From a virus (taxonomy: Duplodnaviria > Heunggongvirae > Uroviricota > Caudoviricetes): a DNA stretch of 64,000 nucleotides. A program made the translations under genes and the position numbers. The notes beneath the pieces are model-generated. The model was not told where the DNA came from. It ran no database searches and was given only the letters and a program-made list of their open reading frames with translations. This document shows positions 1 to 64,000 of the stretch, piece by piece. Positions within the stretch are counted from its first letter, which is position 1; each line of letters opens with the position of its first letter. Location of the stretch: the IMG/VR virus record IMGVR_UViG_2718218304_000001, positions 32,001-96,000 of that record; one strand, given 5' to 3'.

Positions 1-123
1 TCCCATGATGGTTTCCTTATTAAGTTGCTTCAGTGAAATCATTTTCACAAATCAGATAAGGCAGAAAACAAATTGTTATCGGGTATAAGAAAATGGCGCG
101 GTTTACGCGCCATTTAAAGAGGA

Positions 124-519
124 TTAAGCGAATACGCTTTCAGGGATTAAGGTGTCGGCAGGAATGCCAGAGGTAATGCGCAGACCGTACTGGCCAATCC
201 AGGTGGTGCTGGTGTTCAGGCTGGAGGCGAATACGGTGTTAACCATATTCATCATGGTTTCAAACACCTCTTCATCAACCTGGCGGAAGTAGCTCTCGAT
301 TTTCAGCAGCAGCGGGTCAGTTGCATCGAGAATGGACTGGTATTGAGTCGCGTACTCGCCGTCGGAGTCATCACCTTTACGCACGATCGTACTGGCCTGG
401 ACTTCGGCACCAGTTTCGGTGTTGTACGTAACAACGGTGATTTTTGCCACATTCTTACCTTCGGCGGTTTCAGAGGCATAGTAAACATCAACTGTCAGTT
501 TTTCGCGTTTAACGGTCAT
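124..519 (-). CDS. hypothetical acidic protein (start refined to internal Met)
   Basis: ORF track 124..585; the upstream part overlaps a promoter-like palindrome, and GGAGAG sits 7 nt before the ATG at 519 (protein starts MTVKREKL). No recognisable domain. Confidence 0.4.
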   Translation of the reverse strand: MTVKREKLTVDVYYASETAEGKNVAKITVVTYNTETGAEVQASTIVRKGDDSDGEYATQYQSILDATDPLLLKIESYFRQVDEEVFETMMNMVNTVFASSLNTSTTWIGQYGLRITSGIPADTLIPESVFA

Positions 520-580
520 TTCACTCTCCGTAGTGTTTTGGTTATTTTTATATTCTATGATAGTAAGTATGTACTTACAA

Positions 581-611
581 TACAAAAAAGCCCCGTAAGG
601 ATGGCGGGGCT
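581..611 (-). terminator. rho-independent terminator (hairpin GCCCCGTAAGGATGGCGGGGC + U-run on minus strand)
   Basis: GC-rich inverted repeat followed by T-run on the minus strand, just downstream of the 646..957 gene. Confidence 0.5.
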
Positions 612-645
612 GTCGTACTGTCGACTAATTACCACTTGCACATTA

Positions 646-957
646 TCAGGCTATTGCCATCACTGATGCTCTCTGAATTTCTTGCTGGGCCACGCGGTTA
701 ACTTCCATCAAAGCCAGTTCGAGCTGATGTTCCGGCCACATTCTTTGAAACGCCATCCAGCCTTTTCCACGCTGGCGACGAACATTCATTACATAACGAG
801 TAAAGGTGTTTTTATCGAAAGACACCGCTGTTTCACGGAACAGACGAATAGAAGTTCCATTGGCAACGATGTCTAGCAAAGTTAATTGAGCAACCAGTGC
901 AGGCTTCTCTTTTCTCTTCTGGTCTTTGTCCAGACCAAGAACCAATGATTTTTTCAT
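646..957 (-). CDS. hypothetical protein
   Basis: ORF track 646..987; start refined to the ATG at 957, which is preceded by GGAG. Motif-1 palindrome lies directly upstream. Confidence 0.35.
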   Translation of the reverse strand: MKKSLVLGLDKDQKRKEKPALVAQLTLLDIVANGTSIRLFRETAVSFDKNTFTRYVMNVRRQRGKGWMAFQRMWPEHQLELALMEVNRVAQQEIQRASVMAIA

Positions 958-1110
958 CACAACTCCGTAAACAACTTGTTTTCTCAATGGCGTAAATAAT
1001 ACCAGTAAGAAAACGGCTACAAAGCATAATGATCAGGTGCATGATCGATATGCAGGTTCCTCCCTGCGGCTATAGAGAAATTAAGCCAGCAATGCTGGCT
1101 TTGGTTGGGA

Positions 1111-1440
1111 TTACGCGAATACTTCAAGAAACTCCTGAACGTCCCAATGCTGGACAAGGTGAAGATAGACCTTAGAAATAACATCATTCTCGCTATCGCA
1201 TGTGAAGTAGTACTTCTGGCTGCGGTTGTATGTGTCCACACAAAATTCGCTCATATCCATAAAGTCAGCATCTTCACCCATGTCGCAAATCATCAAAGCA
1301 GGTGCATCATCACGAGTCATCAGCTCCAGCACCCATCTTGAATTAATCAGAGTGGAAGACCAACCTTCCAGCTCATAGAACTGGTCAAACTCTTTTTGAG
1401 TTAATTTCTTGATTTGGTTGATGTCGATATGTGCAAACAT
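1111..1440 (-). CDS. hypothetical acidic protein
   Basis: ORF track 1111..1461; start refined to the ATG at 1440 with AAGGAT upstream; motif-1 at 1451..1470. Acidic composition, no recognised domain. Confidence 0.35.
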   Translation of the reverse strand: MFAHIDINQIKKLTQKEFDQFYELEGWSSTLINSRWVLELMTRDDAPALMICDMGEDADFMDMSEFCVDTYNRSQKYYFTCDSENDVISKVYLHLVQHWDVQEFLEVFA

Positions 1441-1799
1441 AAAGCAATCCTTAAACAACATGTTTTCTTGATGGTGTTATTATCGCAATAACGCACAGGT
1501 GAAAAAGGATTTTATTCCGGTGAATGTGGTTTTGGCAGTGAGTTTTCAGGTTCAGTACCGAGTACACTTTTTACATTATTCTGATTTAGTGGCCGAAGGT
1601 GGCTGGTGGGCAGAATAATCCTCTCCCCGAAAACCTACTGAAATCGATTGTGACCCGTTGGCTGTCTGGCACAATTACGCTGTAACTGGGCATTCAGAGG
1701 GAATCCAGCGGTAAGTAAGTTCGCCTGCACGTGAGCGCCTCTCTTCTTCCCGCACATTACAGGTGGATAGCCGCAACTCTCCCTCTCGCTATACCGGTA

Positions 1800-1940
1800 C
1801 TCCACCGTTCCTGAACCGGCATCGAGCCTTCTCCCGAAATCCACACAGGCAACTCGACCGTTTCCCTGAAAACCTCCAGCCGTTCCCCGAAGGCAACCCA
1901 GCCGTTTCTGTAGCGGGATGCAACTTTTCCCTGTATGGAC
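1800..1940. repeat. array of ~6 imperfect direct repeats at ~22-bp spacing (core CCGTT(T)CCC(Y)GAAA)
   Basis: Read directly: ccgttcctgaacc, ccttctcccgaaatcc, ccgtttccctgaaaacc, ccgttccccgaaggcaacc, ccgtttctgtagcggg at ~22-bp intervals; a related unit near 1626. Confidence 0.45.
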
Positions 1941-1989
1941 CGAAGGCTGACCGTAGGGGTGTTACGGGGGATAAAATCAGGAGTTGAAT

Positions 1990-2020
1990 AAATACGAAAA
2001 AGGAGGCGACACCCCTCCTT
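1990..2020 (-). terminator. rho-independent terminator on minus strand (AGGAGG-loop-CCTCCT + U-run)
   Basis: Inverted repeat aggaggcgacacccctcct; on the minus strand it is followed by TTTTTCGTATTT. Confidence 0.5.
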
Positions 2021-2039
2021 CCCTCCCCACTTATACATA

Positions 2040-2860
2040 CCTGGCTTCTTCGCTATACATGTTGTGTTTTCTTCGTGTTTTATCTGTCTCAACCTCTCTA
2101 TAGGCGTTAATGCTCACCCCTTCCAGAACGTTCTATACGGCGACTATTTCTGTTGGTGAATTGGGCGTGTTGTTCTCTCTGTCGGTGTAAATGGTTTCGT
2201 TCGTTTTGCGGTGGTTCTTCTGTGGGGTGTTCTCGTCGTTTTGGTGATTGTTCTTCTCCGTCTATGGAGTAATGGCAGGTGGGCGATTCCTTTCGTTATT
2301 GTGTTTGAGTTGTTTGTCTGGAGTGTGTGAAAGGCTTTTGTAGTTATTCGTGTATTGGGTAATGGCGTTTCCCGTGATTGTTATGTTTCGTGTCTTTTGG
2401 GATTGAGAGAAACCTTGCGGTTACAGGCTTCGTTGGGGTTTCAGCGGTTCAGGTGTTTCTTCGCTGTTTGGGTAATGGCGTGTCGTGGGTATCGCGCGTA
2501 TGAATGTTTTCGGATTGCCTGTGAAAGTTAGGTTGGTTGTCCGGTAGCCTGGGAAGAAGAGGTGGGTCTTTTCGGTAGCCTGCCATAAAGAGGTTGGTTG
2601 TTTTGGGGAATGGCATATGTGTTATTTAGTTGTTTTGTTATGCCTGAAAATAAGTTGTTTATATGGTTGTGTAACGCAACGGGAACGATTTTGAGCGTGT
2701 GTTTTTGTTGGTAGTGTGTTGGATCGTCTGTGGTGAAAATTGGACGCTGTGGCGCTGTCTGCTGCGTAGAATTACGGGTATAAGCAGTGATGTGTGAAAA
2801 CGTCAATTTTTTAGACCAAATCGGGTGAAAGCGTTGACGTTTCGTTGATCTGTTATTCAG
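2040..2860 (-). other. ORF-free region with strong strand skew (plus strand G+T rich, minus strand C+A rich) and repeated GGGTAATGGCG-like units
   Basis: No credible ORF; the track ORF 2528..2884 is low-complexity. Bounded by a motif-1 copy at 2861..2890 and the minus-strand terminator at ~2000. Confidence 0.4.
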
Positions 2861-3015
2861 TTGTTTTCTTATTGGTATAAACAACGTTAACCTATTGATA
2901 TTTAAAGGTGTGATTGCAGGTATGGAAGGAGAGTAGTGGCGATCAACGGATTCTTATAGAAAAGAATCAAATTGTGACCGCCATTATCAACTGATTGATT
3001 TGTTTACTTGTGTAG

Positions 3016-3414
3016 TCAGTTCTCGAAATGAATAGGGTCAACGTAATGCCGCTCACCGCTTTTACCATTACACAGCACTGTAACTTTCGCCTTTTCACTC
3101 CAGGCTGAGTATAGAAAGTTCCCATCAGGTTGAACATGGTAACGAGAGAAGTAAACATCGCCGACTGAGGCGTCGAACATGTTCCTATCTTTTTCACTTT
3201 GGGCAAGCGAGATGGATATCACCGAATTCCCATTTGGGGAAACGATTTTAAATTTATTCCCTATATCCATAACAATATTGTAACCAGGTAATTGCTTGTG
3301 TGTTTCCGGATCTATTTTCATGCATCGTGGGTACACGATAGTGTTAGGCTCTTCAACTGGCGTGGCATTAGCAGAAAGCACAAAAAATATTAGTGCCAAT
3401 GGTGCATATTTCAT
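3016..3414 (-). CDS. secreted hypothetical protein (N-terminal signal peptide)
   Basis: ORF track; N-terminus MKYAPLALIFFVLSANA is signal-peptide-like. Confidence 0.4.
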   Translation of the reverse strand: MKYAPLALIFFVLSANATPVEEPNTIVYPRCMKIDPETHKQLPGYNIVMDIGNKFKIVSPNGNSVISISLAQSEKDRNMFDASVGDVYFSRYHVQPDGNFLYSAWSEKAKVTVLCNGKSGERHYVDPIHFEN

Positions 3415-3708
3415 TTATCCCTCACAATTTCCAATTTTCCAGACCATCGTCTATTTCAGCGTCAGGGTGGAATTGTACCGCATCAAATCCTACATCGAGC
3501 ACCTTTCGAATGTTCTTGATGGTTTGCTATGTGACACCGTAATCACGCAGCTTTTCTTCCCTCCCCTGACTCCCCCATACTCCGTTTCTGTACCCAATTG
3601 AGTCCGAGATCGTATGGTGCTCGAAACAGATATTTGGTAGACACTCAGAGTCATGCTGTGTAACGAGGGTAGGGCTACTAACTGTCGTCTTATACAATTT
3701 GGTGAGTT

Positions 3709-3957
3709 TCAGCATTTTACCACCCCGTTCGGAAACAACTCATTCGCCGTAGTTGATATAACCTCCCAATTAACGCCGACATCAGCGTTATGGCATTGTC
3801 TGATTTTTTGCATCACCTGTACGCATTGTTCATCAGTGAGATCTGTCCTTACTTCAGCAATATCTTCTTTGTGCCACATAACCATGAGTAAGGGTTCGTC
3901 TTCTGGATAGTTTTTCAGTTTCTCGATGATTTCTTTTGCTGTTCCAAACATCTTCAT
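3709..3957 (-). CDS. hypothetical acidic protein
   Basis: ORF track; GGAG before the ATG; motif-1 copy immediately upstream (3961..3980). Confidence 0.4.
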   Translation of the reverse strand: MKMFGTAKEIIEKLKNYPEDEPLLMVMWHKEDIAEVRTDLTDEQCVQVMQKIRQCHNADVGVNWEVISTTANELFPNGVVKC

Positions 3958-4059
3958 CTCCTAAACAATTTGTTTTCTTATATGACTTATTATCTCAATC
4001 AACAAAAGGTAGAAAACAAATTGTTTTAGAGTTTGTTAAAGTCAGAAGGGGTTGTGTCT

Positions 4060-4090
4060 ATATGAAAATGCCCAGCGTATTGCTGGGCAT
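4060..4090 (-). terminator. metG terminator hairpin (GCCCAGCGTATTGCTGGGC)
   Basis: Inverted repeat followed by a U-rich tract on the minus strand, directly after the metG stop. Confidence 0.55.
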
Positions 4091-4110
4091 TGTGAAGAAT
4101 GGTTGCTTAA

Positions 4111-6144
4111 TTACTTAACCTGGTGGCCAGGTTTAGCACCGACATCCGGGCTTAACAGGAAGATATCTTTCCCGCCAGGGCCAGCAGCCATCACCATGCC
4201 TTCGGAGATACCGAAGCGCATTTTACGCGGAGCCAGGTTAGCCACCATAATGGTGTGACGACCAATCAGTGCCTGTGGGTCTGGATAAGCAGAACGAATG
4301 CCGGAGAAGACATTGCGTTTTTCACCGCCGAGATCCAGCGTCAGGCGTAGCAGTTTGTCAGAACCTTCTACAAACTCTGCGTTTTCAATCAGCGCCACGC
4401 GCAGGTCAACTTTGGCGAAGTCGTCAAAGGTGATAGTTTCCTGAATCGGGTCGTCAGCCAGTGGGCCAGTTACCGGTGCGGCTGTGGCTTTCACTTCTTC
4501 TTTGGATGCTTCCACCAGTGCTTCAACCTGCTTCATATCGATGCGGTTATACAGTGCCTTGAACGGATTCACTTTATGGCCCAGCAGCGGTTGCTGGATA
4601 CCATCCCAGGTCAGTTCTGTATTCAGGAATGCTTCTGCACGTTCAGTCAGTTTCGGCAGTACCGGCTTCAAGTACGTCATCAGCACGCGGAACAGGTTAA
4701 TGCCCATAGAGCAAATCGCCTGCAGATCGGCATCGCGTCCTTCCTGCTTCGCCACCACCCACGGAGCCTGTTCATCGACATAGCGGTTAGCCAGGTCAGC
4801 CAATGCCATGATTTCACGGATAGCTTTACCAAATTCGCGGCTTTCCCATGCTTCACCAATCACTTCAGCAGCATCAGTGAAGGTTTTATACAGTTGCGGG
4901 TCAGCCAGTTCGCCTGCCAGCACACCGTCAAAACGCTTATTGATAAAGCCCGCGTTACGGGACGCCAGGTTAACCACTTTGTTAACGATATCGGCATTCA
5001 CACGCTGAACGAAATCCTCCAGGTTGAGATCGATATCATCAATACGCGAAGAGAGTTTCGCAGTGTAGTAGTAACGCAGGCTGTCAGCGTCAAAATGATT
5101 CAGCCAGGTGCTGGCTTTAATAAAGGTGCCGCGAGACTTGGACATCTTCGCGCCGTTCACCGTCACATAGCCATGAACAAACAGGTTGGTCGGCTTGCGG
5201 AAGTTGCTGCCTTCCAGCATGGCAGGCCAGAACAGGCTGTGGAAGTAAACAATATCTTTACCGATGAAGTGGTACAGCTCGGCGGTGGAGTCTTTCTTCC
5301 AGTATTCATCGAAGCTGGTGGTATCGCCGCGCTTGTCGCACAGATTCTTGAAGGAACCCATGTAGCCAATCGGCGCGTCCAGCCAGACGTAGAAATATTT
5401 GCCCGGCGCGTTCGGAATTTCAAAACCGAAGTAAGGCGCATCGCGGGATATATCCCACTGTTGCAGGCCGGATTCAAACCATTCCTGCATTTTGTTCGCC
5501 ACCTGCTCCTGCAACGCGCCGCTGCGGGTCCATGCCTGCAACATTTCGCTGAAAGAAGGTAGATCAAAGAAGAAGTGTTCGGAATCACGCATTACCGGGG
5601 TAGCGCCAGAAACCACCGATTTCGGCTCGATCAATTCAGTCGGGCTATATGTTGCGCCGCAGACTTCACAGTTATCGCCGTATTGATCTGGCGCTTTACA
5701 TTTCGGGCAGGTGCCTTTTACAAAACGATCCGGCAGGAACATGCCTTTTTCCGGGTCGTACAACTGAGAGATAGTGCGGTTTTTAATAAAACCGTTCTCT
5801 TTCAGGCGAGTATAGATAAGCTCAGACAACTGACGGTTCTCTTCGCTGTGCGTCGAGTGATAGTTGTCATAGCTGATGTTAAAGCCTGCGAAATCAGTCT
5901 GGTGTTCCTGACTCATTTCGCCAATCATCTGCTCCGGTGTGATACCAAGCTGCTGTGCTTTCAGCATGATCGGCGTACCGTGGGCATCGTCGGCACAGAT
6001 GAAATTAACCTCGTGGCCGCGCATTCGCTGGTAACGAACCCAGACATCAGCCTGGATGTGCTCCAGCATATGGCCGAGGTGGATTGAGCCGTTAGCGTAC
6101 GGCAGCGCGCACGTCACCAGAATTTTCTTCGCGACTTGGGTCAT
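4111..6144 (-). CDS. metG: methionyl-tRNA synthetase
   Basis: Translation starting [29 protein letters not shown] matches E. coli MetG over its full 677 aa as I recall it; the ORF-track start at 6273 is an upstream in-frame extension. Confidence 0.95.
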
Positions 6145-6301
6145 AGTAGGCATTACTTCTTTGTAGTGAAAAGGGGCTTGATAGTAACAAAATGGCCTTA
6201 TGTCTGCCATGTGATAACAGCATTTCTCATAAATGATTAAATGTCGTAGCTGGAGTACACTACAAGGCGACAATTGCGCAAATTAAAATAAAGGAGACGG
6301 G

Positions 6302-7402
6302 ATGAGCGAGTCCAAATCGCCGGATGCCCTGAGAGCAATGGTAGCCGGTACGCTGGCTAATTTTCAGCACCCAACCCTGAAACACAACCTGACTACGCTT
6401 AAAGCGTTACACCATGTTGCGTTGATGGATGACACACTGCATGTCGAACTAATCATGCCTTTCGTGTGGAATAAGCCTTTTGAAGACCTGAAAGAGCAAT
6501 GTAGTGGTGATCTGCTCCGTATCACTGGCGCAAAGGCTATTGACTGGAAGCTGTCGTACAACATTGCCACGCTTAAGCGCGTCAAAAACCAACCAGGCAT
6601 TAATGGCGTTAAGAACATTATCGCCGTCAGCTCAGGCAAGGGCGGCGTGGGTAAATCCTCCACGGCGGTAAACCTGGCACTGGCGTTGGCTGCTGAAGGT
6701 GCGAAAGTTGGTATTTTGGATGCCGATATCTATGGTCCATCAATTCCAACCATGCTGGGCGCGGAAAACCAACGTCCAACCTCACCGGACGGTACTCACA
6801 TGGCACCTATCATGTCTCATGGCCTGGCAACCAACTCTATTGGTTATCTGGTCACCGACGACAATGCAATGGTGTGGCGTGGACCGATGGCCAGCAAGGC
6901 GCTGATGCAGATGTTGCAGGAAACTCTATGGCCTGATCTGGACTATCTCGTTCTCGATATGCCGCCGGGCACTGGTGATATTCAGTTGACGCTGGCGCAG
7001 AACATTCCTGTAACTGGTGCGGTTGTGGTAACTACGCCGCAAGACATCGCGCTGATCGATGCGAAGAAAGGCATTGTGATGTTCGAAAAAGTCGAAGTGC
7101 CGGTACTGGGTATCGTCGAAAACATGAGTGTGCATATTTGCAGTAACTGCGGTCATCACGAGCCAATTTTTGGCACCGGTGGCGCACAGAAACTGGCCGA
7201 GAAATACAACACGCAGTTGTTAGGCCAAATGCCACTTCATATCTCTCTTCGTGAAGATCTGGATAACGGAACACCAACCGTTATTAGTCGTCCAGATAGC
7301 GAATTTACGGCTATTTATCGTGACCTCGCAGATCGCGTTGCCGCCCAAATGTATTGGCAAGGTGAAGTAATACCTGGCGAAATCGCATTCCGCGCAGTGT
7401 GA
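6302..7402 (+). CDS. apbC: Fe-S cluster carrier ATPase ApbC/Mrp
   Basis: Contains GKGGVGKS P-loop and CxxC; near-identical to E. coli Mrp/ApbC from memory. Confidence 0.95.
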   Translation: MSESKSPDALRAMVAGTLANFQHPTLKHNLTTLKALHHVALMDDTLHVELIMPFVWNKPFEDLKEQCSGDLLRITGAKAIDWKLSYNIATLKRVKNQPGINGVKNIIAVSSGKGGVGKSSTAVNLALALAAEGAKVGILDADIYGPSIPTMLGAENQRPTSPDGTHMAPIMSHGLATNSIGYLVTDDNAMVWRGPMASKALMQMLQETLWPDLDYLVLDMPPGTGDIQLTLAQNIPVTGAVVVTTPQDIALIDAKKGIVMFEKVEVPVLGIVENMSVHICSNCGHHEPIFGTGGAQKLAEKYNTQLLGQMPLHISLREDLDNGTPTVISRPDSEFTAIYRDLADRVAAQMYWQGEVIPGEIAFRAV

Positions 7403-7404
7403 TA

Positions 7405-7428
7405 AAAGGCGGTGCATTGCACCGCCTA
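7405..7428. terminator. bidirectional terminator hairpin between convergent apbC and the UmuD-like gene
   Basis: Inverted repeat ggcggtgcattgcaccgcc flanked by A/T runs. Confidence 0.5.
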
Positions 7429-7438
7429 ATCAGTTCTC

Positions 7439-7828
7439 CTACATCACGGGACAATCATCAAACTCGCCACTTCTTGCGTCGTTGATAATGTGAGTGATCA
7501 CACCAAACACGGCATTGCTGCCCGTGCATCCATCGTCATCCTTTGGCAATGCTTCCTTCTTACCGGTTCTTAAATCCTCCAGATGCTGACGTGGGTACTT
7601 CCGGTATCTTTTTACGCGATATTCCCCATCCAGAGCGCATACAAGCAGAGAACCATCAACCGGGGTAAGTGAGGAATCGACCACCAGCAATGCACCCTGT
7701 AATATTCCCTCACGATGATGACTATCAGCTGCCCTCATGAAGTAGGTCGCTGAAGGATGTCTAATTATCTGCTGATCAAGAGAAATACGGCTCTCAGCAT
7801 AATCCGCCGCAGGAGAAGGGAAGCCCAT
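7439..7828 (-). CDS. UmuD'-like S24 peptidase domain protein (lacks UmuD N-terminal arm; no umuC partner)
   Basis: MGFPSPAADYAE...HPSATYF...LLVVDS...DGEYRVKR aligns with UmuD from its Cys24-Gly25 cleavage site onward; Ser (ADSH) and Lys (RVKR) of the catalytic dyad are retained. Confidence 0.6.
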   Translation of the reverse strand: MGFPSPAADYAESRISLDQQIIRHPSATYFMRAADSHHREGILQGALLVVDSSLTPVDGSLLVCALDGEYRVKRYRKYPRQHLEDLRTGKKEALPKDDDGCTGSNAVFGVITHIINDARSGEFDDCPVM

Positions 7829-7926
7829 AGCGTTTTCACCTCAGAGTACTGTTTATCCATACAGTATACATTAAAGATGCTTGAAGTGTGCAATAGCGCG
7901 ATGCTTTGCGCTCGTCTGGTGGCGCG

Positions 7927-8178
7927 TTATTTTTTGGCTATATCTTCTTTCTGATATACCGGATCGTTTCCTTTTGGCAGCAGGAGGCTTAACTGCCGGT
8001 AGTGCCGTAGCCGTTCCATGAAATAGGTGCGCAGGTTCTCAGGTTGCTCACGGGCTACCTGTTCCGCTATGACGGGTATGTTCAATCGCTCTTTGTAGGC
8101 AACCCCCCTGGCAGCCAGGTCAACGTTAACTTTATTCCTTTCTTCCTGGCTTTTGGCTGCTATGTTCCAGTTGCTCAT
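7927..8178 (-). CDS. hypothetical protein
   Basis: ORF track only; no recognisable motifs. Confidence 0.2.
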
Positions 8179-8530
8179 GTTTAAGGCTCACATTTCCAGA
8201 TGGTATTCTGAACACCCGTACCAGGCGCAAGATGAGGGTTAGCGTTCGCGCTATGCAGATATACAGCTTTAGACTTTCCGTATTGCTGACAGGCTTTATC
8301 TGCGTTTTTTGGCAGGCTATCCAAGCCAATACCAGCCATCGAACTGGATGCTAACCTTTTCACCGTCATTGTATTGCACCATCGCACACCCAGACATAGC
8401 TAAAATCGCACCGACAATACCGCTTTTCCAAAAAGCTCTAATTAGGTCATTCGTTACCTAATGTCCGAACTGCTAAAGCATCCAAGTTGCTGTAGAATCA
8501 CATCCAATTACTTAAACCTGAAATAAGTGG

Positions 8531-10093
8531 ATGAAAATGACAAGTATTCAACAACGTGCAGAGCTTCATCGCCAGATCTGGCAAATTGCTAACGATGTCA
8601 GGGGTTCAGTCGATGGATGGGATTTTAAGCAGTACGTTTTGGGCGCGCTTTTTTACCGTTTTATCAGCGAAAATTTTTCCAGTTATATTGAAGCCGGTGA
8701 TGACAGTATCTGTTATGCGAAACTGGATGACAGCGTAATTACTGATGACATTAAAGACGATGCCATCAAAACTAAAGGCTACTTCATCTACCCCAGTCAG
8801 CTTTTCTGCAACGTAGCTGCGAAAGCAAATACTAATGACAGACTGAATGCAGATTTAAACAGCATCTTCGTTGCTATCGAAAGTTCTGCTTACGGTTATC
8901 CTTCAGAAGCTGACATCAAAGGTTTGTTTGCTGATTTCGATACCACCAGTAACCGCCTGGGTAACACCGTTAAAGATAAAAATGCCCGCTTGGCTGCGGT
9001 TCTGAAAGGGGTTGAAGGGCTAAAACTTGGTGACTTCCATGAACATCAGATTGACCTGTTCGGTGACGCCTATGAGTTCCTGATTTCTAACTATGCGGCG
9101 AATGCCGGTAAGTCCGGCGGCGAGTTCTTTACACCGCAGCACGTCTCTAAGCTGATTGCACAACTGGCTATGCACGGGCAGACCCACGTTAACAAAATCT
9201 ACGACCCGGCAGCAGGCTCCGGTTCGCTGTTGTTGCAGGCGAAAAAACAGTTTGATGACCATATCATCGAAGAAGGTTTTTTTGGTCAGGAAATCAACCA
9301 TACGACCTATAACCTGGCGCGTATGAACATGTTTTTGCACAACATCAACTACGACAAGTTTGATATCAAGCTGGGTAATACACTGACTGAGCCGCACTTC
9401 AGAGATGAAAAACCGTTTGATGCCATCGTTTCTAACCCGCCGTATTCGGTGAAATGGATTGGCAGCGATGACCCGACGCTGATTAACGATGAACGTTTTG
9501 CCCCGGCTGGCGTTCTGGCCCCCAAATCCAAAGCTGACTTTGCGTTTGTATTACATGCGCTGAACTATCTTTCGGCCAAAGGTCGCGCTGCGATTGTCTG
9601 CTTCCCAGGCATTTTTTACCGTGGCGGCGCGGAGCAGAAAATCCGTCAGTATCTGGTCGACAATAACTATGTCGAAACCGTGATTTCACTGGCACCGAAT
9701 CTGTTCTTTGGCACCACTATTGCCGTCAATATTCTGGTGCTGTCTAAACATAAAACGGATACCAAAGTTCAGTTTATTGATGCCAGCGAACTGTTCAAAA
9801 AAGAGACTAACAACAACATTCTGACCGATGCTCATATCGAACAGATTATGCAGGTATTTGCCAGCAAGGAAGATGTTGCTCATCTGGCGAAATCTGTTGC
9901 GTTTGAGACTGTTGTCGCGAATGACTATAACCTGTCGGTGAGCAGCTATGTGGAAGCGAAAGATACTCGCGAAATTATCGATATCGCTGAGCTGAATGCT
10001 GAGCTGAAAACCACGGTCAGCAAAATCGACCAGTTGCGTAAAGATATTGATGCGATTGTTGCTGAGATTGAAGGTAGCGAGGTACAGGCATGA
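8531..10093 (+). CDS. hsdM: type I restriction-modification methyltransferase subunit HsdM (type IC, EcoR124I-like)
   Basis: NPPY motif ([10 protein letters not shown]) and AdoMet-binding DPAAGSGS; sequence matches my recollection of EcoR124I HsdM. Confidence 0.9.
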
Positions 10094-11337
10094 GCGAGCT
10101 GAGTTATCTGGAAAAACTGCTGGATGGGGCTGAGGTTGAGTGGGTAGCATTAAATAAATTAGCAACTTTTTTAAAAGGGAAGTCTTTACCTAAAGAAAAA
10201 ATAACTCCAGATGGCAATAGATATTGTATTCATTACGGTGAGCTTTTCACTCATTATGGTCCCATAATTGACAAAGTATGCTCAAAAACAAACCAAGCAA
10301 TCAATGAGTCAATTCTATCTGAAAAAAATGATGTTCTAATGCCAACGTCAGACGTTACACCAAGAGGTTTGGCTACAGCTAGTTGCATTCAAGAAAGTGG
10401 CGTTATTTTAGGCGGCGATATTTTGATTATTAGATGCTCTGGTGTTGATGGTAGATATCTAAGTAATTTCATAATAAATAACAAAAAAAAGATATTGCAA
10501 ATGGTTAAAGGTTCTACTGTTTATCATTTGTATGCTAAAGATATAGGTAAATTACTTATCCCCATCCCTTGCCCCAACAACCCGGAAAAGTCGCTGGCTA
10601 TCCAGTCTGAAATCGTCAGGATTCTGGATAAATTTACTGCACTTACCGCTGAGCTTACCGCTGAGCTTAGCATGCGTAAAAAACAATACAACTACTATCG
10701 CGACCAGTTGTTGAGTTTTAAAGAGGGTGAGGTTGAGTGGAAAGCTTTGGGGGAAATTGGTGAAGTTCGTATGTGTAAACGAATCCTAAAATCACAAACA
10801 TCTTCTGAGGGAGAGATTCCATTTTATAAAATTGGGACATTTGGTAAGGAACCCGATTCCTATATATCTAGAAAACTATTTAATGAATTTAAAGAAAAAT
10901 ATAGTTATCCTAAAGTTGGCGAAGTATTGATTTCTGCCAGTGGGACCATCGGCAGGACTGTTATATTTGATGGTAGGGAATCATATTTCCAGGATAGCAA
11001 TATTGTCTGGATTGAAAATAATGAAAAAATAGTTTTAAATAAATATTTATTCTATTTCTATAAAATAGCAAAATGGGGAATATCTGAAGGTGGAACTATT
11101 AAAAGACTTTATAATGATAACTTAAGAAAACTTATGATACCAGTACCATTTCCTGATTCTCCTGAAAGATCGCTAGTTGAACAACAAAAAATAGTGAAAT
11201 TACTGGATAAATTTGATGCTTTGACCAATTCCATCACCGAAGGTCTTCCGCGTGAAATCGAGTTGCGCCAGAAACAATACGAGTACTATCGTGATTTACT
11301 GTTCAGTTTTCCCAAACCTGAAACTATCAGTAACTAA
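10090..11337 (+). CDS. hsdS: type I R-M specificity subunit HsdS (type IC)
   Basis: ATGA start/stop overlap with hsdM; two AT-rich target-recognition domains around a conserved central region with a TAELTAEL repeat. Confidence 0.85.
10642..10668 (+). repeat. 12-bp tandem repeat x2 (CTTACCGCTGAG) in the hsdS central region, encoding TAEL-TAEL
   Basis: Read directly; this repeat number is known in the EcoR124I/II family to set the spacer length of the recognition site. Confidence 0.8.
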
Positions 11338-11458
11338 TTGACCATTGCTACCGACCGGATCACCTTAACATCCGGTCTATATAGAGACTATTTTTTACAC
11401 GCCGGAAGTCGCCCTTAAAGCCCTTCCGGCCCTTGCCAGACGGCACAAAGGATGCGCT

Positions 11459-14400
11459 ATGACTCATCAGACACACACCATTGCTGAATCCAATAACTTT
11501 ATCGTTCTTGATAAGTACATCAAAGCCGAGCAAACAGGCGACAGCTACCAGAGCGAATCGGACCTGGAACGTGAACTGATTCAGGATCTGCGGAATCAGG
11601 GCTATGAATTTATTTCCGTAAAATCTCAGTCGGCGATGCTGGCCAACGTTCGGGAACAGCTTCAGAACCTCAATGGTGTGGTGTTTAATGACAGCGAATG
11701 GCGGCGTTTCACGGAGCAGTATCTGGATAACCCGAGCGATGGCATCCTGGATAAGACCCGTAAAATCCATATCGACTATATTTGCGACTTTATTTTTGAT
11801 GACGAGCGTCTTGAGAACATCTATTTGATAGATAAAAAGAATCTCATGCGCAACAAGGTGCAGATTATCCAGCAGTTTGAACAGACGGGTTCTCATGCTA
11901 ACCGTTATGACGTCACGATCCTGGTTAATGGCTTACCGCTGGTACAAATCGAACTGAAAAAGCGCGGCGTGGCGATTCGTGAGGCCTTTAACCAGATACA
12001 TCGTTACAGCAAAGAGAGTTTTAACAGCGAAAATTCTCTGTTTAAGTATCTGCAACTGTTTGTCATTTCCAACGGCACCGATACCCGTTACTTTGCCAAC
12101 ACGACAAAGCGCGATAAAAACAGTTTTGACTTCACCATGAATTGGGCGAAATCAGACAACACGCTGATTAAAGACCTCAAAGACTTTACCGCCACCTTTT
12201 TCCAGAAACATACCCTGCTTAATGTCTTAGTGAACTACAGCGTATTCGATGTTAGCCAAACGCTACTGGTGATGCGACCGTACCAGATTGCCGCCACTGA
12301 GCGCATTCTGTGGAAAATTAAGAGTTCCTTTACAGCGAAGAACTGGTCAAAACCGGAAAGCGGTGGGTATATCTGGCACACTACCGGTTCAGGTAAAACC
12401 CTCACCAGCTTTAAAGCCGCGCGTCTGGCAACAGAGCTGGACTTTATTGATAAAGTCTTCTTCGTGGTCGACAGGAAAGACCTCGATTACCAGACCATGA
12501 ATGAATATAAGCGTTTTTCGCCAGACAGCGTCAACGGCTCGGAAAATACCGCAGGTCTTAAACGCAATCTGGATAAGGACGATAACAAAATTATCGTCAC
12601 CACTATTCAGAAACTTAATAACCTGATGAAAGCAGAAAGCGACCTGCCTGTATACAATCAGCAAGTGGTGTTTATATTTGATGAATGTCACCGCAGCCAG
12701 TTTGGAGAAGCGCAGAAAAACCTGAAGAAGAAATTCAAACGCTATTATCAGTTTGGTTTTACCGGCACACCTATTTTCCCGGAAAACGCCTTAGGCTCAG
12801 AAACGACCGCCAGCGTATTTGGTCGTGAATTGCATTCGTATGTAATTACCGATGCGATTCGTGATGAAAAAGTGCTCAAATTCAAGGTGGACTACAACGA
12901 TGTGCGGCCACAGTTTAAATCTTTAGAGACAGAAACCGACGAGAAAAAACTGAGTGCGGCTGAAAATCAGCAGGCATTTCTTCATCCCATGCGTATACAG
13001 GAAATTACGCAATATATTCTGAATAACTTCCGCCAGAAGACCCACCGTACTTTCCCAGGTTCCAAAGGCTTTAATGCCATGCTGGCAGTGAGTAGCGTGG
13101 ATGCCGCGAAAGCCTATTACGCGACGTTTAAACGGTTACAAGAGGAAGCAGCTAATAAATCGGCTACCTATAAACCGCTGCGTGTTGCAACAATCTTCTC
13201 CTTTGCCGCCAATGAAGAACAAAATGCCATTGGTGAAATTTCCGATGAAACTTTTGATACCAGCGCAATGGACAGCAGTGCTAAAGAGTTTCTTGACGCT
13301 GCAATTCGTGAGTATAACAGCTATTTTAAAACTAACTTCAGCACCGACAGTAACGGTTTTCAGAACTACTATCGTGATTTAGCCCAACGGGTTAAAAATC
13401 AGGATATCGATCTGTTAATTGTCGTTGGGATGTTTTTAACCGGCTTCGACGCTCCAACATTGAACACGCTATTCGTCGATAAAAACTTGCGTTTTCACGG
13501 CCTGATGCAGGCATTCTCCCGTACCAACCGCATTTATGACGCTACTAAAACCTTCGGTAACATCGTCACTTTTCGGGATCTGGAACGCTCAACCATTGAT
13601 GCCATAACGCTGTTTGGTGATAAAAATACTAAAAATGTGGTGTTAGAAAAGAGTTATGCTGAGTATATGGAAGGCTTTACAGATGCTGCCACTGGTGAAG
13701 CTAAACGCGGCTTTATGGCAGTAGTTTCAGAACTGGAACAACGGTTCCCTGACCCTGCCAGTATTGAAAGTGAAAAAGAGAAGAAAGACTTCGTAAAACT
13801 GTTTGGTGAATACCTGCGTGCCGAGAACATCCTGCAAAACTATGATGAATTTGCCACGCTGAAAGCCCTGCAACAAATCGATCTTAGCGATCCTGTTGCG
13901 GTAGAAAAATTCAAAGCAGAACATTATGTGGATGATGAAAAGTTCGCTGAATTGCAAACAATTCGTCTCCCTGCTGAACGCAAGATTCAGGATTATCGTT
14001 CTGCCTATAACGATATTCGCGACTGGCAGCGCCGTGAGAAAGAAGCTGAGAAAAAAGAGAAATCAACCACTGACTGGGATGACGTAGTTTTTGAGGTCGA
14101 TTTGCTGAAGTCTCAGGAAATAAACCTGGATTATATCCTTGGACTGATTTTCGAACACAACAGACAAAATAAAGGCAAGGGCGAAATGATCGAAGAGGTC
14201 AAACGCTTAATTCGTTCAAGCCTGGGGAACCGGGCGAAAGAGGGCCTGGTGGTCGATTTTATTCAGCAAACGAACCTGGATGATTTACCAGACAAAGCCA
14301 GTATCATTGAGGCATTCTTTACGTTTGCTCAACGCGAACAGCAACGTGAAGCAGAAGCATTGATAAAAGAAGAAAATCTCAATGAAGAGGCGGCGAAACG

Positions 14401-14575
14401 CTATATTCGCACGTCTTTAAAACGCGAATACGCCACCGAAAATGGCACAGAATTAAACGAGACATTACCAAAACTTAGTCCGTTAAACCCGCAATATAAA
14501 ACGAAAAAACAGACCGTTTTCCAGAAAATCGTCACGTTTATTGAAAAGTTCAAAGGAGTAGGTGGGCAGATATAG
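11459..14575 (+). CDS. hsdR: type I R-M restriction subunit HsdR (helicase-nuclease)
   Basis: 1038 aa; Walker A TGSGKT and DECH box; only a 120-nt gap after hsdS. Confidence 0.9.
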
Positions 14576-14633
14576 TGTATTAATCTGAACCAGATCTGGC
14601 AGACATCTGTGCAAATTGCAGATAGCTGTCAGA

Positions 14634-15110
14634 TCAAACCATCGTAGGGATGTTTGTATCCACTTTGAACTCAGGTACACCAACGAACTCTTTAACCTTC
14701 ATCTGGTAGCCGGTTCTGTCAGTTTTGATGACTTCCTGTTTGCCCTCTATAAACTGCTCACGCCACTCGTCGCGACGGGAAGCTGGCATGATCAGCAAAA
14801 CGTTAGTCATATCCGTGACCTTCCTCCAGTACTCGGCCCAAATATTCTGTTTCACCCATTCCAGATCGACTTTATCCAGCCAAGCTCGATTCAAACGTGA
14901 GCGTTCTTCATCTGGTCGATGGTTCAGTTGCAGCAGGCGATTAATCATGTTGTGGCGTTCGTCGCCATAAACGAAGTCGTGAACCTGATACATGAAGGCG
15001 ATCTCTTTCTCGCACTCGGCTACGATTTCGTGGATGACGTTCATTTCCTGACGATAATCGATAGCAGTGTTTGAGTTGGTATCGTCGATGATGGAAAGAG
15101 CTGTATTCAT
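14634..15110 (-). CDS. hypothetical protein, convergent with hsdR
   Basis: ORF track; normal GC; no recognised domain. Confidence 0.35.
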   Translation of the reverse strand: MNTALSIIDDTNSNTAIDYRQEMNVIHEIVAECEKEIAFMYQVHDFVYGDERHNMINRLLQLNHRPDEERSRLNRAWLDKVDLEWVKQNIWAEYWRKVTDMTNVLLIMPASRRDEWREQFIEGKQEVIKTDRTGYQMKVKEFVGVPEFKVDTNIPTMV

Positions 15111-15213
15111 AATTGCACCATTAAGAAAAGATTTGTTTAATAGTGCAATTATTTCAAAAATGAAAAGGTGCTAAATAGAAATTAACAGGCAATCCTTTAA
15201 ATAAAGGTATTTG

Positions 15214-15828
15214 CTAATCATACTTTGAGGTATTTATAACCAGGATTTTGTTTGTATAAATCTTCTTAATATCCCATGTGACATTACCGGAATACCATTG
15301 ACCGTTATATACTTGGTTTCCAGTTGCACCGGTCATAGTTACATAGACAGGTCTGTCGTAATCGGTTCGTCTATAGTTATAAACCCCAACCATAGCAGGC
15401 ATTACTGCGCACGGATACCCCATATCTATTGTAAATTGTGGGTCAGTAATAGTGATAAGTTTTGCATCAAGGGGCATCATCTCACCGTGATACACCATTG
15501 CGCCTGCGCTGTTATACATGGCAATGCCATAGCCAGAATGTGGTAACACCATATCAGAAAAAGCATAAACTGTTATTGTTCCGGGGCTACCATTTACCTG
15601 ATGCAATCTGAGAGCATTGTATCCGTTACTATGTTCATGAATAAACATCATGTTCGCCTTATTGCTGCTTTTTATGAAGAAAAAGCATGATTTGTTTGAT
15701 GGGATTGATGTTTGAAAAACAGAACCTTTAGATGTAGACATTGTCCCTTTATTAATCAGATTTTGCGGAGTAAATTCAGGACTCATCCACAAACTTCCAT
15801 CTGATTGAGTAATTGACATCCCGAACAT
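15214..15828 (-). CDS. hypothetical Asn/Tyr/Gly/Thr-rich protein (AT-rich gene; start refined)
   Basis: The track start at 15885 is a non-ATG (TTG) codon preceded by an in-frame stop; the ATG at 15828 lies 2 nt after the stop of the upstream ORF. Confidence 0.35.
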   Translation of the reverse strand: MFGMSITQSDGSLWMSPEFTPQNLINKGTMSTSKGSVFQTSIPSNKSCFFFIKSSNKANMMFIHEHSNGYNALRLHQVNGSPGTITVYAFSDMVLPHSGYGIAMYNSAGAMVYHGEMMPLDAKLITITDPQFTIDMGYPCAVMPAMVGVYNYRRTDYDRPVYVTMTGATGNQVYNGQWYSGNVTWDIKKIYTNKILVINTSKYD

Positions 15829-15830
15829 AA

Positions 15831-16112
15831 TTATCCCCAGTATGTGTATATGTAAGAACCAAGCCCCGTATATAAATTTGACCAACTAACCGTATTTCCA
15901 TTAATAGTAACATTTGGAACAGGTAAATTGATGTAGTTGTCGTTGTTAAGAGGCATTAATGACCACACGGCATGTAGTGATTTACCCGGTGGCGGATTAG
16001 AGTACGTCTTAGAGCCTGATGACGCCGTAAATCGATCAAGAAAAAAAATAGGTGTAAGGAAGCCAGTAACGTTAATTCCTTTATTGTTGTAAATCCCTGT
16101 ACCGTATGCCAT
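15831..16112 (-). CDS. hypothetical Asn/Tyr-rich protein (AT-rich gene)
   Basis: ORF track; its stop is 2 nt from the next start, consistent with translational coupling. Confidence 0.35.
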   Translation of the reverse strand: MAYGTGIYNNKGINVTGFLTPIFFLDRFTASSGSKTYSNPPPGKSLHAVWSLMPLNNDNYINLPVPNVTINGNTVSWSNLYTGLGSYIYTYWG

Positions 16113-16166
16113 TTTTCACCCTTGTTTTTATCAACACAATATGGCCGATCATGCGGCCATATCAGA

Positions 16167-16736
16167 TCAATTAGAGCTTTGAAAGACTTTGTGTGGTTGT
16201 GTTGCGAGGTTATGTCGATGGCTTAACTCACGCATCATGTCTTCAAGGCGACTCTTTGTGTCGTCGAGTTGGTCGGCCATTGCTCCCAAAAGCTGACGAA
16301 CGGCCATCGGATCATCGCTGTTTAGTGATGGCATTTTATAACCCGCCTGAGAAGACATAAGATTGAACGCAGACATCAACATCGTTAGAGAGGATTTAAG
16401 CCCAGCAATTTCACGATCTTTGCTGGCAATAATCGCCTCACTCTTGTTAGTGTCATCAGTTCGTTGAGTCTCGCTCACCATATCCAAAGTCGCCTGCAAC
16501 TTATCAGCGCGCTCTTTTTCAGCAAGATAATGAACACCGAAATGATGTGCTAAAGCTACAACCTGAGTTGGCTCTTCAAAGGTGGACTCAAAATTAAGTG
16601 CTGTAACCACTCTCTCAAATATGGAAACGTCTTCTATTCCTCGAAGAATGGCTAACATTTTGACCAGTTCATTAGCATCCATTTCTTCGAATAAGGCGTT
16701 TTGTTCATCAGCTATCGCTTTGCATTTCTTGCACAT
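16167..16736 (-). CDS. hypothetical protein
   Basis: ORF track; motif-1 and AGGAAAAACAC-ATG context upstream. Confidence 0.4.
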   Translation of the reverse strand: MCKKCKAIADEQNALFEEMDANELVKMLAILRGIEDVSIFERVVTALNFESTFEEPTQVVALAHHFGVHYLAEKERADKLQATLDMVSETQRTDDTNKSEAIIASKDREIAGLKSSLTMLMSAFNLMSSQAGYKMPSLNSDDPMAVRQLLGAMADQLDDTKSRLEDMMRELSHRHNLATQPHKVFQSSN

Positions 16737-17033
16737 GTGTTTTTCCTAATGCTTAAACAAGTTGTTTTCTTATTGGCTTTATTGTGATGTGGCATAAAAG
16801 GGGAGCAAGCTAAACGTAAAGGTGCAAACTCTCTATTTCGGTCAACGAAACACAAGGGCCATTTGGCCCTTGTCATTAACACGTTGCTTTACGGACTAGC
16901 GGATAAGCGAAGTAGATCGCCAGACCAATGAGGACGCCATCAGAAATGACAGACATCATCTTTCCCGTAAAATCCACCAACACCGCTATCACCAGAAGAG
17001 CAATGACGGTCACAAGCCGGAATCTCTCAAGCA

Positions 17034-17459
17034 TTAGAGATAAGCATCCAGTGACAACTGAAGCGCCTGGGCGATCTTTTTCAGCGCCTGCTCTTCTGGT
17101 TCATCAATGCCGTCCTGGTCGGCAATATCAAGGCACAGACACAGTACATCTACTGCATCATCAGTCCCGGCCACATCCGCCAGCTCACGTAAAGCCTGGG
17201 CATTAGCACGGCGCGGTGAGGCTTCGTATTGAGCGCGGATATTGGCGCTCATCTGGGCAATCTCACCAGCAAAAGGAGAAAATGCAGGCAGAGCTGCAAT
17301 TGTTTTCTCAAGAATGGAAATTTCTTTTGCATCGCATGTACCGTTGGCATAGGAGATCATGTACCCGCCCCACACGGTGGCTTCAACCGCATCACGGTTC
17401 TCCATTTTTTTGACTTCGATAACAGCTTTACGAGTTTTCTTTTTGAAGAAACCTAACAT
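17034..17459 (-). CDS. TerB-like (tellurite-resistance TerB family) domain protein
   Basis: Acidic helical protein with TerB-like pattern (..DAKEISILEKTIAAL..DVLCLCLDIADQDG..EEQALKKIA); motif-1 upstream. Confidence 0.45.
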   Translation of the reverse strand: MLGFFKKKTRKAVIEVKKMENRDAVEATVWGGYMISYANGTCDAKEISILEKTIAALPAFSPFAGEIAQMSANIRAQYEASPRRANAQALRELADVAGTDDAVDVLCLCLDIADQDGIDEPEEQALKKIAQALQLSLDAYL

Positions 17460-17552
17460 GTGTTTTCCTTTTGCTATTTGTCAAAACAAATTGTTTTCTG
17501 GTTACATAAATTGCTTACGCAAAGACGGTCAATGCATATGCACTAACAACCG

Positions 17553-17741
17553 TCAGAAATAACCAAGTACCGAACCGACTGGAAAAATAAAAATCCCAAC
17601 TACACGAGCCAAGGTCATGCCAGCCTGAAACTGGAGATCACCTGAGCAAACGAGTTTTATAATGTTGGATACCCAACCGGCGGCCATGAGAGCCAGAATT
17701 GCCAGCCAAATTTTCCCAAAGTGATTTGAAAGCCAGTTCAT
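17553..17741 (-). CDS. small membrane protein (2 predicted TM helices)
   Basis: 62-aa hydrophobic ORF with stop/start overlap to the upstream gene. Confidence 0.3.
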   Translation of the reverse strand: MNWLSNHFGKIWLAILALMAAGWVSNIIKLVCSGDLQFQAGMTLARVVGIFIFPVGSVLGYF

Positions 17742-17750
17742 ACAACCACC

Positions 17751-18245
17751 TTAGTCACAACATGATCCTGAGTAACTGGATGAACTTGAGGTATCGCATC
17801 CACCGTCATCCCATCCAGAGTGACAGGACGCTCTACTGGAGTGGTGGTAATTGTCGTCGACGGAGGTGTGGTGATGGATGAACCCGGCATCAAAAGGCTC
17901 TGGCCGGCTGGAACGGCTACCGTCGCCAGTGAAACTATAATGAGAACGTAGGCCATTGGTTTCAGCCTCTTTCTTTGAAAATTTTCCATTCGAACTGTCC
18001 TTGTTGTTTTTCTCCTTCACTAAAGGCCGTGTACTTTTCGCTTCGCGTGAAGAACCAGAGGCAACAATCGCCCCCACGTTCGCAACAACTGACGCTTGAT
18101 TATCTAAACGTTCATTCAGCAACCGAACGGTAGTCTCTAGTTCATCAAGACGTGACATAACACGACCGCTAAACAATTCGGCCAAAATTTGACGTAAAGA
18201 ACGAGGACGTTTAGTTGCAGAAGTGAAATAGGTTTGACGTGCCAT
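17751..18245 (-). CDS. hypothetical protein (C-terminal half low-complexity; overlapping alternative ORF 17738..17989 encodes a signal-peptide protein)
   Basis: Two overlapping frames; the N-terminal ~85 aa look protein-like; cannot be resolved by eye. Confidence 0.25.
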   Translation of the reverse strand: MARQTYFTSATKRPRSLRQILAELFSGRVMSRLDELETTVRLLNERLDNQASVVANVGAIVASGSSREAKSTRPLVKEKNNKDSSNGKFSKKEAETNGLRSHYSFTGDGSRSSRPEPFDAGFIHHHTSVDDNYHHSSRASCHSGWDDGGCDTSSSSSYSGSCCD

Positions 18246-18393
18246 GTGGACTCCATCCAGTGTCAGAAAGAGTTGCGGCTGGCGATCGCCAGCCGCCTTT
18301 CTCGTTCCATCCTGGAACTGTGTCTTACCGACACATTGTCATCCTGACGCTGATAAGATACATGATTTAAAATGATAGGTAAACACTTACTTA

Positions 18394-18984
18394 CTACTTG
18401 TTATAAACAAAACCAATATCTTTCTTGTGAGGCATATCTGCTGCTGAAAAAGCTGCGATCTTCGCGAGTCGATCACATATTTCATTTTCACGATGCCCGG
18501 CGTGACCTTTAACCCACTTCCAGCGAACATTATGTCGACTTGCGGCCTCATCCAGACGCTTCCACAGATCAACATTCTTTACCGGTTTTTTGTCAGAAGT
18601 CATCCATCCATTGCGTTTCCACCATTTCATCCACTGTGTCATGCCGTTTTTCAGATACTGGCTATCAGAGTACAAAATAACGTTGCATGGATATTTCAAA
18701 CGCTCCAGCCCGATAAGTGCCCCCATCATCTCCATGCGGTTATTGGTGGTGCTATGAAAACCATCTGAGAACTCGCGTTCCTCACCACCATACTGGAGAA
18801 CTATACCGTAACCGCCCGGGCCACCCGGATTTTTAAGGCAAGAGCCATCACTGAAGATTTTCACGGTTTTAAGCTGGGGATTGAACTCTACGACAGGCGT
18901 TGTGGAATTGGTGCGGGGAGAATTTTTGTTTTTGTCATTTTTGCGAGTTTTTGCTTGCGATCGGGCTGGTGTCTTCGTCGTCAT
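18394..18984 (-). CDS. ribonuclease HI
   Basis: VKIFSDGSC...NNRMEMMGA...DSQYL...[15 protein letters not shown] closely parallels E. coli RnhA; start refined to the ATG at 18984 with GGAG upstream. Confidence 0.85.
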
Positions 18985-19570
18985 ATAAACTCCTGAATCA
19001 AGCGCCGCGCCGATTTTTTTTTCCTCGCGCGTGCGCACACGCGTGCGTGTTAATAATTATTAAAATAAACAAATTACTTCCCAGAACAGGTTTTTATAAA
19101 CCTGAACTGAACGAACGAAGTGAGTGAAGTTCACCTCGAACGAAGTGAGAGGTTGTCTTTTCAGGTAATACTCTCCCAGGGAGGTGAGTACAAAATTTCC
19201 TCACCAACCTGGTCGTTTCATAACCTGAAAAGTTATGACCTAAGTCTACTGCCAGCTTAGGCTTGGGAAGTTATGGATGACAGCACCCCAGAACCGAGAT
19301 CTTCCCACACTTTATGAAGGGGAGTACTGGATTCAACCTCTCGAAACACCCCAGACTCGACAATCATAAAGTGACCCTTGTCTCTGCTCACTTTGGTTCC
19401 CCCTTCCCCAACCCCTAAACGGTGCCGGTTCTACGCTGGTAGTGAGCTTTTTTAAACCTGACGCCAGTGACGCTTACCCCCACCCATCAGGTCGAGCCTC
19501 CAGTCTACGACTGGAAACTATCAGATCTTAGCACTTACAATTCACTTTATGAATAGTTTGTACTTATCTA

Positions 19571-19825
19571 TCATTTCGATTGATTATTTTTTCGACCATG
19601 TAGTTGAACATTCAAGGCAAACACCTCGTTGATCAACTCACCTAAAAGCTGTTCAACAAGTTCGCGATGCTCCCCAAGATGCAAGCACTTAATTGCCCAT
19701 TCGTACAAGTTGAAAGCCTGCTCACGATCTTTCATCATTTCACGAGCCTGGGCCAGAAAATCGCTCTCTACGAGCGCAACGACATTAGTCGGGTATGACA
19801 TGTTGGTTTCCTTAAAGTGGTTCAT
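19571..19825 (-). CDS. hypothetical small protein
   Basis: ORF track only. Confidence 0.3.
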   Translation of the reverse strand: MNHFKETNMSYPTNVVALVESDFLAQAREMMKDREQAFNLYEWAIKCLHLGEHRELVEQLLGELINEVFALNVQLHGRKNNQSK

Positions 19826-19987
19826 AAAATCGATTTTAAAGCGTCTGGGAAGGGGTTCTAGTGGATTCTGTAGTGGTGTTCAGGTCTGGGAGTCTCTGAT
19901 ATAAAACAGCCTGCTTCCGTATATTAATAATTAATATGTAGTTATTTATATATACAGAAGCAGGCTAATTACAGACGCCAGAACAAA

Positions 19988-20581
19988 CTAAGCAGCCTTC
20001 TTTGATTGTCTTTTTTTCCTGATCACATTCGCAGGATCATACCCTCCCAGACTTTTCATGACGTCCAAAGGGATCTTGCTTATAGAGTGCCCAGCGTCCT
20101 GACAGAATCCTCGAAAAACAACGAGCATACTGCCACCTGGGTTGATGTTTACTTCTACCTGACCCAGATTTACGTCAGGCTCGACAAACGCTACGCGGCC
20201 ACCAGACAGAATAATCGTCTCATTCGCACACTCTGTTGCACGCTCATACCACTTTGTATCTAGGGATTGAGGAATTAGCATCACTGTTGTAACTCCGCGA
20301 GCCTGCTCACGTATAGCCGCATCAATCCAGGGGTAGATTTTGGAGTAGGGTGGATTGAGGAAGGCAATTGTACCTGGCTGTCCCCATTCAGATTTCAAAG
20401 CATCACGCTCAACGCCTATGAAATTAGGCAGCTTTGCATTGTCCTTGTTGCAGGCAACGTCAACATCAAATGTCACTCCAAGATAACGTTGAATGGCAGA
20501 AAACAGCCAGTCAGGTGTTCTCCAGAGGTCACGAAGAGAGTTGTCACGCTTTCGCTGTTTGATTTTTTCGGCTGCAATCAT
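19988..20581 (-). CDS. phage-type DNA N6-adenine methyltransferase (Dam-like)
   Basis: FLNPPYS catalytic motif in a ~190-aa protein, typical of small phage Dam methyltransferases. Confidence 0.7.
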   Translation of the reverse strand: MIAAEKIKQRKRDNSLRDLWRTPDWLFSAIQRYLGVTFDVDVACNKDNAKLPNFIGVERDALKSEWGQPGTIAFLNPPYSKIYPWIDAAIREQARGVTTVMLIPQSLDTKWYERATECANETIILSGGRVAFVEPDVNLGQVEVNINPGGSMLVVFRGFCQDAGHSISKIPLDVMKSLGGYDPANVIRKKRQSKKAA

Positions 20582-20640
20582 CTTCTTTCTCGATAGGTAA
20601 GTAAATACCTATTTTTGCATTTGATTTTATGTCTGGCAAT

Positions 20641-20690
20641 CAAATAAAACGCGCCAGAAATGCAAACGAGAAGCTCTCTGGCGCGTTTTT
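20641..20690 (-). terminator. terminator hairpin (AAACGCGCCAGA...TCTGGCGCGTTT)
   Basis: Long inverted repeat plus U-run on the minus strand downstream of the 20765..21574 gene. Confidence 0.5.
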
Positions 20691-20764
20691 GTGGTGCTGG
20701 GTATGTGATTGGCTTACCCAGTACTATAAAGCTCTCTATGGGCTTTATTTTAAGTAGGGGAACG

Positions 20765-21574
20765 TCATCCAATAGTGTACTCCGCGACAAACTTCTTAAC
20801 GATCGGTGATTCTTCGTTCAATGTTAGATTTCCACCGTCTCTAACGGCAATTCCTGTCGCTGGAAATACAGCCATCATTTGCCCAGCCTGAGTTGACGCA
20901 GTGTTAAGCGGATACGGTTTTTCTGGATTGCTCATTAAAGCAATCTTAATACTATTACTTGTAGCCTTCTTTTCTGTGAGAAGGTGTCTCATGGAAATTA
21001 CCGTGTAAACACTAATATCTGGACCTCCGCTAAACCAATTAAGAAGGTTTAATATCTTATCCTTTGCTTTGACAGGCGCGTTATCGTAAGCGTCTAAGAA
21101 AATATCTTTTTCTAAGCCCGCTTTATTGAAAAACGAATCATCTTTATCACTTAAAGTAAAACGAGGACCTCTTGCAGTACGAGCTTTTTTATTTGTATTG
21201 CTATCATTTGACTGTTGAACTTTTAATTCATCATTAACCTCAACACACTCTTCAACCTCAATAAATCCCAATTGTTCTGGCTCGTTTTCGGCAGCTTCAA
21301 CACTTTCAGCGTTAATTACGTTTATAGGCTCATGCGCTAACTCCAACTCATTTAAAGCAGAGCTGAAATCACCTGCTTTTTCTTCATTGAAAAGTTCTTC
21401 GGCAACATCATCAGAACTCATGGCTACGCCAGCATCTAGGCCGAGCAGCAGATCGTCAATATCATCAGTATTTTCAACCTGTGCAGCTTTTTTTACTGGT
21501 TCATCAAGTGATTGCAACATGGCTGTCAGCTCGTCCAGATCATCATTTGTCATTACATTTTCAACCGAACTCAT
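20765..21574 (-). CDS. hypothetical acidic protein
   Basis: ORF track; Asp/Glu-rich N-terminal half. Confidence 0.4.
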   Translation of the reverse strand: MSSVENVMTNDDLDELTAMLQSLDEPVKKAAQVENTDDIDDLLLGLDAGVAMSSDDVAEELFNEEKAGDFSSALNELELAHEPINVINAESVEAAENEPEQLGFIEVEECVEVNDELKVQQSNDSNTNKKARTARGPRFTLSDKDDSFFNKAGLEKDIFLDAYDNAPVKAKDKILNLLNWFSGGPDISVYTVISMRHLLTEKKATSNSIKIALMSNPEKPYPLNTASTQAGQMMAVFPATGIAVRDGGNLTLNEESPIVKKFVAEYTIG

Positions 21575-21732
21575 GTAAGTCTCCTTCTGTTTGGTTACAT
21601 TTGCGTTTCGATGGCTGCATTTTGACTAAACCTATCAGGCGGAAAAGTATTAAATACAGGCAGAAAATGATTGAAAGGCGACTGTTCTTTAAAAAAAAGC
21701 CTACTTTAAACTTTTTAAAGTAGGCTTTTGTT

Positions 21733-22290
21733 TTACACAATTTCAGAGGGTAATTTAAAAAATCCGTACTTATTACGTGCCTTAAAGAAGCATTGCATCA
21801 TTAAGTTTGTGTCATATAAGGCACTATGTGCTTTGGCATGATCGTATATAAAGCCAAGAGAGAAGGCCAACTCTTCAAGGCGGGGACGTTTACCGTCTTC
21901 TGTGGCCCACAATCCCGATAACATAGTATCTATAACAGGAACTTCTGGCAGTCTTACTCCATACCCTGAAAACTCGTGTCGAATAAATGGTATATCAAAT
22001 GCTTCGCCGTTATGAGCAACCCACACACTACATGCCCCCATATAAGCGCCAATTTCGCTGGCATGATTTGACAACAAAGGTTCAGCTGCGAGCTGTTCCA
22101 ATGAAATGCCATGAACGGCTTGAGCTTTCGGATCTATGTTTCTGCGAGGGTTAAAACGCATCTCCAGACTATCAATATGTCTCTGTGTCTCCAGTTCATA
22201 GCGGGTAATTGCGATTTCAATAATTTTATGACCAGCAAGGAAATCCAGTCCCGTAGACTCGATATCGATGCCTGCAACAATCGTTGTCAT
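21733..22290 (-). CDS. DEDDh 3'-5' exonuclease (DnaQ/epsilon-like)
   Basis: Exo I DIESTG, Exo II HNGEAFDIPF, Exo III HSALYDT. Confidence 0.7.
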   Translation of the reverse strand: MTTIVAGIDIESTGLDFLAGHKIIEIAITRYELETQRHIDSLEMRFNPRRNIDPKAQAVHGISLEQLAAEPLLSNHASEIGAYMGACSVWVAHNGEAFDIPFIRHEFSGYGVRLPEVPVIDTMLSGLWATEDGKRPRLEELAFSLGFIYDHAKAHSALYDTNLMMQCFFKARNKYGFFKLPSEIV

Positions 22291-22299
22291 CAGAACTCC

Positions 22300-22719
22300 T
22301 TACAACTTCTTAGCGCCCTTAAGTAGTGCGCTACGTACAAATTGAGCCGCTTTTTTCAAAGTTTCTTCACTGGTTTCACAGACAATCGGATCTTTCCACT
22401 TACCTGACACAGTGTTGAGAATATTGATTTGGTTGCTATCCAGACAAACAGAGATATAAAGCACTGTGCCACCAGCCAGCATCAAATGCATAGGAAACAG
22501 AGGCTTTTTACTGCCTTCACTGAACTGAGACATGGCGATGTTAATGGCTTCACCCACTTGTGTACCAACAAGCCCCTGCGCAGTTTCGAATATGGCACGA
22601 ATAGCCAGACGAGCCTCTCGATCGCTCATAAGCGACCGGGAATGTTCGTCCGCTACACGAATCAAAGCCTCTGTTGTTTTCCGATCCAGTTCATCTTCAA
22701 GCAACATTTCACTAAACAT
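22300..22719 (-). CDS. hypothetical protein
   Basis: ORF track only. Confidence 0.3.
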   Translation of the reverse strand: MFSEMLLEDELDRKTTEALIRVADEHSRSLMSDREARLAIRAIFETAQGLVGTQVGEAINIAMSQFSEGSKKPLFPMHLMLAGGTVLYISVCLDSNQINILNTVSGKWKDPIVCETSEETLKKAAQFVRSALLKGAKKL

Positions 22720-22780
22720 TTTTTATCCTTAACCCATTTTGAGAGTTTTATTGTCGCAATGTCGAAGAGGCGAACAATTT

Positions 22781-23425
22781 CTAATGAACGGTCACTCGGC
22801 CACAGAACCGGTTTTCTATCTTTTCTACAGCGTTATCTAGCATTCTCATCACTGATCTGGCTCTTGCTTCAACCGTGCGATATCGGTTGGAAACGACGAA
22901 GGTTTGCAGATCTCCCCTTTGCGGATGCAGGTGAATTTTTGTCAGTTCCCCGCACATCAACGCATCAATACGAGCGACATACAGACGGTCTAATGATGCT
23001 CGTTGTGATCGCAAGTAATCTCGCTCTGAGAGAGCGACTCCCGGGCGTAAGCCAGCAATGGCGTTAAAGTTTGAAATAGCAGTTTTGTGGCAAAACTTTT
23101 CGATATCGAGGGCTAACTCAATACACCGATCTTCATTTGTATGGCCGACCAAATCCAACGTGTAGGCCATAACATCAGCAGGTGTGCGATCGATAACAAA
23201 GCCTTCAACACCACGCGTAAGTAGCTCTATATGCTTTGCTATTTCCATTTGAATCTGAAGCCGCTCATATAGAGGCATAGAATCACCTACTCGAACACCG
23301 AGGCGGCTCATCAAACTTCCGACACCAGCATCCACGTAAGGGATTCCGTAATGTTTGTCGATATATTTAGCCAGGGTTGTTTTCCCACTGCCCTGAGCAC
23401 CAGTGATCCCAATCCGGTAATCCAT
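22781..23425 (-). CDS. P-loop NTPase, putative nucleotide kinase
   Basis: Walker A GAQGSGKTT near the N-terminus; sits among nucleotide-metabolism genes. Confidence 0.45.
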   Translation of the reverse strand: MDYRIGITGAQGSGKTTLAKYIDKHYGIPYVDAGVGSLMSRLGVRVGDSMPLYERLQIQMEIAKHIELLTRGVEGFVIDRTPADVMAYTLDLVGHTNEDRCIELALDIEKFCHKTAISNFNAIAGLRPGVALSERDYLRSQRASLDRLYVARIDALMCGELTKIHLHPQRGDLQTFVVSNRYRTVEARARSVMRMLDNAVEKIENRFCGRVTVH

Positions 23426-23901
23426 TACGACCTTCTGTATACGATCTGCGAAAAGCCAGGCTCTTCCTCGCTGGCTCGTTGGGTATAAGCTGTTTCAACA
23501 GGCACAAAGCCTAAGTTACGCATCATGCTTGCCGGGAAGAATGCATCGGCGTTTGGTACATCAACGCCGATGTGGGAGAGCCAAATCTCTTCAACATGCG
23601 GCATGAATAGCGAGTAAATTTGTTCCCCGCCAATCACCCACACAGGCTCTGGTAATCGCAACACATCATCCACACCAGCAAGGTAGAATCCATTTGGTAC
23701 AAAGCCATGAGAGCGCGTCAAAACGAGGTTATGACGCTCTGGAAGAGGGCGTTTGAGACTTTCCATCGTTTTACGTCCCATAACGACAGTGGCGTTTTTG
23801 GTGAGTCTCTTAAATAGCTTCAGATCGGTAGAACAACGCCAGGGGAGTTCATTCGCTATGCCGATCTCATAGTTACGGCCAACAGCAGCGATCATCTTCA
23901 T
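23425..23901 (-). CDS. dihydrofolate reductase
   Basis: MKMIAAVGRNYEIG..LPW..VVMGRKT..LP.R.N.VLTR...WVIGGEQIY follows the FolA family pattern. Confidence 0.8.
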   Translation of the reverse strand: MKMIAAVGRNYEIGIANELPWRCSTDLKLFKRLTKNATVVMGRKTMESLKRPLPERHNLVLTRSHGFVPNGFYLAGVDDVLRLPEPVWVIGGEQIYSLFMPHVEEIWLSHIGVDVPNADAFFPASMMRNLGFVPVETAYTQRASEEEPGFSQIVYRRS

Positions 23902-24311
23902 TTGCTCACCTCATAGATGACCGGTCGATGGTGAGAGTCGGCTAAAGCGGCACGGAGTCGAGGATCGTGCACCAGCGCAGCGATAAGCAGATCGCCTTTA
24001 TGCTCCGCTAATGTGCGCTTAATATGCTTCTCATAACTGGTGCCATTCGGTACGAGATGAAGCCAGTCATAATCAACGCCAAAATCTTTCAGCCATCGTT
24101 TAGTTGGCGCTTCAAGAGTTTCAGAGCGGCTACTGATAAGCACCACTTCAGCCCCTGAGCGAGCAAAACCACGCAACATACGGCTGGTGGGGAAAATGAG
24201 TTCATCACCGGCAATGAGCTGGCCTGCATCCGCGTCAGATACTGATTTACGATGGCTGGCATTTGCCAGCACACCTTCAATTTCGCATAAGACATACATA
24301 CCTCTTGCCAT
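23898..24311 (-). CDS. hypothetical protein (possibly HAD-like fold, catalytic motif not evident)
   Basis: Start refined to the ATG at 24311, one nt after the thyA stop. Confidence 0.25.
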   Translation of the reverse strand: MARGMYVLCEIEGVLANASHRKSVSDADAGQLIAGDELIFPTSRMLRGFARSGAEVVLISSRSETLEAPTKRWLKDFGVDYDWLHLVPNGTSYEKHIKRTLAEHKGDLLIAALVHDPRLRAALADSHHRPVIYEVSK

Positions 24312-24312
24312 A

Positions 24313-25443
24313 TCACACCGCCACTGGAACCTTGATCCACGGTAGAGGGTCATAGCCAAGAATTAAAACCTCGTCCCATTTGAAATCATCCAACTCTGAC
24401 CATTCATGAGGGAAAATAACGACCGGATCTGAATGCTCTGGAGCCTGTCGCTTCATTAGCTCACACACACCTTCCATGTGGTTGTTGTACAAATGCACGT
24501 CAAAGCCAAAATGCACAAATGCACCGGCCATGTGACCCGTAATCTTCGCGAGAAAATGAGTGAGAATGCCATAGCCAGCAATATTGAATGGCATACCAAC
24601 AAAAGTGTCTACGCTACGCTGTACGAGGCAGGAGTTGAGGATGCGTTTGGGGATTCCAAGTTCATCCAGTTCAGCTTCAGTAACACTGCCGTCCATCTCC
24701 AGATCGTATAGCATCTTGGTGTAGATAGACTCGTAACCGAGGCGACTGTGTTGAAGACCAATGTCAGTTGCCATCGTTAAACGGGTTTCAAAATCCAGCT
24801 CACGACTCCACAAAGAGAAGACAAAGTGGCAAGGTGGCAGTTTCATATCCTCAAGCTCGCCTACGTTCCATGCGTTAAGCATGATGCGACGATCGGTAGG
24901 GTTCGTGCGCAGTGTATCGACAATACGCTGTAGCTGATCGATTTCACGGGACAGCACTACGCGATCTTCACTGATACCCAGGTATCCCTCGACTTTGTAC
25001 CCGCGTTCACGGAAAGTATCGATCTTGCTCAGATATTCACTATGGCTCACGATGCGGGTATCTTCCCATCGACGCCACTGCTTACCGTAAACCGGCCCCA
25101 AATCGCCATTCTCATCGGCCCATGCATCCCAAATCTTAACGCCGTTATCCTTGAGAAATTGGATGTTGCCCGTGCCTTTCAGATACCACTCAAGTTCGAC
25201 AAGTAGTGGCTTAAGATTTACCGCCTTTCCAGAAATAAGCGGCACAGTCCCACCAGTAAGCATGTAGTAAGAGGGAACGTAGCAGGTGCTTAAAGTACCA
25301 GTGCCTGTGCGATCATCAGCCTGCACGCCGCTTTTAAGCACCGTCTCAATAACTTTTGCATACGATGCGTTTGTTACCTGACCGTTCGTATGCTCACGAT
25401 TCAAAAGGAGTGACACAAAAACCTCACAAAGATAAGTAACCAC
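24313..25443 (-). CDS. thyA: thymidylate synthase (long form with two internal insertions)
   Basis: DRTGTGT, WADENGDLGPVYGKQWR, NAWNVGEL..PPCH, SVDTFVGMPFNIA, DVHLYNNH, GYDP match ThyA; 376 aa against ~264 in E. coli. Confidence 0.85.
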   Translation of the reverse strand: MVTYLCEVFVSLLLNREHTNGQVTNASYAKVIETVLKSGVQADDRTGTGTLSTCYVPSYYMLTGGTVPLISGKAVNLKPLLVELEWYLKGTGNIQFLKDNGVKIWDAWADENGDLGPVYGKQWRRWEDTRIVSHSEYLSKIDTFRERGYKVEGYLGISEDRVVLSREIDQLQRIVDTLRTNPTDRRIMLNAWNVGELEDMKLPPCHFVFSLWSRELDFETRLTMATDIGLQHSRLGYESIYTKMLYDLEMDGSVTEAELDELGIPKRILNSCLVQRSVDTFVGMPFNIAGYGILTHFLAKITGHMAGAFVHFGFDVHLYNNHMEGVCELMKRQAPEHSDPVVIFPHEWSELDDFKWDEVLILGYDPLPWIKVPVAV

Positions 25444-25493
25444 TTATTCATTGCGTGAGTTTACATTTATTGAGAGAACAAGACCAGACAGAT

Positions 25494-25520
25494 AAAAAAA
25501 TGGTGGCCATAGGCCACCAA
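25494..25520 (-). terminator. rho-independent terminator (TGGTGGCCATAGGCCACCA + U-run)
   Basis: Perfect hairpin flanked by A7 on the plus strand (U7 on the minus strand). Confidence 0.55.
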
Positions 25521-25587
25521 AAACGAATAGTTGTTTCAGAAATTTAACGCGCCAATGCAATATACACAGATAGATAACTACCTACAA

Positions 25588-26457
25588 TTATTTTTTGAAC
25601 ATTCCGTACATTGCTGAGGCTTTAGCTTGCTCAACAAAGGAGGATAAATCGACATCACTATAGGTTGGAGACTTCAGAATCTTTCCATCGGAAATTCGAA
25701 AACCGATCATCTTATCGGTGCCATCAGCATGGCGAAATCCCAGGTCAGAAGAGTCGTATTTGCAGTTGGCCACAGCATGGCGACGCTCTTCGGCATCTGC
25801 AGGCCATAATTTTGTCATGTTGGACCGATGAATTTCGCCAACCAGCTCGACGACATTGATACCGAGGAAATCAGCCAGTCGATAGGTCATCATGCACGCC
25901 ACATAGATTTTGTTCATTACACGGCGCAGTTCCTGAATCAGTTCAGAATCCTTAACAGTCTTGTTCTCAAGTTTATCTGCCAGCTCTTCGAGCATATATG
26001 ACGCCTCACGAGCTTCCTGAAATGGCATTGCCATATCATCGAAAACAGTGTTACCAGGCACAAAAATTGTCTGCATAAAGCGATCAATGCTCTGTTCCTG
26101 CGTGTAATAGGTCATGCCGGTAGAAATACCACCTTTGATGGCGACCATCGTACCAACACCAACGTATAAAAAGTCGGCCATTGCATCCAGCAGTTGCTCA
26201 ATATCCCCATTCATTGCAGCTGGAATACCTTCCACTACAGCTTCTTCATGAATCAGGCTTGCACGGAGACGAAGCAGCTCTGGTGTCGGCATAACGCGTC
26301 TCGGATGCTGGAAGAGTTCATGAAACTGATCGACCATCTTGTAAATACTTTCAGTAGCTACACCATGACCTTCATGCAACTCATATGGTTCTGGCTTAAA
26401 TCCAATGAGACGATCGGTGGCAAGTTTCAGGTGGTCAGTCAGTTTGGTAAAGTTCAT
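25588..26457 (-). CDS. MazG-like nucleotide pyrophosphohydrolase (tandem domains, tentative)
   Basis: EExxE-type acidic helices (IHEEAVVEG, LEELADKLE); tentative. Confidence 0.4.
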   Translation of the reverse strand: MNFTKLTDHLKLATDRLIGFKPEPYELHEGHGVATESIYKMVDQFHELFQHPRRVMPTPELLRLRASLIHEEAVVEGIPAAMNGDIEQLLDAMADFLYVGVGTMVAIKGGISTGMTYYTQEQSIDRFMQTIFVPGNTVFDDMAMPFQEAREASYMLEELADKLENKTVKDSELIQELRRVMNKIYVACMMTYRLADFLGINVVELVGEIHRSNMTKLWPADAEERRHAVANCKYDSSDLGFRHADGTDKMIGFRISDGKILKSPTYSDVDLSSFVEQAKASAMYGMFKK

Positions 26458-26534
26458 GCTAGTTTTGTTCCTTCTTAATTCTTGTGATCCATTGTGGCCC
26501 AGCGTTGCCAGGCCACATAATGCTTTGTATCGGT

Positions 26535-27677
26535 TTACAGGTCTGCAAACTGGCTTAGAGAAGCCTTATCCACGGTAGAATCGATCTGACCTACCAGATA
26601 TGTGCTTTGCTCTGCCTCTTGTGGCGCAATTTGCAGTGTGTCGGTTAACAACCACTTGTTCATCCAGACCAGCGGATCAGTGGTAACTTCTGGAAATAAA
26701 GCCTTCAGGCCAAGACGATTCATAGCCAGATTGGTGCGGTATTTTACATAGGTTTTGAGAATATCCGCGTTTAAACCAATCATCGAACCGTCTTTGAAGA
26801 GATAGTCTGCCCAGTTCATTTCTTGTTCGGCGACTGATTTCATGGTGTCGTAAATGACGTTTTCTTCATCAGCAGCAATCTCTTTCCACAATAAACCTTC
26901 GCGACCGGTACGCATGAAGCGGATCATGCGTTCAGTTCCTTCGCAATGCAGAGCTTCATCACGGGCAATAAAGCGCATAATTTTGGTGTTACCCTCAAGC
27001 AACTTCCGTTCACCAAAGGCAAACGTACATGCAAAACTTACGTAGAAACGGATCGCCTCAAGCGCATTAATGGACACCAACGTGCGGAAAAGCTGACGAT
27101 GCAAAGGGTATGGCTCCCAGCCATATTCATTTACGTACAGACGCTCAAATTCCTTCTCACCTAACGACTGGCGCTCGCAGGTCATCCCATAAAGCCTGTC
27201 ATATTCAGCAGAGATACTGATCGCTCGGTTGATGATTTCTTCATCCGTAACAATACCGTCAAAAACAATGCTCGGATCGTCCACCATGCCACGAATAATG
27301 TGGGTGTAGCTGCGGCTATGGATAGTCTCAGAGAAAGACCACGTTTCAACCCACGTTTCCAGTTCAGGAATAGAGATAAGCGGCAGAAGCGTTGCATTTG
27401 GGCTACGTCCCTGAACTGAATCGAGTAACGTTTGATAACGGAGATTGCTCAGAAAAATGTGACGTTCGTGGTCCCGCAGCTTCGTGTTGAAGTCGATACG
27501 ATCACTCGAAATATCAACTTCTTCCGGCCGCCAGAAGAAAGACAATTGACGTTCAATCAACTTTTCAAAATCACGGTATTTTTGCTGATCGTAACGTGCC
27601 ACGTTGACAGATTGTCCGAGGAACATAGGCTCTTTGGTTGCATCATTAGCACCCAAACGGAACGTTGAATATGACAT
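26535..27677 (-). CDS. nrdB: ribonucleotide reductase class Ia beta subunit
   Basis: 380 aa with a diiron/tyrosyl-radical subunit pattern; directly downstream of nrdA. Confidence 0.85.
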
Positions 27678-27783
27678 GTGTTTTTCCTTTTTCTTTTTTA
27701 GTGCGTTTAAACAAGTTGTTATCTTATGTGTTTAAACAAGGCTTACAAATCAAAGAGAAGGTGGGGATATCCCCCACCATATG

Positions 27784-30099
27784 TCAGATTTTGCAGGCTC
27801 CGTCGCACTCATCTTCTGGCTCGACGGCTACAGCTTGCGTCAGTGGATTCTGCGGTTCGTCGTCATCACGCTTTCCTGCCCCATCTCTGGTGTTGTGGTA
27901 GTAAAGCGTTTTAACTCCCATCTTGTAGGCGAGAAGCAAATCTGACAGTAGCGTCATCATTGGGACTTTATCGCCTTCAAAGCGAGAAGGGTCATAGTTG
28001 GTATTGGCTGAAATAGCCTGGTCAAAGAACTTCTGGATGATCGCCACCTTTGTCAGATAGCCGCGGTTGTCCGGCATATCCCACAGGTATTCATACTGTT
28101 CCTTCAGTTTTTCAAACTCAGGCACGACCATCTTAACGATGCCGTCCTTAGAAGATTTCACCGACACCGGGCCACGAGGCGGTTCGATGCCGTTGGTGGA
28201 ATTAGTGATCTGGCTGGAAGTCTCGCATGGCATTTGTGCCGTCAGTGTGGAGTTGCGAAGGCCGTATTTTGCAATACGTTCACGCAGTTCTTCCCACGGC
28301 ATCTTTAACTCAAAGTTGGTTTCGCCACTTTCGTCTAATGAAGAACGGTAATGGTCGATCGGCAACTGACCAATTGCGTACTTGGTCTGCTCAAACCAGT
28401 CACACTCACCTTTTGCTTCAGCAAGTCGGCAGCTGGCATCAAGAAGGTAATACTGGATAGCTTCGAACGTTTCATGCACCAGTTTATTGTCAGCGGTATC
28501 AGAATAACGAACGCCATTCTTTGCCAGGTAATAAGCAAAGTTGGTTACACCAATTCCCAAGCTACGACGAGCTTTGGCAGGCACTTCGGCTGCCTCCATC
28601 GGATAGTCTTGATAATCCAGTAACGAATCCAGTGCAGCAACGGCATAGAACGCCACCTCTTTAAGAGACTCCAGTGAACGGATGGCTCCGAGGTTAAAAG
28701 CGGATAAAGTGCATAGCGCGATCTCACCGTTCGGGTCGTCGGTAAATGCCAGTGGACGAGTGGGTAGAGTGATCTCCATGCACAGGTTTGACTGGCGAAC
28801 AGGTGCAAGAGCAGGAATGAAAGCGCCATGCTCGTTAATATGATCGACGTTCGCAATATAAATTCGGCCCGTGGACGCTCGTTCCTGCATCAGAGATGAG
28901 AACAGCTCAATGGCAGGTACTGACTTCTTGCGAATTGAATCATCGGCTTCGTATTTATGGTACAGCTTTTCAAACAGATCCTGGTCTGTGAAGAAGGCTT
29001 CGTACATATCAGGCACATCATGCGGGCTGAACAGAGTGATGTTCTCGCTTCTGACGAGTCGACGGTACATTAGACGGTTACTCATGACGCCGTAATCAAG
29101 ATGGCGAACGCGGTTTTCATCAATACCACGGTTATTTTTCACCACCAGCAGACTTTCAACTTCAAGATGCCAGATCGGGTAAAACGCTGTTGCTGCGCCA
29201 CCACGAACACCACCTTGCGAGCAAGATTTAACAGCAGTCTGGAAATGCTTCAGGAATGGAATAACTCCGGTATGGGTGGCTTCACCATTGCGGATCTCAC
29301 TGCCCAGCGCACGGATACGGCCAAAACCAATACCAATTCCAGCACGACGTGAAACGTAGTCGATAATTGCGGCTGAAGCTGCACTAATCCCTTTCAGACT
29401 ATCGCCAGACTCAATCAGCACACAACTGGAGAACTGACGGGTTGGAGTACGGACGCCGGCCATGATTGGTGTGGGCAGAGACAGTTTGAACGTACTTGTA
29501 ACGTCATAGAAACCTTTGACCATCTCCATACGTGTTTTGCCCGCGCAGTCGTCTTCCCAATTCTGGAACAGACACATGCCCACCAGCATATAGATATGTT
29601 GCGGGCCTTCGTGAATCTCACCAGTAACACGGTTTTGAACGAGGTATTTGCTTTGCAACTGCACCGTAGCTGCATAGCCAAAAAGATCGTCACGTTTCGG
29701 CTTAATGTAATTGCCGAGTTCTTCGATCTCTTCAAACGAATAATGTGTCAGCAAATCCTTGTCATAAACGCCCTTGTTAACGTTCTTGACAATGTGTTGG
29801 TAGAAGTTCGGATAGTCGTAACGACCGAAGGCATCTTTGCGGATTTTAAAAATGTTCAGGCGGGCAGCCACCTGTGAGTAATTTGGTGCTTCTGGTGAGA
29901 TCAAATCAGCGGCAGATTTAACCAAAGCCTCATGCAACTGGCTGGTGGTAATCCCATCAAAAATGCTGGCCGCAGCTCCCATTGCTACAGCGGATGCGCT
30001 TACACCACGAATGCCTTCTACGCCATACATTACGACGCGGTTGTATTTTTCTTCGGATAACGGCTCTGTTTGGCCGTTACGTTTTACGATGCTTATCAT
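27784..30099 (-). CDS. nrdA: ribonucleotide reductase class Ia alpha subunit
   Basis: 771 aa; N-terminal ATP-cone and a C-terminal Cys pair (CDGACKI). Confidence 0.9.
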   Translation of the reverse strand: MISIVKRNGQTEPLSEEKYNRVVMYGVEGIRGVSASAVAMGAAASIFDGITTSQLHEALVKSAADLISPEAPNYSQVAARLNIFKIRKDAFGRYDYPNFYQHIVKNVNKGVYDKDLLTHYSFEEIEELGNYIKPKRDDLFGYAATVQLQSKYLVQNRVTGEIHEGPQHIYMLVGMCLFQNWEDDCAGKTRMEMVKGFYDVTSTFKLSLPTPIMAGVRTPTRQFSSCVLIESGDSLKGISAASAAIIDYVSRRAGIGIGFGRIRALGSEIRNGEATHTGVIPFLKHFQTAVKSCSQGGVRGGAATAFYPIWHLEVESLLVVKNNRGIDENRVRHLDYGVMSNRLMYRRLVRSENITLFSPHDVPDMYEAFFTDQDLFEKLYHKYEADDSIRKKSVPAIELFSSLMQERASTGRIYIANVDHINEHGAFIPALAPVRQSNLCMEITLPTRPLAFTDDPNGEIALCTLSAFNLGAIRSLESLKEVAFYAVAALDSLLDYQDYPMEAAEVPAKARRSLGIGVTNFAYYLAKNGVRYSDTADNKLVHETFEAIQYYLLDASCRLAEAKGECDWFEQTKYAIGQLPIDHYRSSLDESGETNFELKMPWEELRERIAKYGLRNSTLTAQMPCETSSQITNSTNGIEPPRGPVSVKSSKDGIVKMVVPEFEKLKEQYEYLWDMPDNRGYLTKVAIIQKFFDQAISANTNYDPSRFEGDKVPMMTLLSDLLLAYKMGVKTLYYHNTRDGAGKRDDDEPQNPLTQAVAVEPEDECDGACKI

Positions 30100-30140
30100 G
30101 TATCACCAAATAAAGAGGGCCACTAAATATAGTGGCCCAT

Positions 30141-30170
30141 GTTAATAGATAAGTACTTACCTATCAATGA
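30141..30170 (-). promoter_or_regulatory. sigma70-like promoter overlapping a palindrome (TTGATA-17 bp-TAACAT) upstream of nrdA
   Basis: Minus strand reads TTGATAGGTAAGTACTTATCTATTAACAT; member of the motif-2 family. Confidence 0.4.
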
Positions 30171-30172
30171 AA

Positions 30173-30742
30173 TCAAATGAGAGACTTAAGAACATCGCGC
30201 ACCTGGCGGAACTGATCTGTTTGCATACCGGTATGGATGGCAGCCACCGCATCAGCCAAATGTTCGTTTTTGTTCACGAGAACATCCTGTCCAGATTGCT
30301 TACGACGCAGCCACGGTGCTTTAGGGTGTTTTTTCGTAGCCCACTGGATAATCTCTTCTTTCGATGTAGTAAGTTTATTGCCGACAAAATGCTTGATTTC
30401 GTTTGGAGTAACCTGGATCAATGGCTTATCCACACACGCAAGTACACCGATACAAATACCGTAAGACGTCTGCGAACGAGAGTTTTGGCTCCCAACCGGT
30501 AGCTCACAAAAAACCATATTTGCCTTATCAATGATTGGCTTCGCAACACGCCATATTTCACTGGCGCGGCGCAGATCGTCACTGTTCACACGAACGGTCT
30601 TTTTGTTACTCCCCGCTTTAGTCTCAACAAGAGTAAGGCCGTGAATCTCAAGTTCGTCCGTTTCAAGGTCTAAAGTGCCCACAGCAAGCCCAAAGTTGCT
30701 CATAGAGGGATCAACACCAACTACGCTGATTTTTTTACTCAT
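30173..30742 (-). CDS. RuvC-like Holliday junction resolvase
   Basis: N-terminal VVGVDPS acidic motif and RNase-H-like pattern. Confidence 0.5.
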   Translation of the reverse strand: MSKKISVVGVDPSMSNFGLAVGTLDLETDELEIHGLTLVETKAGSNKKTVRVNSDDLRRASEIWRVAKPIIDKANMVFCELPVGSQNSRSQTSYGICIGVLACVDKPLIQVTPNEIKHFVGNKLTTSKEEIIQWATKKHPKAPWLRRKQSGQDVLVNKNEHLADAVAAIHTGMQTDQFRQVRDVLKSLI

Positions 30743-30751
30743 ATAGTCTCC

Positions 30752-31495
30752 TTACCATGTTCCCCATATAGGGTTTTCCAATAATCTCGCCTCCAACGAA
30801 TTGGCTACTATTGCCGTTTGCAACGTTGGTTGGGGATAGTTTGCAAAGTCTGAATACTCATTTTCCTGCGTGACACGTTTATCTACGGCATGTTTAACGC
30901 CACTTGCTATGAAATGACGCATGATGCCCAACAGCCTCCGACTGTCTGCACTATCGTTTGCTAAAACATGAGGGAGCTGAAGTTCGATTTCTACCATTTC
31001 TCCATACTTACCAACAAACTGTAGTTTGTCCGCACTGTACTTTTTATCCCTCCTTTGGATAAGGAAACCAGTAAAAGCATCACCTGGCGATGCCAAACTA
31101 TCCACCCGCTTATTGGCAAGTCGAATAAGGTTCGTGAAAGCCATACAGAGATGCGCATCCATTGCCCCAAAGAACCCTTCGCTATCAATGTTAAGATCTT
31201 CAGTTTCATGGGTTGCGATAAACCCAGGCCCGACGTTGGGGAGATATCCCCCCTCAACAAAAGGATTAATCAGGATCGGCGCAATACATCCAGGTGGTAG
31301 TGATTTCAAACTTTGCATCAATGGTGTCTCGGATATTAGACCAAGCAACGCGGCGAATTGCACTCCGTCAATATTGTTGCTGCCCCACAGAATACGTGGA
31401 GCCGCACCATTGGAGGTATGCCCATTGATCAGTTTTATCGACTGCATCACTGCAAATACCTGCAAAAACTGCGAGCGGCTTAATTTAAACGACAT
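30752..31495 (-). CDS. hypothetical protein
   Basis: ORF track only; within the recombination gene block. Confidence 0.3.
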   Translation of the reverse strand: MSFKLSRSQFLQVFAVMQSIKLINGHTSNGAAPRILWGSNNIDGVQFAALLGLISETPLMQSLKSLPPGCIAPILINPFVEGGYLPNVGPGFIATHETEDLNIDSEGFFGAMDAHLCMAFTNLIRLANKRVDSLASPGDAFTGFLIQRRDKKYSADKLQFVGKYGEMVEIELQLPHVLANDSADSRRLLGIMRHFIASGVKHAVDKRVTQENEYSDFANYPQPTLQTAIVANSLEARLLENPIWGTW

Positions 31496-33401
31496 AGCTG
31501 CGCCCCTCTTTAACTTCCAGCGTAATAGTTTCCCGGAACCACGACTTCATCTCTTTATGGGAGATAATCAGCACAGTACCTCGCTCGCGAGCTTTGGACT
31601 CCAGAATACCCATGAGGCGTTCAAGACCGGCTGTATCGAGTGCATCGTCAATTTCGTCGCCGATAAACAAATCGATGTTTTTACTCGCCCGGTTACTAAC
31701 CAGATCCTGCAATGCCAAAGAACACGCAATGCGAACCTTCCGCTTCTCACCACCAGAGAGGGTTTGGAACGACTTACTTGAACCTTTCTTCTGCACACTA
31801 ATGTTGAATTTGTCGCGATACTCACCTTTTTTAGTGACATCCATCGTCGACCACTCAGCAGTAATATTCCCGTCAGACAACGTATTGAGATACTCGGCAG
31901 TGCGTGTATTCAGGAAAGGCGTAACAGACGTCAAAATATGAGAACGCACCCCGGCAGGAGAGTAGACCTGACGAGCTTTTTCCAATAGCAACGTTTGTTC
32001 CTGAATAGCCTTCAACTCATCTTTTAAGGACTTGAAGGTAGACTTACTGGATACCAGGTTATCTTCGTGTCTGGCGATAAGAGCAATAAACGGATTAATC
32101 TCTTTTGATATACGATCGACCTCAGTACGAGCACGAGTCACAAGAGACTCAATAGCAACAACCTCCTTCTCACGATGACGCAAAGATGAGAGTTGTTTCG
32201 TAAGCTCTTCAATCCGGGCAATGATAGCCGTTACATCAGGTGTCGTTTTAACAAGGGCAGACTCAATGCTTAACGCTTTCTCAAGATTCGTTTTGTGTTT
32301 AGCCATTGCCTCTGCAAGTGTCTTCGCCTGACCAATTTCCTGACGTGCTTGTTCAATGAAATTCTCCTTCACCGTTGATAGATCTTCTTCGCAGTAGGCT
32401 TTGCCACAAGTAGGGCATGGTGATCCCACTTTAGTACCAACCTCTTCTGCTTTGGTCTTAAAATTACGCGCGCGGTTCATTGCATCAGCCTGACTATTTT
32501 CTGTAGCTTTGATGCTTGCCCGAATATCAGTTATCGCACCACGAACTTTGAGCAACTTGGCGTCATGTTCTTCTTTTGAGGCTAACTTTTTGCGCTCACT
32601 TTCGATTGCCTTCTCGGTATCACGTATCTGTTCGGGAAGAGTGCGGATCTCAAGTTCAACTTCCGTTAACTCAACTTCGGCACTGGCCAGCCCAGCCAGG
32701 GCATCGTCATAACGTTTAGAACGCTCTTGCTCCCATGATTCAGAGGAGGCTTTCGCTGACTCAATTTCTGACTGTGTTGCCTCAATGGTCGAGATTGTCG
32801 ACTCCAATTTGGTTTTAACCACATCCATACGTGCGGCAGCTGCATTAGCTCGCTCACGAGCAATAGCGTAGGCGCGTGTCAGTCTGTCAACGCCAGCGGC
32901 TTCTTCTACGATGGTTTTGAGGTTTTTGTCGGACATTCCAGGTAAATCTGGCATAGCTTCTTGGCTCGCATAGATGGAAGCCATGAAAACCTCTTTAGAT
33001 GCACCGATCAGACGCTCGACGAACTCCTGCGTCAGCGCATCTTTGCCTTTCGTCATATCGCCATCTTCACCACGAACGATAAGACGATTTTTGAACTCTT
33101 TGTGTTTACGGTGACGAATGATTGCGTATCTCTTGCCTTCATCCTCGATGGTTACTGCAACACGACAGTTCTTTTCATGGTCGGTAGACAACACATCGTC
33201 ACCCTTCACACCATGAGCTGTTTCGCCATAAAGACACCACATCAGGCTATTCATTAGAGTTGACTTTCCAGAGCCATTACTTGATGCGGAACTATCATCA
33301 CTATTAACACCCTGAATGAGCACTAAACCACGCTGATCTAACTCGACCTCCGCGCTGGCGATAGCCATAAAATTCTCAACCTGGAGCTTTAAAAACTTCA
33401 T
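31485..33401 (-). CDS. SbcC/Rad50-like ATPase (recombination nuclease subunit)
   Basis: N-terminal Walker A GVNSDDSSASSNGSGKST, long coiled-coil middle, C-terminal LSGGE signature. Confidence 0.8.
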   Translation of the reverse strand: MKFLKLQVENFMAIASAEVELDQRGLVLIQGVNSDDSSASSNGSGKSTLMNSLMWCLYGETAHGVKGDDVLSTDHEKNCRVAVTIEDEGKRYAIIRHRKHKEFKNRLIVRGEDGDMTKGKDALTQEFVERLIGASKEVFMASIYASQEAMPDLPGMSDKNLKTIVEEAAGVDRLTRAYAIARERANAAAARMDVVKTKLESTISTIEATQSEIESAKASSESWEQERSKRYDDALAGLASAEVELTEVELEIRTLPEQIRDTEKAIESERKKLASKEEHDAKLLKVRGAITDIRASIKATENSQADAMNRARNFKTKAEEVGTKVGSPCPTCGKAYCEEDLSTVKENFIEQARQEIGQAKTLAEAMAKHKTNLEKALSIESALVKTTPDVTAIIARIEELTKQLSSLRHREKEVVAIESLVTRARTEVDRISKEINPFIALIARHEDNLVSSKSTFKSLKDELKAIQEQTLLLEKARQVYSPAGVRSHILTSVTPFLNTRTAEYLNTLSDGNITAEWSTMDVTKKGEYRDKFNISVQKKGSSKSFQTLSGGEKRKVRIACSLALQDLVSNRASKNIDLFIGDEIDDALDTAGLERLMGILESKARERGTVLIISHKEMKSWFRETITLEVKEGRSYVV

Positions 33402-33630
33402 ATAACACCTCTGATACCGTGTGTTAGCTTTTGGCCTTCTTTCAATCTGAACTCCGTATGCGCCGGGAAGGATCTGCGCCTCAATACGCCTTTTCTTGTT
33501 AACCTTCCAAGATAAAACGCTACGGGATTTCCTTGTGGCGGGTAGGGCTTGTGAAACATCACCGTCTGGCCTCGTTCAAGTCTTTTCATCGTGATGGCAA
33601 AGTCTCGAAAGCTCCCATAACGACTTTGCT

Positions 33631-34716
33631 TCACACAGCCTCCGAACTCTCCGCTTCGGTGAGGATTTCCTGACACAAAATATCCAATTTGCTCAGATCA
33701 AATCCGCCGTCAGTATCGTGGACAATCTTGCAATAAGCAGATACCGACTCTCCCAGGCTATCGATTTTGCTGGTTTCAGTTGTGCTGGCTGTCCCTTCCA
33801 TCATTGATGACTTACGGATGAAGTTGCACACGACACCTTTTGCACCCATTGTTTTGAGGATGTTCTGGTACTTAATGCCTTCTTCATCGTTCTCAATTAC
33901 GGCGCGGAAACGCACGTAGTTGCCGCGAATTTGGTCATCAGCAACATCATCTTCCAGGTTAATGAATTTAGGCGCACTGGTTTCGTAGTGACTGAAACTG
34001 CCGTCCGGGTTTACGATCATGTAGCCAGCCAGAGATCCAACATCTCCCCAATTTTGATGAGTCAGTGCACCGACACTGATAACTCCAGGAATGACCTCTT
34101 TGTGGTTGTGGTAATGCCCACTAAGCACGAGACGAAAGCCGATATCCTTTAACTCCTGCGCATCGATACCGACGTCAGGCATTGTTGGAATGGCTTTGTT
34201 AATGGATGTATGGATAACAACGTCATGATTATCACCTTCTACGCTCTTACGTAATGCTTTCAGATCGCTGATAAGCTCCGCATGATTGTTACGCCAGCTA
34301 ATCAGGTGGACAGTCACATCACCAATTTTTATTGAGTGTGGGCGCTTGCCACATACGATTACCACGCCGATAGAACTCAGCGATGCTGCTGCGTTGGCGC
34401 TATATACTGAATCGTTGGTTTCAAGATCGTGATTACCGGCCAGCATTACTACTGTCAGATCAAGCTCGTTGATAATCCACTTGTACGTTTCAGTTACGTA
34501 ATGCAAAACAGAAGGGGACACAGTTCCTCGGACGTGAAATGTATCACCGGCAACCAACATGTACTTACAACCGGCCTTCTTCATGGCGATGGCTGCTTCT
34601 TTCGTTGCTTCCAACTGTATTTCAAGTCTGGAGTTAAGCCCCTCAGCGTTCGTCGTGGAGAACGCATCCCATTTGTGGTAGTGGCAGTCAGAAATGACGC
34701 CGTATGGCAAAGTCAT
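33631..34716 (-). CDS. SbcD/Mre11-like nuclease (calcineurin-like phosphoesterase)
   Basis: Metallophosphatase motifs (GDTFH, GNHD) at the N-terminus; upstream of the SbcC-like gene. Confidence 0.75.
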   Translation of the reverse strand: MTLPYGVISDCHYHKWDAFSTTNAEGLNSRLEIQLEATKEAAIAMKKAGCKYMLVAGDTFHVRGTVSPSVLHYVTETYKWIINELDLTVVMLAGNHDLETNDSVYSANAAASLSSIGVVIVCGKRPHSIKIGDVTVHLISWRNNHAELISDLKALRKSVEGDNHDVVIHTSINKAIPTMPDVGIDAQELKDIGFRLVLSGHYHNHKEVIPGVISVGALTHQNWGDVGSLAGYMIVNPDGSFSHYETSAPKFINLEDDVADDQIRGNYVRFRAVIENDEEGIKYQNILKTMGAKGVVCNFIRKSSMMEGTASTTETSKIDSLGESVSAYCKIVHDTDGGFDLSKLDILCQEILTEAESSEAV

Positions 34717-34970
34717 GTGTTTTTCCTTTGTGGTTATTTTGATACAAATTCTAAGAGCAATGAGGAGGTAAACAACTATGCATAACGGTATGTTAGGAAT
34801 GAAACGAGCGCCTTAATATACAAAATTTATAAGTAAGTATATACCTATTTATCGTGGCGCAACTTTGCTTGTCTGTATGACTAAAAATAAGACAGGATCA
34901 CTGTAGAACGCTATGAGAGCTATTTTGAGGGGGCGTAGATTCTATCTACGCCAATATACGATCTGGAGGG

Positions 34971-35615
34971 TTACAGCGCGTCAGTGGGCTTTTTACGCGC
35001 TGCGTTTATGCTTATGACGCCAGCTTTTGGACGTGGGTCAACAAGGTTAAGCTCTTCTTCACTGTGGTATTCGAGGTCGAACTCACGTTTTACATGTCTG
35101 ATGTAGATTGCGGTGAGCAGGCTATCTTTGGTCAGAAAGTGTCCGTAGGATTTGCGGATCACTTCTTCTACCTTCTCGATTTTCTCACCACCCATACAGA
35201 GATGATTAAACCGGCTGTGTTTCCGCAACATTTCGTCTACTGGGCCTGAGTAAACCTTGTCTACTTTCCCAAAACGGATGATTTTCCCTGTGTCTGCGGA
35301 TACGAGGCAAATCAGCTTGTCTGGTGATAAACGATCTCGCCACGTCACACCTGAACGGAGTGTGTTGAAGTAGGGAGCATCCAATCCGATGATCGGTTTA
35401 CGAAATGCGAGTAATGGAACGTACCTGATGCAACTGTTTAAATGAAAATTCACACCAGCCTTATCAAGTTTAATTCTGGTTTCGTAGATCGGGCACTTTG
35501 CCGCTATACCGCAGATGTCACAAAGCAACTTCTGCTTATTCAGGTTGGAATTTGATTCGATAGTGTAGGAGCCGTCTTCAAGACGACGAACCCAGCGCGT
35601 GCGTTTTAGATCCAT
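34971..35615 (-). CDS. hypothetical protein
   Basis: ORF track only. Confidence 0.3.
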   Translation of the reverse strand: MDLKRTRWVRRLEDGSYTIESNSNLNKQKLLCDICGIAAKCPIYETRIKLDKAGVNFHLNSCIRYVPLLAFRKPIIGLDAPYFNTLRSGVTWRDRLSPDKLICLVSADTGKIIRFGKVDKVYSGPVDEMLRKHSRFNHLCMGGEKIEKVEEVIRKSYGHFLTKDSLLTAIYIRHVKREFDLEYHSEEELNLVDPRPKAGVISINAARKKPTDAL

Positions 35616-35814
35616 ATGTCATTTTTCTGTGATTGTTAGCCGAGGCAACGATAACCCACCAGGTGCGCCGAAGGTAGTAAATGCCTGTTTTAATTATTCA
35701 CATATCCACAGGATAGATCCTAATAAAGAGATCCATAGATAGATCCTTGTATAGATCAAATAAGATCCCCGATCGCTGTAAGCCGCGCCACGACTGGTCT
35801 GAAGCCATGTTCAT

Positions 35815-35925
35815 GTATGCTGTCAGCGGTAATTGATAGTCTGTCAGCGGTTCACCGTATGCTGCCAACTGTTTTTGGTATTCTGTCAGCGGCAAATCAA
35901 GTATGCTGTCAGCGGTTGAATGACA
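35815..35925 (+). repeat. upstream iteron cluster (~5 copies, consensus TATGCTGTCAGCGGT)
   Basis: Direct repeats read in sequence immediately 5' of the rep start. Confidence 0.7.
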
Positions 35926-35936
35926 AAGGTGTCCAC

Positions 35937-37031
35937 ATGTCCACAAAAAATAAAAAAGGTAAAAATAACAAAGAAGTAGAAGATAATCTCGACAACTTTG
36001 AAGAAGGTTCCCTTGAATTGTACACAGGGGAACTTGTCCCTAATAGCAACAATACAGTCCAACCAATTGCGTTGATGCGGCTGGGATTGTTCGTGCCCAC
36101 GCTCAAGGGGACAAAATACAGCAAGCGTAACAAGCCAAATGAGATCGATGCTTCAAAGGAGCTTGTCCAGCTCGAAGTAGCCCGTTCTGAAGGCTATTCC
36201 GATATCAAGATAACCGGTCCTCGTCTCGACATGGATCATGATTTCAAAACGTGGGTGGGCGTTGTGCGTTCGCTGGCAGAATACGGCGAACCTAATGGTC
36301 GTGTCGAGTTAAGCATCACGAAATTTGCGAAGTTTTGTGGCTATCCATCGTCACAGATCCGCAAAACACTCCGCGACCGGCTTACAAACAGTCTTTTGAA
36401 GATCATGCGTACAACTCTGTCTTTCCAGAGAACGTATGAAGAAAAGAACGTCGACGGCTCTAACAAGATCTCGCTTCTGATGGTGCACCTCATCAATAGC
36501 GTGGACTACAACGAGCAGAAAGATACGGTGGTGTTCTATGCAGAACCGAAGCTGGCCGAACTATATCGCTTTGACCATAAGGTTCTTTTGCAGTTAAAGG
36601 TTATCAATAAGCTACCACGCAAAGAAACAGCACAGGCTCTGTACACCTTCATCGAAAGTCTTCCAACCAAGCCTGCGCCGGTATCGCTTGCTCGATTGCG
36701 TGCGCGACTCAATTTGAGTAGCAGGAATGTCAGCTCGCAGAATCAGACTATACGTAACGGCTTAAAAGCTCTCCAAGATTTGGGCTATCTCGAATACAGC
36801 GAGATTAAGCGTGGGCGGTCGATCTATATCCAGATTCACAGCCGCAATCCAAAACTTAAAGTCGCACCGCCAAAACCTGAAGACATCGAACCCAAAAAAC
36901 CAGATGAGAAAGCCGGGGAAATTGATGCTAAACAGAACATTATCAACAAGATAACTGAACTTTCGCAGAATTTGACGCCTGAAAATATCAAGATGATTGA
37001 GATCCTTTCCAATAGTCTCAAACTGCTTTGA
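35937..37031 (+). CDS. plasmid-type replication initiator (Rep), iteron-binding
   Basis: Basic N-terminus; flanked on both sides by iteron arrays (P1 RepA-like organisation); start refined to the ATG at 35937 after AAAGGTG. Confidence 0.6.
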   Translation: MSTKNKKGKNNKEVEDNLDNFEEGSLELYTGELVPNSNNTVQPIALMRLGLFVPTLKGTKYSKRNKPNEIDASKELVQLEVARSEGYSDIKITGPRLDMDHDFKTWVGVVRSLAEYGEPNGRVELSITKFAKFCGYPSSQIRKTLRDRLTNSLLKIMRTTLSFQRTYEEKNVDGSNKISLLMVHLINSVDYNEQKDTVVFYAEPKLAELYRFDHKVLLQLKVINKLPRKETAQALYTFIESLPTKPAPVSLARLRARLNLSSRNVSSQNQTIRNGLKALQDLGYLEYSEIKRGRSIYIQIHSRNPKLKVAPPKPEDIEPKKPDEKAGEIDAKQNIINKITELSQNLTPENIKMIEILSNSLKLL

Positions 37032-37032
37032 T

Positions 37033-37560
37033 ATGCTGTCAGCGGTGAAATGTATGCTATCAGCGGCTATTTTTCTGAAAAGTATGCTGTGAACGGTTAA
37101 AGATATGCTACCAGCGGTATAGTGAGATGAACGTATGCTGTGGGCGGTAAATCATCTATCACCACTCAATGCTCTTTTATACCTCCCCAGTGGTTACTAA
37201 CCTCGAAGAGTGCATTCCATATAGGTTTGCGCTCACTAACATTCTATTCCCATTGCGCTGATTGCTTGTAGTGAAAGGCATTTATTGCCTGCTGCTCCCT
37301 GATAGAACGTATGCTGTCAGCGGTGTTTTATTGAGGAATTTTTGTTTGGATATGCTATCAGCGGTAATTAATGGTATATGTCAGACCTTCGTATGCTGCC
37401 AGCGGTAATTTTGTTCTGGTTATACCCATACCGGTACACATTATTCATGCAATGTCTTAAGTATGCTGTCAGCGGTAAAAAATCGAGTAAAGTATGCTGT
37501 GAGCGGTGAGATAGACTCTCGATATGCTATCAGCGGTAGTTGATTGTGTATGCTGTTAGC
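37033..37560 (+). repeat. downstream iteron array (~12 copies of (G/A)TATGCTGTCAGCGGT with variants)
   Basis: Copies near 37033, 37053, 37085, 37105, 37133, 37310, 37352, 37393, 37462, 37491, 37521, 37546. Confidence 0.75.
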
Positions 37561-37610
37561 GGTGACGACTATGAAATATGACTGCGGCACGTTCCGCAGT
37601 CAGTTTGCAT

Positions 37611-37823
37611 TTAGTGTATTTTCTTTAACAGACCCCAAAGTGTTCCGGCTTTTGTAGTCAGTTTTCCTGTTTCTGGATCGTACATACGCCATTCACGCCG
37701 CTGGTGGACGATATACCCATCTTCACGTTCCAGACGCTCAAGAATGCCAGACTGCTTGAAACCCTTAGCACGCCAGTATCCGCTTGTTTTCTCGATTTCC
37801 AGACCTGCCAGTGTTAATGCCAT
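37611..37823 (-). CDS. hypothetical small protein
   Basis: ORF track; stop/start overlap with the upstream gene. Confidence 0.3.
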   Translation of the reverse strand: MALTLAGLEIEKTSGYWRAKGFKQSGILERLEREDGYIVHQRREWRMYDPETGKLTTKAGTLWGLLKKIH

Positions 37824-38158
37824 TATCCAACCTCCTTGCAGTCATCGAAAAGGTAGCTTTGCTGAGAAGCGTGAACGCCATAGAAGCCCTTGTATTTGTT
37901 GTATACGAAGTGGTCTTCTCCGACGCCGGTTAATTTGCCATTACGGTTTGTGAGATATGGGGATGACAATACTCGATCGTCACGCACAACATAGAACTGG
38001 TCGCCGCTGTCTACGACCATCGCTCCATATGGTGCTTTTATGACGTCGGTAAGAGCGCCATTCTTAACGTCGGCTACAGACATTTCACACTGATAAACAG
38101 TGGTGTCGGCCACAACGATCGAGGAAAGGAACAACAGAGCGAATGGGATGGCCTTCAT
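37823..38158 (-). CDS. secreted hypothetical protein (signal peptide)
   Basis: N-terminus MKAIPFALLFLSSIVVA. Confidence 0.4.
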   Translation of the reverse strand: MKAIPFALLFLSSIVVADTTVYQCEMSVADVKNGALTDVIKAPYGAMVVDSGDQFYVVRDDRVLSSPYLTNRNGKLTGVGEDHFVYNKYKGFYGVHASQQSYLFDDCKEVG

Positions 38159-38334
38159 GCTGCCACCTCTTTGATTACATCAAATGCTGAATTAAATACG
38201 AGCACGATAGCCAAAGCGTTTATGACTACGTCGTTCACCGGGGAAAAGACTTTACGAATGACACCGGTGAAAATGCAGTCGATGACAAAAGCTATTGAAA
38301 CGATGAGTAACAAGTATTCAATAAAAATCTTCAT
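38158..38334 (-). CDS. small hydrophobic membrane protein (58 aa; below the ORF-track cutoff)
   Basis: Translated by hand: MKIFIEYLLLIVSIAFVIDCIF...; ATGA overlap with the downstream gene. Confidence 0.3.
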
Positions 38335-38373
38335 GATAGGTAGATACTAACTTATATAAATTTTACTATAAAC

Positions 38374-38649
38374 TCACTCAAAAGTGCTGATGCTTAAAAT
38401 ACGCTCAAGATGTGCGGCATCTTCATCACTGATTTGTTGAGTCTCTTCTACGTACCAACAGTTGCCGTTATGCCAACAAACACCATCATCATCAACTATC
38501 ACTGAAACAGCGTCATGACCTGTATATTCAACGAGAATACGCTGGATCAGCGCGTCAGTTTCTTCGTCGTTAAGGCCATCAGCTTTGACCATAAAAAGCG
38601 GAAACACGTCATAGACAGTGCTGGTAACGATTCGAACTAAAACTCTCAT
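38374..38649 (-). CDS. hypothetical protein
   Basis: ORF track only. Confidence 0.3.
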   Translation of the reverse strand: MRVLVRIVTSTVYDVFPLFMVKADGLNDEETDALIQRILVEYTGHDAVSVIVDDDGVCWHNGNCWYVEETQQISDEDAAHLERILSISTFE

Positions 38650-38704
38650 GTGTTTTTCCTTTTGTGGTTAGTGTTTACTTATTTTGTTAGTTATGAATAG
38701 GCGA

Positions 38705-39130
38705 TCAATCTTCTTGTTTAGGGAAAAACTGTTCAATAACTCTGTCAACGGCTGTGTCTATATGGAGTAGATGCCACACAACCATATCTTTGCTTCCCAT
38801 GCCTTGTGTGAATATCACGTCATACTTACGCCATGCGCAGTGGAACCAATATGCTGAGTCATCAATTGGTAAATCCTCTCCCGCCTCTTTGAAGTATTTC
38901 AGCAGCATTGCCTGCTCTGCCGTTGGCGTTGGACCTATTTCCTGAGCGTACATACGGATGAATCGCTGCCAGTCTGTCTCGTCGGGGGTTGGATCTGGTG
39001 GGGTCATTTCTGCGATAGCGTTTCGTAGCTGATGCGCCCAATCAGGTTCAGGAAAGCCTTTTGCTACTTCATCATCAATAACATCCAGAGCCACGTTTGC
39101 GGCATCGTAGAGTTTCTTAATAGCTGTCAT
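38705..39130 (-). CDS. hypothetical protein
   Basis: ORF track; motif-1 and AAGGAT immediately upstream. Confidence 0.35.
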   Translation of the reverse strand: MTAIKKLYDAANVALDVIDDEVAKGFPEPDWAHQLRNAIAEMTPPDPTPDETDWQRFIRMYAQEIGPTPTAEQAMLLKYFKEAGEDLPIDDSAYWFHCAWRKYDVIFTQGMGSKDMVVWHLLHIDTAVDRVIEQFFPKQED

Positions 39131-39209
39131 GTTTTCTTATCCTTTTAAACAAATTGTTTTCTTAATAAGATAATTGCGATAAAAAAGGCGTCCTGTGGAC
39201 GCCTTGTGT

Positions 39210-41549
39210 TTACTCTTCTACTGACTCGGTGGGGTTGTCTTTTGCTCTTCGGTCGTCGATTGCCTGCAAAGCCGCAATGATTTCAGCCAGTGGCTTCTCC
39301 CGATACATCTCGACGATCTGCGATTTGGTGTATTTCTTGTCACCAATTTCAACTCGCCCGCTGGCGTTCTTTGGCAGGTATCCTTCTTCCAGCATGTACT
39401 CGACGAGCGATTCGATAACGTCGAGGCCACGAGTAGGATCGAAGTAGAATTTCCAGGTGCATTTGCCATACGGTGGTGCAACTTTGTTTTTGATGCATTC
39501 TGCGCCTACGTCCTGGCCGATCTTCTCTTTACCATCCTTCATCACCGATGCACCAAGACGGATACGTACAGAAGCGTAGAACTTCGGTGAATCTCCACCT
39601 GGCGACGTAGTAGGGTCGCCAAACATTACACCGATTTTTGTGCGAACCTGATTCAAGAAGATGATGCAGGCGTTGTATTTGCGTGCCCACAAAGCCAGAG
39701 TAGGGAAGTTCGCACTCGTCGCACGAGCCAGTGCCGTATTGTCGTTCATGTTTAGCTGATCTTTGTCTTTGGCAGTGCCTTCAGCCATCTTTTCGAACTT
39801 CTCGGCTTTGGAGTTCGGAACCATAGACGCAAGAGAGTCAGCCACGATACAGATAGGTGCTGATTCGGGGATAAGCTCTTCATCACGAACCAATTTAAGT
39901 ATTGTGCCGATCAACTCTACAGAGTCTTCGAAGGTATCTGGCTGCTTGTATACCCACTGACCGTCGTCTTCGTCGGCGTTCAGTCCGTTCGCTACCGCCA
40001 GACCAACGTCGAAACTGTTTTCGTGGTCAAGGAATACGGCCAGACCATCCTGTTTTTGTGCTGACACCATCGCAGCCGTCGCGAGGAATGTGTTGTGGCT
40101 GATAATCCCGTTAGACCAGAAAGAGTGTGTTTCCGGCATCGCTACGTCGAACGTTGGTGCTTCACCTTCCTCAATAGCCACGACTTCGTCGTAGAACAAG
40201 TTAGAGTCAATTACCGCTGCCAGTTGTGCAAACAGATGCTCGTTAAAACGATTCTTTCTGCCAATGAAGGAGACATAGATTTCTCGCAGTTTGTCTATTC
40301 CGACACGATCGCCGCGGCCAATAACGTGATCTACCAGAACGTAGTCTTTACGAGAGGTCTTGGTGAGTGACTCGTAGAGTGATTTCACTAAGCCGCTGAT
40401 GTGCGGAACGTAGCCTAAATAAGTGCGGTCAAAACTAATGTCCCGTTTGGTTGCCACTGCTAAACGAGCCGGAGACTCGAACCCAATCGTTGACAGGAAA
40501 AGGTCGTAGTTAGAGCCACTGAATGACAGCCGGTAATATATGTTTTTATAACCTGCGACGTGTTTTTCAGAGATAGTTGACGTAATCCCCAGATTCAGGA
40601 GCATGAGGCGAATTTGCTGTAGCAGCAGCCCACTCGCGCTCACAACCTCAATGCAGCGACCATCATTGACGTGGCATTCCAGCTCAAAGTAGCCGCGAAG
40701 GAATGCAATTTGAGCCTCGCTATTGGCGCGACGCACACTCAACGGAACCTGCTTGCCAGCAGCTTTCTCATACTCCAGACCATATTCTTTAAAAAGCAGC
40801 GAACGCACCTCTTTGCTAAACAGCACATGGTCTTCCGAGCCGTTATGTTTTCTCGTAACTGGCATCTTGTCTGATACCAGCGAAATGAGGCGGTAGTACT
40901 CATCCTTGATGAAAGGATCTGTGTTAGAAAAATTCACTGAATTTTCAGAGGCCACGTATCCGTCAGCAATTAAATAGCCCATCAGTTTTGCGATATTGGC
41001 ATCCAGGTGCTGATCGCCGAATTGATGTGTGCCAACCATTGAAGGAATCGTGTCGCCTACACTGATTTTTTCAGCATGTCGCCAGACGACATTACCTAAG
41101 TCGTCAACCACACGGATTGGGTGACGGAACGTAGCCTCGATATAACCGCCTGATGCCAGCTTAATACGCTTGAATTTGCGACGGTTGTTCCATGTCAGGT
41201 GTGAGGTCTTCTCTATCACGCCATTTTCATTGATGAGTCCAACGTTATGCTCTACATCGCGAGTAGTGCATGTCGCTTTGTACCCTTCAATCTCAAACAA
41301 CTCTTTCACTGTTACCATTCCACGCTCCGTCAGCAGCATGGTGTCTGCGGTAACACATTTCCCCGCGCTTGGTGGCCCGAATACTTCTACGATACGACCA
41401 CATGGGAAACCGCCATCGTAACGACCGGAAATAGCTTTGTTTAACGGAGGAAAGCCTGTGTCAATCCAATGAGTTACTTTCTGAATTTCGTCGTTGCTAC
41501 CGATTTTCTTTTTCAGAGCAAGTGCCAGTGCGGATTTTCCTTTTGCCAT
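39210..41549 (-). CDS. RecA/UvsX-like recombinase interrupted by an intein
   Basis: Exteins total ~357 aa and read GRIVEVFGPPSAGK|T...FLNQVRTKIGVMFGDPTTSPGGDSPKFYASVRIRLG, paralleling RecA (GRIVEIYGPESSGKTT...[32 protein letters not shown]). Confidence 0.8.
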   Translation of the reverse strand: MAKGKSALALALKKKIGSNDEIQKVTHWIDTGFPPLNKAISGRYDGGFPCGRIVEVFGPPSAGKCVTADTMLLTERGMVTVKELFEIEGYKATCTTRDVEHNVGLINENGVIEKTSHLTWNNRRKFKRIKLASGGYIEATFRHPIRVVDDLGNVVWRHAEKISVGDTIPSMVGTHQFGDQHLDANIAKLMGYLIADGYVASENSVNFSNTDPFIKDEYYRLISLVSDKMPVTRKHNGSEDHVLFSKEVRSLLFKEYGLEYEKAAGKQVPLSVRRANSEAQIAFLRGYFELECHVNDGRCIEVVSASGLLLQQIRLMLLNLGITSTISEKHVAGYKNIYYRLSFSGSNYDLFLSTIGFESPARLAVATKRDISFDRTYLGYVPHISGLVKSLYESLTKTSRKDYVLVDHVIGRGDRVGIDKLREIYVSFIGRKNRFNEHLFAQLAAVIDSNLFYDEVVAIEEGEAPTFDVAMPETHSFWSNGIISHNTFLATAAMVSAQKQDGLAVFLDHENSFDVGLAVANGLNADEDDGQWVYKQPDTFEDSVELIGTILKLVRDEELIPESAPICIVADSLASMVPNSKAEKFEKMAEGTAKDKDQLNMNDNTALARATSANFPTLALWARKYNACIIFLNQVRTKIGVMFGDPTTSPGGDSPKFYASVRIRLGASVMKDGKEKIGQDVGAECIKNKVAPPYGKCTWKFYFDPTRGLDVIESLVEYMLEEGYLPKNASGRVEIGDKKYTKSQIVEMYREKPLAEIIAALQAIDDRRAKDNPTESVEE
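40092..41357 (-). mobile_element. intein (422 aa) with LAGLIDADG homing endonuclease, inserted in the P-loop of the RecA-like gene
   Basis: Starts with Cys right after GPPSAGK, ends ...IISHN followed by Thr; internal LMGYLIADGYV and FLRGYFELECHV blocks. Confidence 0.75.
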
Positions 41550-41551
41550 GA

Positions 41552-41824
41552 TCAGGCTCCTTTTGTTTCGTTGATTCGTTTTAAAGCGGCGGATTCGTCG
41601 AATACAATCGCATCGTGATTAAGGAGTCTGGATACACGAGCGAGGATTTTTACGACCTGCTCGCTGACTAATCCAAACTCGCGATCTGTCGCTTTCATTC
41701 CGGCAGCGCCTAGAATTGACGGCAGTGCGATGACAGCGTACTCACCGTGATAAAAGACAATCTCTTTTGCCAGTTGGGTGGGGGTGGTTGTAGCGCCATT
41801 AATAATCGATTTAAGCATTAGCAA
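41552..41824 (-). CDS. hypothetical protein
   Basis: ORF track only. Confidence 0.3.
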   Translation of the reverse strand: MLMLKSIINGATTTPTQLAKEIVFYHGEYAVIALPSILGAAGMKATDREFGLVSEQVVKILARVSRLLNHDAIVFDESAALKRINETKGA

Positions 41825-42813
41825 TACCTTTCGAATGGAAGAACAAACACTTCAAGGTCTTCAAGGAACGAACGGAAATTCAGCTCGTAGCACAGTTGCT
41901 CGAATGCTTTCACGTCACGATTGCCTTTGATTGTTTCGATTTCGGTAGGCGGAAACTTCGTCTCAATCAGGTTCATTAGCGTGATGTTTCTCTTGAACGC
42001 TTCGAGCATTCGACAGCCTGTTTTCTCGTTGAAGGCATTCTTCGCTAGTTTGTTGAAGGCGGTCTTATGGCGTCCTTTGTCAACCACGATTGAGCCGTCG
42101 TTGATGCCGCGTACCATCGTTGCGACACTTCCCCATTCATGCAGCAGCTCTTTCGCACCGCCAGCACCAATGCCACCAACACCGCTAATGTTGTCCGATT
42201 TATCGCCTTGTAATGCTTTTGCTTCCAAAAATGCGCGAGGAGTAGCGAATCCTGTCAGCTCCGCAAATTGCTCAAAATTAACCTGCTTGTTTTTGGCGTC
42301 TTCGCGCAGGCTTACCCAGCTTACGTTTTCGCGAACTAACTGAAGCCAGTCGCTATCGCCTGTTAACAGATAGATGTGTTCAACGGTTGGCTGCGGTGCC
42401 ATGCGGGATACCAGCAGCCCGGCCAGATCATCCGCTTCTGCATCTTTTGCAATGAGTTGGGTAACTCCAAGCGCGGTCATCATTTTGAGGATGTATGGCT
42501 TCTGGATAGCAAAGCCTTCCTTCATCTTTTTCATATCAGGATCGTCGTCGCGATTTGCCTTGTAGTCCGGGTAAAAGTCGCGACGCTTGTCACTAAATCC
42601 ATCCCAAAGAATCATAGGTCGGGCATGGAGGATGGAGGCATAACGACGGACGTTCTTAACAAAGCCGAAAGCAGCCTGTACTTCCATTTCGCCGTTGTGC
42701 AATTTGTCAGATTGTTGGTGGTAATAACCCAGGCTATTGCCATCTACGAAGAGATAATTCACCGGTACATTCCTTCCAAAAAGTAAGGCGTCCGTAGACG
42801 CCTTACTGGTCAC
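41818..42813 (-). CDS. 5'-3' exonuclease / flap endonuclease (PIN-like)
   Basis: FVDGNSLGYY, LTGDSDWLQL, LQGDKSDNISGVGGIG motifs. Confidence 0.8.
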   Translation of the reverse strand: MTSKASTDALLFGRNVPVNYLFVDGNSLGYYHQQSDKLHNGEMEVQAAFGFVKNVRRYASILHARPMILWDGFSDKRRDFYPDYKANRDDDPDMKKMKEGFAIQKPYILKMMTALGVTQLIAKDAEADDLAGLLVSRMAPQPTVEHIYLLTGDSDWLQLVRENVSWVSLREDAKNKQVNFEQFAELTGFATPRAFLEAKALQGDKSDNISGVGGIGAGGAKELLHEWGSVATMVRGINDGSIVVDKGRHKTAFNKLAKNAFNEKTGCRMLEAFKRNITLMNLIETKFPPTEIETIKGNRDVKAFEQLCYELNFRSFLEDLEVFVLPFERYC

Positions 42814-42822
42814 GTAATGGGA

Positions 42823-43851
42823 TTACAGAGAGTCCAGCTCTCTCAGTAGGTCATCCAGACCTTCATCTTCCGTCGCAGATGCGGTTGCTACAGATGTCGC
42901 TGCGACTGCTTCAGACTCTTTGACTGATACGGCAACGGCAGCGGAACTTGCCTCTGGTTTAAATTCAGTTTCAACGGCACGGAGGATTTCTTCATCAACC
43001 AGACTGGTTGGTTCAGAAGCCGGTGTGTGCGCGGTTGCTACAGCCGTCGCTCCTTCTGTATGACCAGTGACAGAGCCAAATCCAGGTAGTGCCGCAGCCG
43101 ATGTTTTCGCGGTTGAGGAAATTGCTGGTGCAGATGCTGCGGCAGTTGGTGCAGCGATGCCAATCAGACGACCCATAGTGCGAACTGTCGACAGAAGACG
43201 AGTTTCATCAGCCTGATTTGCGTATGCGATCAGATCATGCTGGGTGTTCCAGAATTTATCTTCGATATCGCCTTTGTAGACTTTACGCTTAGGCGAGACG
43301 TCATATTTGGTATCGCGACCAGAGCCAGTACGTTTAATCAGGAATGCGTAGCCTTCCTCTTTGCTCAGTGGATTGCCGATATCATCAGCGATGTCTTCGG
43401 TGATTGCTTTGCAGATATCATCGAATACAGTAGACGGCAGCTCGATTAACTGGCATTTCTCAGCATCTGCGAAATCCTCACGAGCAGAAAGAATGCCGTT
43501 GACCAGGTAGCGAGGAGTGGCACGCATTTGACCGATGCGTTCTTCCATTGCTTTGTTACCCTTGTGACGAGCGCGACCTTCCATCACCATTTCGCATAGC
43601 TGACAAGCGCGACCATGAGTATGTTGCTCACAAATATAAGCGATGGTTGCTTCTTTACCTTCCTCGTTCTGATACTTAACGTAGTGCATACCGAAAGTCT
43701 GGAAGAACTTACCGTTTGGGTCGTCCTTATTCGGGAAGATACGGATATAGTTGACGCCATCTTTTAAGCGAGTCAGATCAACGTTGTTACCACGTTTGGC
43801 GGCAATGTCTTCACGAGTTTTGTTAAGCAAATCAAGTAATGTCTTAGACAT
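42823..43851 (-). CDS. ssDNA-binding protein, T4 gp32-like (putative Zn site, acidic C-tail)
   Basis: C..H.H...C..C cluster (YICEQHTHGRACQLC) and a C-terminal acidic tail (EDEGLDDLLRELDSL). Confidence 0.5.
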   Translation of the reverse strand: MSKTLLDLLNKTREDIAAKRGNNVDLTRLKDGVNYIRIFPNKDDPNGKFFQTFGMHYVKYQNEEGKEATIAYICEQHTHGRACQLCEMVMEGRARHKGNKAMEERIGQMRATPRYLVNGILSAREDFADAEKCQLIELPSTVFDDICKAITEDIADDIGNPLSKEEGYAFLIKRTGSGRDTKYDVSPKRKVYKGDIEDKFWNTQHDLIAYANQADETRLLSTVRTMGRLIGIAAPTAAASAPAISSTAKTSAAALPGFGSVTGHTEGATAVATAHTPASEPTSLVDEEILRAVETEFKPEASSAAVAVSVKESEAVAATSVATASATEDEGLDDLLRELDSL

Positions 43852-43968
43852 GTGTTTCTCCTTGTTGTGATTTGGCCGATGGCGCTATGCGCGTTGGGCT
43901 TTCGTTCATTCGTGGCTCTTTCGAGCTGTTAAATGATAGATCAGCACTTACTTATTATCTATCAAAAA

Positions 43969-44400
43969 TCAACGGGGAGTAATAAAGCGTTCAGAGCCTA
44001 ATCGCTCTAATTCAACGATGGCCATCTTTGACGCCTGAACGATCATGTCTCTGCGATGCGAAAAGGCGGCGACAGCATGTTTGTATATGTCTGCGATGTG
44101 CCGTGCTTCATCCAACTTCTGCCGTTTAGACAGATACTGTGGGTTTGTTTTAACCTTAGCGTCCAGTACAGACTCGTTGAACTTAATGCCGTTCATACTC
44201 AAGTTCTTACGCTCTGTGTCGTATAGCTTTGCTTCAACAGCTTCAAGGTTAAGTTTTGCCTCTGCGACATCTCGATCTGCCTGCGCTAGTTTTGACCCAT
44301 ACTCCATTAAAAGCCGTGGCTGTTTACGCCATACTTCCTCAAGGTTGTCGCGGTCGAACTCCAGATCGGCCATGATTTTAGAAAAAATATCAGTGTTCAC
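43969..44400 (-). CDS. hypothetical protein
   Basis: ORF track only. Confidence 0.3.
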   Translation of the reverse strand: MNTDIFSKIMADLEFDRDNLEEVWRKQPRLLMEYGSKLAQADRDVAEAKLNLEAVEAKLYDTERKNLSMNGIKFNESVLDAKVKTNPQYLSKRQKLDEARHIADIYKHAVAAFSHRRDMIVQASKMAIVELERLGSERFITPR

Positions 44401-44654
44401 TCTAATAGGTTCCTACTTATAAAATCTGTATCAATTATATCAAACAGAGAACGGGTTTATGGCGTCATGTCAACTTTGTTCAGGGGAAAATATTGAGATC
44501 ACCGAAGATAATTAGTTGTCTTATTTTGGTAAGCTGTGCTGACCATCTTTAGGTCACATACATGAGATGGATGGGGGTGTGGCATGAACGGATGAAATTC
44601 AGTCGCCGTTGACAGATGTCAACACTGTGAATAGAATACTATTATCGGAGGCGA

Positions 44655-44879
44655 ATGAAGCAACATCCGAATAAGCATATTCAAGCAGCCATTGACTATG
44701 CATTAAGTAAAGGCTGGATCTGGGTAGCAGCTGGTGGTGCTGCACATTGTTTTTGCAGACTGCGATGCGGTAATCCAGAAGGTGAACACAAAACTCACCA
44801 AATGAGCGTATGGTCGACTCCGGGTAATCCCGAAAACCATGCCAAACAGATCAAACGAATGGTTGATCGTTGTAAATGA
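44655..44879 (+). CDS. putative HicA-like toxin (tentative)
   Basis: 74 aa; GW...GGAAH...KQIKR pattern loosely resembles the HicA/YcfA family; the only plus-strand pair in a minus-strand block. Confidence 0.3.
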   Translation: MKQHPNKHIQAAIDYALSKGWIWVAAGGAAHCFCRLRCGNPEGEHKTHQMSVWSTPGNPENHAKQIKRMVDRCK

Positions 44880-44903
44880 TTTCAAGGCGGCATTAGCCGC
44901 CTT

Positions 44904-45503
44904 TTGCAGAAACTGTCCAACTATCTTCAAAGGAAAACTATGGCGCTTTATAACTTCACTCTGACGCTCTCAGGCGTATCGTATGAGACGGAAGGACTGG
45001 AAGACGCGCTGTACCAAAACGGCTGTGACGATGCGCTAATTTGCGCATATGGAAACTCCGTCTATGTAGAATTTGACCGCGAAGCACAATCACTTGATGC
45101 AGCTATCGCATCTGCGGTCGACAATATTGAATCAGCCGGTATCGGTGCAATTGTTGAATCCGTCGACTCGGCTCTTGTGGGCTTAAGCGATATCGCGGAA
45201 CTGACAGACCTGTCTCGCCAGGCAGTGGCGTTGCTCAAAGACGGTAAGCGCGGAAGCGGCGACTTCCCTTGCCCTGTACAACGCATAAAAGGCCAGTCTC
45301 CTCTCTGGGATTGGGCTGATGTGGCTGAATGGCTCATGAATAACGGACGACTTAAAGAGGGCGATCAAATTGTCCAAAATGCCCGAACTTTGAGTAAATG
45401 GAATCTGGCGCTTCGAAACAGCGTCTCGAAAGATTTCAACGAAATAGAGCAAATTGCGGAGAAACTGATTAAACGCCGCAAAGATATTGCGAAATGCGCA
45501 TAA
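44904..45503 (+). CDS. putative HicB-like antitoxin with C-terminal DNA-binding region (tentative)
   Basis: N-terminal HicB-like segment, then an HTH-like LSRQAVALLKDG..; 24-nt gap after the upstream small gene. Confidence 0.35.
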   Translation: MQKLSNYLQRKTMALYNFTLTLSGVSYETEGLEDALYQNGCDDALICAYGNSVYVEFDREAQSLDAAIASAVDNIESAGIGAIVESVDSALVGLSDIAELTDLSRQAVALLKDGKRGSGDFPCPVQRIKGQSPLWDWADVAEWLMNNGRLKEGDQIVQNARTLSKWNLALRNSVSKDFNEIEQIAEKLIKRRKDIAKCA

Positions 45504-45832
45504 TGATGCCCGCCAATTGGCGGGCATCTGTTCTCTGTAAAGGTGTCTGGCATCGTCTGGTTCGTTAACGTTTACTAAACCAATGGTGACAAAAATTAGT
45601 TATCTTTGAAAAATAAAGGTTGCATGAAAAGAAGGGGTATGCGTTAATAGCATCGTTGGTTTGCAAGACAGACCTTATGTAAGCAGTTTTAGTAAAGCAG
45701 TCTCAGTTCAGTGTTATCTTCTGATTTCCCTTCTTCGTGAGTCTCCTCCTTAAGTGCCTAAGTAAGTCCCAATCTATACAGATCAAATTCTCGCCGCACT
45801 ATGTGGCTCACAAAATTAAGAAGGTAATATCT

Positions 45833-46048
45833 ATGTCTAATAAAATGACTGGTTTAGTAAAATGGTTTAACTCTGATAAAGGCTTTGGCTTTATTTCTCC
45901 TGCTGATGGCAGTAAAGATGTTTTTGTACATTTTTCGGCAATTCAGAGTAATAATTTCCGCACTTTGGAAGAAGGCCAGCAGGTCGAATTCTCTATCGAG
46001 AATGGGGCTAAAGGCCCAGCAGCAGCAAATGTCGTTGCTCTAAGCTGA
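45833..46048 (+). CDS. cold-shock protein, CspA family
   Basis: [23 protein letters not shown]...VFVHFSAIQ; start refined from the track (45737) to the ATG at 45833, preceded by AAGG and a long 5' leader. Confidence 0.85.
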
Positions 46049-46326
46049 TTCAACGCTGATGATCCTCATTTCTACAATAACGAAGACGGTGTAAGCCTGA
46101 GTGGATAGATTTGTAGGATTGTACAAGTTGAATAAATTAGCATGGTAAGGCCATGCTAATTAAATCGACACAACGGCCAGTTTATTCCATAAAAGTGAAT
46201 TGCCCATTGTGGCGAAATGCGGGGTTGCCGCATGAATAGTCAAAGGCAGAAGCTAACTGCCGGCATGGCAAAACAAAGTGCGTAAGAGGAGTGACTTCCT
46301 CAACAAGCGCCATAATTCTTTATAAA

Positions 46327-46350
46327 CCCGCCAACAGGCGGGTTTTCTTT
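46327..46350 (+). terminator. rho-independent terminator (CCCGCCAACAGGCGGG + TTTTCTTT)
   Basis: Perfect hairpin plus T-run between the csp gene and the 3' end of the polymerase gene. Confidence 0.6.
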
Positions 46351-46351
46351 A

Positions 46352-49300
46352 TTACTTATTTATTGTCTCCGCGATATCAGCCAGAATGGCCTCCAGTCGC
46401 TCTCCTTCTTCCGGTCGGAAGTACAGGATATTCGGGTTAAATCCGTAGAAGACGGTTGCATCAAGCTCTGGGAAGTACTCCTTACGACCAATCAGATCTG
46501 ATGGTTTACTCTTATTGTTAAATAGTGCGGTTGAACGACTACCACACGTCAAAATGTAGGTTGGTCGTACAAGATTAATTTCTTCCCGCATAAAGTCTGT
46601 GAACTGGCCTATCTCGTCTTTGGTATAGTCTTTCTCTTTGTCCTTAACCTTCTTACAAACACCCGTGACATAAAGATCGCCCATGCGCAGATCTCCAACT
46701 GTCAGTAGTTTTGCCTTAAAGTCGTCGTATCCGTTCTCCATGAAGTAGCCGGTACGAGCGTCATTGCCGTTCGCATTGTCCAGAATGATCATGATTTTGG
46801 GTTTAATACCAATAGTCGGGCGTATCAACTCCTCACCCAAGCCCATTTCATCCGCCATACGTGTCATGAGTACGTTGATTTCGGCAGAACGCTTAGGATT
46901 CATTTCGAACGGACGTGATGCTTTAACAGCGTCAATGATGAGATTGCCCATCAGCTCAGCCTGGTCGCGCAGTCGTTCAGGATCAGTTGCTGGCAGACTG
47001 CCTGGCTCAATTGACGCAAAAGCCCCTACTTTATGAAGCGACTCGCGTACACGACTGTTACATGCACGCTTCTCGACCGCTTCATCGAATTGTGCCACTG
47101 ACTCGAATTTGCCACCAACTTTCTCACGCGCACGCATAATTGCCTGACAACCATTTTCAGAACAGCCTTTCACAGCAGAGAATGGCGCATACAGTGCCTG
47201 ACTGCCGTCTTCGAGTGTGCGGATCTCAATTCGGTTAGATGACACATTAACGTCTGGTGGCAATACGCGAATGCCATAGGTCAGCGCATCCTTCACCAGC
47301 CCCTGATGCTTATCCTCGCCCAGAATGGTGAGCGCAGCTGCGAAGAACTCAGCAGGGTAGTGCGTCTTTAGCCACATAGACTGATAACTGATTAAAGAAT
47401 AAGCAACGGAGTGTGATTTATTGAAGGCATATCCACCGAACTTCTCAAAGGCGTCCCATATTTCTTGGGCTTTTTCCTTACTGAGACCTTCTTGTTCAGA
47501 GACGATCTCCACGTAGTCTATGCCGTCACTAATAGCCTCGCTGTAGCTTCTACGCTTACCGTCTGAGCAATCCAGTTTTGCGTGTTTGTGAACCTCTACA
47601 GTACCTCCATTTTTGAGTGACAGTGTCACCCAGCCTGCTTGTGCTCGTTCTACAAAATCGCTGCCGATCGCTTTCATCTTATCCATGTTCTTTTTACCGA
47701 TAGCGGAACGCAGAGCGTCTGCTTCGGCCATAGAGAACCCGGCAAGTACTCGGGAACTTTGCATGATTTGTTCCTGATAGAGCAAAACACCATTAGTCTC
47801 CCGGGTGACTTCCTCAAGACGCGGATGAATTGAATGTGGAGCCATGAAGCCTTTGGCCACGGAGACATAGTCGTCCAACATGCCGGATTGGATCGGGCCA
47901 GGTCGGAAGAGTGCGGTCGTGGCGACAACGGTTTTAAAGCTCATTGGCTCAATGCCACCGCCTAGATCTTTAAGCAGCTTGCGCATGGGGCCGGACTCCA
48001 GCTGGAATACGCCCTGTGTATACCCTGCAGCAAAACCATCCAGCACCTTGCGATCTTCAAGAGAAATGGCATCAAGATTGATATCTTCACCTGTGTTCTC
48101 TTTTATGTAGCGTTTTGCACTATCGAGCAAATCGAGAGTTGCCAGGCCAAGCACGTCCAGCTTAATTAGGCCCATAGCCTCGCAGTAACGCTTATCAAAT
48201 GCGATACAACGCGCGTCACCACGGCGCTCAACCGGTGTACGTTCTGTCAGAGGAACACCTGCTACAATCATCCCTGCCGCATGTCTACCAAAGCCACGCA
48301 TAAGGCTTTGTAACTTGCAGGCTGCATTGAATGCATCAGGATATTTTGTTGCGTATTTGTCGAGACTTGCCAGTTGTTCGCGCAGCTCTTCCAATGGAAG
48401 GCTATCATCCTCGACGTTCTTCAGTTCTTTTGATACCGCCATATCTGCGGACTCCACACCATAAATACGAGCGGTGTCACGTAGTGCAGAGGCTGCGCCC
48501 AGGTAGGTGAAGTTCGGAATGCCTGCAACGTAATCTTCGCCGTAGCGTTCATTCAGATACTCGATCACCTCATGGCGACGTGCCTGGCTGAAGTCCAAAT
48601 CCGCATCTGGCAAGTCGAGACGCTCAGGGTTGATGAAACGTTCAAACAGAAGACCGTGACGGATAGGGTCGACGTTGGTTATGCCTATGCACCATGCCAC
48701 CAAAGAGCCAGCGGAGGAACCACGACCAGGCCCGACAGGAATGCCAGTTTCACGGCTGTGATTCATCAGATCGCGTACCATCAGGAAGTAACCACAAAAT
48801 CCCAGGCGAGTAAGCGTGTCCATTTCGTACTTAAGTCGCTCAACATAAACCCTGTTCTCAGAAGCCGGTGGTGTGTATCCAAACTCTTTTGTGGTAAGAC
48901 GTTTACGCAGCCCTGCAACAGCCAGTTTCATCAGCGTTGCAGGTTCGTCGTCTGCCATCTTGGGCAGTGCTGGTGGCAATTCATGCCAGCGCCATGTACA
49001 GGCTTCGATAATGGAGTCCTGCGTTGTTGAGGCCATTGCAGCTGTTACCGGCACATCCATGCGAACGGAGAAGGCTTTAAGCGCCTCAAGGAGATGGCGG
49101 CGACCATTGACGGCGTTATCTCGCTGGTGGGGTATACGCAGACGATGCGGCTGGTCGATTTTTATGTTGTTCGTAACCATGTGCGCAATGTCTTTAATGT
49201 CTGCATCGTCGATCGATTCGTAATAAGCGGGATAGAACGCTACTGGCTCTATTTTCAGTGCGCTGGCTACTTTCATCGCTCGGACGTTAATCTGGTCGTA

Positions 49301-49858
49301 GAATGGGGTAGGGTGCGGATAAACCACGCTATAGAAGTTGTCTTTCCCGCCCGCTGTAATCAGTGAGCTTATGATTTTTGCAAAATCGTTGCGTTGGAAC
49401 ACGCTACCGATGTCGGAAGTGAGCAGGATGATGTTGCCTTTGGCATATGTAGAAACCAACTGTTCGAGCGAGAGACGCGGTACAAAGTAGAACTGTTCTC
49501 GTGTGTTGGCCACCGTCATTAGTTCGCAGATGTCGCGATATCCTTGCTCATTTTTAATTAGAGCGGTAAACGAGTAGTTACGTCCCCGCTCTAATGATTC
49601 CATACATCTCATAGATTCTTTAGCAAGTTTAGCCCGGTGCTCGTATGTGGGATCATCAACGATATTTAGTTTCACACCACAAATAACCGCCATGTCGTCA
49701 CCAGCGGCACGTTGTAGTGGAATAACACTCGCAATATTCATGCTATCTGCTGAAATTACAGCGGTGTAGCCAGCTTCTCTGGCAATCTTCACCGCGTTTT
49801 CTGCTTTTAGAGCCGACTCCCCAAGTGAGAAGTCAGTTCGAACCATCAGTGCTTTCAT
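46352..49858 (-). CDS. DNA polymerase III alpha-type (DnaE-like) replicative polymerase with PHP domain
   Basis: GPGRGSSAGSLVAWCIGIT and FNKSHSVAYSLISYQSMWLK signatures; the C-terminal ~190 aa does not resemble the host DnaE C-terminus. Confidence 0.85.
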   Translation of the reverse strand: MKALMVRTDFSLGESALKAENAVKIAREAGYTAVISADSMNIASVIPLQRAAGDDMAVICGVKLNIVDDPTYEHRAKLAKESMRCMESLERGRNYSFTALIKNEQGYRDICELMTVANTREQFYFVPRLSLEQLVSTYAKGNIILLTSDIGSVFQRNDFAKIISSLITAGGKDNFYSVVYPHPTPFYDQINVRAMKVASALKIEPVAFYPAYYESIDDADIKDIAHMVTNNIKIDQPHRLRIPHQRDNAVNGRRHLLEALKAFSVRMDVPVTAAMASTTQDSIIEACTWRWHELPPALPKMADDEPATLMKLAVAGLRKRLTTKEFGYTPPASENRVYVERLKYEMDTLTRLGFCGYFLMVRDLMNHSRETGIPVGPGRGSSAGSLVAWCIGITNVDPIRHGLLFERFINPERLDLPDADLDFSQARRHEVIEYLNERYGEDYVAGIPNFTYLGAASALRDTARIYGVESADMAVSKELKNVEDDSLPLEELREQLASLDKYATKYPDAFNAACKLQSLMRGFGRHAAGMIVAGVPLTERTPVERRGDARCIAFDKRYCEAMGLIKLDVLGLATLDLLDSAKRYIKENTGEDINLDAISLEDRKVLDGFAAGYTQGVFQLESGPMRKLLKDLGGGIEPMSFKTVVATTALFRPGPIQSGMLDDYVSVAKGFMAPHSIHPRLEEVTRETNGVLLYQEQIMQSSRVLAGFSMAEADALRSAIGKKNMDKMKAIGSDFVERAQAGWVTLSLKNGGTVEVHKHAKLDCSDGKRRSYSEAISDGIDYVEIVSEQEGLSKEKAQEIWDAFEKFGGYAFNKSHSVAYSLISYQSMWLKTHYPAEFFAAALTILGEDKHQGLVKDALTYGIRVLPPDVNVSSNRIEIRTLEDGSQALYAPFSAVKGCSENGCQAIMRAREKVGGKFESVAQFDEAVEKRACNSRVRESLHKVGAFASIEPGSLPATDPERLRDQAELMGNLIIDAVKASRPFEMNPKRSAEINVLMTRMADEMGLGEELIRPTIGIKPKIMIILDNANGNDARTGYFMENGYDDFKAKLLTVGDLRMGDLYVTGVCKKVKDKEKDYTKDEIGQFTDFMREEINLVRPTYILTCGSRSTALFNNKSKPSDLIGRKEYFPELDATVFYGFNPNILYFRPEEGERLEAILADIAETINK

Positions 49859-50042
49859 GTGTTTTTACCTTTATGGTTTTTTTGATTTTGTCATTGGGGA
49901 AGCCTACGAACTTCCCATACATCGAAATCGCAACTTCTTTTGCTGATTGGTGACAATCGGGCTTGTCTGGACATACCAGACAAGCCTTACCAGTTTCAGA
50001 AGCCGCGATAAGAGAGCCGAAACATCCTTTACGCACGATCAA
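49833..50042 (-). CDS. small Cys-containing hypothetical protein
   Basis: 69 aa with several Cys; overlaps the polymerase start by 26 nt. Confidence 0.25.
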   Translation of the reverse strand: MIVRKGCFGSLIAASETGKACLVCPDKPDCHQSAKEVAISMYGKFVGFPNDKIKKTIKVKTHESTDGSN

Positions 50043-51274
50043 CCAAATATTTTTTGAACAACTTCACGAGCCGCTTGTGCAGAAGCTGAAGGGAGTTTGT
50101 TAATGAAAGAACGCTCAATACCTGTCACAAAGTCGCCTCGCATCATTCCAATCTTGGCCGACAACAAAAGTTCACGAGGGCCAATTGGCTGACTGATAAG
50201 GTGTTCTTCGTATCCATCGCGAACGATACCGGCAAACTTAACCATCTTTTCTGCGTATTCATCCACGATGCCGGCATTTATCAACATGTTGATCTCTGCC
50301 TCTTTGCTCATGTATTTCACATTCGAAACGATGCCAAAACGCGAAAAGTTCGCGGCGTTCTGGATGTTTGTACCCTGGTACAAGCCGGTTTCATCACCAG
50401 ATCCGTTCGTGTTGCCAGTGCCAATGAAAGCAAACCGGTCATGCGGAGTAATGCGACGCCATTCTGGAGTCGCCTCTTTGATGACCAACGCTTCACCTTC
50501 CAGCACTGGCTGATACACGCCAAGAATCTGTGGAAACGCAAAGTCGTATTCATCCGCGAGGTAAACCCAGCCATGCTTCATTGCGAGCGCAAGCAAGCCA
50601 GGCTCGAAATACGTAGAGCCATCACGCGCCAGAATTTGCCCCGTAACATGTGCCTCTTCCATTGATGCTGTATGTTGGGCACGGATCAACGGACGATTGA
50701 GCAAAGCACATAGCTGTGTAGGCAATGTCGATTTGCCTGTTCCTGCATGACCCCACAAATAGCCAGGTATGCCAAGTTCAAGCATCATGAAAATATCTTT
50801 GATCAGTTCGAAGTCGCCATATACGTAGCCCTTCTTCACTTCTGGAACGAACTCTGGATACGGCGTATTGACGTTGACGCTAACCATGAGCGGCGTCCCA
50901 CGTTTTGTTCCGAGTTCTTCCACCGTTACGTTTAGCAGTTCGTGAGCTGCGACCAGATCTGTCTTGTACTCAACTGTGCCTGTGTAGCCAGGGCTACTGG
51001 TCAAGCCAGAAGATTTGGCCATTTCGCTTTTTTGCTCGGCACGTTTAGCTTGAATTGCATCAAGTGCCTTTTTCGATAGCGTTGGTTCATCTGGAAACTG
51101 CGTTGTGTACATTTTCAGTACGGTGTCAGGATCGGCATCTTTTACTGACTCAGGAATGCCCTCGCAATTACCATTGGCTACATGGGACTTAAAATAGTGA
51201 AATGATTTGCCGCACCACTTGCAAACAAGGTAATCAGAATGATTTTTTTCATTTTGCAGTGCAGTAGTCGTCAT
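50039..51274 (-). CDS. MoxR/CobS-like AAA+ ATPase with N-terminal Cys motif
   Basis: Walker A GHAGTGKST, Walker B-like YLADEYD. Confidence 0.6.
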   Translation of the reverse strand: MTTTALQNEKNHSDYLVCKWCGKSFHYFKSHVANGNCEGIPESVKDADPDTVLKMYTTQFPDEPTLSKKALDAIQAKRAEQKSEMAKSSGLTSSPGYTGTVEYKTDLVAAHELLNVTVEELGTKRGTPLMVSVNVNTPYPEFVPEVKKGYVYGDFELIKDIFMMLELGIPGYLWGHAGTGKSTLPTQLCALLNRPLIRAQHTASMEEAHVTGQILARDGSTYFEPGLLALAMKHGWVYLADEYDFAFPQILGVYQPVLEGEALVIKEATPEWRRITPHDRFAFIGTGNTNGSGDETGLYQGTNIQNAANFSRFGIVSNVKYMSKEAEINMLINAGIVDEYAEKMVKFAGIVRDGYEEHLISQPIGPRELLLSAKIGMMRGDFVTGIERSFINKLPSASAQAAREVVQKIFG

Positions 51275-51369
51275 GCGTTTTTCCTTTGTTCTCTAATGAG
51301 CGTTCAACTTCTTATATAAATATACCATTAACTATCGTAAGTAGTTACTTATCATCAAGGCTGTTTTAT

Positions 51370-53478
51370 TCACTTCAAAATGATACGAGATAGTTCAGTA
51401 ACTACAGATGAACCAAGACTATCAACGCTCGTTACCAGGGCATGATTTGAGTAAAATCTCTCCGGTGCGTCAGTCATGATGCCAATTGCCATCAAATCAA
51501 TGTCAGTCTGCGTTTCAATTTGCTTCGCAACCGAACGCAAATGAGCGTCAAAACCTCTCCCAACAGCCCACGGCTCGCCATCGCTCAGAACAAGCATGAT
51601 CTTCCTGTCCTCCATGCGACCGGAAAATAACGATGCAAGGCTGGCTATGCTTTCACCATCCACGTTATTAAGAAGTGGGAATGTGTAGCCTACGCACCCC
51701 ATACGTGAGCGAACTTCGCGAGAATTTACCTTTTCATTCCAATTTTTGATGATAGGTAGCATTAAAGATTCAAAGCGAGAGAACTCATACTTGACAGCCT
51801 TAAGTTCTCCTGCCGCCATATGACTACCAAATGTAGTGAAGCCGGTGATAATGTTGGGAACATTTATTCGATCAAGGGCATCGGCGATGGTATATGCACT
51901 TGCAAGAGCCAATTGTATCGTTATACCCCTCATTGAACCTGATAAATCAATCACTTGTTGAACACAGGCGTTAACGGCTTTAGATTCTTCTTTTTTACGA
52001 AACACGCGATCATCATTCATTGCTAATCTGTAGATACTAGAACCATGAATGCGCCCCCGACGCTGGCCCGGTATAAACTGAACTCTGTTTCTGCTTGCTA
52101 TTGCTCGCTCCAGGTCTTTTGCCAGCGTCGACGAAACACCTGACGAAAGATGCTTTTCAATATATTTGTCGAAGAGCTGGTTGCCTTCAGGAACGATGCG
52201 ATAGCGGCTGATTGGACATCCTCCTAAATCAATATCGGAGAATGTTTTAATAAGCCGTTTGATATGGGCTTCTGCCTGATCAATCGAGCCGATGAAGTCG
52301 TATGAGCGATTGTATGGCCTGTATTCGCTTTTCGAGCTTTCTGTTAACTCGCTTTTAATCGTTTCGGATAGAGCATCTTCTGTCATGCCTCCGACTTCAT
52401 CTTCTATGCTATCCAGCTCCTCTAAAGCCTCTTCCAGACTCATTTTTGACGGAGTTGGGATATCTGAAGAGCCGTCTTCTGTCGTTTTTCTTTTTTCGTG
52501 GTCAGCGGTAAATGATTCTGACACCGCGTTATCAGAAGCATCAGAATCTGATACCTCTTTATCATTTTCTGTATCATCGAATATTGTTTCTGATGATTCA
52601 GAATTATCTGAATCATCATCGTCGTTATTATCATGTTTGTGCTTACTGTGTGATTCTGATTTGATAGATTTGTGATTATCTAACGCTGAGGGTGTCTCAT
52701 GATCTTCGTTGTCTTCATTGTTTTCTCCAGAGGCATCCGTCTGGTCAGCGTCTGAAGGATCGGAAGTTTTTCCCGGAGCTGACTCCTTACCTTTGCTTTC
52801 ACTTTCACTGTCTTTGAGGATCTTAGCTATGATCGCAGCCACCTTTACACAATCCTCGGTGCAAGACATGTTACGCACGGCCACATCGATACCATGTTCT
52901 TTTAATAATGAAATTGGTTTCTCAATGACAGGCCAATATTCATCCATGAAATCTACGAACGGTGCTTGGCCATCCCAGGCTCTTACAACCGGACAGAGAA
53001 AGAAGTTTAGAAAAAGCGCGCGCTGATCTTTGCCACAATAAGCAATAGCCTCTGAAGCCTTTGGTTTAAAGACTTTTTCGATTATAAGGCGCTGAGTTGC
53101 CATCAGATTACGTCTTGTTCCGTTAAAGACCTGACCCATTTTTCGCTCGATGAACACGTCTTCTAAGGCATTCCATAGCGACCAGGAAGGAACGCGTCCT
53201 TTTTCTCTCATTTTGTTGGACACACGAATATCGGTAAACAAAATGTGAGCAACCTCATGATCGAGAAATCCGCGCACAGCATTCATCAATGCCGGTGTTG
53301 CGTTATCCGGGATTGATGGGATGTTTACGAGAATTGGCTCTCCATCATCGTTATAGCGTACATAAGCGTCGTCCCCTCGTTCTGCAACAGGGATGTTTTT
53401 ACCTGAAAGGAGAGCGACTACTCGTTTTACACTGTCACGGAAGTCCTGAACCTCTTTGATGGAACGTTTTTTAGACAT
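51370..53478 (-). CDS. CobT-like protein with C-terminal von Willebrand A domain and acidic low-complexity linker
   Basis: MIDAS-like DLSGS motif near the C-terminus; long Asp/Ser/Glu-rich middle segment. Confidence 0.55.
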   Translation of the reverse strand: MSKKRSIKEVQDFRDSVKRVVALLSGKNIPVAERGDDAYVRYNDDGEPILVNIPSIPDNATPALMNAVRGFLDHEVAHILFTDIRVSNKMREKGRVPSWSLWNALEDVFIERKMGQVFNGTRRNLMATQRLIIEKVFKPKASEAIAYCGKDQRALFLNFFLCPVVRAWDGQAPFVDFMDEYWPVIEKPISLLKEHGIDVAVRNMSCTEDCVKVAAIIAKILKDSESESKGKESAPGKTSDPSDADQTDASGENNEDNEDHETPSALDNHKSIKSESHSKHKHDNNDDDDSDNSESSETIFDDTENDKEVSDSDASDNAVSESFTADHEKRKTTEDGSSDIPTPSKMSLEEALEELDSIEDEVGGMTEDALSETIKSELTESSKSEYRPYNRSYDFIGSIDQAEAHIKRLIKTFSDIDLGGCPISRYRIVPEGNQLFDKYIEKHLSSGVSSTLAKDLERAIASRNRVQFIPGQRRGRIHGSSIYRLAMNDDRVFRKKEESKAVNACVQQVIDLSGSMRGITIQLALASAYTIADALDRINVPNIITGFTTFGSHMAAGELKAVKYEFSRFESLMLPIIKNWNEKVNSREVRSRMGCVGYTFPLLNNVDGESIASLASLFSGRMEDRKIMLVLSDGEPWAVGRGFDAHLRSVAKQIETQTDIDLMAIGIMTDAPERFYSNHALVTSVDSLGSSVVTELSRIILK

Positions 53479-53576
53479 GGCTAATCCTTTGTTATGAAAA
53501 CAAATTATTTACTAGTGTGTTTAATGTAGCACTGCGCGAACAGGGAACTAAGCCATTCGCGCAGGGAGAAGAGGGG

Positions 53577-53789
53577 TTAACAGATTCTGACGGCTAAAGA
53601 CCAGGAGCCGGTATTGAGAAGCGTGAAGCGTTTGTTGTTAAGTTCGAATATAAAGCCAGTTGTGTCATTCACACCAACCTGAATCTGCTCATTCGGTAGA
53701 TCGGTGAGGATGTCAGCTACACACTCATCAGCTAATTTCTGTACGTGTCCGATCTCAAGAGCGATTAGGCTGGAAATAGTGGTGTTCAT
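53577..53789 (-). CDS. hypothetical small protein
   Basis: ORF track only. Confidence 0.3.
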   Translation of the reverse strand: MNTTISSLIALEIGHVQKLADECVADILTDLPNEQIQVGVNDTTGFIFELNNKRFTLLNTGSWSLAVRIC

Positions 53790-54040
53790 TCAATCAATCC
53801 ATTCTAACTTATACTATGGTAAGGAATACTACTAAAATTTGTATCAATACTGAATACATTCATATCATATGCAAGTTGATTTTCTTACCTGTTTTGGGCT
53901 AATTTTTCTCCGTGCAATGGCCTTTAACCGGTCTTTTAAGTGCCTATCGAAAAAAATGATAATAGCTTTACAACCCTAACCTTTGATGTAATATCGGTAA
54001 GCACTTACCAGAGAGAATTGAACGCGCAAAGGTTGTAACC

Positions 54041-54427
54041 ATGTCTGATAACAAGATTGAATTTATAGAAAGTCGCTACGCTGCTTTTATCGCAGGGTTG
54101 ATTGAATCCTCACCTATGAGTCAGGCCCAAATAGCCAGACTTATTGGTTATAAAAATGCCAACAACCTTTCTTTAATTAAAAGTGGCAAAATTCCTTTGC
54201 CTATCGATAAGGTTCGTCCGTTGGCGCTGGCGCTGGGTATTGAGCCAAGTCGTCTTATGATGATGGTGCTGGAAGAACGCCAACCTGAACTCGCAGCATT
54301 TTTATACAAAGAAGGCACCGCTCCTCTTAACGAGGACGAAAAACAGGTTCTTGCTGCATATAACGAGCGATTCGGTAAAGAGAAAGGCGCATCACAAAAG
54401 GTTGTTGAGGCCATAAAGTCTCTATGA
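54041..54427 (+). CDS. helix-turn-helix (XRE-like) DNA-binding regulator
   Basis: MSQAQIARLIGYKNANNLSLIKSGK is HTH-like; convergent with the recombinase gene. Confidence 0.5.
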   Translation: MSDNKIEFIESRYAAFIAGLIESSPMSQAQIARLIGYKNANNLSLIKSGKIPLPIDKVRPLALALGIEPSRLMMMVLEERQPELAAFLYKEGTAPLNEDEKQVLAAYNERFGKEKGASQKVVEAIKSL

Positions 54428-55525
54428 AAAATTTACACGAATAAGCTCTGTTGATAGACGATCTCCCTTGAATTTGTGGTCAATTTCGTCTAAATCCGGT
54501 TGCTCTACGATTGATGCGATGTACGTCGAGAAACTTTCTAAGGCGTCTCGCATCTCGTCCATATAATCGTGCCGGTCGTAGACTCGATCTATCCCCTCAA
54601 GACTGTGGTTCATGATTTTGCGTGATACCTCCTGGCTTATGCCTAATGCTGGGAAGTAACTACGCGCAGTACGGCGCAAGTCTCGGGGTGTAAATGGCTC
54701 AAGCTCCATCAGTTCTGGTCGTTCCAGAATACGACGTAATGCCTGGGCTATTGCCACTTTAGACATAGGAAGGTCTTTCCCGATTTTTTTATTCGAAGGC
54801 ACGAGCCACTGGCTGTCTTTACCATATTCGAACAACTCTTCAATACAAGTGCGCATTAATGAGCTTAAAGGCAGAGAATGCTCACGGGCAGATTTGTTCC
54901 TCTTGCCTTGATTCCAAACCCCACGCTTAAGATTGAACTCACTTTTTTTAGCCCGCAGTACTTCGTCAGGTCGTCTTGCGGATACAAGACATAGCCTGGC
55001 AGCCCATTTTGTACCAGCACACACATTGAAGTAGTCCCATATATTCCAGAACACCCATACCTCTGCGTCGGTCAGCTTCCGCTCGCGAGGTGTGGGCTTT
55101 GCGCCACCGGCAACTTTGTTAAGTGACATATCGTTTAACGGTGACACGTCTATCATCCCCTGGAAGGCGCACCAGCTAAGGAACTGCTTCATCAGAGAGA
55201 AAACGCGGCGGCCCATAACAATTTTGCCATCCAGTATTAGTGGGTTGACCAGTTGGTTCACCATGAACCTATTAATGTCACTTACTTTTACATCGGCAAT
55301 GTGCGGCAAAACATGTATCAAAATACAATGAACAGCGATCTCTGGCCGACGTCTGGTTATCAGCAGAGATAAGCGAGTGAATAACATGAATGCGTCCGAG
55401 AATCTCATGTCATTGCTAACCTGCGAGATCATAACGGCCTGCATTTGAGATGCTCTTTCGAGATACTCTATCGCCTCTTTTGAGGTGTTCTCCGCAGCGC
55501 GTGCTCTGTCAAAGCTATTTTTCAT
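54422..55525 (-). CDS. tyrosine site-specific recombinase (integrase or resolvase)
   Basis: C-terminal catalytic region with RDLRRTA...MNHS...RVYDRHDY (R..H..R..Y). Confidence 0.8.
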   Translation of the reverse strand: MKNSFDRARAAENTSKEAIEYLERASQMQAVMISQVSNDMRFSDAFMLFTRLSLLITRRRPEIAVHCILIHVLPHIADVKVSDINRFMVNQLVNPLILDGKIVMGRRVFSLMKQFLSWCAFQGMIDVSPLNDMSLNKVAGGAKPTPRERKLTDAEVWVFWNIWDYFNVCAGTKWAARLCLVSARRPDEVLRAKKSEFNLKRGVWNQGKRNKSAREHSLPLSSLMRTCIEELFEYGKDSQWLVPSNKKIGKDLPMSKVAIAQALRRILERPELMELEPFTPRDLRRTARSYFPALGISQEVSRKIMNHSLEGIDRVYDRHDYMDEMRDALESFSTYIASIVEQPDLDEIDHKFKGDRLSTELIRVNFS

Positions 55526-55623
55526 ATGACAATCACCGAGTTACGCCGATGTACTGTATAAGTAAACAGTATATTAGGCATAGATTCTTATAGGATCAAG
55601 AGTAAAAGTAACTCATTTTTACT

Positions 55624-55656
55624 AATGATTCCATACATAGTAGGTATGGAATCATT
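55624..55656. promoter_or_regulatory. lox-like recombination site candidate: perfect 13-bp inverted repeat around a 7-bp spacer
   Basis: AATGATTCCATAC-ATAGTAG-GTATGGAATCATT, ~100 bp upstream of the recombinase start. Confidence 0.5.
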
Positions 55657-55735
55657 TTGACGTTGTTTTTTGAATTTTAAGGGAAATGGGAGTGAGTTTG
55701 GTGGGAATAAAAACGGCTCCTGTGAGCCGTTAAAA

Positions 55736-55981
55736 TCAGAGGGTGCTGACGTATGCAGCCAGTTCTGTGTATCCGCCAATCGGCTGGCCATCGATCAGCA
55801 CCTGGGGGATAGTCTCTACCGGTTTACCAACAATTTCACTTAGTTTTTCCTTGTCGATACCGGCAGTGGTGATGTCGATGTACTCATAATCACCGTAGCC
55901 ATGTCCCTTTAGTTGCTTCGCCAGCTCGACCGCACGTTTGCAGTATGAGCAGTTATCTCGTCCGTAGATAGTGATCGTCAT
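55736..55981 (-). CDS. glutaredoxin-like protein
   Basis: CSYC active-site motif near the N-terminus of an 81-aa protein. Confidence 0.65.
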   Translation of the reverse strand: MTITIYGRDNCSYCKRAVELAKQLKGHGYGDYEYIDITTAGIDKEKLSEIVGKPVETIPQVLIDGQPIGGYTELAAYVSTL

Positions 55982-56328
55982 TGCTTTGCCTCATGCCACT
56001 TTTGCTTCAGGAGATAGCCTTCCAGGGGCCAGATTTGATCGATAGCATCTTTTCGAGCGTACTCGCGACCAACATCAAAGTTGAAGATTTCTGGTCTTAC
56101 GCACGCAGATTTTCCCGTTACGGTATATCCATTTTTGAGAACCATAACGCAGAACGTTAAGAGTTTTAACGACTCATGACCTTTGTCGATATCTGTTTTT
56201 GAATTGTAAACAGAGATGAAGTTATCCCCGTGGCTGGCATCATATGCAGTGAAATAATGTTCACTTTGAATGAGTTGTTCAATGTGTTCAGGGGTGACTT
56301 TTAGTGGTGTGTTATCTTTGCTGGTCAT
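55978..56328 (-). CDS. hypothetical protein
   Basis: ORF track; stop/start overlap with the glutaredoxin-like gene. Confidence 0.3.
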   Translation of the reverse strand: MTSKDNTPLKVTPEHIEQLIQSEHYFTAYDASHGDNFISVYNSKTDIDKGHESLKLLTFCVMVLKNGYTVTGKSACVRPEIFNFDVGREYARKDAIDQIWPLEGYLLKQKWHEAKQ

Positions 56329-56549
56329 TATTTCTTCCTACAAAGTTCGTAGACTTGACTCTTTCAGTTGCAAAAAAGGGGCCGAAGCCCCTTTGAATTT
56401 TGCGCTGAAAAAAAGTGTTGCTAGGATGTTAGCAAGCTATGGTTAAGAACGTCTGCCGTAATTGTCTATCACAGCGTTGAGCGGTCTGGTTTATGTTAGC
56501 GGAGTCTTAATCTGGGTGATTAAAAGGCCAAACCGCTCAACGCTGTGTC

Positions 56550-56636
56550 TGGCGGAGAGTAATGGAATCGAACCATCATCGCTTGCGCAATGGGACGGTT
56601 TTCAAGACCGCTTGAGCACCATGCTCCCTACTCTCC
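56550..56636 (-). tRNA. tRNA-Ser (anticodon UGA), long variable arm
   Basis: Hand-folded: acceptor GGAGAGT/ACTCTCC, anticodon loop CUUGAAA, T-loop TTCGATT, encoded CCA; D-arm is atypical. Confidence 0.5.
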
Positions 56637-56956
56637 AGCTATTGTGATGGTCGGTGCTGAACTCCGACACAGGGTTGTAGCAAGCCCCGCAAAGCGCGCA
56701 CTACTGTAGTTGCGGCACATCAGCCTGTGCATTCATCACAACGGTAAGATCACTACCTTTCGACCAGTCATTGTGCACATGAACGACGATTAACCGTAAT
56801 GATCTTATCGTTGTGTTGTGAAGCCAGATGCTTATCTTCTGGTTGCTTCAAAGAGCTGCACTTCCTCACAACGGTAAGAGCACTGGTCTGACTCTATCGA
56901 TTTACGGGCTTGTGGGTCAGTATCGCCGATTCGCCCAATGCTCTTACCTGTTGTGT

Positions 56957-57032
56957 TGGTGCCGGTTAACGGGATCGAACCGCTGACATCCTGCTTACAA
57001 GGCAGACGCTCTACCAACTGAGCTAAACCGGC
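56957..57032 (-). tRNA. tRNA-Thr (anticodon UGU)
   Basis: Hand-folded: acceptor GCCGGTT/AACCGGC, D-arm GCTCAGTTGGTAGAGC, anticodon loop CUUGUAA, T-loop TTCGATC, CCA. Confidence 0.7.
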
Positions 57033-57036
57033 AATT

Positions 57037-57123
57037 TGGTGGGGAGTGATGGAGTCGAACCACCCGAGTCGCAATGACAGTAGATTTACAGTCTACCCCG
57101 CTGCCCCTACGGACTAACTCCCC
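57037..57123 (-). tRNA. tRNA-Tyr (anticodon GUA), long variable arm
   Basis: Hand-folded: acceptor GGGGAGT/ACTCCCC, anticodon loop CUGUAAA, T-loop TTCGACT, CCA. Confidence 0.6.
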
Positions 57124-57128
57124 TAAAT

Positions 57129-57203
57129 TGGCGATGGTGGGTGGATTCGAACCACCGACCAGTTGGTTAACAGCCAACTGCTCTACCGCTGAGCTACACC
57201 ATC
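57129..57203 (-). tRNA. tRNA-Asn (anticodon GUU)
   Basis: Hand-folded: acceptor GATGGTG/CACCATC, D-arm GCTCAGCGGTAGAGC, anticodon loop CUGUUAA, T-loop TTCGAAT, CCA. Confidence 0.7.
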
Positions 57204-57981
57204 AATTCAGCACTGCCAGTATTTATTACTCAACAGTGCCAATCGCGACGGTTTAGTTTCTGCCAGGAAACGCACCGCTACTTGCACTTTTCGTTAGTGC
57301 CAGACGCTTTCGACTTCGCTCAATAGTAGAAGGCAAAATCTTTAAGTAGATGATGTTTCTGAGGACAGCACCTACTTTGTAATTTATACAATGTGATGTA
57401 TGGAATCATTTGTTGTGAAAACAGGCACCAATGGCAACAGTGGTTAAACCTACACAACAATCCTGTCTTCACAACGTTGAGGCCACTACTCCGATTGAAT
57501 GTTTGCCCAACATGTTACATATCAACGCTCGCCGGTATCTCTGTGAATAGAACCTTAGAATTGATAAAAATGTAATGGCCTCAACGTTGTGTGCTGGCTA
57601 ACCATACCAGCCGGGCTACGTCGCCGCTTTTTAACCCAGTATAAACGACATAATTGAACAAAATGACGTAACAGGATGGGCGGTCAGTGGCTAAGAATCC
57701 GGGAGTCATATGGAGTTGAAAATATACCAACCGCCCATTCTGTTACTTCATCGGAGGGAACATGAATGTTCCCTCCTGCGTTCTGCAATCACACTCGCTC
57801 AGTGTGTCCCATTTCGGTAACGAGGCTGGAAACTGACCTCGCTGGTGTTTGGCTTATTAGGCTACTGCCAGATAGACTTCTTCGTTTGCACTTGTATTTA
57901 AGTTCAAACAGTCGCGTCTCAACGAAAACAAAGTCATCTTATACATAAAAGATAAGTAAGTAAATACTTATCACCATGTTT

Positions 57982-58272
57982 TTATTCGGTTGTGACTTTT
58001 TTGATCAAGGCCACTCTACGACTAGGTGTTCTTGTGATGGTGGCAGTGAATCGTTTCGCTTGGATAGTAATGGTTTCGTTCTCCTTAAGTTGCCCGTAGC
58101 GAGTTTCCACCAGGGTGCCAAGACGCCACAGACCATCATCGATACGTTTATGACTGGCAAATTTAATCAGCAGCAGTTTTACGACTAACTGACCTACGTA
58201 AAAGGCGAATGCGACTCCGGCCGCTAAGAAATAGGTGGCCAACCACCAGTCCCAAGAAGTTAAATTGCTCAT
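57982..58272 (-). CDS. membrane-anchored hypothetical protein
   Basis: N-terminal hydrophobic helix (WWLATYFLAAGVAFAFYVGQLVV). Confidence 0.35.
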   Translation of the reverse strand: MSNLTSWDWWLATYFLAAGVAFAFYVGQLVVKLLLIKFASHKRIDDGLWRLGTLVETRYGQLKENETITIQAKRFTATITRTPSRRVALIKKVTTE

Positions 58273-58417
58273 TTTCTAACCTTTGTTTCATGAACTACCC
58301 GATACACACGCTTTCCGATGCACAGTGTTTTGGTTTTAAGTTCCTGCTTAATTAAATCACGACAGATGCCGAAGCCGATAAGGAAGCCACCCATAAAAGC
58401 TAATGAGATGTATGGAA

Positions 58418-58633
58418 TCATTTTAACGCTCCTGATTCTACTAATTGCTGTAGCAATACTTTCCCTTTATCAGTTAACTGGTAGTTGGCCGAACACCACG
58501 TTTCAGAAACGTTTGCAACCAACCCTAACCGCTCTAACTTAGCTCGCGTTTTAGGCTTCCAGTACTCAGGGAACTCCGGCCACTTACTTATTTCATGAAG
58601 CGTTTCTTTCTCCCGTTTACTTAATACGATCAT
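58418..58633 (-). CDS. hypothetical small protein
   Basis: ORF track; stop/start overlap with the ligase gene. Confidence 0.3.
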   Translation of the reverse strand: MIVLSKREKETLHEISKWPEFPEYWKPKTRAKLERLGLVANVSETWCSANYQLTDKGKVLLQQLVESGALK

Positions 58634-59952
58634 TCTTTATCTCCGATTCGATCTTCGGTATCGCGTAAGCAACGCGGCCATTTCAGTCGTGGGTGGCGTA
58701 AGCTGCCATCCGGCGTTTTCTCGTGACAATGAACCTCGACAATACGACCACGGTACTTCTCTTTGTTGTTCCAGATCTCGTCCAGATATTTATGCTTAAT
58801 GCCGCTCGCACGAACAATCACACCGTTTTCAAGGCGAATAACAATTTTTCCAAGCGTGTTGGCAAAACCAGAGTCCGGGTCGCCAGGCTCAAAGTCGATA
58901 ATTTCACCATCTTCTGAATCTTCGTCTTTTAACTTCCACCAGCTGCGGGTACGTTTAAACTCGTAAACAGAGTTCGGATCTTTGCCCATCTCCCCTTCTT
59001 CGTTATCGTCCAGGCGTTTCATGAAGCGTTCGATGAAGTCTTCGTGGCTATGGATGATGTAGAACGGATGAAGGTGGATATCTTGCGCATAATCTTCCAC
59101 GCAAGTGTTGCGGAACAACGCCACCAGCATAGCCAGGCGCTCTTTCAGCTTCATACCGGTCTTCAGGTACTCTTTGCTTTTTGCTTGAGCACGCCACTCC
59201 GGTAAGAAGAAATCGAAAATGTGGTAAACGGCACCAATGGCTTTCACGTTCTTCTTACGAAGCGCCGACACTGACTGGTTGAATGTACCTGCAGTGCCCT
59301 CTCCATCGAAGAAGATGTGATTGAAGCCGGAGAGTCTGCCCCGCTCCAGCATGGCTGGTTTAAGGTGATCGAGTGACGTAATCGGATTGCCGGTGCGCGT
59401 CAGGAAATTGACCTCACCCTCGTCCACGATGACTTCGCAGATAACCCGGAGACCATCGAGTTTGAGACTGCCGATCATTGGCCACTTGGCCTTTGGATTT
59501 GGTTTAAATGGGTATTTGTCGCCTTTCTCCTTGTACGGAGACGCCAGCTGTACCTCAAACTTCGGAATTGGGTTTTTGAACACCTTGTTGCACAGGCTGA
59601 TGCCGACACCGGCTTTCGGATCTTTCAGCAGGAAGCGACGAAACACGTCCTGCCCGTCAGCGCACATCGAGGCAACGAGTGATTCGACAGCAGCAATAGC
59701 GATGTTCCCGGTCAGTTCGCGCGCTGCCAGCTTCTCCAGCAGATCTACTACCTTCTGGTCGCTGGGTACGGAAGTATCGAGTGGCTCGGCCACTTTGTAC
59801 TTCTTCACACCGAATCGAATGAATGGATTGAGCATTAGCGAGACCATGCTCTGTTCAAATTCATCCAGATTGGCCAGCGCCTCTTTCTTGGCGTTGGTTC
59901 CCATCGTTTTAATAGCATCCAGCTTGTGCTTTAGGGCGATCAGTTTTTCCAT
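58630..59952 (-). CDS. ATP-dependent DNA ligase
   Basis: Adenylation motif I KLDGLR (SLKLDGLRV) in a 440-aa protein. Confidence 0.8.
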   Translation of the reverse strand: MEKLIALKHKLDAIKTMGTNAKKEALANLDEFEQSMVSLMLNPFIRFGVKKYKVAEPLDTSVPSDQKVVDLLEKLAARELTGNIAIAAVESLVASMCADGQDVFRRFLLKDPKAGVGISLCNKVFKNPIPKFEVQLASPYKEKGDKYPFKPNPKAKWPMIGSLKLDGLRVICEVIVDEGEVNFLTRTGNPITSLDHLKPAMLERGRLSGFNHIFFDGEGTAGTFNQSVSALRKKNVKAIGAVYHIFDFFLPEWRAQAKSKEYLKTGMKLKERLAMLVALFRNTCVEDYAQDIHLHPFYIIHSHEDFIERFMKRLDDNEEGEMGKDPNSVYEFKRTRSWWKLKDEDSEDGEIIDFEPGDPDSGFANTLGKIVIRLENGVIVRASGIKHKYLDEIWNNKEKYRGRIVEVHCHEKTPDGSLRHPRLKWPRCLRDTEDRIGDKE

Positions 59953-59958
59953 TAGTGT

Positions 59959-60462
59959 TTAACCTCCATCGGTCGCTCGGGAGTTTTCATGTGTTTTCTT
60001 TGGTTGCTTCTTCAATGAGTGCCGCGTACACGTCAGTGATCGACGCCAGTGAATCGGTGGGCTTGGTTTCGGATTTAGCAGGTTCTGTTTTCTTCGTGCG
60101 ATGAATAAGACTGTCAATTGTCGCGGAGTTTCGCTTCCGGGGGGCGTTCTGGCATGGTCGTTTTGCTCTTCCACTTCTTTGATAAGTGAAGACATATCGA
60201 TGAAGTAGAGCTGTTCGCCTTTGCGGATCTCTTCGACCATCATTTTCAGTGCCTGACATTTACCAGCAGCAATAGCCGCAGCACAGGACTGGAACGATGT
60301 AGCCGGGAGACGTTTTTCTTTATAGGCGAGGATCGTGTGTTGGCAGACTGTATAGCTGCAATGAGCCTCATGGCCGTTGAGCTTCACTTCCGGGCAGCGC
60401 AGCGAATAACCGTTGTTTCCGGAGATAGACGGGATTTTCGACAAATCTGTTCTTGTGGACAT
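59959..60462 (-). pseudogene. Cys/His-rich hypothetical gene with a frame break at a C6 homopolymer
   Basis: The N-terminal ~105 aa look protein-like, then the frame turns into a Pro/Arg-rich tail; a +1 shift at the G6 run 60139..60144 (C6 on the coding strand) joins a well-formed C-terminus ending at 59987. Confidence 0.35.
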
Positions 60463-60542
60463 GCTTCTAACCGTAATCTTGTACTTACTTATTAATCGCA
60501 GTTTAAAGAAGCCCCACGAGGGGCTAAATGTTTTATCGAGGC

Positions 60543-61355
60543 TTACCAGGTCGCCCAGCCAGTCATTTTGTCCTGAGCAGCTTCGAACCGGTATGGGTCC
60601 AGTAAATCGTTGGCATGGTGGACGGCGTAGGATTTGGCTTCTTGTTTAATCATGGGTAATTCGTTGGCCAGACGAGCCACTTGCCCTGCAAAACTGGCGA
60701 GTACTCCGTCACATGCCTGACCCGCGTCGACAATGATGCGCACCAGGTCTAAGTCGCTGCGGCACATATCGCAGATAATGCCGTATTCCACCTCACGAAT
60801 GCGCTCAACGGCTTTTTTGATATCGCCACTGACCACCAATTCCAGCAAACCAGGTGGAGTTGTCAGATCTGTTACGCGCTCGGTAACTTCAGACTGTTCG
60901 ACAATACTCAGGAACGCCGCGATGGACGGGTCATCCGCCACACCAGCTCTGACTTTGAGCGTGCGAAGAGTTGCGTCGACAATATCCTCAAACCGTTCAC
61001 CTTCATCGCACACAGTCTGATTGGTGTAGACAGTCTGATTAGTGTAGACAATGCGACCGTCGTACCATGCACCGGTACTCACTTCGACCGTTGCGTCTTT
61101 CATCTCGCGAGAGAACGCCACAAGTGCCGCGCGTTTCTGCTTAACACCTGGCAACTCCGGGGACTCTCCAAAACGAACCCAGACCTGCATGTATTTCGAG
61201 CCTTCCGAAAGAGGTGCGGCGCTCACGGACGTGGCGATATGCTCCAGCGCAGTTTGGATCGCCTCGTCGATAATCTTCTGGCGCTCTTCTGTATCAATTT
61301 CTACGCCGGATTTGTCGATGATGTCGCAGACTAACTTCTGAAATTCTTCTTTCAT
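60543..61355 (-). CDS. hypothetical protein containing an 18-bp tandem duplication (VYTNQT x2)
   Basis: ORF track; tandem repeat read at 61013..61048. Confidence 0.4.
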   Translation of the reverse strand: MKEEFQKLVCDIIDKSGVEIDTEERQKIIDEAIQTALEHIATSVSAAPLSEGSKYMQVWVRFGESPELPGVKQKRAALVAFSREMKDATVEVSTGAWYDGRIVYTNQTVYTNQTVCDEGERFEDIVDATLRTLKVRAGVADDPSIAAFLSIVEQSEVTERVTDLTTPPGLLELVVSGDIKKAVERIREVEYGIICDMCRSDLDLVRIIVDAGQACDGVLASFAGQVARLANELPMIKQEAKSYAVHHANDLLDPYRFEAAQDKMTGWATW

Positions 61356-61449
61356 AGCAACTCCTGACTAACAGATGAAAGTATTCTTTCAGAAAAATAA
61401 GTAAGTATCTACTTATTATATCGGGCGCAATAGTCTGCTATACGAAGAA

Positions 61450-61830
61450 GCCAGGCGTAAAAACCACTCGGATGCACATCCAGCACCCGACAAAGCAGTC
61501 GGACAGGCCAGCAATGGGTGTTGTCACGGATAAAGGCGTACCTCAGTCGGACAGCTTTGCGAAGTACGCCGCGCTTTTTTTAATATGTCCCGTTCGTCGG
61601 TAACCCGCTTCAGCTCTTTCTGGAGACGGCGGATCTCGGCCTGAGCATCTGACTGTTCTTTATTAGTGGAAGAATCCGGACCGTACTTCTTTATCCAGGA
61701 GTAAAGGCTGTGGGTGGTGATATCGAGACGTGTTGCAACGCTGGCAACAGAATAACCGCGATCAACAACCTGTTTGACTGCTTCAATTTTTAAACTCTTC
61801 GGGATAACGCTTACCGCTCATGGGCACCTC
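61450..61830 (-). mobile_element. IS3-family insertion sequence remnant (orfA frameshifted, orfB cut after ~40 codons)
   Basis: Minus strand encodes MSGKRYPEEFK then a frame break at an A5 run, continuing IEAVKQVVDRGYSVASVATRL...RRLQKELKRVTDERDILKK; an A7G slippery-type heptamer; orfB-like RYAFIRDNTHCWPVRLLCRVLDVHPSGFYAW ends near 61445. Confidence 0.55.
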
Positions 61831-62027
61831 TCTTTAAGTCATCTTAAATGACTCTGAGGTGTCTATTAAACCTGTGGCGATTCAATACACTAAATCAATA
61901 AGTTGGTAGCATTACCGATGAATTTGACAATTTAAACTAAAAAATAAACTACGAAGTAATTTTAATGTTATGTTTCCATATACATGGTATACTGTCCCCA
62001 TGAATATCCAGACAGTTGGTTACAGCG

Positions 62028-63013
62028 CCTGCTGGGCAAAAAAACCATGGAAAACGAGCTGCTGAAAGAAGCCGTTGAATATGGCCGACAAAAAAAGTGG
62101 ATAGCGCACGTGCCCTTGTTGCCGGAGGATGGTGAATGAGCCTTGTCAGTCGTTGCCTCCGGGTCTCACGTGCGCAACTGCATGCCATGGCCCGTCGGTC
62201 GAAGGGCTGGCAGGATCGTCGGTGCAAGCGCAAGCCTGATGATACTGAAGCGCTGGCTCGTATCCATACCGTTATCGACGATCTGCCCACCTATGGTTAT
62301 CGTCGTGTATGGGTACTGCTGCGCAGACAATCAGAAACTGACGACATGGCGGTGATCAATGCCAAACGCGTATACCGCATCATGCGTCAGAATGCGCTGC
62401 TGCTTGAGCGTAAACCGGCAATACCGCCCTCGAAGCGGGCGCATAGAGGGAAAGTGGCCGTTGGAGAAAGTAACCAGCGGTGGTGCTCCGACGGCTTCGG
62501 GTTCAGCTGTGATAACGGTGAAAAACTGCGGATCACGTTCGCGCTGGACTGTTGCGAGCGCGAGGCACTTCACTGGGCAGCAAGTACCGGTGGATATGAC
62601 AGTGAAACCGTGCAGGACGTCATGCTGGGTGCAGTAGAGCGTCGCTTCGGTAACAGGCTGCCGACATCCCCCGTTGAGTGGCTGACAGACAACGGTTCAG
62701 CCTACCGTTCTCATCAGACGCGTCAGTTCGCCAGAATGGTAGGACTGGAGCCAAAACATACGGCGGTACGTAGTCCAGAAAGCAACGGAATGGCGGAGAG
62801 CTTCGTGAAAACGATGAAGCGCGACTACATCAGTATCATGCCAAAACCTGACGGGTTAACAGCGGCAAAGAACCTTGCGGAGGCCTTCGAACATTACAAC
62901 GAATGGCATCCGCACAGTGCACTGGGATATCGTTCTCCACGGGAATATCTGCGGCGGCGAACCAGTAATGGGTTAAGCGATAAAAAGTGTCTGGAAATAT
63001 AGGGGCCAATCCA
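62028..63013 (+). mobile_element. IS2-like insertion sequence, 5'-truncated
   Basis: Only the last ~36 codons of the orfA equivalent remain ([24 protein letters not shown]...); full orfB; right end TGGATTGGCCCCTATATTTCCAGACA matches the IS2 terminal repeat as I recall it. Confidence 0.75.
62136..63002 (+). CDS. insD: IS2-type transposase OrfB (DDE)
   Basis: 288 aa, highly similar to IS2 InsD from memory (NQRWCSDGF...LTDNGS...[15 protein letters not shown]). Confidence 0.8.
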
Positions 63014-63143
63014 CATGGAAATGTTTTTGATTAAAATAAAAAATATTCTTTTATATTGCTCTATCATTTTTATTTTTAGTAATTTATTAGCAAGAGATTG
63101 CGATCTCTTTTTTAGTTAAAGCAAATTAGTTAAGGATTAGTCT

Positions 63144-63695
63144 ATGAAACGTTCAATTATTGCGGCTACTGTATTAGCATCTCTTTTTATGAGCGCAGGA
63201 TCATTTGCAGCAGAAGGGAGTACAGAGGGTCAGTTAACTATTAACGGTAAAGTCACAGAGACTACATGTCAGTTCCTGAGCGGTAGTGAGAATACAACAA
63301 TTTCGATGAGCGAAATTGGTCGTGATCAATTTGAAAATGTAGAAGTTGGCTCCCCCGTTACCACTTATTCAAATACAACATCTTTACCACTAAAAGTTAA
63401 ATGTCCCGGAGAAAAAAAACCAAGAATTACCTTCTCCAGCACCCAATTTGAAGGAACGGGTTCAAATGTTACTCGCAATACTGGTGATGCTAGCGGTGTC
63501 GGTTTCGCTGTTTTTTTGGGGAAAGGTACTGATTCTAGCAAGCGGATTTCTGGTAATAGTCCTATTGAGTTAACATCAGCTACTAATAATGGTGAATATG
63601 AGTTGCATTTTACGGCGCAATACGCAAAAGCAGCTGATGATGTGAGTACTGGCGAAGTTAGTTCTGCGATAACAATGACCGTTGTAACAGATTAA
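63144..63695 (+). CDS. yehD: fimbrial major subunit (YehD-like, chaperone-usher pilin)
   Basis: Signal peptide MKRSIIAATVLASLFMSAGSFA and a pilin-like C-terminus; position matches the yeh operon next to mrp-metG in E. coli K-12. Confidence 0.6.
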   Translation: MKRSIIAATVLASLFMSAGSFAAEGSTEGQLTINGKVTETTCQFLSGSENTTISMSEIGRDQFENVEVGSPVTTYSNTTSLPLKVKCPGEKKPRITFSSTQFEGTGSNVTRNTGDASGVGFAVFLGKGTDSSKRISGNSPIELTSATNNGEYELHFTAQYAKAADDVSTGEVSSAITMTVVTD

Positions 63696-63750
63696 CATGA
63701 TGTTTATCGGCGGCTTCGGTCGCCGATTTTCAATCGCAAGGATTGTTATC

Positions 63751-64000
63751 ATGAAAAAATTAATAGCCTTCTTACTAACCGTAACGGTCCCATCTGCGTG
63801 GGGCGGTGTCTATATTTACGGCACTCGCGTTATTTATCCGGAACAGAAAAAAGAGATTGCAGTTCAGTTAATGAATGAAGGTGAGCGTAGTGCTCTTGTT
63901 CAGTCGTGGATTGATGATGGCGATGCCAGCCTTCCTCCGGAAAAGATTAGTGTACCTTTTGTGCTGACTCCACCGGTAGTTCATGTTAGTAAGGGTGAAG
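63751..64000 (+). CDS. yehC: periplasmic fimbrial chaperone (PapD-like, YehC-like), 3'-partial at window end
   Basis: MKKLIAFLLTVTVPSAWGGVYIYGTRVIYPEQKKEIAVQLMNEG is a PapD-like N-terminus; runs off the window. Confidence 0.6.
   Translation, partial: MKKLIAFLLTVTVPSAWGGVYIYGTRVIYPEQKKEIAVQLMNEGERSALVQSWIDDGDASLPPEKISVPFVLTPPVVHVSKGE

Follow-up and report, generated by a model that had tools for sequence, protein, structure and literature searches.

A strand-skewed, repeat-filled gene-free gap in SSU5/pHCM2-type phage-plasmids: a candidate control region for phage-mode replication

Background

The described systems closest to the locus analyzed in this work, a gene-free gap in a phage-plasmid, are the iteron-type origins that transcription activates or primes (lambda ori, P1 oriR/incA and oriL, pAMbeta1, ColE1 RNA II and T4 oriF/oriG). 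The likeness lies in six 22-bp repeats of one orientation with an AT-richer segment next to them, additional repeat families close by, an operator/promoter of the repressor type pointing inward and a transcript end beside the repeats, which for the gap is a prediction; the SSU5-like phage also encodes RNase HI, a 5'-3' exonuclease and a UvsW-like helicase. Unlike these origins, the gap contains no DnaA boxes, no AT-rich unwinding element common to the sequence types of the alignment and no initiator gene next to the repeats, the flanking genes coding for small proteins to which no function could be assigned (the 103-aa core neighbour gave no confident structural match). About 800 bp of extreme G+T/A+C asymmetry likewise has no counterpart in them, and the gap is to be regarded as a candidate origin.

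Strand asymmetry of non-coding DNA is a feature of the vertebrate mitochondrial control region, with its G+T-rich H strand, A+C-rich L strand and D-loop. The tract described below shares this keto/amino asymmetry, and replication control is a candidate role here too. It differs in that its skew spans no more than 0.8 kb and peaks in conserved columns, for which reasons it is not simply a deamination footprint, and in that there is no evidence of a D-loop.

Results and discussion

The gap and its boundaries

The window analyzed, a 64-kb stretch to which all positions refer, comes from an E. coli phage-plasmid of the SSU5/pHCM2 type. The ORF list and six-frame translation leave a gap of 1.55 kb without genes and without assigned strand (1462..3015), situated between the minus-strand genes 1111..1461 and 3016..3414; the stretch flagged in the first-pass annotation (1990-2900) is its right arm only. 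No feature is annotated in gap 1462-3015 in the RefSeq relatives, and no description of the region was found in the literature searched on SSU5, pHCM2 and related elements. The gap sequence is matched by 836 plasmid records, and the plasmids carrying it come from Klebsiella, Escherichia, Enterobacter, Salmonella, Citrobacter and Cronobacter. It was aligned with 9 and then with 45 relatives, and its divergence is similar to that of the flanking genes (67.5% identity to SSU5, versus 67.7% and 75% for the genes).

Near-invariant blocks are present within the tract (TAACGCAACGGGA, 2672..2684, plus strand) and at the right edge of the gap (TGGCGATCAACGGnTTCTTATAG, 2937..2959, plus strand), as judged from the alignment and, for the latter, also the conservation profile. 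Past approximately 3000 the relatives split into differing cargo genes. The gene 3016..3414 is itself variable cargo, with other genes in its place in Cyrano, SSU5 and the Klebsiella and Citrobacter relatives. Since the tract is conserved while this gene is replaced, the earlier suggestion that the tract is a long 3' UTR of that gene fails.

The AT-richer left end of the gap (1401-1600, 36% GC), a segment that varies or has been replaced in the SSU5 type, carries a Chi octamer, GCTGGTGG (1602..1609, plus strand), retained in the Ec78 and KpF81 types and changed to GCTGGCGG in KpJN2. These edges bear on the reading of the locus as a recombination hotspot, in which a G+T-rich, RecA-preferred and Chi-associated tract at the border of the cargo slot would promote cassette exchange. 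The right edge (approximately 3000) adjoins variable cargo, pNT1N28-108k has a mosaic breakpoint near 1460 (89.5% versus 72.6% identity), a Chi site lies at 1602, and RecA is said to prefer GT-rich DNA (a preference reportedly described by Tracy and Kowalczykowski in 1996). The Chi site is, however, wrongly placed, as degradation of the DNA 3' of Chi precedes RecA loading, a hotspot accounts for neither the discrete conserved motifs nor their phasing, and any conserved segment beside a variable one resembles a recombination anchor, so that this reading is highly improbable.

Strand skew, coding potential and RNA structure

The tract had been described as almost pure G+T on the plus strand. This was an overstatement: its base composition gives 69% G+T for 2040..2860 (G 30%, T 39%, A 16%, C 15%), with a peak of approximately 77%. 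The skew itself is exceptional, the 1-kb bin 2001-3000 (GC skew +0.289, AT skew -0.333) being the sole one of its kind in 64 kb, while the 63 other bins range from about -0.15 to +0.16 and from about -0.19 to +0.15, respectively. Windows of 200 nt reach a GC skew of +0.54 and an AT skew of -0.64, and the best 600-nt window has 71.5% G+T against a mean of 50.3% (sd 3.2%) for the 64-kb window. Cumulative skew across the window showed no origin-like switch and was dominated by gene orientation. G+T content is 66-71% in all lineages despite identity down to 59-73%, and amounts to 72% in invariant and 61% in variable columns; the skew would be borne in part by the conserved motifs and maintained in part at variable positions. 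A G+T/A+C asymmetry of this size and persistence is unusual for bacterial non-coding DNA and, if functional, implies a strand-specific mechanism, either a structure-free transcript or a displaced strand.

Each of the six frames of the tract is broken, in agreement with the first-pass view that it holds no credible ORF, and the indels that separate relatives have lengths not divisible by three. Neither a codon-phase substitution bias (p = 0.6-0.86, versus 8e-5 for a flanking gene) nor a 3-nt periodicity was detected in the tract. A protein-coding gene, frameshifted or not, was rejected on the grounds of broken frames, absent codon phase and absent periodicity, and small hydrophobic plus-strand peptides were rejected since the coding tests were negative. 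Conservation without coding potential, one of the checks proposed in the first pass, was found: the tract aligned across 9 and then 45 relatives with no coding signal.

The search for an RNA family, also proposed earlier, gave no Rfam match at the gathering threshold in the window and three relatives, and at a permissive E-value only chance-level matches, none common to the sequence types. Conserved RNA structure was equally lacking in the tract, with SCI not exceeding 0.34 in each 160-column window on both strands (sliding RNAalifold, 12-sequence alignment); the sole conserved structure is a small hairpin at 1997-2023. The folding energy of 841 nt was -131 kcal/mol in the minus sense versus -220 in the plus sense (z-scores of +0.44 for the plus and -1.9 for the minus strand), and the minus-sense RNA is predicted to be almost structure-free. 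In this sense the tract has 28-40% C and 6-18% G, with C/G above 2 across about 650 nt (16 of the 21 78-nt bins), exceeding the 95th percentile of the 64-kb window. R-loop thermodynamics, calculated with nearest-neighbour values, favoured the minus-sense hybrid only slightly in 2000-2500 and disfavoured the plus-sense one. The Hfq motif (ARN)4 occurs once in the tract against 1.5 expected, no enrichment of the CsrA motif GGA was seen there by eye, and inspection for G-quadruplex, Ter, dif, matS, KOPS and boxA/nut elements gave no convincing match. Inverted repeats at long range, with one arm in the C-rich left part and the other in the G-rich right part, were treated as due to chance because their arms are not conserved in relatives.

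Repeat families of the gap

Three repeat families, all in one shared orientation, are confined to the gap. Family A consists of six plus-strand units, cCAGCCGTTTCCCyGAAnnC, at 1799..1940, phased at 21-22 bp with one 31-bp step and iteron-like in appearance. The phasing is significant (lag-22 autocorrelation z = 4.27, family-wise P = 0.002) and recurs in SSU5 (z = 4.1) and in Klebsiella (lag 21-22), and PWM matches were obtained in this gap only.

Family B has the consensus TTCTCCGTGTATGGrGTAATGGC in three or four plus-strand units: TCTCCGTCTATGGAGTAATGGCAG (2255..2278), TATTCGTGTATTGGGTAATGGCGT (2345..2368) and TCTTCGCTGTTTGGGTAATGGCGT (2458..2481), obtained in the repeat search and motif scans, and a degenerate fourth core, GGGGAATGGCA (2605..2615), recognized from the sequence and the alignment, which reads GGGTAATGGCA in Cyrano and GGGTAATGGCG in SSU5-type relatives. 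The three units quoted in the first-pass annotation are real, being recovered by the repeat search at 2254-2281, 2344-2371 and 2457-2484. Their core GTAATGGC (at 2269, 2359 and 2472) has one further copy only on the same strand of the 64 kb; about 0.014 copies would be expected in 821 nt, as estimated from local composition. A hairpin within the B unit (CTCC-N6-GGAG) is, by inspection, not maintained between copies. A scan of genome contigs with GTAATGGC..GTAATGG returned chance matches only, the query being too unspecific. Mimicry of CRISPR repeats (an RNA anti-CRISPR) was rejected, as the best local alignments with I-E and I-F repeats of E. coli, Salmonella and Klebsiella equalled those of shuffled controls.

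Family C, missed in the earlier annotation, comprises two tandem 31-bp plus-strand units, CGGTAGCCTG-N-AAGAGGTkGGT, at 2542..2603 (starts at 2542 and 2573, found by the repeat search). The 31-bp period of CGGTAGCCTG..AAGAGGTGGGT is pronounced (lag-31 z = 5.2) and was also found by TRF in SSU5; a Citrobacter relative has a third unit, and no copy exists elsewhere in the 64-kb window. Helical periodicity in the tract amounts to a weak 10-bp W/S signal (z = 3.3). Phased direct repeats of the same orientation and of about 17-22 bp, as in iteron origins, are thus present in the gap. Direct-repeat arrays would also fit a centromere or a repressor platform.

Repeat-filled gaps are also present at about the same place in distant relatives. 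In an Acinetobacter plasmid whose terminase is 59% identical, the gap measures 1.35 kb, contains a 32-nt direct repeat in six copies, shows strong strand asymmetry and is far from the RepM origin of that plasmid. The gap of an Aeromonas plasmid (53% terminase identity) is 1.1 kb long; an AT-rich segment there precedes six tandem 17-bp iterons, and two 39-bp repeats are present as well. PLSDB annotates no Rep gene on the latter plasmid, but this annotation is incomplete and such a gene may hide among the 'hypothetical proteins'. The sequences of both gaps are unrelated to that of the SSU5-type gap, and the synteny concerns the overall layout only, the flanking small genes not being homologous. 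Both gaps keep repeats but not the G+T skew (C+A composition in the other sense).

Motif-1, promoter-like boxes and the terminator hairpin

Motif-1 is a dispersed, operator-like palindrome of 17 bp (AAACAA..TTGTTT) with 24 sites versus 3.5 expected, located directly 3' of -10-like boxes at many early genes. The phage P1 C1 operators are similar in that one 17-bp motif is scattered downstream of such early-gene boxes; motif-1 differs from them in being palindromic and in that its copies in the gap have no gene behind. The first-pass annotation placed a motif-1 copy at 2861..2890. Only a half-copy is found there, CCAATAAGAAAACAAC at 2854..2877 on the minus strand (with AAGAAAACAAC at 2870-2860), the 16-mer of which is identical to the copy at 16754; it may represent a repressor-controlled leftward promoter. 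A full copy, TGAAAATAAGTTGTTTA (2645-2661), has the opposite, plus orientation, is an orphan with no gene behind, and forms part of an AT-rich cluster of motif-1 half-sites (2617..2661, plus strand) conserved in all relatives.

No canonical sigma-70 promoter was predicted in the gap in any of the three sequence types. A weak promoter-like pair, TTGACG (2806-2801) and TATACC (2782-2777) separated by 18 nt, is present on the minus strand at 2777..2806; both boxes are conserved, the -10 box lacks the final T, and the consensus scan missed the pair. It overlaps an inverted repeat without assigned strand, AAACGTCAA - 27 nt - TTGACGTTT (2798..2842), seen in the sequence and the alignment. Changes in the right arm are uncompensated, and the repeat is therefore more likely to be two protein or RNA polymerase sites than a stem.

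The minus-strand terminator proposed at about 1990..2020 was recovered as a 10-pair hairpin followed by the T-run TTTTTCGTATTT (2023-1997, minus strand), that is, a G+C-rich hairpin and a U-run as in intrinsic terminators. The alignment fold keeps the 10 pairs across the three sequence types via many G:C to G:U changes; since G:U pairs correspond to C:A mismatches on the plus strand, the hairpin is workable on the minus-sense strand only. A homologous site is predicted in the Klebsiella type, while the SSU5/pHCM2 type keeps the hairpin and loses the T-run. Some leftward transcription probably ends at this hairpin.

Expression in a lysogen

The phage-plasmid Cyrano of E. coli LF82 is 97% identical in this region, and RNA-seq data for it are available (PMC9928086 S1 Table). 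Its annotated pseudo-ORF CYRAN_103 corresponds to 2529-2885 of the window, minus strand. In LB, log2(fpkm+5) for CYRAN_103 was 2.32, that is, zero reads, and in macrophages it stayed near the floor while the neighbours CYRAN_105 and CYRAN_102 reached 7.8 and 9.2 (PMC9928086 S1 Table). The 0.9-kb minus-strand RNA suggested earlier is not supported as a stable or constitutive transcript, in view of the zero reads in the LF82 lysogen, the missing canonical promoter, the missing T-run of the SSU5 type and the lack of conserved RNA structure on either strand.

A non-coding RNA of the lytic cycle is a different matter. Transcription from a repressor-controlled promoter at about 2870, or from the weak pair at 2806-2777, would yield an unstructured C+A RNA of about 0.8-0.85 kb ending at 1997-2023, the CGCCAUUACCC and ACCCACCUCUU repeats of which would bind or titrate a protein, e.g. 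Rho or a single-strand-binding protein of phage or host. The hairpin with its T-run, workable in the minus sense only, in the E. coli and Klebsiella types, the motif-1 half-site upstream, the location of all repeats on one strand and the C-rich, nearly structure-free minus-sense RNA fit such a transcript, and silence in the lysogen is compatible with repressor control. Sponge RNAs (CsrB/RsmZ, CrcZ) offer a likeness in their short repeated motif on one strand and their non-coding, terminator-bounded nature, but the tract differs from them in having no GGA or A-rich enrichment, no presentation in hairpin loops, no reads in the lysogen and no matching Rfam family. Almost no reads appeared even when neighbouring early genes were partly derepressed, the canonical promoter is missing, the SSU5 type has lost the T-run, the sponge signatures are missing, Rho would be expected to cut short such a C-rich untranslated RNA, and the C+A composition is not kept in the Acinetobacter and Aeromonas gaps, which do keep repeats. 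The transcript is therefore possible, though unlikely.

The same composition suggests a transcriptional insulator, in which a Rho-loading zone together with the intrinsic terminator would block read-through from the constitutively expressed cargo (moron) slot on the right into the repressed left early genes. In the minus sense the tract is C-rich, G-poor, unstructured and untranslated over at least the approximately 80 nt typical of rut regions such as that of lambda tR1, and the terminator closes it; in Cyrano the moron CYRAN_102, just upstream, is expressed, CYRAN_103 has zero reads and early genes further downstream do not exceed background. Unlike rut sites, however, the tract is ten times longer than needed and carries conserved phased repeats. 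The reads are already at zero at 2529-2885, so termination precedes use of the skewed tract. For such a role about 800 bp, conserved phased repeats and orphan operator copies are unnecessary, and distant relatives retain the repeats and not the C-rich composition. An insulator is accordingly quite unlikely.

A candidate region for phage-mode replication

The first-pass picture of a non-coding region with repeated motifs was right on both counts, and the motifs presumably bind protein. The tract most likely works as protein-binding DNA, possibly as part of an origin, rather than as a stable RNA. The reading preferred here, which is tentative and was given a probability of about 0.4, is that it forms the right arm of a 1.5-kb cis-acting origin or replication-control region for phage-mode replication, serving, as proposed, the phage's own DnaB-like helicase, primase, Pol III alpha and RNase HI. 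Phage-encoded proteins would recognize all three repeat families (A, B and C) and assemble a nucleoprotein complex on them. Upon derepression a motif-1-type promoter near 2870 would fire leftwards over the tract, giving an RNA that, being rich in C+A, poor in G and untranslated, would be unable to fold; this RNA would end at hairpin 1997-2023, directly before the iteron array of family A. Such transcription may open or prime the origin, comparable to transcriptional activation at lambda ori or to priming by a transcript in pAMbeta1 and ColE1. By consensus the promoter invoked here near 2870 is a weak one, and tens of kb separate the gap from the helicase and primase genes. An origin role does not explain the skew, since the Acinetobacter and Aeromonas gaps do not share it.

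The gap is not the RepB origin of the plasmid. That origin (IncFIB/P1-like) lies 33 kb away and comprises repB (35817..37031), about 17 TATGCTGTCAGCGG iterons (35795-37583) and a DnaA box. Both regions of this one replicon have direct-repeat arrays; unlike the gap, the plasmid origin has TATGCTGTCAGCGG iterons, a DnaA box and the rep gene in its middle, and no motif is shared either way, the repeat families of the gap differing in sequence from the TATGCTGTCAGCGG iteron. A closely related terminase is present in 62 Yersinia records (96.7% identity for the three Y. pestis records listed), and no Yersinia is named among the matches to the tract or to its neighbour gene. An IS2-like insertion occurs within the B array, and in Klebsiella cointegrates mere remnants of the tract are left between IS copies. 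This absence among Yersinia matches and the IS disruption in some isolates argue that the gap may be dispensable for plasmid maintenance.

They also bear on a non-replicative platform, either a centromere-like site for the conserved ParB-family proteins, whose genes lie some 10 kb from it, or a repressor-binding and looping cluster for the protein that would recognize motif-1. Phased repeats of the same orientation, orphan motif-1 copies with no gene behind and silence of the region in the lysogen are consistent with it, as are the ParB/RepB/Spo0J and ParB/Srx genes near a DEAD-box helicase, conserved in all three lineages. Sites of HTH ParB proteins are, however, usually palindromes, a small ParA-like ATPase and a partner gene, located elsewhere on the plasmid, form a more obvious system for partition, and the motifs are restricted to the gap, so looping would have no partner site save motif-1 itself. 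With a maintenance role disfavoured as well, such a platform is rather unlikely.

A further, decidedly doubtful possibility is that the tract acts single-stranded within a phage origin of the R-loop/D-loop type. Leftward transcription, released from repression, would pair a structure-free C+A RNA with the G+T template, the displaced A+C-rich strand, unable to fold, would serve as a landing pad for the helicase, and the one-strand repeats (GGGTAATGGCG, CGGTAGCCTG..AAGAGGTGGGT) would be bound by a phage single-strand-specific protein.

Conclusions

Among clinical Klebsiella, E. coli, Enterobacter and Salmonella, phage-plasmids of the SSU5/pHCM2-like kind are frequent, and they can carry resistance genes. 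No mapping of their lysis-lysogeny control or phage-mode origin was found in the literature searched on SSU5 and pHCM2. A non-coding block present in more than 800 plasmids, with analogous repeat-filled gaps in relatives, is therefore an obvious candidate for the missing cis-acting element, and the gap is also useful as a typing marker. If the R-loop/D-loop reading were true, the tract would be a bacterial-virus counterpart of the mitochondrial control region and would represent a new class of origin for SSU5-like phage-plasmids.

Composition and repeats of the gene-free gap

The G+T-skewed tract at window positions 1990-2900 forms only a portion of a gene-free gap that spans 1462-3015 and sits among a long run of early genes that are all read leftward, on the minus strand. 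Over 2040-2860 the + strand consists of 39% T, 30% G, 16% A and 15% C, with local maxima of +0.54 for GC skew and -0.64 for AT skew. The top 600-nt window is 71.5% G+T, 6-7 sd above the window mean, and bin 2001-3000 is the only skew outlier among the 64 1-kb bins. The skew is thus exceptional, but the description "almost pure G+T" in the first-pass annotation was overstated. The absence of a credible ORF was confirmed: all six frames are closed, no 3-nt periodicity was found in the tract, substitutions there follow no codon phase (p = 0.6-0.86, in comparison to 8e-5 for a flanking gene) and relatives differ by indels whose lengths do not divide by three. In RefSeq/GenBank relatives the gap is either unannotated or assigned non-conserved small ORFs on either strand. 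The SSU5/pHCM2/Enterobacter type has an extra 80-aa acidic + strand ORF in the left part of the gap (insertion at window ~1510; L002 2604-2846, L005 1768-2010 and L008 1779-2021 among the compared sequences), absent in the E. coli and Klebsiella types.

Three families of direct repeats occupy the gap. The previously quoted repeat units proved to be a genuine family (B) at 2254-2281, 2344-2371 and 2457-2484, whose core GTAATGGC occurs just once more on the same strand within 64 kb. Family C comprises two tandem 31-bp units, CGGTAGCCTG..AAGAGGTGGGT, at 2542-2603 (lag-31 z = 5.2) and three units in a Citrobacter relative. Family A consists of six units of cCAGCCGTTTCCCyGAAnnC at 1799-1940 with 21-22 bp phasing; this periodicity reaches significance in the window (z = 4.27, family-wise P = 0.002) and likewise in both SSU5 (z = 4.1) and Klebsiella. 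The families share one orientation and, according to position-weight scans, are essentially absent elsewhere on a 114-kb relative. The alignment of relatives revealed near-invariant blocks at 2672-2684, 2777-2850 (with two TTGAC boxes back-to-back) and 2937-2959.

The palindromic motif-1, AGAAAACAAnnTGTTTA (AAACAA..TTGTTT), is present at 24 sites in the window vs 3.5 expected, for example at 63-79, 2645-2661 and 4011-4027 on the + strand and at 968-984, 1452-1468, 3962-3978, 16754-16770, 17483-17499, 27708-27724 and 39146-39162 on the - strand. Most copies sit between a -10-like hexamer, ~10 nt before them, and the start codon of an early gene, 10-30 nt after them, a placement that suggests a dispersed repressor operator in the style of the P1 C1 operators. 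The copy reported at 2861-2890 turned out to be a half-copy; the full one, at 2645-2661, has the opposite orientation and lies in an AT-rich cluster of half-sites (2617-2661).

Distribution and conservation

The 2-kb stretch around the tract showed 97-98% identity to non-mobilizable E. coli IncFIB plasmids of ~95-115 kb (one of 218 kb), 97% to phage Cyrano, and 67.5% across 61% of the query to Salmonella phage SSU5; all 243 matching places were on plasmids and none on chromosomes. Judging by the annotation of a close relative, the element is an SSU5-type phage-plasmid: that relative encodes tail, capsid, portal and terminase genes, ParB-family genes, a DEAD-box (UvsW-like) helicase, nucleotide-metabolism genes, RNase HI, a DnaB-like helicase, primase, Pol III alpha and a RepB plasmid replicon. 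Other features of the window are a full-length methionyl-tRNA synthetase gene, metG (4111-6273, -), three clustered tRNA genes (56960-57203, -) and a sequence that matches the cspA thermoregulator 5' UTR over its full length (RF01766, 185.7 bits; 45655-46073, +), which implies a cold-shock gene on the phage-plasmid. The gene after metG is apbC in the close relative and an S24 (LexA-like) peptidase gene in some relatives; expression of that peptidase gene is high in the LF82 lysogen.

The 911-bp tract matched 836 PLSDB plasmids, nearly all unannotated at the match, from Klebsiella (430), Escherichia (222), Enterobacter (90), Salmonella (49, including pHCM2 of S. Typhi CT18), Citrobacter (25) and Cronobacter (9). 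These counts mirror those of SSU5-type terminase carriers (Enterobacter 90, Salmonella 50, Citrobacter 25, Cronobacter 10). The gap exists in three main sequence types, E. coli, Salmonella/Enterobacter/Citrobacter and Klebsiella, with 45-70% identity among them (whole gap, gaps counted); against SSU5 the gap is 67.5% identical and its flanking genes are alike (67.7% and 75%). G+T remains at 66-71% in every lineage despite 27-41% of aligned positions differing. Since invariant alignment columns are more skewed (72% G+T) than variable ones (61%), the skew is carried by conserved motifs and maintained elsewhere, and the composition is no simple mutational footprint.

In pNT1N28-108k identity to the window is 89.5% for the genes on the left of the gap, but the gap has an SSU5-type sequence (72.6%); this mosaicism indicates a recombination breakpoint at the left edge, window ~1460. 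A Chi site (GCTGGTGG) inside the gap (1602-1609, +) is kept in two other sequence types; the 64 kb contain eight Chi sites on the + strand and six on the - strand, where we estimate ~1 per strand by chance. That the gap serves as a recombination hotspot is very improbable.

Possible transcription of the tract

The predicted minus-strand terminator is present as a 10-pair hairpin followed by a T-run (2023-1997). The hairpin (1997-2023) is retained in all three types via G:C to G:U changes workable solely on the minus-sense strand; the T-run is found in the E. coli and Klebsiella types and missing in SSU5. The hairpin was the sole conserved structure in the tract: no Rfam family matched the window or three relatives, and the structure-conservation index did not exceed 0.34 on either strand (sliding RNAalifold, 12-sequence alignment). 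The + sense RNA folded no better than shuffles (z = +0.44) and the minus-sense RNA is nearly unstructured (-131 kcal/mol over 841 nt). The tract is enriched neither in the sponge-RNA signature (ARN)4 nor, by eye, in GGA, and it does not resemble CRISPR repeats.

In the E. coli LF82 lysogen, whose element is 97% identical in this region, the pseudo-ORF CYRAN_103 (window 2529-2885, minus strand) gave zero fpkm in LB and was near the floor in macrophages, with its neighbours CYRAN_105 and CYRAN_102 increasing to log2 7.8 and 9.2 (PMC9928086 S1 Table). The postulated ~0.9 kb C+A-rich transcript was therefore not borne out in the lysogen, and a constitutive or lysogen-expressed RNA is excluded. A C+A-rich RNA made in the lytic cycle, ending at the conserved hairpin, is somewhat unlikely. 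A minus-sense RNA, if made, would have C/G >2 over ~650 nt, with 16 of 21 bins lying above the 95th percentile of the window; being C-rich, G-poor, unstructured and untranslated, it would be textbook Rho-loading material. The right edge of the gap (~3000) adjoins a cargo slot whose genes differ from lineage to lineage, and a Rho-based insulator behind this slot is a quite unlikely explanation.

Possible role of the gap in phage and plasmid life

The plasmid-mode replicon was located at 35694-37583, where repB (35817..37031) is flanked by ~17 copies of the iteron TATGCTGTCAGCGG, ~5 upstream with 21-bp spacing and ~12 downstream, with a DnaA box at 35694, in the classic incC-rep-incA layout of P1/RepFIB. 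The gap was rejected as the plasmid origin: the RepB origin is 33 kb from the tract and the motifs are unrelated.

Sixty-two Yersinia plasmid records have a terminase match (three listed Y. pestis records are 96.7% identical), and no Yersinia is named among the matches to either the tract or the conserved gene beside it. An IS2-like element has inserted into the B-repeat array of one IMG/VR contig, and in Klebsiella cointegrate plasmids just 2542-2876 remains, between IS903B and ISPlge2. For these reasons the gap is considered dispensable for plasmid life. A Citrobacter plasmid has IS5075 directly at the edge of the region, and IS elements lie in or next to it in natural isolates (L029 1-1330, oriented; L010; L009 4189-5193). 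A non-replicative binding platform, e.g. a centromere or repressor cluster, would suit the repeats and motif-1 copies, and we consider it unlikely.

Gaps at the same place in the layout were found in more distant elements. In an Acinetobacter baumannii plasmid (terminase 59% identical) the gap, placed by the order terminase ... ParB / DEAD-box helicase ... early genes, is gene-free and 1.35 kb long (L209 32054-33405; record 82054-83405); it contains a 32-nt direct repeat in six copies (TATAGAAATGTAGAAAyCTAgATAGATAGA) as well as many CTATCTATAG-type palindromes. It is among the most strand-asymmetric windows of its plasmid (A >> T, local GC skew <=0.47), the asymmetry being purine/pyrimidine, whereas that of our tract is keto/amino, and it lies far from the RepM origin, whose iterons have been described (PMC4411360). 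Aeromonas caviae pKAM376_1 (terminase 53% identical; L211 14621-15760, record 96620-97759; L213 1019-1342) has a 1.1-kb gap in which six tandem 17-bp iteron units (TCCCCGCAAATGAGGA) come after an AT-rich segment; two 39-bp repeats are also present, and the annotation of the whole plasmid lists no Rep gene. The Aeromonas relative encodes its own Hfq. Both gaps differ from that of the window in sequence and in their flanking small genes, and do not share the G+T skew; the feature that the supergroup shares is a gap of ~1.1-1.5 kb at this position, free of genes and filled with repeats.

Several features fit a cis-acting DNA element that would assemble lineage-specific DNA-binding proteins: the repeats are phased and all point one way, the sequence is specific to each lineage and the architecture conserved, the region is silent in the lysogen, plasmid maintenance does not need it, and every element keeping the phage genes has retained it. 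The most economical specific model, to which we assign a probability of roughly 0.4, is a phage-mode origin or replication-control region. In this model the core would consist of the A array plus the AT-richer left end of the gap, and the skewed tract, which carries the B and C repeats and the orphan operator copies, would be an accessory arm. Once derepression has occurred, leftward transcription would cross this arm and end at the hairpin just before the A array. Against the origin model count the lack of an adjoining initiator gene, of a DnaA box and of a conserved unwinding element in the gap. Synteny with the Acinetobacter and Aeromonas relatives at layout level only is a further weak point, and the model offers no explanation for the extreme skew in the Enterobacteriaceae lineage. 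No account of the region turned up in literature searches covering SSU5, pHCM2 and phage-plasmids as well as origins, iterons, non-coding RNA and operators. By its sequence features it would be an origin/control-type repeat region with unusual strand asymmetry, and this is its candidate function in the phage-plasmids.

Follow-up and report, generated by a model that had tools for sequence, protein, structure and literature searches.

A 54 kb segment of replication, recombination and nucleotide-metabolism genes is the replication arm of an SSU5-type phage-plasmid

Judging from sequence homology, the 54 kb segment at positions 7403-61450 of a 64 kb (64,000 nt) viral DNA (hereafter the window, that is, the whole stretch analysed), which a preliminary description had presented as an accessory element, is the replication, recombination and nucleotide-metabolism arm of an SSU5-type phage-plasmid. 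We hold with high confidence that the window belongs to a circular SSU5-supergroup phage-plasmid of ~110 kb, within an E. coli branch whose members include pECOH89/p09EL50, pLF82 (phage Cyrano), CMS-2020a and PhiR41_1, and also the pSLy3 group. This kind of element, the ~110 kb E. coli phage-plasmid of the SSU5/pECOH89/Cyrano type, is common and already described, the supergroup having been defined and surveyed previously (PMC7969092; bioRxiv 10.1101/2025.09.12.675607).

Firstly, we compared gene repertoire and gene order. Homologues in Salmonella phage SSU5 (NC_018843) were found for 44 of the 62 window ORFs, at 29-97% amino-acid identity (most at 47-97%; DnaE 88%, NrdA 87%, ligase 97%, Rep 48%), and 43 of the 44 keep a strictly collinear order, all except a membrane moron at 15214-15885; the genes of the window follow the order seen at SSU5 positions 38-94 kb. 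The layout shared with the SSU5/pHCM2 replication arm runs through ligase, tRNA, CobT/CobS-like proteins, DnaE, SSB, FEN, RecA, Rep, SbcCD, RuvC, NrdAB, MazG, ThyA, DHFR, exonuclease, Dam and RNase H. At the nucleotide level SSU5 is only ~77% identical to the window; it lacks metG-apbC, humD-hot, hsdMSR, the tyrosine recombinase, glutaredoxin, the RecA intein and the fimbrial operon, and has only tRNA-Asn at the spot of the four tRNAs of the window, the other three being missing. Likeness to the SSU5/pHCM2 arm had been proposed in the preliminary description and stands, whereas the chromosomal flanks and the integrated or decayed element or island that it inferred do not. Nearly all entries of its gene list are real (Pfam, PHROGs; ARAGORN for tRNAs): Pfam confirmed DnaE, an RNase_T-type 3'-5' exonuclease, RecA, gp32-type SSB, 5'-3' flap exonuclease, SbcC/SbcD and ATP-dependent ligase, and NrdA, NrdB, ThyA, DHFR, a P-loop kinase-like protein, RNase H, Dam, the AAA_5 (CobS-like)/CobT pair, MazG/PRA-PH and glutaredoxin were also borne out. 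The assertion that the segment consists almost entirely of such genes was too strong, since by summed ORF lengths they make up ~24 kb of the 54 kb (45%; 51% if the CobS/CobT-like pair is counted), and a 6 kb type I restriction-modification (R-M) system, HumD/Hot, the tyrosine recombinase, a csp gene, TerB-like and membrane morons and the RecA intein had been overlooked.

Secondly, we examined the whole-replicon context. The entire 64 kb window, metG-apbC and yehD flanks included, is collinear with ~110 kb circular E. coli plasmids at 95-99.6% identity (94-99.6% at the nucleotide level when Cyrano, CMS-2020a and PhiR41_1 are counted too). Over window positions 7403-32000, pMB5646_2 (NZ_CP103659) is 99.6% identical with 100% coverage; 60,813 of the 64,000 window bases align to pYPE3-114k (NZ_CP041451) in one order and orientation, from position 79071 across the start of that record to 27146; no alignment to it was obtained for window positions 3006-3957, 10144-11177 and 45525-46323. 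pMB5646_2, pYPE3-114k, pECOH89 and the pSLy3 group share backbone, order and cargo with the window at 95-99.6% identity. The differences are confined to variable spots, namely the hsdS target-recognition domain, the csp region, the SPFH genes, whether a yeh operon is carried and, in some members, ISEcp1-blaCTX-M-15; no single database record was found to be identical to the window over all variable spots. The related plasmids are non-mobilizable and of PLSDB replicon type rep_cluster_488; pECOH89 is a non-conjugative plasmid whose dnaE, dnaG, parAB, rnhA, dam, dfrA and nrdAB are common to pLF82, pHCM2 and SSU5 (PMC3999498). Phage records are close as well, Cyrano, CMS-2020a and PhiR41_1 being 94-98% identical to the window with metG-apbC included. 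PhiR41_1 (PV340561) and CMS-2020a (CP053388, CP054387), of 108-109 kb, show 97-98% nucleotide identity over the backbone of 7403-32000 (72% of which is covered) and have the same Rep/iteron replicon at 98-99% identity, with no match to the yeh-type operon. Cyrano (OV696614), an experimentally studied phage-plasmid, is 98.3% identical over 72% of 7403-32000 and differs in its Rep allele (14% of the replicon region matches) and in lacking the yeh-type operon; its apbC is annotated 'septum site-determining protein'.

By annotation, the other arc of the related plasmids carries genes for a primase, a DnaB-like helicase, tail fibre, tail and tape measure proteins, the major capsid protein, a portal, a large terminase and two ParB proteins, as well as toxin-antitoxin genes, and in near-identical complete plasmids the structural and packaging genes are contiguous, ~12 kb before and ~17 kb after the span of the window. 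The preliminary description had correctly noted that capsid, tail, terminase and conjugation genes are absent, and we found none among the scanned window ORFs; structural genes are missing from the 54 kb presumably because the window spans just over half of the replicon. Such an absence would also be expected of a self-standing replication-module island, a new type of accessory element built solely from replication genes and without phage or plasmid identity, to which we give virtually no chance: the window covers little over half of a replicon in the gene order of SSU5, and the claimed boundaries coincide with no homology break. The island is contradicted by the structural arcs of relatives and by collinearity with both pYPE3-114k and SSU5. 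As to the state of the element, 242 of the 5,426 complete E. coli genomes contain its DnaE, and all 249 places are on plasmids. Both window ends are plasmid sequence, no circle closure is seen within the 64 kb, and we infer from the near-identical relatives that the present copy is free, intact and circular.

Thirdly, we analysed the flanks. On the left, positions 1-4100 (minus strand) hold small conserved phage-plasmid ORFs, four of six with SSU5 homologues at SSU5 90.5-93.6 kb; they are collinear with pYPE3-114k 79071-82066, and the element continues to the left window edge. They are followed by metG (4111-6144, minus strand) and apbC/mrp (6302-7402, plus strand), both identified by Pfam. 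This pair occurs on ~190 plasmids at ≥95% identity, and dN/dS is 0.026 for metG and 0.023 for apbC; it is a host-derived pair and an old, protein-conserved resident of the phage-plasmid lineage. On the right (61447-64000, plus strand), plasmid cargo comprises IS sequences (an ISEhe3-like remnant and, at 62136-63002, an IS3-family transposase ORF) and the beginning of a chaperone-usher fimbrial operon of yeh/stc type, with its major subunit at 63144-63695. This right-hand part shows 99% identity to pYPE3-114k; in that plasmid, phd/doc, primase, DnaB and tail genes come after the operon. The yeh-type operon is flanked by IS elements. Positions 7403 and 61450 had been taken for the ends of the element, yet these plasmids and SSU5 stay homologous across both sites, all the way from window position 1 to position 64000; the flanking genes had been called chromosomal, yet the ~110 kb circular plasmids themselves carry metG-apbC and the yeh-type operon, and metG-apbC occurs in phage genomes too. 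Hence both findings that the preliminary description had named in advance as contrary to its reading were made in relatives, namely an extrachromosomal phage-plasmid carrying metG-apbC and yeh genes, and structural genes contiguous beyond the window.

A phage-plasmid integrated in the chromosome or fused in a larger cointegrate, the window then not deriving from a free ~110 kb circle, is very improbable. A tyrosine recombinase is encoded, relatives lie within plasmid records of 198-324 kb, and the S. Agona chromosome is reported to hold an SSU5-like rep/par fragment without phage structural genes (bioRxiv 10.1101/2025.09.12.675607). Moreover, metG(-) apbC(+) ... yehD(+) matches in order and orientation the conserved enterobacterial chromosomal arrangement metG-mrp-yehE-yehDCBA, with the 54 kb arm in between. 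Against integration, the 249 DnaE places in the 5,426 genomes include no chromosomal one, the sequence at both window ends is common to free plasmids, and no chromosome junction was found in the window. The metG-apbC pair represents the plasmid allele, with 97-99.8% identity to copies on plasmids and 88.5% nucleotide identity to K-12, and the yeh-type operon is only 67-74% identical at the nucleotide level to the chromosomal yeh loci examined. The shared order could be a relic of a time when the ancestral phage-plasmid resided in the chromosomal locus, or of a single capture that was split later, MetRS and ApbC then being kept as true auxiliary genes. We consider this unlikely; if true, MetRS and ApbC would be held under strong purifying selection, for example for translation or Fe-S supply in lytic growth or lysogeny.

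Besides metG-apbC, csp, the tRNAs and the IS-flanked yeh-type fimbrial operon, the accessory cargo at variable spots of the phage-plasmid includes humD-hot and hsdMSR. HumD (an S24 peptidase, UmuD-like) and Hot (a Pol III theta homologue), of P1 type, are encoded at 7439-8178 (minus strand; Pfam), ~87% identical to phage P1 humD-hot at the nucleotide level. The 6 kb type I R-M cassette hsdM-hsdS-hsdR (8531-14575, plus strand; Pfam), common to P1-like phages, is ~95% identical to those of the P1-like phages vB_EcoM-673R5 and phi456 and, by sequence comparison, is missing from Cyrano, CMS-2020a, PhiR41_1 and SSU5. It adjoins a truncated SSU5_095-type methyltransferase ORF (14634-15110), beyond which moron-type genes for a membrane-associated protein, an outer-membrane protein and a TerB-like protein lie at 15214-17459 (minus strand; PHROGs 'moron' for 15214-15885 and 17034-17459). 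The truncation, together with the IS elements and cargo insertions in the window, would fit decay. In a deleted or decayed derivative, the replication arm would be kept, the virion module partly or wholly lost and the element would persist as a plasmid only. Shorter relatives include NZ_CP081702.1 (94.8 kb), which window 1-8500 and metG-apbC match best, and an E. albertii record of 62 kb; with the 198-324 kb records, these sizes indicate that deleted or cointegrated versions of the element exist. For the present copy we regard decay as improbable, since most of the replication-arm ORFs that have a counterpart in SSU5 are not shortened with respect to it, the conserved backbone shows no sign of decay and the best full-length matches (107-114 kb replicons) have complete structural arcs.

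Within the arm, a nucleotide-metabolism and DNA-processing block (18394-30099, minus strand; Pfam and PHROGs) encodes RNase H, Dam, the 3'-5' exonuclease, a kinase-like ATPase, DHFR, a PNKP-phosphatase-like protein, ThyA, a MazG-like protein, NrdB and NrdA, at 72-90% amino-acid identity and collinear with SSU5 67.8-79.9 kb. A recombination and repair block follows (30173-34716, minus strand; phrog_159, AAA_23/SMC_N, Metallophos), in which the RuvC-like resolvase of the preliminary description corresponds to ORF 30173-30742 (phrog_159) and, like the SbcC-like ATPase and SbcD-like nuclease, is 82-88% identical to SSU5 in amino acids (47% for the hypothetical ORF 30752-31495). The plasmid-type Rep with iterons is likewise real. 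The replicon (35694-37567, plus strand) contains two DnaA-box-like sites (35694-35710), a Rep3_N initiator ORF (35817-37031), whose true start is probably further downstream, and at least 15 copies of the iteron GTATGCTGTCAGCGGT, which flank rep as a cluster at 35795-35920 and a second set of ~11 at 37031-37567. Genes for the flap 5'-3' exonuclease, the gp32-type SSB and a small protein with a weak UvsY-like match (41818-44400, minus strand) are 83-92% identical to SSU5 in amino acids, and those for the DnaE-type Pol III alpha, the AAA_5 (CobS-like) ATPase and the CobT/VWA protein (46352-53478, minus strand; Pfam) 71-88%. A variable block (54041-57203), in which the four proteins have no SSU5 counterpart, comprises a regulator, the tyrosine recombinase (54422-55525), glutaredoxin, a Gp49-like protein and the four tRNAs (Ser, Thr, Tyr and Asn at 56550-57203; ARAGORN), and the ATP-dependent DNA ligase (58630-59952) lies among conserved hypothetical ORFs (57982-61355, minus strand; Pfam) at 79-97% amino-acid identity to SSU5 38.2-41.8 kb.

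These genes suggest the following lifestyle. During lysogeny the element would be maintained as a low-copy plasmid, the Rep3-type initiator presumably binding the iterons on either side of rep; by analogy with P1/F-type replicons, one set may be the origin and the other probably serves copy-number control. Partition (ParA-like/ParB, known from relatives) and toxin-antitoxin genes would be located beyond the window, and the tyrosine recombinase, from its homology, would most likely act in multimer resolution rather than integration. Upon induction, the element is predicted to provide much of its own replisome (DnaE, DnaQ-like exonuclease, theta-like Hot, gp32-type SSB, flap nuclease, RNase H and ligase), with a primase and DnaB-like helicase probably encoded just past the window, as well as recombination functions (RecA-like, RuvC-like and SbcCD-like) and a dNTP-supply set (NrdAB, glutaredoxin, ThyA, DHFR, kinase-like and MazG-like proteins); siphovirus packaging would rely on the other arc of the replicon. 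Cyrano/pLF82 is present at ~5.5 copies per cell, is ciprofloxacin-inducible and forms siphovirus-shaped virions (PMC9928086). Phage P1 is likewise an iteron-controlled low-copy plasmid prophage, but its backbone is unrelated to that of the window. P1 is a myovirus and is not known to have a DnaE/Nrd replication arm of its own.

The gene for the RecA-like recombinase (39210-41549, minus strand; Pfam RecA, Intein_splicing, LAGLIDADG_3) is split by an intein. When the protein is aligned to the SSU5 recombinase, which has no intein, the insertion site falls within the P-loop (Walker A), as GPPSAGK/C...SHN/T. The intein is 422 amino acids long and carries a LAGLIDADG homing endonuclease domain. Further along, an excisionase/regulator-like protein (44904-45503) and a cold-shock protein (csp, 45655-46073 including the 5'UTR) are encoded on the plus strand within 44904-46073 (phrog_2620, phrog_729), and the 5'UTR of csp is a cspA-type thermoregulator (Rfam RF01766, 185.7 bits).

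The sequence has the backbone of an SSU5-type phage-plasmid and an iteron replicon; replicons nearly identical to it are circular plasmids that encode full virion modules. Firstly, the segment 7403-32000 aligns over 100% of its length, at 99.6% identity, with pMB5646_2, a circular, non-mobilizable E. coli plasmid of 109,579 bp; 33 plasmids cover at least 80% of this segment, and the rest of the window is 98-99% identical to the same plasmid family. Secondly, the alignment with pYPE3-114k, another near-identical E. coli plasmid, takes in 60,813 of the 64,000 bases in a single order and orientation (record position 79071, via the record start, to 27146), with gaps at small variable spots only. 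The remaining arc of pYPE3-114k (∼52 kb) holds the rest of the yeh-type operon, phd/doc, a primase, a DnaB-like helicase, a DUF1778/GNAT toxin-antitoxin pair, a DEAD-box helicase, two ParB-like proteins, a tail fibre, tail proteins, a tape measure, the major capsid protein, the portal and the large terminase; the same structural and packaging arc is annotated in pMB5646_2. Thirdly, 242 of the 5,426 complete E. coli genomes carry DnaE of the element; its 249 places lie exclusively on plasmids, never on a chromosome. The preliminary description had suggested a phage-plasmid that was integrated or had decayed, or a replication-module island, between chromosomal flanks, a reading that the plasmid-only distribution of DnaE and the circular, virion-encoding state of the near-identical replicons argue against. 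What it had itself named as telling against that reading is what we found, namely extrachromosomal phage-plasmid relatives that carry both metG-apbC and the yeh-type operon. No single database record was found to be identical to the window at every variable spot. This kind of element was known before, and in essence so was the entity itself; a slight doubt attaches to whether this particular copy, seen through the 64-kb window alone, is intact and free. Its discovery value is small: E. coli and Shigella phage-plasmids of the SSU5 type have already been catalogued, can be typed with available tools and are monitored for their carriage of blaCTX-M-15 and phage-type dfrA genes. A 64-kb window can cover only a little over half of such a phage-plasmid (∼110 kb), and phage-plasmid-borne housekeeping genes of host origin (metG, apbC) and fimbrial operons mimic chromosomal flanks.

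The deposited phage genomes Cyrano (pLF82), CMS-2020a and PhiR41_1 are 97-98% identical to the backbone of 7403-32000 and 94-97% identical to window 1-8500, metG-apbC included. The Salmonella phage SSU5 has homologues for 44 of the 62 window ORFs, all but one membrane moron strictly collinear, in a stretch inverted relative to the window (SSU5 93.6 kb to 38.2 kb), which bears out the earlier impression of an SSU5-type replication arm. The suggested comparison with SSU5 gave amino-acid identities of 88% for DnaE, 87% for NrdA and only 48% for Rep, although the genes flanking rep are conserved; NrdB (89%), the ligase (97%), the RecA exteins (95-96%) and DHFR (90%) are also close. The ORFs that lack a homologue in SSU5 fall into three variable spots: ∼2.9-14.6 kb (metG, apbC, humD, hot and hsdMSR, bordered by a truncated SSU5_095-type methyltransferase ORF), ∼53.5-57.9 kb (a regulator, a recombinase, glutaredoxin, a Gp49-like protein and extra tRNAs) and the stretch from 61.4 kb on (the IS sequences with the yeh-type operon). 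The SSU5 supergroup has been defined (PMC7969092) and surveyed in clinical isolates (bioRxiv 10.1101/2025.09.12.675607). Within it, Cyrano/pLF82 is kept at ∼5.5 copies per cell and releases siphovirus-shaped virions, with induction by ciprofloxacin (PMC9928086); the plasmid pECOH89 is non-conjugative and has dnaE, dnaG, parAB, rnhA, dam, dfrA and nrdAB in common with pLF82, pHCM2 and SSU5 (PMC3999498). Expression of the SSU5 DHFR homologue (dfrA51) makes E. coli resistant to trimethoprim (PMC12217456).

The supposed chromosomal flanks, metG-apbC and yehD, were rejected as such: both lie on the same plasmids, metG-apbC is also present in phage records, and the alignment to pYPE3-114k runs across the window. 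metG-apbC (4111-7402) forms one block of 88.5% nucleotide identity to K-12 that ends exactly at the two gene ends. Both MetRS and ApbC/Mrp are full-length, with 98.5% (MetG) and 94.5% (ApbC) identity to the K-12 proteins and dN/dS of 0.026 and 0.023, and the pair is present in the three deposited phage genomes; SSU5, in contrast, lacks it. At least 80% of window 1-8500 is covered by 176 records, those listed being plasmids, mostly of 95-120 kb, and the plasmid allele of metG-apbC (at least 95% identity) was found in ∼190 plasmids, almost all of which are non-mobilizable and come from Escherichia or Shigella. Among the chromosomal loci of 80 species, the nearest are those of Escherichia (88%), then Atlantibacter, Kosakonia and Citrobacter (∼85%). 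The divergence from K-12, the low dN/dS and the spread over plasmids argue that metG-apbC is an old, functionally maintained resident of the phage-plasmid lineage and not a chromosome junction. The apbC homologue of Cyrano is among the genes expressed in lysogens (PMC9928086); no paper discussing a phage-plasmid MetRS/ApbC pair was found in the searched literature. We also rejected as integrated copies or donor the two chromosomal contigs with 99% amino-acid matches to MetG (Escherichia sp. E1V33 and 'Enterobacter hormaechei B56'), which show 87.8-88.5% nucleotide identity, the same as K-12, and contain no other window sequence.

The fimbrial operon is absent from the phage records, shows only 67-74% identity to the chromosomal yeh/stc loci examined and adjoins IS sequences, which makes it plasmid cargo. 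Where this cargo inserted is marked by the IS sequences (61447-63002), which comprise an ISEhe3-like remnant plus a seemingly intact transposase ORF of the IS3 family (rve and HTH_21 domains). It is unlikely that one chromosome donated both metG-apbC and the operon: a search of the metG loci of the 80 species, together with their 10-kb flanks, gave no close yeh match, and the best, at 74%, is in a Citrobacter whose metG-apbC is only 84.6% identical. Since divergence from chromosomes is unequal (88% against 67-74%), a single capture of both also appears doubtful. The K-12 chromosome has the order yehA-B-C-D-E-mrp-metG (2187380-2196333), and metG (−), apbC (+) and the yehD-type operon (+; 63144-64000) keep this order and orientation in the window, though 54 kb apart. 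This chromosome-like order is an oddity, and it misled the preliminary description.

Coding density is high, G+C is 40-51% and most genes are on the minus strand, as seen from the ORF listing and composition. Scans of the window ORFs with Pfam and PHROGs confirmed nearly all the replication, recombination and nucleotide genes previously named: a Rep3_N initiator (35817-37031), DnaE (46352-49858), an RNase_T-type 3'-5' exonuclease (21733-22290), RecA (39210-41549, −), a gp32-type SSB (42823-43851), a flap 5'-3' exonuclease (41818-42813), SbcC-like (31485-33401) and SbcD-like (33631-34716) proteins, an ATP-dependent ligase (58630-59952), MazG/PRA-PH (25588-26457), glutaredoxin (55736-55981), an AAA_5/CobT pair (50039-53478), NrdA, NrdB, ThyA, DHFR, a P-loop kinase-like protein, RNase H and Dam. 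The RuvC-like resolvase is at 30173-30742 (phrog_159); ORF 43969-44400 was rejected for this role, having no Pfam match and a weak, UvsY-like PHROG match. ARAGORN placed the four tRNAs (Ser-TGA, Thr-TGT, Tyr-GTA and Asn-GTT) at 56550-57203; an Rfam scan recovered three of the four and a cspA thermoregulator. As described before, the 54 kb contain no capsid, tail, terminase or conjugation gene among the ORFs scanned. That they consist 'almost entirely' of replication, recombination and nucleotide genes was an overstatement: summed ORF lengths give ∼24 of 54 kb (45%), a share that rises to 51% if the CobS/CobT-like pair is counted. Overlooked were hsdMSR, humD-hot, membrane and TerB-like morons (PHROGs), a tyrosine recombinase with a small regulator (54041-55525), csp and an intein in RecA.

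The plasmid-type replicon is real: at least 15 copies of the iteron GTATGCTGTCAGCGGT lie in two sets bracketing rep (35795-35920 and 37031-37567). Two tandem DnaA-box-like sites, with one mismatch each, precede the first cluster (35694-35710); we rejected them as origin support, the window-wide count (24 against 15.7 ± 3.8) being not above chance. The Rep/iteron module (35500-37700) is 98-99% identical to PhiR41_1 and CMS-2020a and has essentially no match in Cyrano, which carries a different Rep allele. The module is a cassette that members of the group can exchange. Rep and the iterons would drive plasmid-mode replication and copy control, and the recombinase would resolve multimers; the DnaE replisome, recombination set and dNTP-supply genes would serve lytic replication, with the R-M system, morons, csp, tRNAs, MetRS/ApbC and fimbriae as probable accessory functions.

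Of minor specialist interest, possibly, are the MetRS/ApbC pair, the RecA P-loop intein and cassette exchange between P1- and SSU5-type elements. The intein (422 aa, aa 65-486), with a LAGLIDADG homing endonuclease, begins with Cys1, ends in His-Asn before Thr+1 and interrupts the Walker A motif (GPPSAGK|T). In SSU5, the orthologue, whose sequence is 96% identical in the exteins, is intein-free. Public records label the whole recA ORF 'LAGLIDADG family homing endonuclease' or 'hint domain-containing protein'. The P1-type genes humD and hot (7439-8178) are ∼87% identical to phage P1, and the adjoining complete type I R-M system hsdMSR (8531-14575) is ∼95% identical to the P1-like phages vB_EcoM-673R5 and phi456. 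Abutting hsdMSR, ORF 14634-15110 corresponds to no more than the N-terminal 158 of the 562 aa of the SSU5_095 methyltransferase. These comparisons suggest that P1-type and SSU5-type phage-plasmids exchange humD-hot as well as type I R-M cassettes.

The cold-shock gene and, 5' of it, a full-length cspA-type thermoregulator (45655-46073, +; Rfam RF01766, 185.7 bits) occupy a variable spot between a regulator gene and dnaE, where pMB5646_2 has cspG and pYPE3-114k lacks the segment. ThyA (24313-25443, −), 376 aa in our ORF list and 367 aa in annotated relatives, has a match to the Pfam thymidylate synthase model that falls into two stretches, and is therefore longer than the 266 model positions; SSU5 ThyA has the same long form (87% identity). 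An 18-bp tandem repeat of 2.2 copies (61012-61050), upstream of the IS sequences, lies within a conserved 270-aa ORF.

Follow-up and report, generated by a model that had tools for sequence, protein, structure and literature searches.

The 64,000-nucleotide stretch of viral DNA analysed here (hereafter, the window) carries on its minus strand an open reading frame (ORF) of 129 aa plus stop, whose product, MGFPSPAADYAESRISLDQQIIRHPSATYFMRAADSHHREGILQGALLVVDSSLTPVDGSLLVCALDGEYRVKRYRKYPRQHLEDLRTGKKEALPKDDDGCTGSNAVFGVITHIINDARSGEFDDCPVM, starts with MGFPSPAADY. The first-pass annotation regarded this ORF as an orphan, pre-activated UmuD′-like peptidase gene with no umuC beside it. The locus raises the question of whether this is a genuine gene, to which family it belongs and with which partner its product would act.

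In an alignment with UmuD of Escherichia coli K-12 (NC_000913), Gly2 of the encoded protein falls on Gly25, the first residue of UmuD′ and the one located directly C-terminal to the Cys24-Gly25 cleavage bond. The proposal that the ORF begins at the UmuD self-cleavage point was, thus, borne out. We also looked for a longer upstream start that restores a full UmuD. The in-frame translation 5′ of the ATG reads FKHL-stop-CILYG-stop-TVL-stop-GENA-M, with three stops in at most 15 codons, and therefore a longer protein is impossible. The same M-GFPSPA start is present in 105 of the 120 closest database homologs. Several database entries of this family are 148–167 aa long and have GFPSPA at an offset of 20–34; their upstream starts look mis-called. 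Comparison with the humD gene of phage P1 gave a dN/dS ratio of 0.052 at a dS of 0.80, which indicates strong purifying selection. This ratio, the full-length match to the HumD family model (residues 1–129 of 129), the Shine-Dalgarno sequence, the LexA box and the terminator led us to conclude that this is a real gene and not a chance ORF.

Alignment to the UmuD, LexA and S24 families, which the first-pass annotation had suggested as a check, gave a clear assignment. The protein scored 219.8 bits with the NCBIfam equivalog NF051876, 'HumD family translesion DNA polymerase' (cutoff 120), and 37.9 bits with Pfam Peptidase_S24 (PF00717; gathering score 23.3), and it matched PHROG 811, 'UmuD-like'. 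The canonical UmuD model (NCBIfam NF007621, PRK10276) gave 87 bits, under its cutoff of 110. The score with the LexA model TIGR00498 was 27.2 bits against a cutoff of 110.95, and the C-terminal domain region alone was matched. In the databases, the names 'LexA family transcriptional regulator' or 'DNA polymerase V' are attached to many members of the HumD family, which have no DNA-binding domain; the LexA-type names are misnomers, as follows from the failure of the LexA model.

Sequence comparisons pointed to the same family. The product is 91% identical to P1 HumD (YP_006569.1) without gaps, both being of 129 aa (85.6% identity at the nucleotide level), and 44% identical to K-12 UmuD. In tblastn searches its identity was 100% with a protein of Escherichia phage Cyrano, 99% with one of phage CMS-2020a and 91–93% with the homologs of P1, RCS47, SJ46 and D6. 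The more divergent members of the family, N15 gp26 and phiKO2 gp23 (68–71%) and the UmuD-like proteins of lambdoid phages such as HK140 and HK639 (60–66%), are likewise all encoded by temperate phages or phage-plasmids. A PDB sequence search returned UmuD′ (1UMU, E 6.7e-23). An AlphaFold model built from an alignment of 97 close homologs had a low-confidence pLDDT of 60.7 and serves for fold assignment; with it, Foldseek retrieved UmuD/UmuD′ first and then the C-terminal domains of LexA. Taken together, the sequence and fold matches to UmuD/UmuD′ structures comprised 1UMU, 1AY9, 1I4V and 8GMT.

The ORF is, therefore, humD, which encodes the form of UmuD′ found on phages and phage-plasmids, and RefSeq already gives the name 'HumD family translesion DNA polymerase' (WP_000506720.1) to the product of identical DNA in the plasmid pMB5646_2. 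An orphan, pre-truncated UmuD′ is the defining description of this known family, so that the core of the first-pass reading is supported and is nothing new. The first description of humD, from phage P1, dates from 1999 (McLenigan et al., as cited in PMC7092418), and P1 HumD is described as an already activated, shorter UmuD (PMC7092418). According to the RefSeq note in the P1 record, the protein 'functionally complements E. coli UmuD′'.

Next, we considered the replicon on which the gene resides. Positions 7300–8530 of the window are 100% identical to many E. coli plasmids of ∼110 kb, and the window as a whole matches one of these, pMB5646_2 (complete, 109.6 kb), mostly at 97–99.5% identity, falling to 84% in a single 1.4-kb segment at one end. 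This plasmid carries RepB, ParB, capsid, portal, terminase and tail genes, its own dnaE, nrdAB, tRNAs, a 3′-5′ exonuclease and hot, as well as dfrA51, metG and apbC; dfrA51 has been described as the marker of the SSU5 phage-plasmid (PMC12217456). The window thus belongs in its entirety to an SSU5-like phage-plasmid with a size of about 110 kb. A preprint surveying SSU5-type phage-plasmids does not mention humD, LexA or metG.

This result does not agree with the placement of the gene at an element junction in the first-pass annotation. At 4110–7398, metG and apbC (mrp) diverge from each other as they do in the E. coli chromosome. Over 3298 bp, this block shares 88.5% identity with the metG-mrp locus of K-12, the homology ending at the apbC stop codon. 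Being located on a phage-plasmid, it is a captured, chromosomal-type cargo, and a chromosomal island junction is ruled out. The gene immediately 5′ of humD, also on the minus strand, is hot. Its product is homologous to the theta subunit of Pol III (Pfam DNA_pol3_theta, E 2e-31; NCBIfam PRK10969; phrog_1105), and the gene has 89.9% nucleotide identity to P1 hot. The P1 homology of the region is limited to 7440–7877 and 7942–8169. A 68-aa ORF directly upstream of hot (8181–8387, minus strand) matches phrog_7757, of unknown function (E 2e-31), and is unannotated in the RefSeq plasmid. The genes hsdM, hsdS and hsdR of a complete type I restriction-modification system occupy 8531–14575, divergent from hot-humD; in the P1 record, plasmid hsd loci (EcoDXXI, R124) are noted as flanked by P1-like sequence around the same variable region. 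The first-pass annotation mentioned neither the minus-strand orientation nor the LexA box, nor the neighbouring hot gene.

The signals around humD are collected in Table 1. Perfect TACTGT-N8-ACAGTA sites occur twice in the 64-kb window against 0.07 expected, and the one at humD agrees with the LexA consensus at 17 of 20 positions and aligns with the annotated LexA site 5′ of P1 humD. From these sequence matches, humD is predicted to be LexA-regulated through an SOS box in its promoter. Promoter-like sites of the TGCACA-18-TATACT type are found once in 1.3 kb, not above the frequency in shuffled sequences, so that the argument for this promoter is where it lies with respect to the LexA box. The hairpin downstream of humD, at 7407–7427 without the U-tract, has a predicted stability of −20.3 kcal/mol (z −4.5), which none of 200 shuffled sequences equalled. 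It does follow apbC, as the first-pass annotation stated in calling it the apbC terminator; the U-tract is, however, found on the minus strand only (UUUUA after the hairpin on the humD strand, UAAUCAG on the apbC strand), which makes it at least as much the terminator of humD. A minus-strand hairpin between hot and humD was no more stable than shuffled sequences, and a hot-humD read-through transcript may be formed. The second perfect LexA box, TACTGTATAAGTAAACAGTA (55552–55571), lies ∼26 nt before the ATG of an ORF for a 367-aa protein (54422..55525, minus strand), annotated in the plasmid as a tyrosine-type recombinase, and overlaps a −10-like hexamer, TAATAT. Its position suggests that this phage-plasmid recombinase is also SOS-controlled.

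Table 1. Features of the humD locus (window coordinates)
Feature	Position	Strand	Remark
humD CDS	7439..7828	minus	pre-truncated UmuD′ homolog; from ORF, NF051876, Peptidase_S24 and identity to P1 HumD
Shine-Dalgarno GAGGTG	7837..7842	minus	8 nt before humD ATG; read from sequence; conserved with P1
LexA (SOS) box TACTGTATGGATAAACAGTA	7847..7866	minus	TACTGT-N8-ACAGTA, perfect; overlaps humD −10
Sigma-70-like promoter TGCACA-18-TATACT	7863..7892	minus	consensus match; −10 overlaps LexA box
Intrinsic-terminator hairpin	7403..7427	minus	9-bp G+C-rich stem, then UUUUA; tail-to-tail, shared with convergent apbC
hot, Pol III theta homolog	7927..8178	minus	directly upstream of humD
Ser36 codon	7721..7723	minus	equivalent to UmuD Ser60, nucleophile position, within ADSH
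Lys73 codon	7610..7612	minus	equivalent to UmuD Lys97, general-base position
HumD-specific C-terminal tail NDARSGEFDDCPVM	7442..7483	minus	absent from UmuD

We then searched for a partner polymerase. With K-12 UmuC as a tblastn query, no match was obtained in the window, and on the complete pMB5646_2 the search gave a 44-aa chance match (E 0.72) and nothing else; the annotation of this plasmid lists no Y-family polymerase. A umuC gene elsewhere in the window or the replicon is thus ruled out, and the absence of umuC claimed in the first-pass annotation holds for the full replicon too. Among 39 related loci of other genomes, ∼28 belong to the HumD family at an identity of at least 50%, and none of these has UmuC within 8 kb on either side. 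UmuC neighbours two distant umuD-like loci, one from Chitinophagaceae and one from Pseudomonas. The former (8001–9595 of locus L035, a metagenome-assembled genome) encodes a 117-aa UmuD homolog that starts with MGFPSPAADY and has a stop three codons upstream, and is thus pre-truncated. It differs from HumD in that a UmuC homolog, 41% identical over 418 aa, comes immediately after it and in that it has no acidic tail. In complete E. coli genomes, umuC is present in 5423 of 5426, and humD-like DNA in 770 of 5426, mostly on phage-plasmids (698 of 811 places are on plasmids). The lack of UmuC on the element and its near-universal presence in E. coli point to host UmuC as the partner of HumD.

The closest known system is that of P1, which shares with the window the protein length, the start at the equivalent of UmuD Gly25, the ADSH motif, the C-terminal tail, a LexA box at the equivalent place, an upstream hot gene and the lack of umuC. 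The differences are in the surroundings: the P1 order is hot-lxr-humD, and lxr is missing between hot and humD in the window; phd-doc lies downstream of humD in P1 and convergent apbC in the window; and the replicon is P1-like in one case and SSU5-like in the other. The homology with E. coli UmuD′ (UmuD residues 25–139) extends over residues 2–118 and includes the Ser/Lys positions and an N-terminus that corresponds to the cleavage product. HumD is, however, made directly, whereas UmuD′ is produced by RecA*-assisted autocleavage, and HumD has ADSH in place of GDSM, an extra loop (residues ∼98–103) and a 10-residue acidic C-terminal tail, and is encoded outside any umuC operon. MucA, RumA, ImpA and SamA are also S24-family accessory subunits of Pol V-type polymerases of mobile elements (PMC7092418); these are full-length, cleavage-dependent and have their own UmuC-type polymerase (mucB, rumB etc.), neither of which applies to HumD.

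The catalytic dyad is present in the window protein, Ser36 and Lys73 aligning with UmuD Ser60 and Lys97, and GDSM is changed to ADSH as in P1 HumD, in agreement with the first-pass annotation. The self-cleavage Ala/Cys-Gly site N-terminal to the core is absent, and since HumD begins one residue past this site it cannot be an autocleaving member of the family. In 122 close homologs the column equivalent to Ser60 contains S in 77, T in 43 and A in 2, and that equivalent to Lys97 contains K in 119; in contrast to the Ser of the window protein, the nucleophile position is often Thr in the wider set, and in more distant genomic members it is T, M or P, with R or M at the Lys position. The family as a whole thus does not keep the dyad, and pseudo-peptidase is the most fitting description of HumD. 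The 'peptidase' label of the first-pass annotation is justified for the S24 ancestry; as to activity, these alignments make it doubtful, and the retained Ser36 and Lys73 are probably vestigial. Four loci from Pantoea, Dryocola and Kosakonia (L039, L041, L042 and L043) encode orphan proteins of 105–125 aa with the MGFPSPAADY N-terminus that are otherwise 26–34% identical to HumD. The Ser motif region is wholly missing in L039, L042 and L043, and in L041 it is divergent and has no Ser; no UmuC was found within 8 kb of any of the four.

The C-terminal tail, NDARxxEFDDxPV(M/I), is kept down to ∼50% identity and is always the C-terminal end of the protein. Among representatives of 50%-identity clusters it was found only in pre-truncated proteins. 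The roughly 60 canonical UmuD proteins, which have the N-terminal arm, all lack it, and no UmuC-linked homolog has an acidic tail of this type. In the structural model the pLDDT of the tail is <50, and the model gives nothing reliable on it. [quoted passage not shown] Literature searches on SSB C-terminal mimics in phages and on UmuD returned nothing on the HumD tail. The confinement of the tail to pre-truncated, umuC-less homologs and its outlasting of the catalytic Ser and Lys form the argument that HumD is a pseudo-peptidase in which [DE]-F-D-D-x-P-V-[MI]-COOH (residues 122–129) mimics the SSB tip DFDDDIPF, a proposal drawn from motif conservation that we rate as rather improbable.

We consider it likely that SOS-induced HumD dimers join host UmuC in a Pol V-like polymerase and so bypass the RecA-dependent cleavage of UmuD. 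The identity of the gene, its pre-truncated start, the lack of UmuC on the element, the SOS box, the purifying selection and the near-universal host umuC form the basis of this mechanism. In an unstressed lysogen, host LexA bound at the box overlapping the −10 element would keep humD off. Upon DNA damage LexA would be cleaved, and transcription of humD would start at its own promoter. HumD, of 129 aa, would then dimerise like UmuD′ and bind chromosomal UmuC, and the resulting translesion polymerase, HumD2-UmuC, would skip the slow RecA*-mediated conversion of UmuD to UmuD′, which is the normal delay step of Pol V. Dimerisation, binding to UmuC and to the RecA filament, and complementation of UmuD′ are inferred here by analogy with the 91% identical P1 HumD. 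Against a simple substitute model, the conserved tail and the decay of the dyad show that the HumD family has diverged functionally from UmuD′. Native P1 HumD is reportedly poorly expressed, and it is reported to have complemented well only from a high-copy plasmid, so that a physiological role in lysogens is a putative one.

In an alternative view, HumD would not chiefly serve as a Pol V subunit; its main task would be to modulate host SOS and replication proteins or to act as a decoy for them. Its acidic tail would bind RecA*, the alpha, epsilon or beta subunits of Pol III, DinB or the partners of SSB, and the protein would tune recombination, a checkpoint or prophage induction to the benefit of the element. 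The gene is an orphan in every HumD-family locus examined, the tail is more conserved than the dyad and confined to pre-truncated homologs, it looks like the SSB tip, and umuD gene products bind Pol III alpha and beta and DinB, as indicated in PMC3384344, PMC3799427 and PMC3901139. However, P1 HumD does complement UmuD′ in mutagenesis (P1 record; PMC7092418), the likeness to SSB spans eight residues, and modulator and Pol V roles are compatible with each other; we hold this alternative to be unlikely. We regard as very unlikely that HumD acts with the DnaE, Hot and 3′-5′ exonuclease of the element instead of host UmuC, for example by loosening the proofreading of the element's replisome during SOS. 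The element does encode all three, and hot and humD are neighbours both here and in P1, but P1, N15, phiKO2 and the lambdoid phages have humD without a dnaE of their own, a Hot homolog is found at just two other humD loci (∼3.5 kb from a full-length humD in L027 and beside a humD fragment in L034), and humD has its own predicted LexA-controlled promoter, with no evidence of co-transcription.

HumD might also be an active S24 peptidase working in trans in a heterodimer, for instance on host UmuD or a LexA-like substrate. UmuD cleavage can be intermolecular, and both Ser36 and Lys73 are kept in the window allele and in P1. The replacement of Ser by T in 43 of the 122 close homologs and by M or P further out, that of Lys by R or M, and the ADSH context argue that catalysis is not under family-wide selection, and we judge this role extremely unlikely. 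The missing N-terminal 24 residues and the lack of a umuC neighbour could suggest that humD is a functionless, decaying 5′-truncated remnant of umuDC. The dN/dS ratio, the start shared by most of the homologs, the conserved Shine-Dalgarno sequence, LexA box and terminator, and the wide occurrence of humD on intact phages already refute this, and its probability is next to nil.

Only two observations may be new: across the family the dyad decays, whereas an acidic tail that resembles the SSB tip is conserved. Were SSB-tip mimicry true, the phage UmuD′ could dock on SSB-partner proteins or on the SSB-binding surface of UmuC, and mobile elements would recruit or hijack translesion synthesis in a way unavailable to the host UmuD′. 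A LexA-controlled, pre-activated Pol V subunit carried on phage-plasmids could raise SOS mutagenesis in clinical strains.

What the first reader, a model, noticed from the sequence alone, without database searches (positions are those of the whole stretch)
10642..10668. hsdS central TAEL repeat present in two copies (specificity-switch hotspot)
The 12-bp unit CTTACCGCTGAG is tandemly duplicated in the conserved region between the two target-recognition domains. In the EcoR124I/EcoR124II pair, two versus three copies change the spacer of the recognition sequence by one base pair through unequal crossing-over. This allele has the two-copy form, and the locus is a predictable site of strain-to-strain specificity change.
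Basis: established knowledge. Interest (0 to 1): 0.4.

Follow-up and report, generated by a model that had tools for sequence, protein, structure and literature searches.

The report
Spacer-length repeat in type IC hsdS
The specificity gene of a plasmid-borne type I restriction system carries two copies of a known 12-bp "ruler" repeat, and sister plasmids carry three, so the finding is correct but is a textbook mechanism in a new allele.

Summary
CTTACCGCTGAG occurs as two exact tandem copies at 10642-10665, with the period continuing to 10669. It is in frame in hsdS (10090-11337) and encodes [18 protein letters not shown]. The operon hsdM-hsdS-hsdR is type IC. HsdM and HsdR match the EcoR124 subunits over their full length, and HsdS matches EcoR124 only in the conserved regions, so its two DNA-recognition domains are different.

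A review states that 2 versus 3 TAEL copies give GAA N6 RTCG versus GAA N7 RTCG. The predicted strain-to-strain variation is real. Four sequenced E. coli plasmids carry this same hsdS with three copies. Three near-isogenic 2-copy/3-copy pairs exist on three plasmid backbones. In two pairs the 12 bp is the only difference in the operon; the third also has two hsdR substitutions. Two copies are the common form of this allele: 34 of 37 complete E. coli genomes, 25 of 29 plasmid records.

Across the family, pattern scans found 37 two-copy, 16 three-copy and 1 four-copy locus, and protein clusters show natural one-copy derivatives.

Not shown: enzyme activity, the recognition half-sites, the switching rate, and whether changes arise by slippage, unequal crossing-over or hsdS cassette recombination. 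This is a known mechanism in an uncharacterised allele. Interest is low.

The parts
8531..10093 (+). hsdM, the methyltransferase subunit, 520 aa. Its stop overlaps the hsdS start in ATGA.
   Evidence: ORF. NCBIfam TIGR00497 hsdM, 650.8 bits. Matches EcoR124 HsdM 7bst_D over residues 1-519, 1150.9 bits. ATGA overlap read. RefSeq annotates the start at 8537.
10090..11337 (+). hsdS, the specificity subunit, 415 aa (RefSeq WP_001293038.1).
   Evidence: ORF and translation. Annotated as restriction endonuclease subunit S. Matches EcoR124 HsdS only in the conserved regions.
10153..10548 (+). N-terminal target-recognition domain (about residues 22-153). Different from that of EcoR124I. Half-site unknown.
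   Evidence: No alignment to 7bst_A between residues 29 and 153. Boundaries are approximate.
10549..10758 (+). Central conserved region (about residues 154-223), near-identical to EcoR124 HsdS. It contains the long helix that carries the repeat.
   Evidence: Alignment to 7bst_A. The AlphaFold2 model has a helix at residues 165-207, i.e. 10582-10710.
10636..10644 (+). Degenerate upstream copy ACT GCA CTT (T-A-L). It lacks the Glu codon and uses different codons.
   Evidence: Sequence. A metagenome allele, L051, has ACT GCA GAG CTT here, which restores TAEL.
10642..10665 (+). Two exact tandem copies of CTTACCGCTGAG (10642-10653 and 10654-10665). The period continues to 10669. The TAEL TAEL codons are 10645-10668 (residues 186-193).
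   Evidence: Three-copy versions of the same gene are in L001, L002 and L003 and in L064 and L066.
10759..11136 (+). C-terminal target-recognition domain (about residues 224-349). Half-site unknown.
   Evidence: Only weak alignment to the EcoR124 C-terminal recognition domain. The same domain, joined to other N-terminal recognition domains, occurs in other E. coli plasmids: hits covering query 472-1248 at 98.6%.
11137..11334 (+). C-terminal conserved region (residues 350-415), including the second long helix. By homology this helix pairs antiparallel with the central helix.
   Evidence: Near-identical to 7bst_A residues 340-404. Model helix at residues 358-404. The antiparallel coiled-coil arrangement is from the review.
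11459..14575 (+). hsdR, the restriction/translocase subunit, 1038 aa, after a 121-bp gap.
   Evidence: ORF. TIGR00348 hsdR, 764.8 bits. Matches EcoR124 HsdR 2w00_A over residues 1-1038, 2274.5 bits.

Best explanation
This is the length-setting repeat of a type IC (EcoR124-family) specificity subunit. The system sits on an SSU5-family phage-plasmid of E. coli.

How it most likely works: HsdS holds its two DNA-recognition domains apart with two long antiparallel helices. The TAEL repeat lies in the first helix. Each extra TAEL, a little over one helical turn, moves the domains about 0.34 nm apart and rotates them about 36 degrees. That equals one base pair of DNA, so the non-specific gap in the bipartite target grows by one base pair.

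This allele has two copies. By analogy with EcoR124I it should methylate adenines 7 nt apart. The three-copy sister allele should recognise the same two half-sites one base pair further apart, with an interval of 8.

Copy number changes by gain or loss of one exact 12-bp unit, through slippage or unequal crossing-over. hsdS cassettes also move between operons by homologous recombination.

Shown here: the repeat, its frame and its position; type IC membership by sequence; natural 2-copy and 3-copy forms of the same allele.

Inferred: the effect on the target sequence, the activity of the system, and the route and rate of change.
For: - Repeat and frame.
- Type IC identity: HsdR matches EcoR124 HsdR over 1038 aa (2274.5 bits). 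HsdM matches over 519 aa (1150.9 bits). The HsdS conserved regions are near-identical to 7bst_A, with TAELTAEL at the same place. The gene order and the ATGA overlap fit.
- The repeat lies in a long helix, residues 165-207, and a second long helix spans 358-404 (AlphaFold2 model).
- Mechanism in the literature: PMC3874165 gives 2 versus 3 TAEL for N6 versus N7. It also reports that EcoR124I/EcoDXXI hybrids with altered repeat number changed their targets as predicted. PMC6789123 gives methylomes of Neisseria gonorrhoeae in which NgoAV with 1 versus 2 LEAT repeats methylates GAC N6 TGC versus GAC N7 TGC.
- Natural variation of this allele: three-copy hsdS, otherwise identical, in NZ_CP031294.1, NZ_MG904996.1, NZ_CP097183.1 and NZ_AP022163.1.
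- Near-isogenic pairs: window versus p15ODDR has 0 substitutions in the 6-kb operon plus the 12-bp insertion. pYUSHP6-3 versus pYUSHP31-2 has 0 in the operon. pRHB34-C14_2 versus pWP5-S18-ESBL-08_2 has 2 substitutions in hsdR.
- Family-wide: 37 two-copy, 16 three-copy and 1 four-copy among 55 loci. A second allele pair has 2 and 3 copies (L038/L045). One-copy derivatives are identical to two-copy alleles apart from one TAEL.
Against: - No methylome or restriction data for this allele were available, so the change in target is inferred from other enzymes.
- The half-sites of these recognition domains are unknown, so the gap cannot be stated as N6.
- The review notes that it is unclear how the coiled coil accommodates an extra turn in only one helix.
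- The hsdS block is 100% identical across backbones whose hsdM and hsdR differ by 1-3%. The three pairs may therefore reflect the spread of one three-copy cassette rather than three local events.
- Model confidence over the repeat is only moderate (pLDDT about 68-71).
- Promoter-like matches are no more frequent than in shuffled sequence, so expression is unsupported.
Confidence: 0.85

Rival explanations
1. The repeat is a fixed structural feature of this allele and not an active site of change. The three-copy genes in databases would descend from one old event and have been spread between plasmids by homologous recombination of the hsdS cassette.
For: hsdS and its flanks (window 9434-11378 versus the IncFIA/IncR operon; 9098-13414 versus the IncY operon) are 100% identical inside operons that otherwise differ by 1-3%. 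This shows cassette exchange. The two-copy form dominates: 34 of 37 and 25 of 29 records, and at least 1000 contigs.
Against: On each of three backbones the 2-copy and 3-copy plasmids are almost identical outside the repeat. Other alleles independently show 2 versus 3 copies (L038/L045) and 2 versus 1 copy (P0019/P0047, P0053/P0080), with no other difference in the protein pairs. Change at this site has therefore happened repeatedly in the family.
Confidence: 0.25
2. The copy-number differences are assembly or sequencing artefacts.
For: Some related records clearly carry errors. CP059946.1 has scattered 1-bp indels through hsdS.
Against: The difference is always one exact in-frame 12-bp unit. 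It is seen in four independently sequenced complete plasmids from Viet Nam, Switzerland, China and Japan. Three-copy forms of other type IC alleles appear in 16 viral and metagenome contigs. A 36-bp array is far shorter than a sequencing read.
Confidence: 0.02
3. The system is silent or inactive on this plasmid, so repeat number has no phenotypic effect.
For: Nothing here shows expression. Promoter-like matches do not exceed chance. Related plasmids carry broken hsdS genes, such as the 4-bp deletion in NZ_JBWDPT010000001.1.
Against: All three genes are intact and full length, and they are near-identical to the biochemically active EcoR124 subunits. The exact HsdS protein is kept on at least 1000 contigs.
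Confidence: 0.12

Closest known systems
EcoR124I / EcoR124II (type IC, plasmid R124)
   Same: Same operon layout. HsdM and HsdR are near-identical over their full length. The HsdS conserved regions are the same, and TAEL repeats sit at the same position in the central helix. Natural two-copy and three-copy forms of one allele exist, as for EcoR124I and II.
   Different: Both target-recognition domains differ from those of EcoR124, so the half-sites are not GAA and RTCG and remain unknown. One flanking residue differs (TAEL-S-MRKK here, TAEL-N-MRKK in EcoR124). The carrier is an SSU5-family phage-plasmid, not the R124 plasmid.
EcoDXXI and EcoprrI (type IC)
   Same: Same family and the same TAEL repeat. 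The review lists both with three copies and a methylation interval of 8, like the three-copy sister allele found here.
   Different: This window has two copies. No prrC-like gene lies between hsdS and hsdR; the gap is 121 bp.
NgoAV of Neisseria gonorrhoeae (type IC, LEAT repeats)
   Same: A four-residue repeat in the central helix varies among strains. Methylomes show that one more repeat gives one more N in the gap.
   Different: In NgoAV a poly-G frameshift that truncates HsdS also changes specificity. No such tract was seen here. The repeat register and the species differ.
Phase-variable type I systems with simple sequence repeats (phasevarions)
   Same: Repeat-length change in an hsd gene alters methylation. 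PMC7383803 discusses tracts next to the TAEL coiled coil.
   Different: Here the unit is 12 bp in only two or three copies, and changes stay in frame. The expected effect is a change of target, not on/off switching. A high switching rate has not been shown.

Membership tests
Type IC restriction-modification (EcoR124 family) | Gene order hsdM-hsdS-hsdR, with hsdM and hsdS coupled and hsdR set apart | tested here: met
   ORFs at 8531-10093, 10090-11337 and 11459-14575, all on the + strand. ATGA overlap of hsdM and hsdS. 121-bp gap before hsdR.
Type IC restriction-modification (EcoR124 family) | HsdM and HsdR closely related to the EcoR124 subunits (families were defined by complementation, hybridisation and antibody cross-reaction) | tested here: met
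   By sequence only: HsdR matches residues 1-1038 of 2w00_A, 2274.5 bits. HsdM matches residues 1-519 of 7bst_D, 1150.9 bits. Subunit complementation cannot be tested here.
Type IC restriction-modification (EcoR124 family) | HsdS with conserved N-terminal, central and C-terminal regions around two variable recognition domains | tested here: met
   Alignment to 7bst_A covers residues 1-28 and 154-415. Residues 154-223 and 350-415 are near-identical and the recognition domains are divergent. The invariant columns of 41 homologues fall in the same regions.
Type IC restriction-modification (EcoR124 family) | Tandem 12-bp TAEL repeat in the central conserved helix | tested here: met
   Two exact copies at 10642-10665, inside the model helix at residues 165-207.
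Type IC restriction-modification (EcoR124 family) | Repeat number sets the gap of the bipartite target (one TAEL equals one base pair) | not testable with these tools
   This needs methylomes or restriction assays of the two-copy and three-copy forms. The precedent comes only from other enzymes.
Type IC restriction-modification (EcoR124 family) | Active ATP-dependent restriction and m6A modification | not testable with these tools
   The genes are intact, but there are no expression or activity data.
Phase-variable (repeat-switching) type I systems | Reversible, high-frequency repeat-length change within a clonal population | not testable with these tools
   Only differences between strains were seen. 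No read-level or culture data were available.

The most novel reading that the evidence does not exclude
The repeat may be an actively and recurrently switching ruler on mobile elements. One hsdS allele would have gained a unit independently on three backbones: an SSU5-like phage-plasmid, an IncY P1-like plasmid and an IncFIA/IncR plasmid. Across the family, nature would use at least four settings (1, 2, 3 and 4 copies), not only the classical 2 and 3. Phage-plasmids could then re-key their methylation identity by one base pair and so become mutually restricting with close relatives. The evidence allows this reading but does not require it, because cassette recombination can explain the three pairs.
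Probability: 0.3. Interest if true: 0.4.

Novelty: new member of a known kind. Interest (0 to 1): 0.2.

Why it matters
The mechanism is textbook, so the main value is confirmation. A sequence-only prediction (two copies here, variation expected among relatives) was tested against public genomes and held. The work identifies three ready-made natural pairs of plasmids that differ in their operons by little or nothing besides one 12-bp unit. These pairs could serve as clean test cases for how one extra helical turn in only one helix of the coiled coil is accommodated, a point the review calls unresolved. They could also test whether a one-base-pair change in target isolates sister phage-plasmids from each other. 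The natural one-copy and four-copy alleles extend the range usually quoted for this family.

Tried and rejected
- Copy-number census by short BLAST queries. I tried to count 1-, 2-, 3- and 4-copy alleles across all 5,426 E. coli genomes using flank-repeat-flank queries. This failed. The tool joins the left and right partial matches into one place, so coverage no longer reports copy number, and alleles with AAC instead of AGC after the repeat lose the right-hand seed. No counts from these calls are used.
- Exact-sequence look-up of hypothetical 0-, 1-, 3-, 4- and 5-copy versions of this HsdS among 15 billion proteins. Only the two-copy form was found, on at least 1000 contigs. The three-copy protein WP_094310829.1, which does exist in RefSeq plasmids, was also reported absent. 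The negatives for 1, 4 and 5 copies are therefore not informative.
- Recognition sequence. No paper mentions either protein accession or this kind of plasmid together with type I restriction. The recognition domains do not match EcoR124's. No half-sites could be assigned.
- Primary papers were not held: Gubler 1992, Gubler and Bickle 1991, and Youell and Firman 2008. I therefore could not check what engineered one-copy or four-copy proteins do. From memory, the 1991 paper linked extra repeats to relaxed gap specificity. That recollection is unverified.
- Promoter scan. One match lies in the hsdS-hsdR gap (11365-11394), but matches are no more frequent than in shuffles. It is not used as evidence.
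- The genome-contig scan gave only one locus, from Mixta tenebrionis, because that collection holds one genome per species.

Full report
**1. The observation**

The window reads ACT GCA CTT ACC GCT GAG CTT ACC GCT GAG CTT AGC at 10636-10671. Tandem Repeats Finder reports one array at 10642-10669: period 12, 2.3 copies, 100% matches, unit CTTACCGCTGAG. An exact search finds two full copies at 10642-10665 and no other copy on either strand of the window. A perfect 12-nt tandem duplication is expected about 0.004 times in 64 kb (my arithmetic), and only five tandem arrays reach score 40 in the whole window.

The array is in frame in a 415-aa ORF at 10090-11337, which translates ...[35 protein letters not shown].... 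The preceding T-A-L codons (10636-10644) are a degenerate copy without the Glu codon.

**2. What the gene and operon are**

Three co-directional ORFs make up the operon:
- hsdM, 8531-10093, 520 aa;
- hsdS, 10090-11337, 415 aa, overlapping hsdM in ATGA;
- hsdR, 11459-14575, 1038 aa, after a 121-bp gap.

NCBIfam assigns hsdM and hsdR with scores far above the cut-offs. Against solved structures, HsdR matches EcoR124 HsdR over all 1038 residues (2274.5 bits). HsdM matches EcoR124 HsdM over 519 residues (1150.9 bits).

HsdS matches EcoR124 HsdS (7bst_A) only at residues 1-28 and 154-415. It is near-identical in the central region (154-223) and in the C-terminal region (350-415), and TAELTAEL sits at the same place. 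The first recognition domain does not align at all, and the second aligns only weakly. This is therefore a type IC system with different recognition domains.

An AlphaFold2 model built on 41 homologues (mean pLDDT 80) places the repeat, residues 186-193, inside a 43-residue helix (165-207). A second long helix spans residues 358-404. This fits the antiparallel coiled coil described for S subunits.

**3. Context**

The window belongs to an SSU5-family phage-plasmid of E. coli.
- The operon is 100% identical to that of several plasmids of about 110 kb, such as pMB5646_2.
- Most of the window is 97-99.5% identical to pMB5646_2.
- Window 20000-44000 is 98% identical to Escherichia phage Cyrano and 77% identical to Salmonella phage SSU5.
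- Cyrano, CMS-2020a and PhiR41_1 do not appear among the hits to the operon, so the restriction system looks like variable cargo.

The operon lies between a DNA polymerase III theta gene and a pseudogene.

**4. The known mechanism**

The Loenen et al. review (PMC3874165) states the following.
- The 12-bp TAEL-coding sequence is present twice in EcoR124I (GAA N6 RTCG) and three times in EcoR124II (GAA N7 RTCG).
- The extra repeat moves the domains 0.34 nm apart and rotates them 36 degrees.
- EcoDXXI and EcoprrI have three repeats.
- Hybrids with changed repeat number changed their targets as predicted.

An independent methylome study of Neisseria gonorrhoeae found NgoAV with 1 versus 2 LEAT repeats methylating GAC N6 TGC versus GAC N7 TGC (PMC6789123).

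**5. Test of the prediction that relatives differ in copy number**

*Counts for this allele.* Using the full hsdS as query:
- 37 complete E. coli genomes carry this allele at full length. Of these, 34 have two copies (one also has a 4-bp frameshift) and 3 have three copies, judged from match lengths of 1248 versus 1260.
- In the plasmid collection, 25 records have two copies and 4 have three.
- The three-copy records are NZ_CP031294.1, NZ_MG904996.1, NZ_CP097183.1 and NZ_AP022163.1. Their HsdS equals the window protein plus one TAEL and nothing else.

*Near-isogenic pairs on three backbones.*
- The window versus p15ODDR (SSU5-like): no substitution in the 6-kb operon, only the 12-bp insertion.
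- pYUSHP6-3 versus pYUSHP31-2 (IncFIA/IncR): none in the operon.
- pRHB34-C14_2 versus pWP5-S18-ESBL-08_2 (IncY): two substitutions in hsdR plus the 12 bp.

**6. One event or several**

Between backbones the operons differ by 1-3%. Even so, hsdS and its flanks form a 100%-identical block: 9434-11378 against the IncFIA/IncR operon and 9098-13414 against the IncY operon. hsdS cassettes are therefore exchanged by homologous recombination through the conserved hsdM 3' and hsdR 5' sequences.

The three pairs may be three local gains, or one gain followed by cassette spread. The data do not separate these two possibilities, and they do not separate slippage from unequal crossing-over.

**7. The family at large**

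An exact-flank DNA pattern that allows 1-5 copies found 1 genome locus, 23 viral loci and 31 metagenome loci. The distribution was:

| Form | Loci |
|---|---|
| Two copies | 37 |
| Three copies | 16 |
| Four copies (L041, 428 aa) | 1 |
| Extra GAG giving [14 protein letters not shown] (L051) | 1 |
| One copy | 0 |

Clustering the recognition domains shows another allele with both 2 and 3 copies (L038/L045). The EcoR124I domains themselves occur with 2 copies (L012, L015).

Among the 120 best protein clusters, three have a single TAEL. Two of these equal a two-copy protein minus one TAEL with no other difference: P0047 versus P0019, and P0080 versus P0053. The third, P0040, differs from P0019 at one further position.

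Gain and loss at this site has therefore recurred in the family, and nature samples 1 to 4 copies. In this sample two copies, not three, is the common state.

**8. What is inferred, not shown**

- I could not assign half-sites to these recognition domains, so N6 should not be asserted. The safer prediction is a methylated-adenine interval of 7 for two copies and 8 for three, as in Table 1 of the review.
- Expression and activity were not tested, and promoter-like matches are at chance level.
- The review notes that it is unclear how the coiled coil accommodates a turn added to only one helix.
- A recent review states that EcoR124I modification does not prefer hemimethylated substrates and that the system establishes readily in new hosts (PMC12707154). 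This may help a cell survive a change of specificity. That link is my inference.

**9. Verdict**

This is an uncharacterised allele of a well-known family that uses a well-known mechanism.

The added value is modest. The work provides three natural near-isogenic pairs suitable for experiments. It also gives evidence of cassette exchange and a natural copy-number range of 1 to 4. A specialist would not be surprised.

Noticed in passing
window 9986-10008: The 3' end of hsdM has its own 12-nt near-duplication (GCTGAGCTGAAT x1.9, 100% matches). It encodes AELNAEL in the C-terminal part of HsdM, and the AEL motif echoes the TAEL repeat of HsdS. No length variants were seen in the five related operons compared.
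   Followed up: partly
window 9434-11378 (versus L063) and 9098-13414 (versus L065): hsdS with the adjoining ends of hsdM and hsdR is a 100%-identical block inside operons that otherwise differ by 1-3% between plasmid backbones. This indicates cassette-like exchange of the specificity gene by homologous recombination.
   Followed up: yes
L004 (NZ_JBWDPT010000001.1), equivalent to window 10442-10445: A 4-bp deletion in the first recognition domain splits hsdS into a short ORF and a pseudogene in an otherwise identical operon, so some sister plasmids have lost specificity-subunit function. CP059946.1 (L005) has scattered single-base indels that look like assembly errors.
   Followed up: partly
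L041 (metagenome contig OASQ01000144.1) 643-725; proteins P0047, P0040, P0080: Natural four-copy (428 aa) and one-copy type IC hsdS alleles exist. P0047 and P0080 equal the common two-copy proteins P0019 and P0053 minus one TAEL. The usual account mentions only two and three copies.
   Followed up: partly
L051 (metagenome contig OGXX01010214.1) 554-615: This allele has an extra GAG codon before the repeat, giving [14 protein letters not shown]. The helix is one residue longer than in the two-copy form, which would shift the helix by a third of a turn rather than a full turn.
   Followed up: no
window 35811-35916: A 42-bp unit is repeated 2.5 times (70% matches) immediately upstream of the RepB-family replication initiator gene, which starts at about 35937. 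These look like iterons.
   Followed up: no
window 61012-61050 and 55447-55473: Two further short tandem arrays: an 18-bp unit x2.2 at 95% matches and a 13-bp unit x2.1. Their context was not examined.
   Followed up: no
window 56550-57203, minus strand: A cluster of four tRNA genes (Ser-tga, Thr-tgt, Tyr-gta, Asn-gtt) on the phage-plasmid. The segment just upstream (about 55994-56936) does not align with pMB5646_2.
   Followed up: no
window 4111-7402 and about 20000-35000: The phage-plasmid carries host-like genes next to the restriction operon: metG, apbC, a HumD-family translesion DNA polymerase gene and a DNA polymerase III theta gene. Further on it carries nrdAB, thymidylate synthase, dfrA51, an N6-adenine methyltransferase and rnhA, according to the annotation of the near-identical pMB5646_2.
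   Followed up: no
(protein collection): The exact three-copy HsdS (WP_094310829.1) is reported absent from the 15-billion-protein collection although it is annotated on four RefSeq or GenBank plasmids. Exact look-ups there can therefore miss real proteins.
   Followed up: partly
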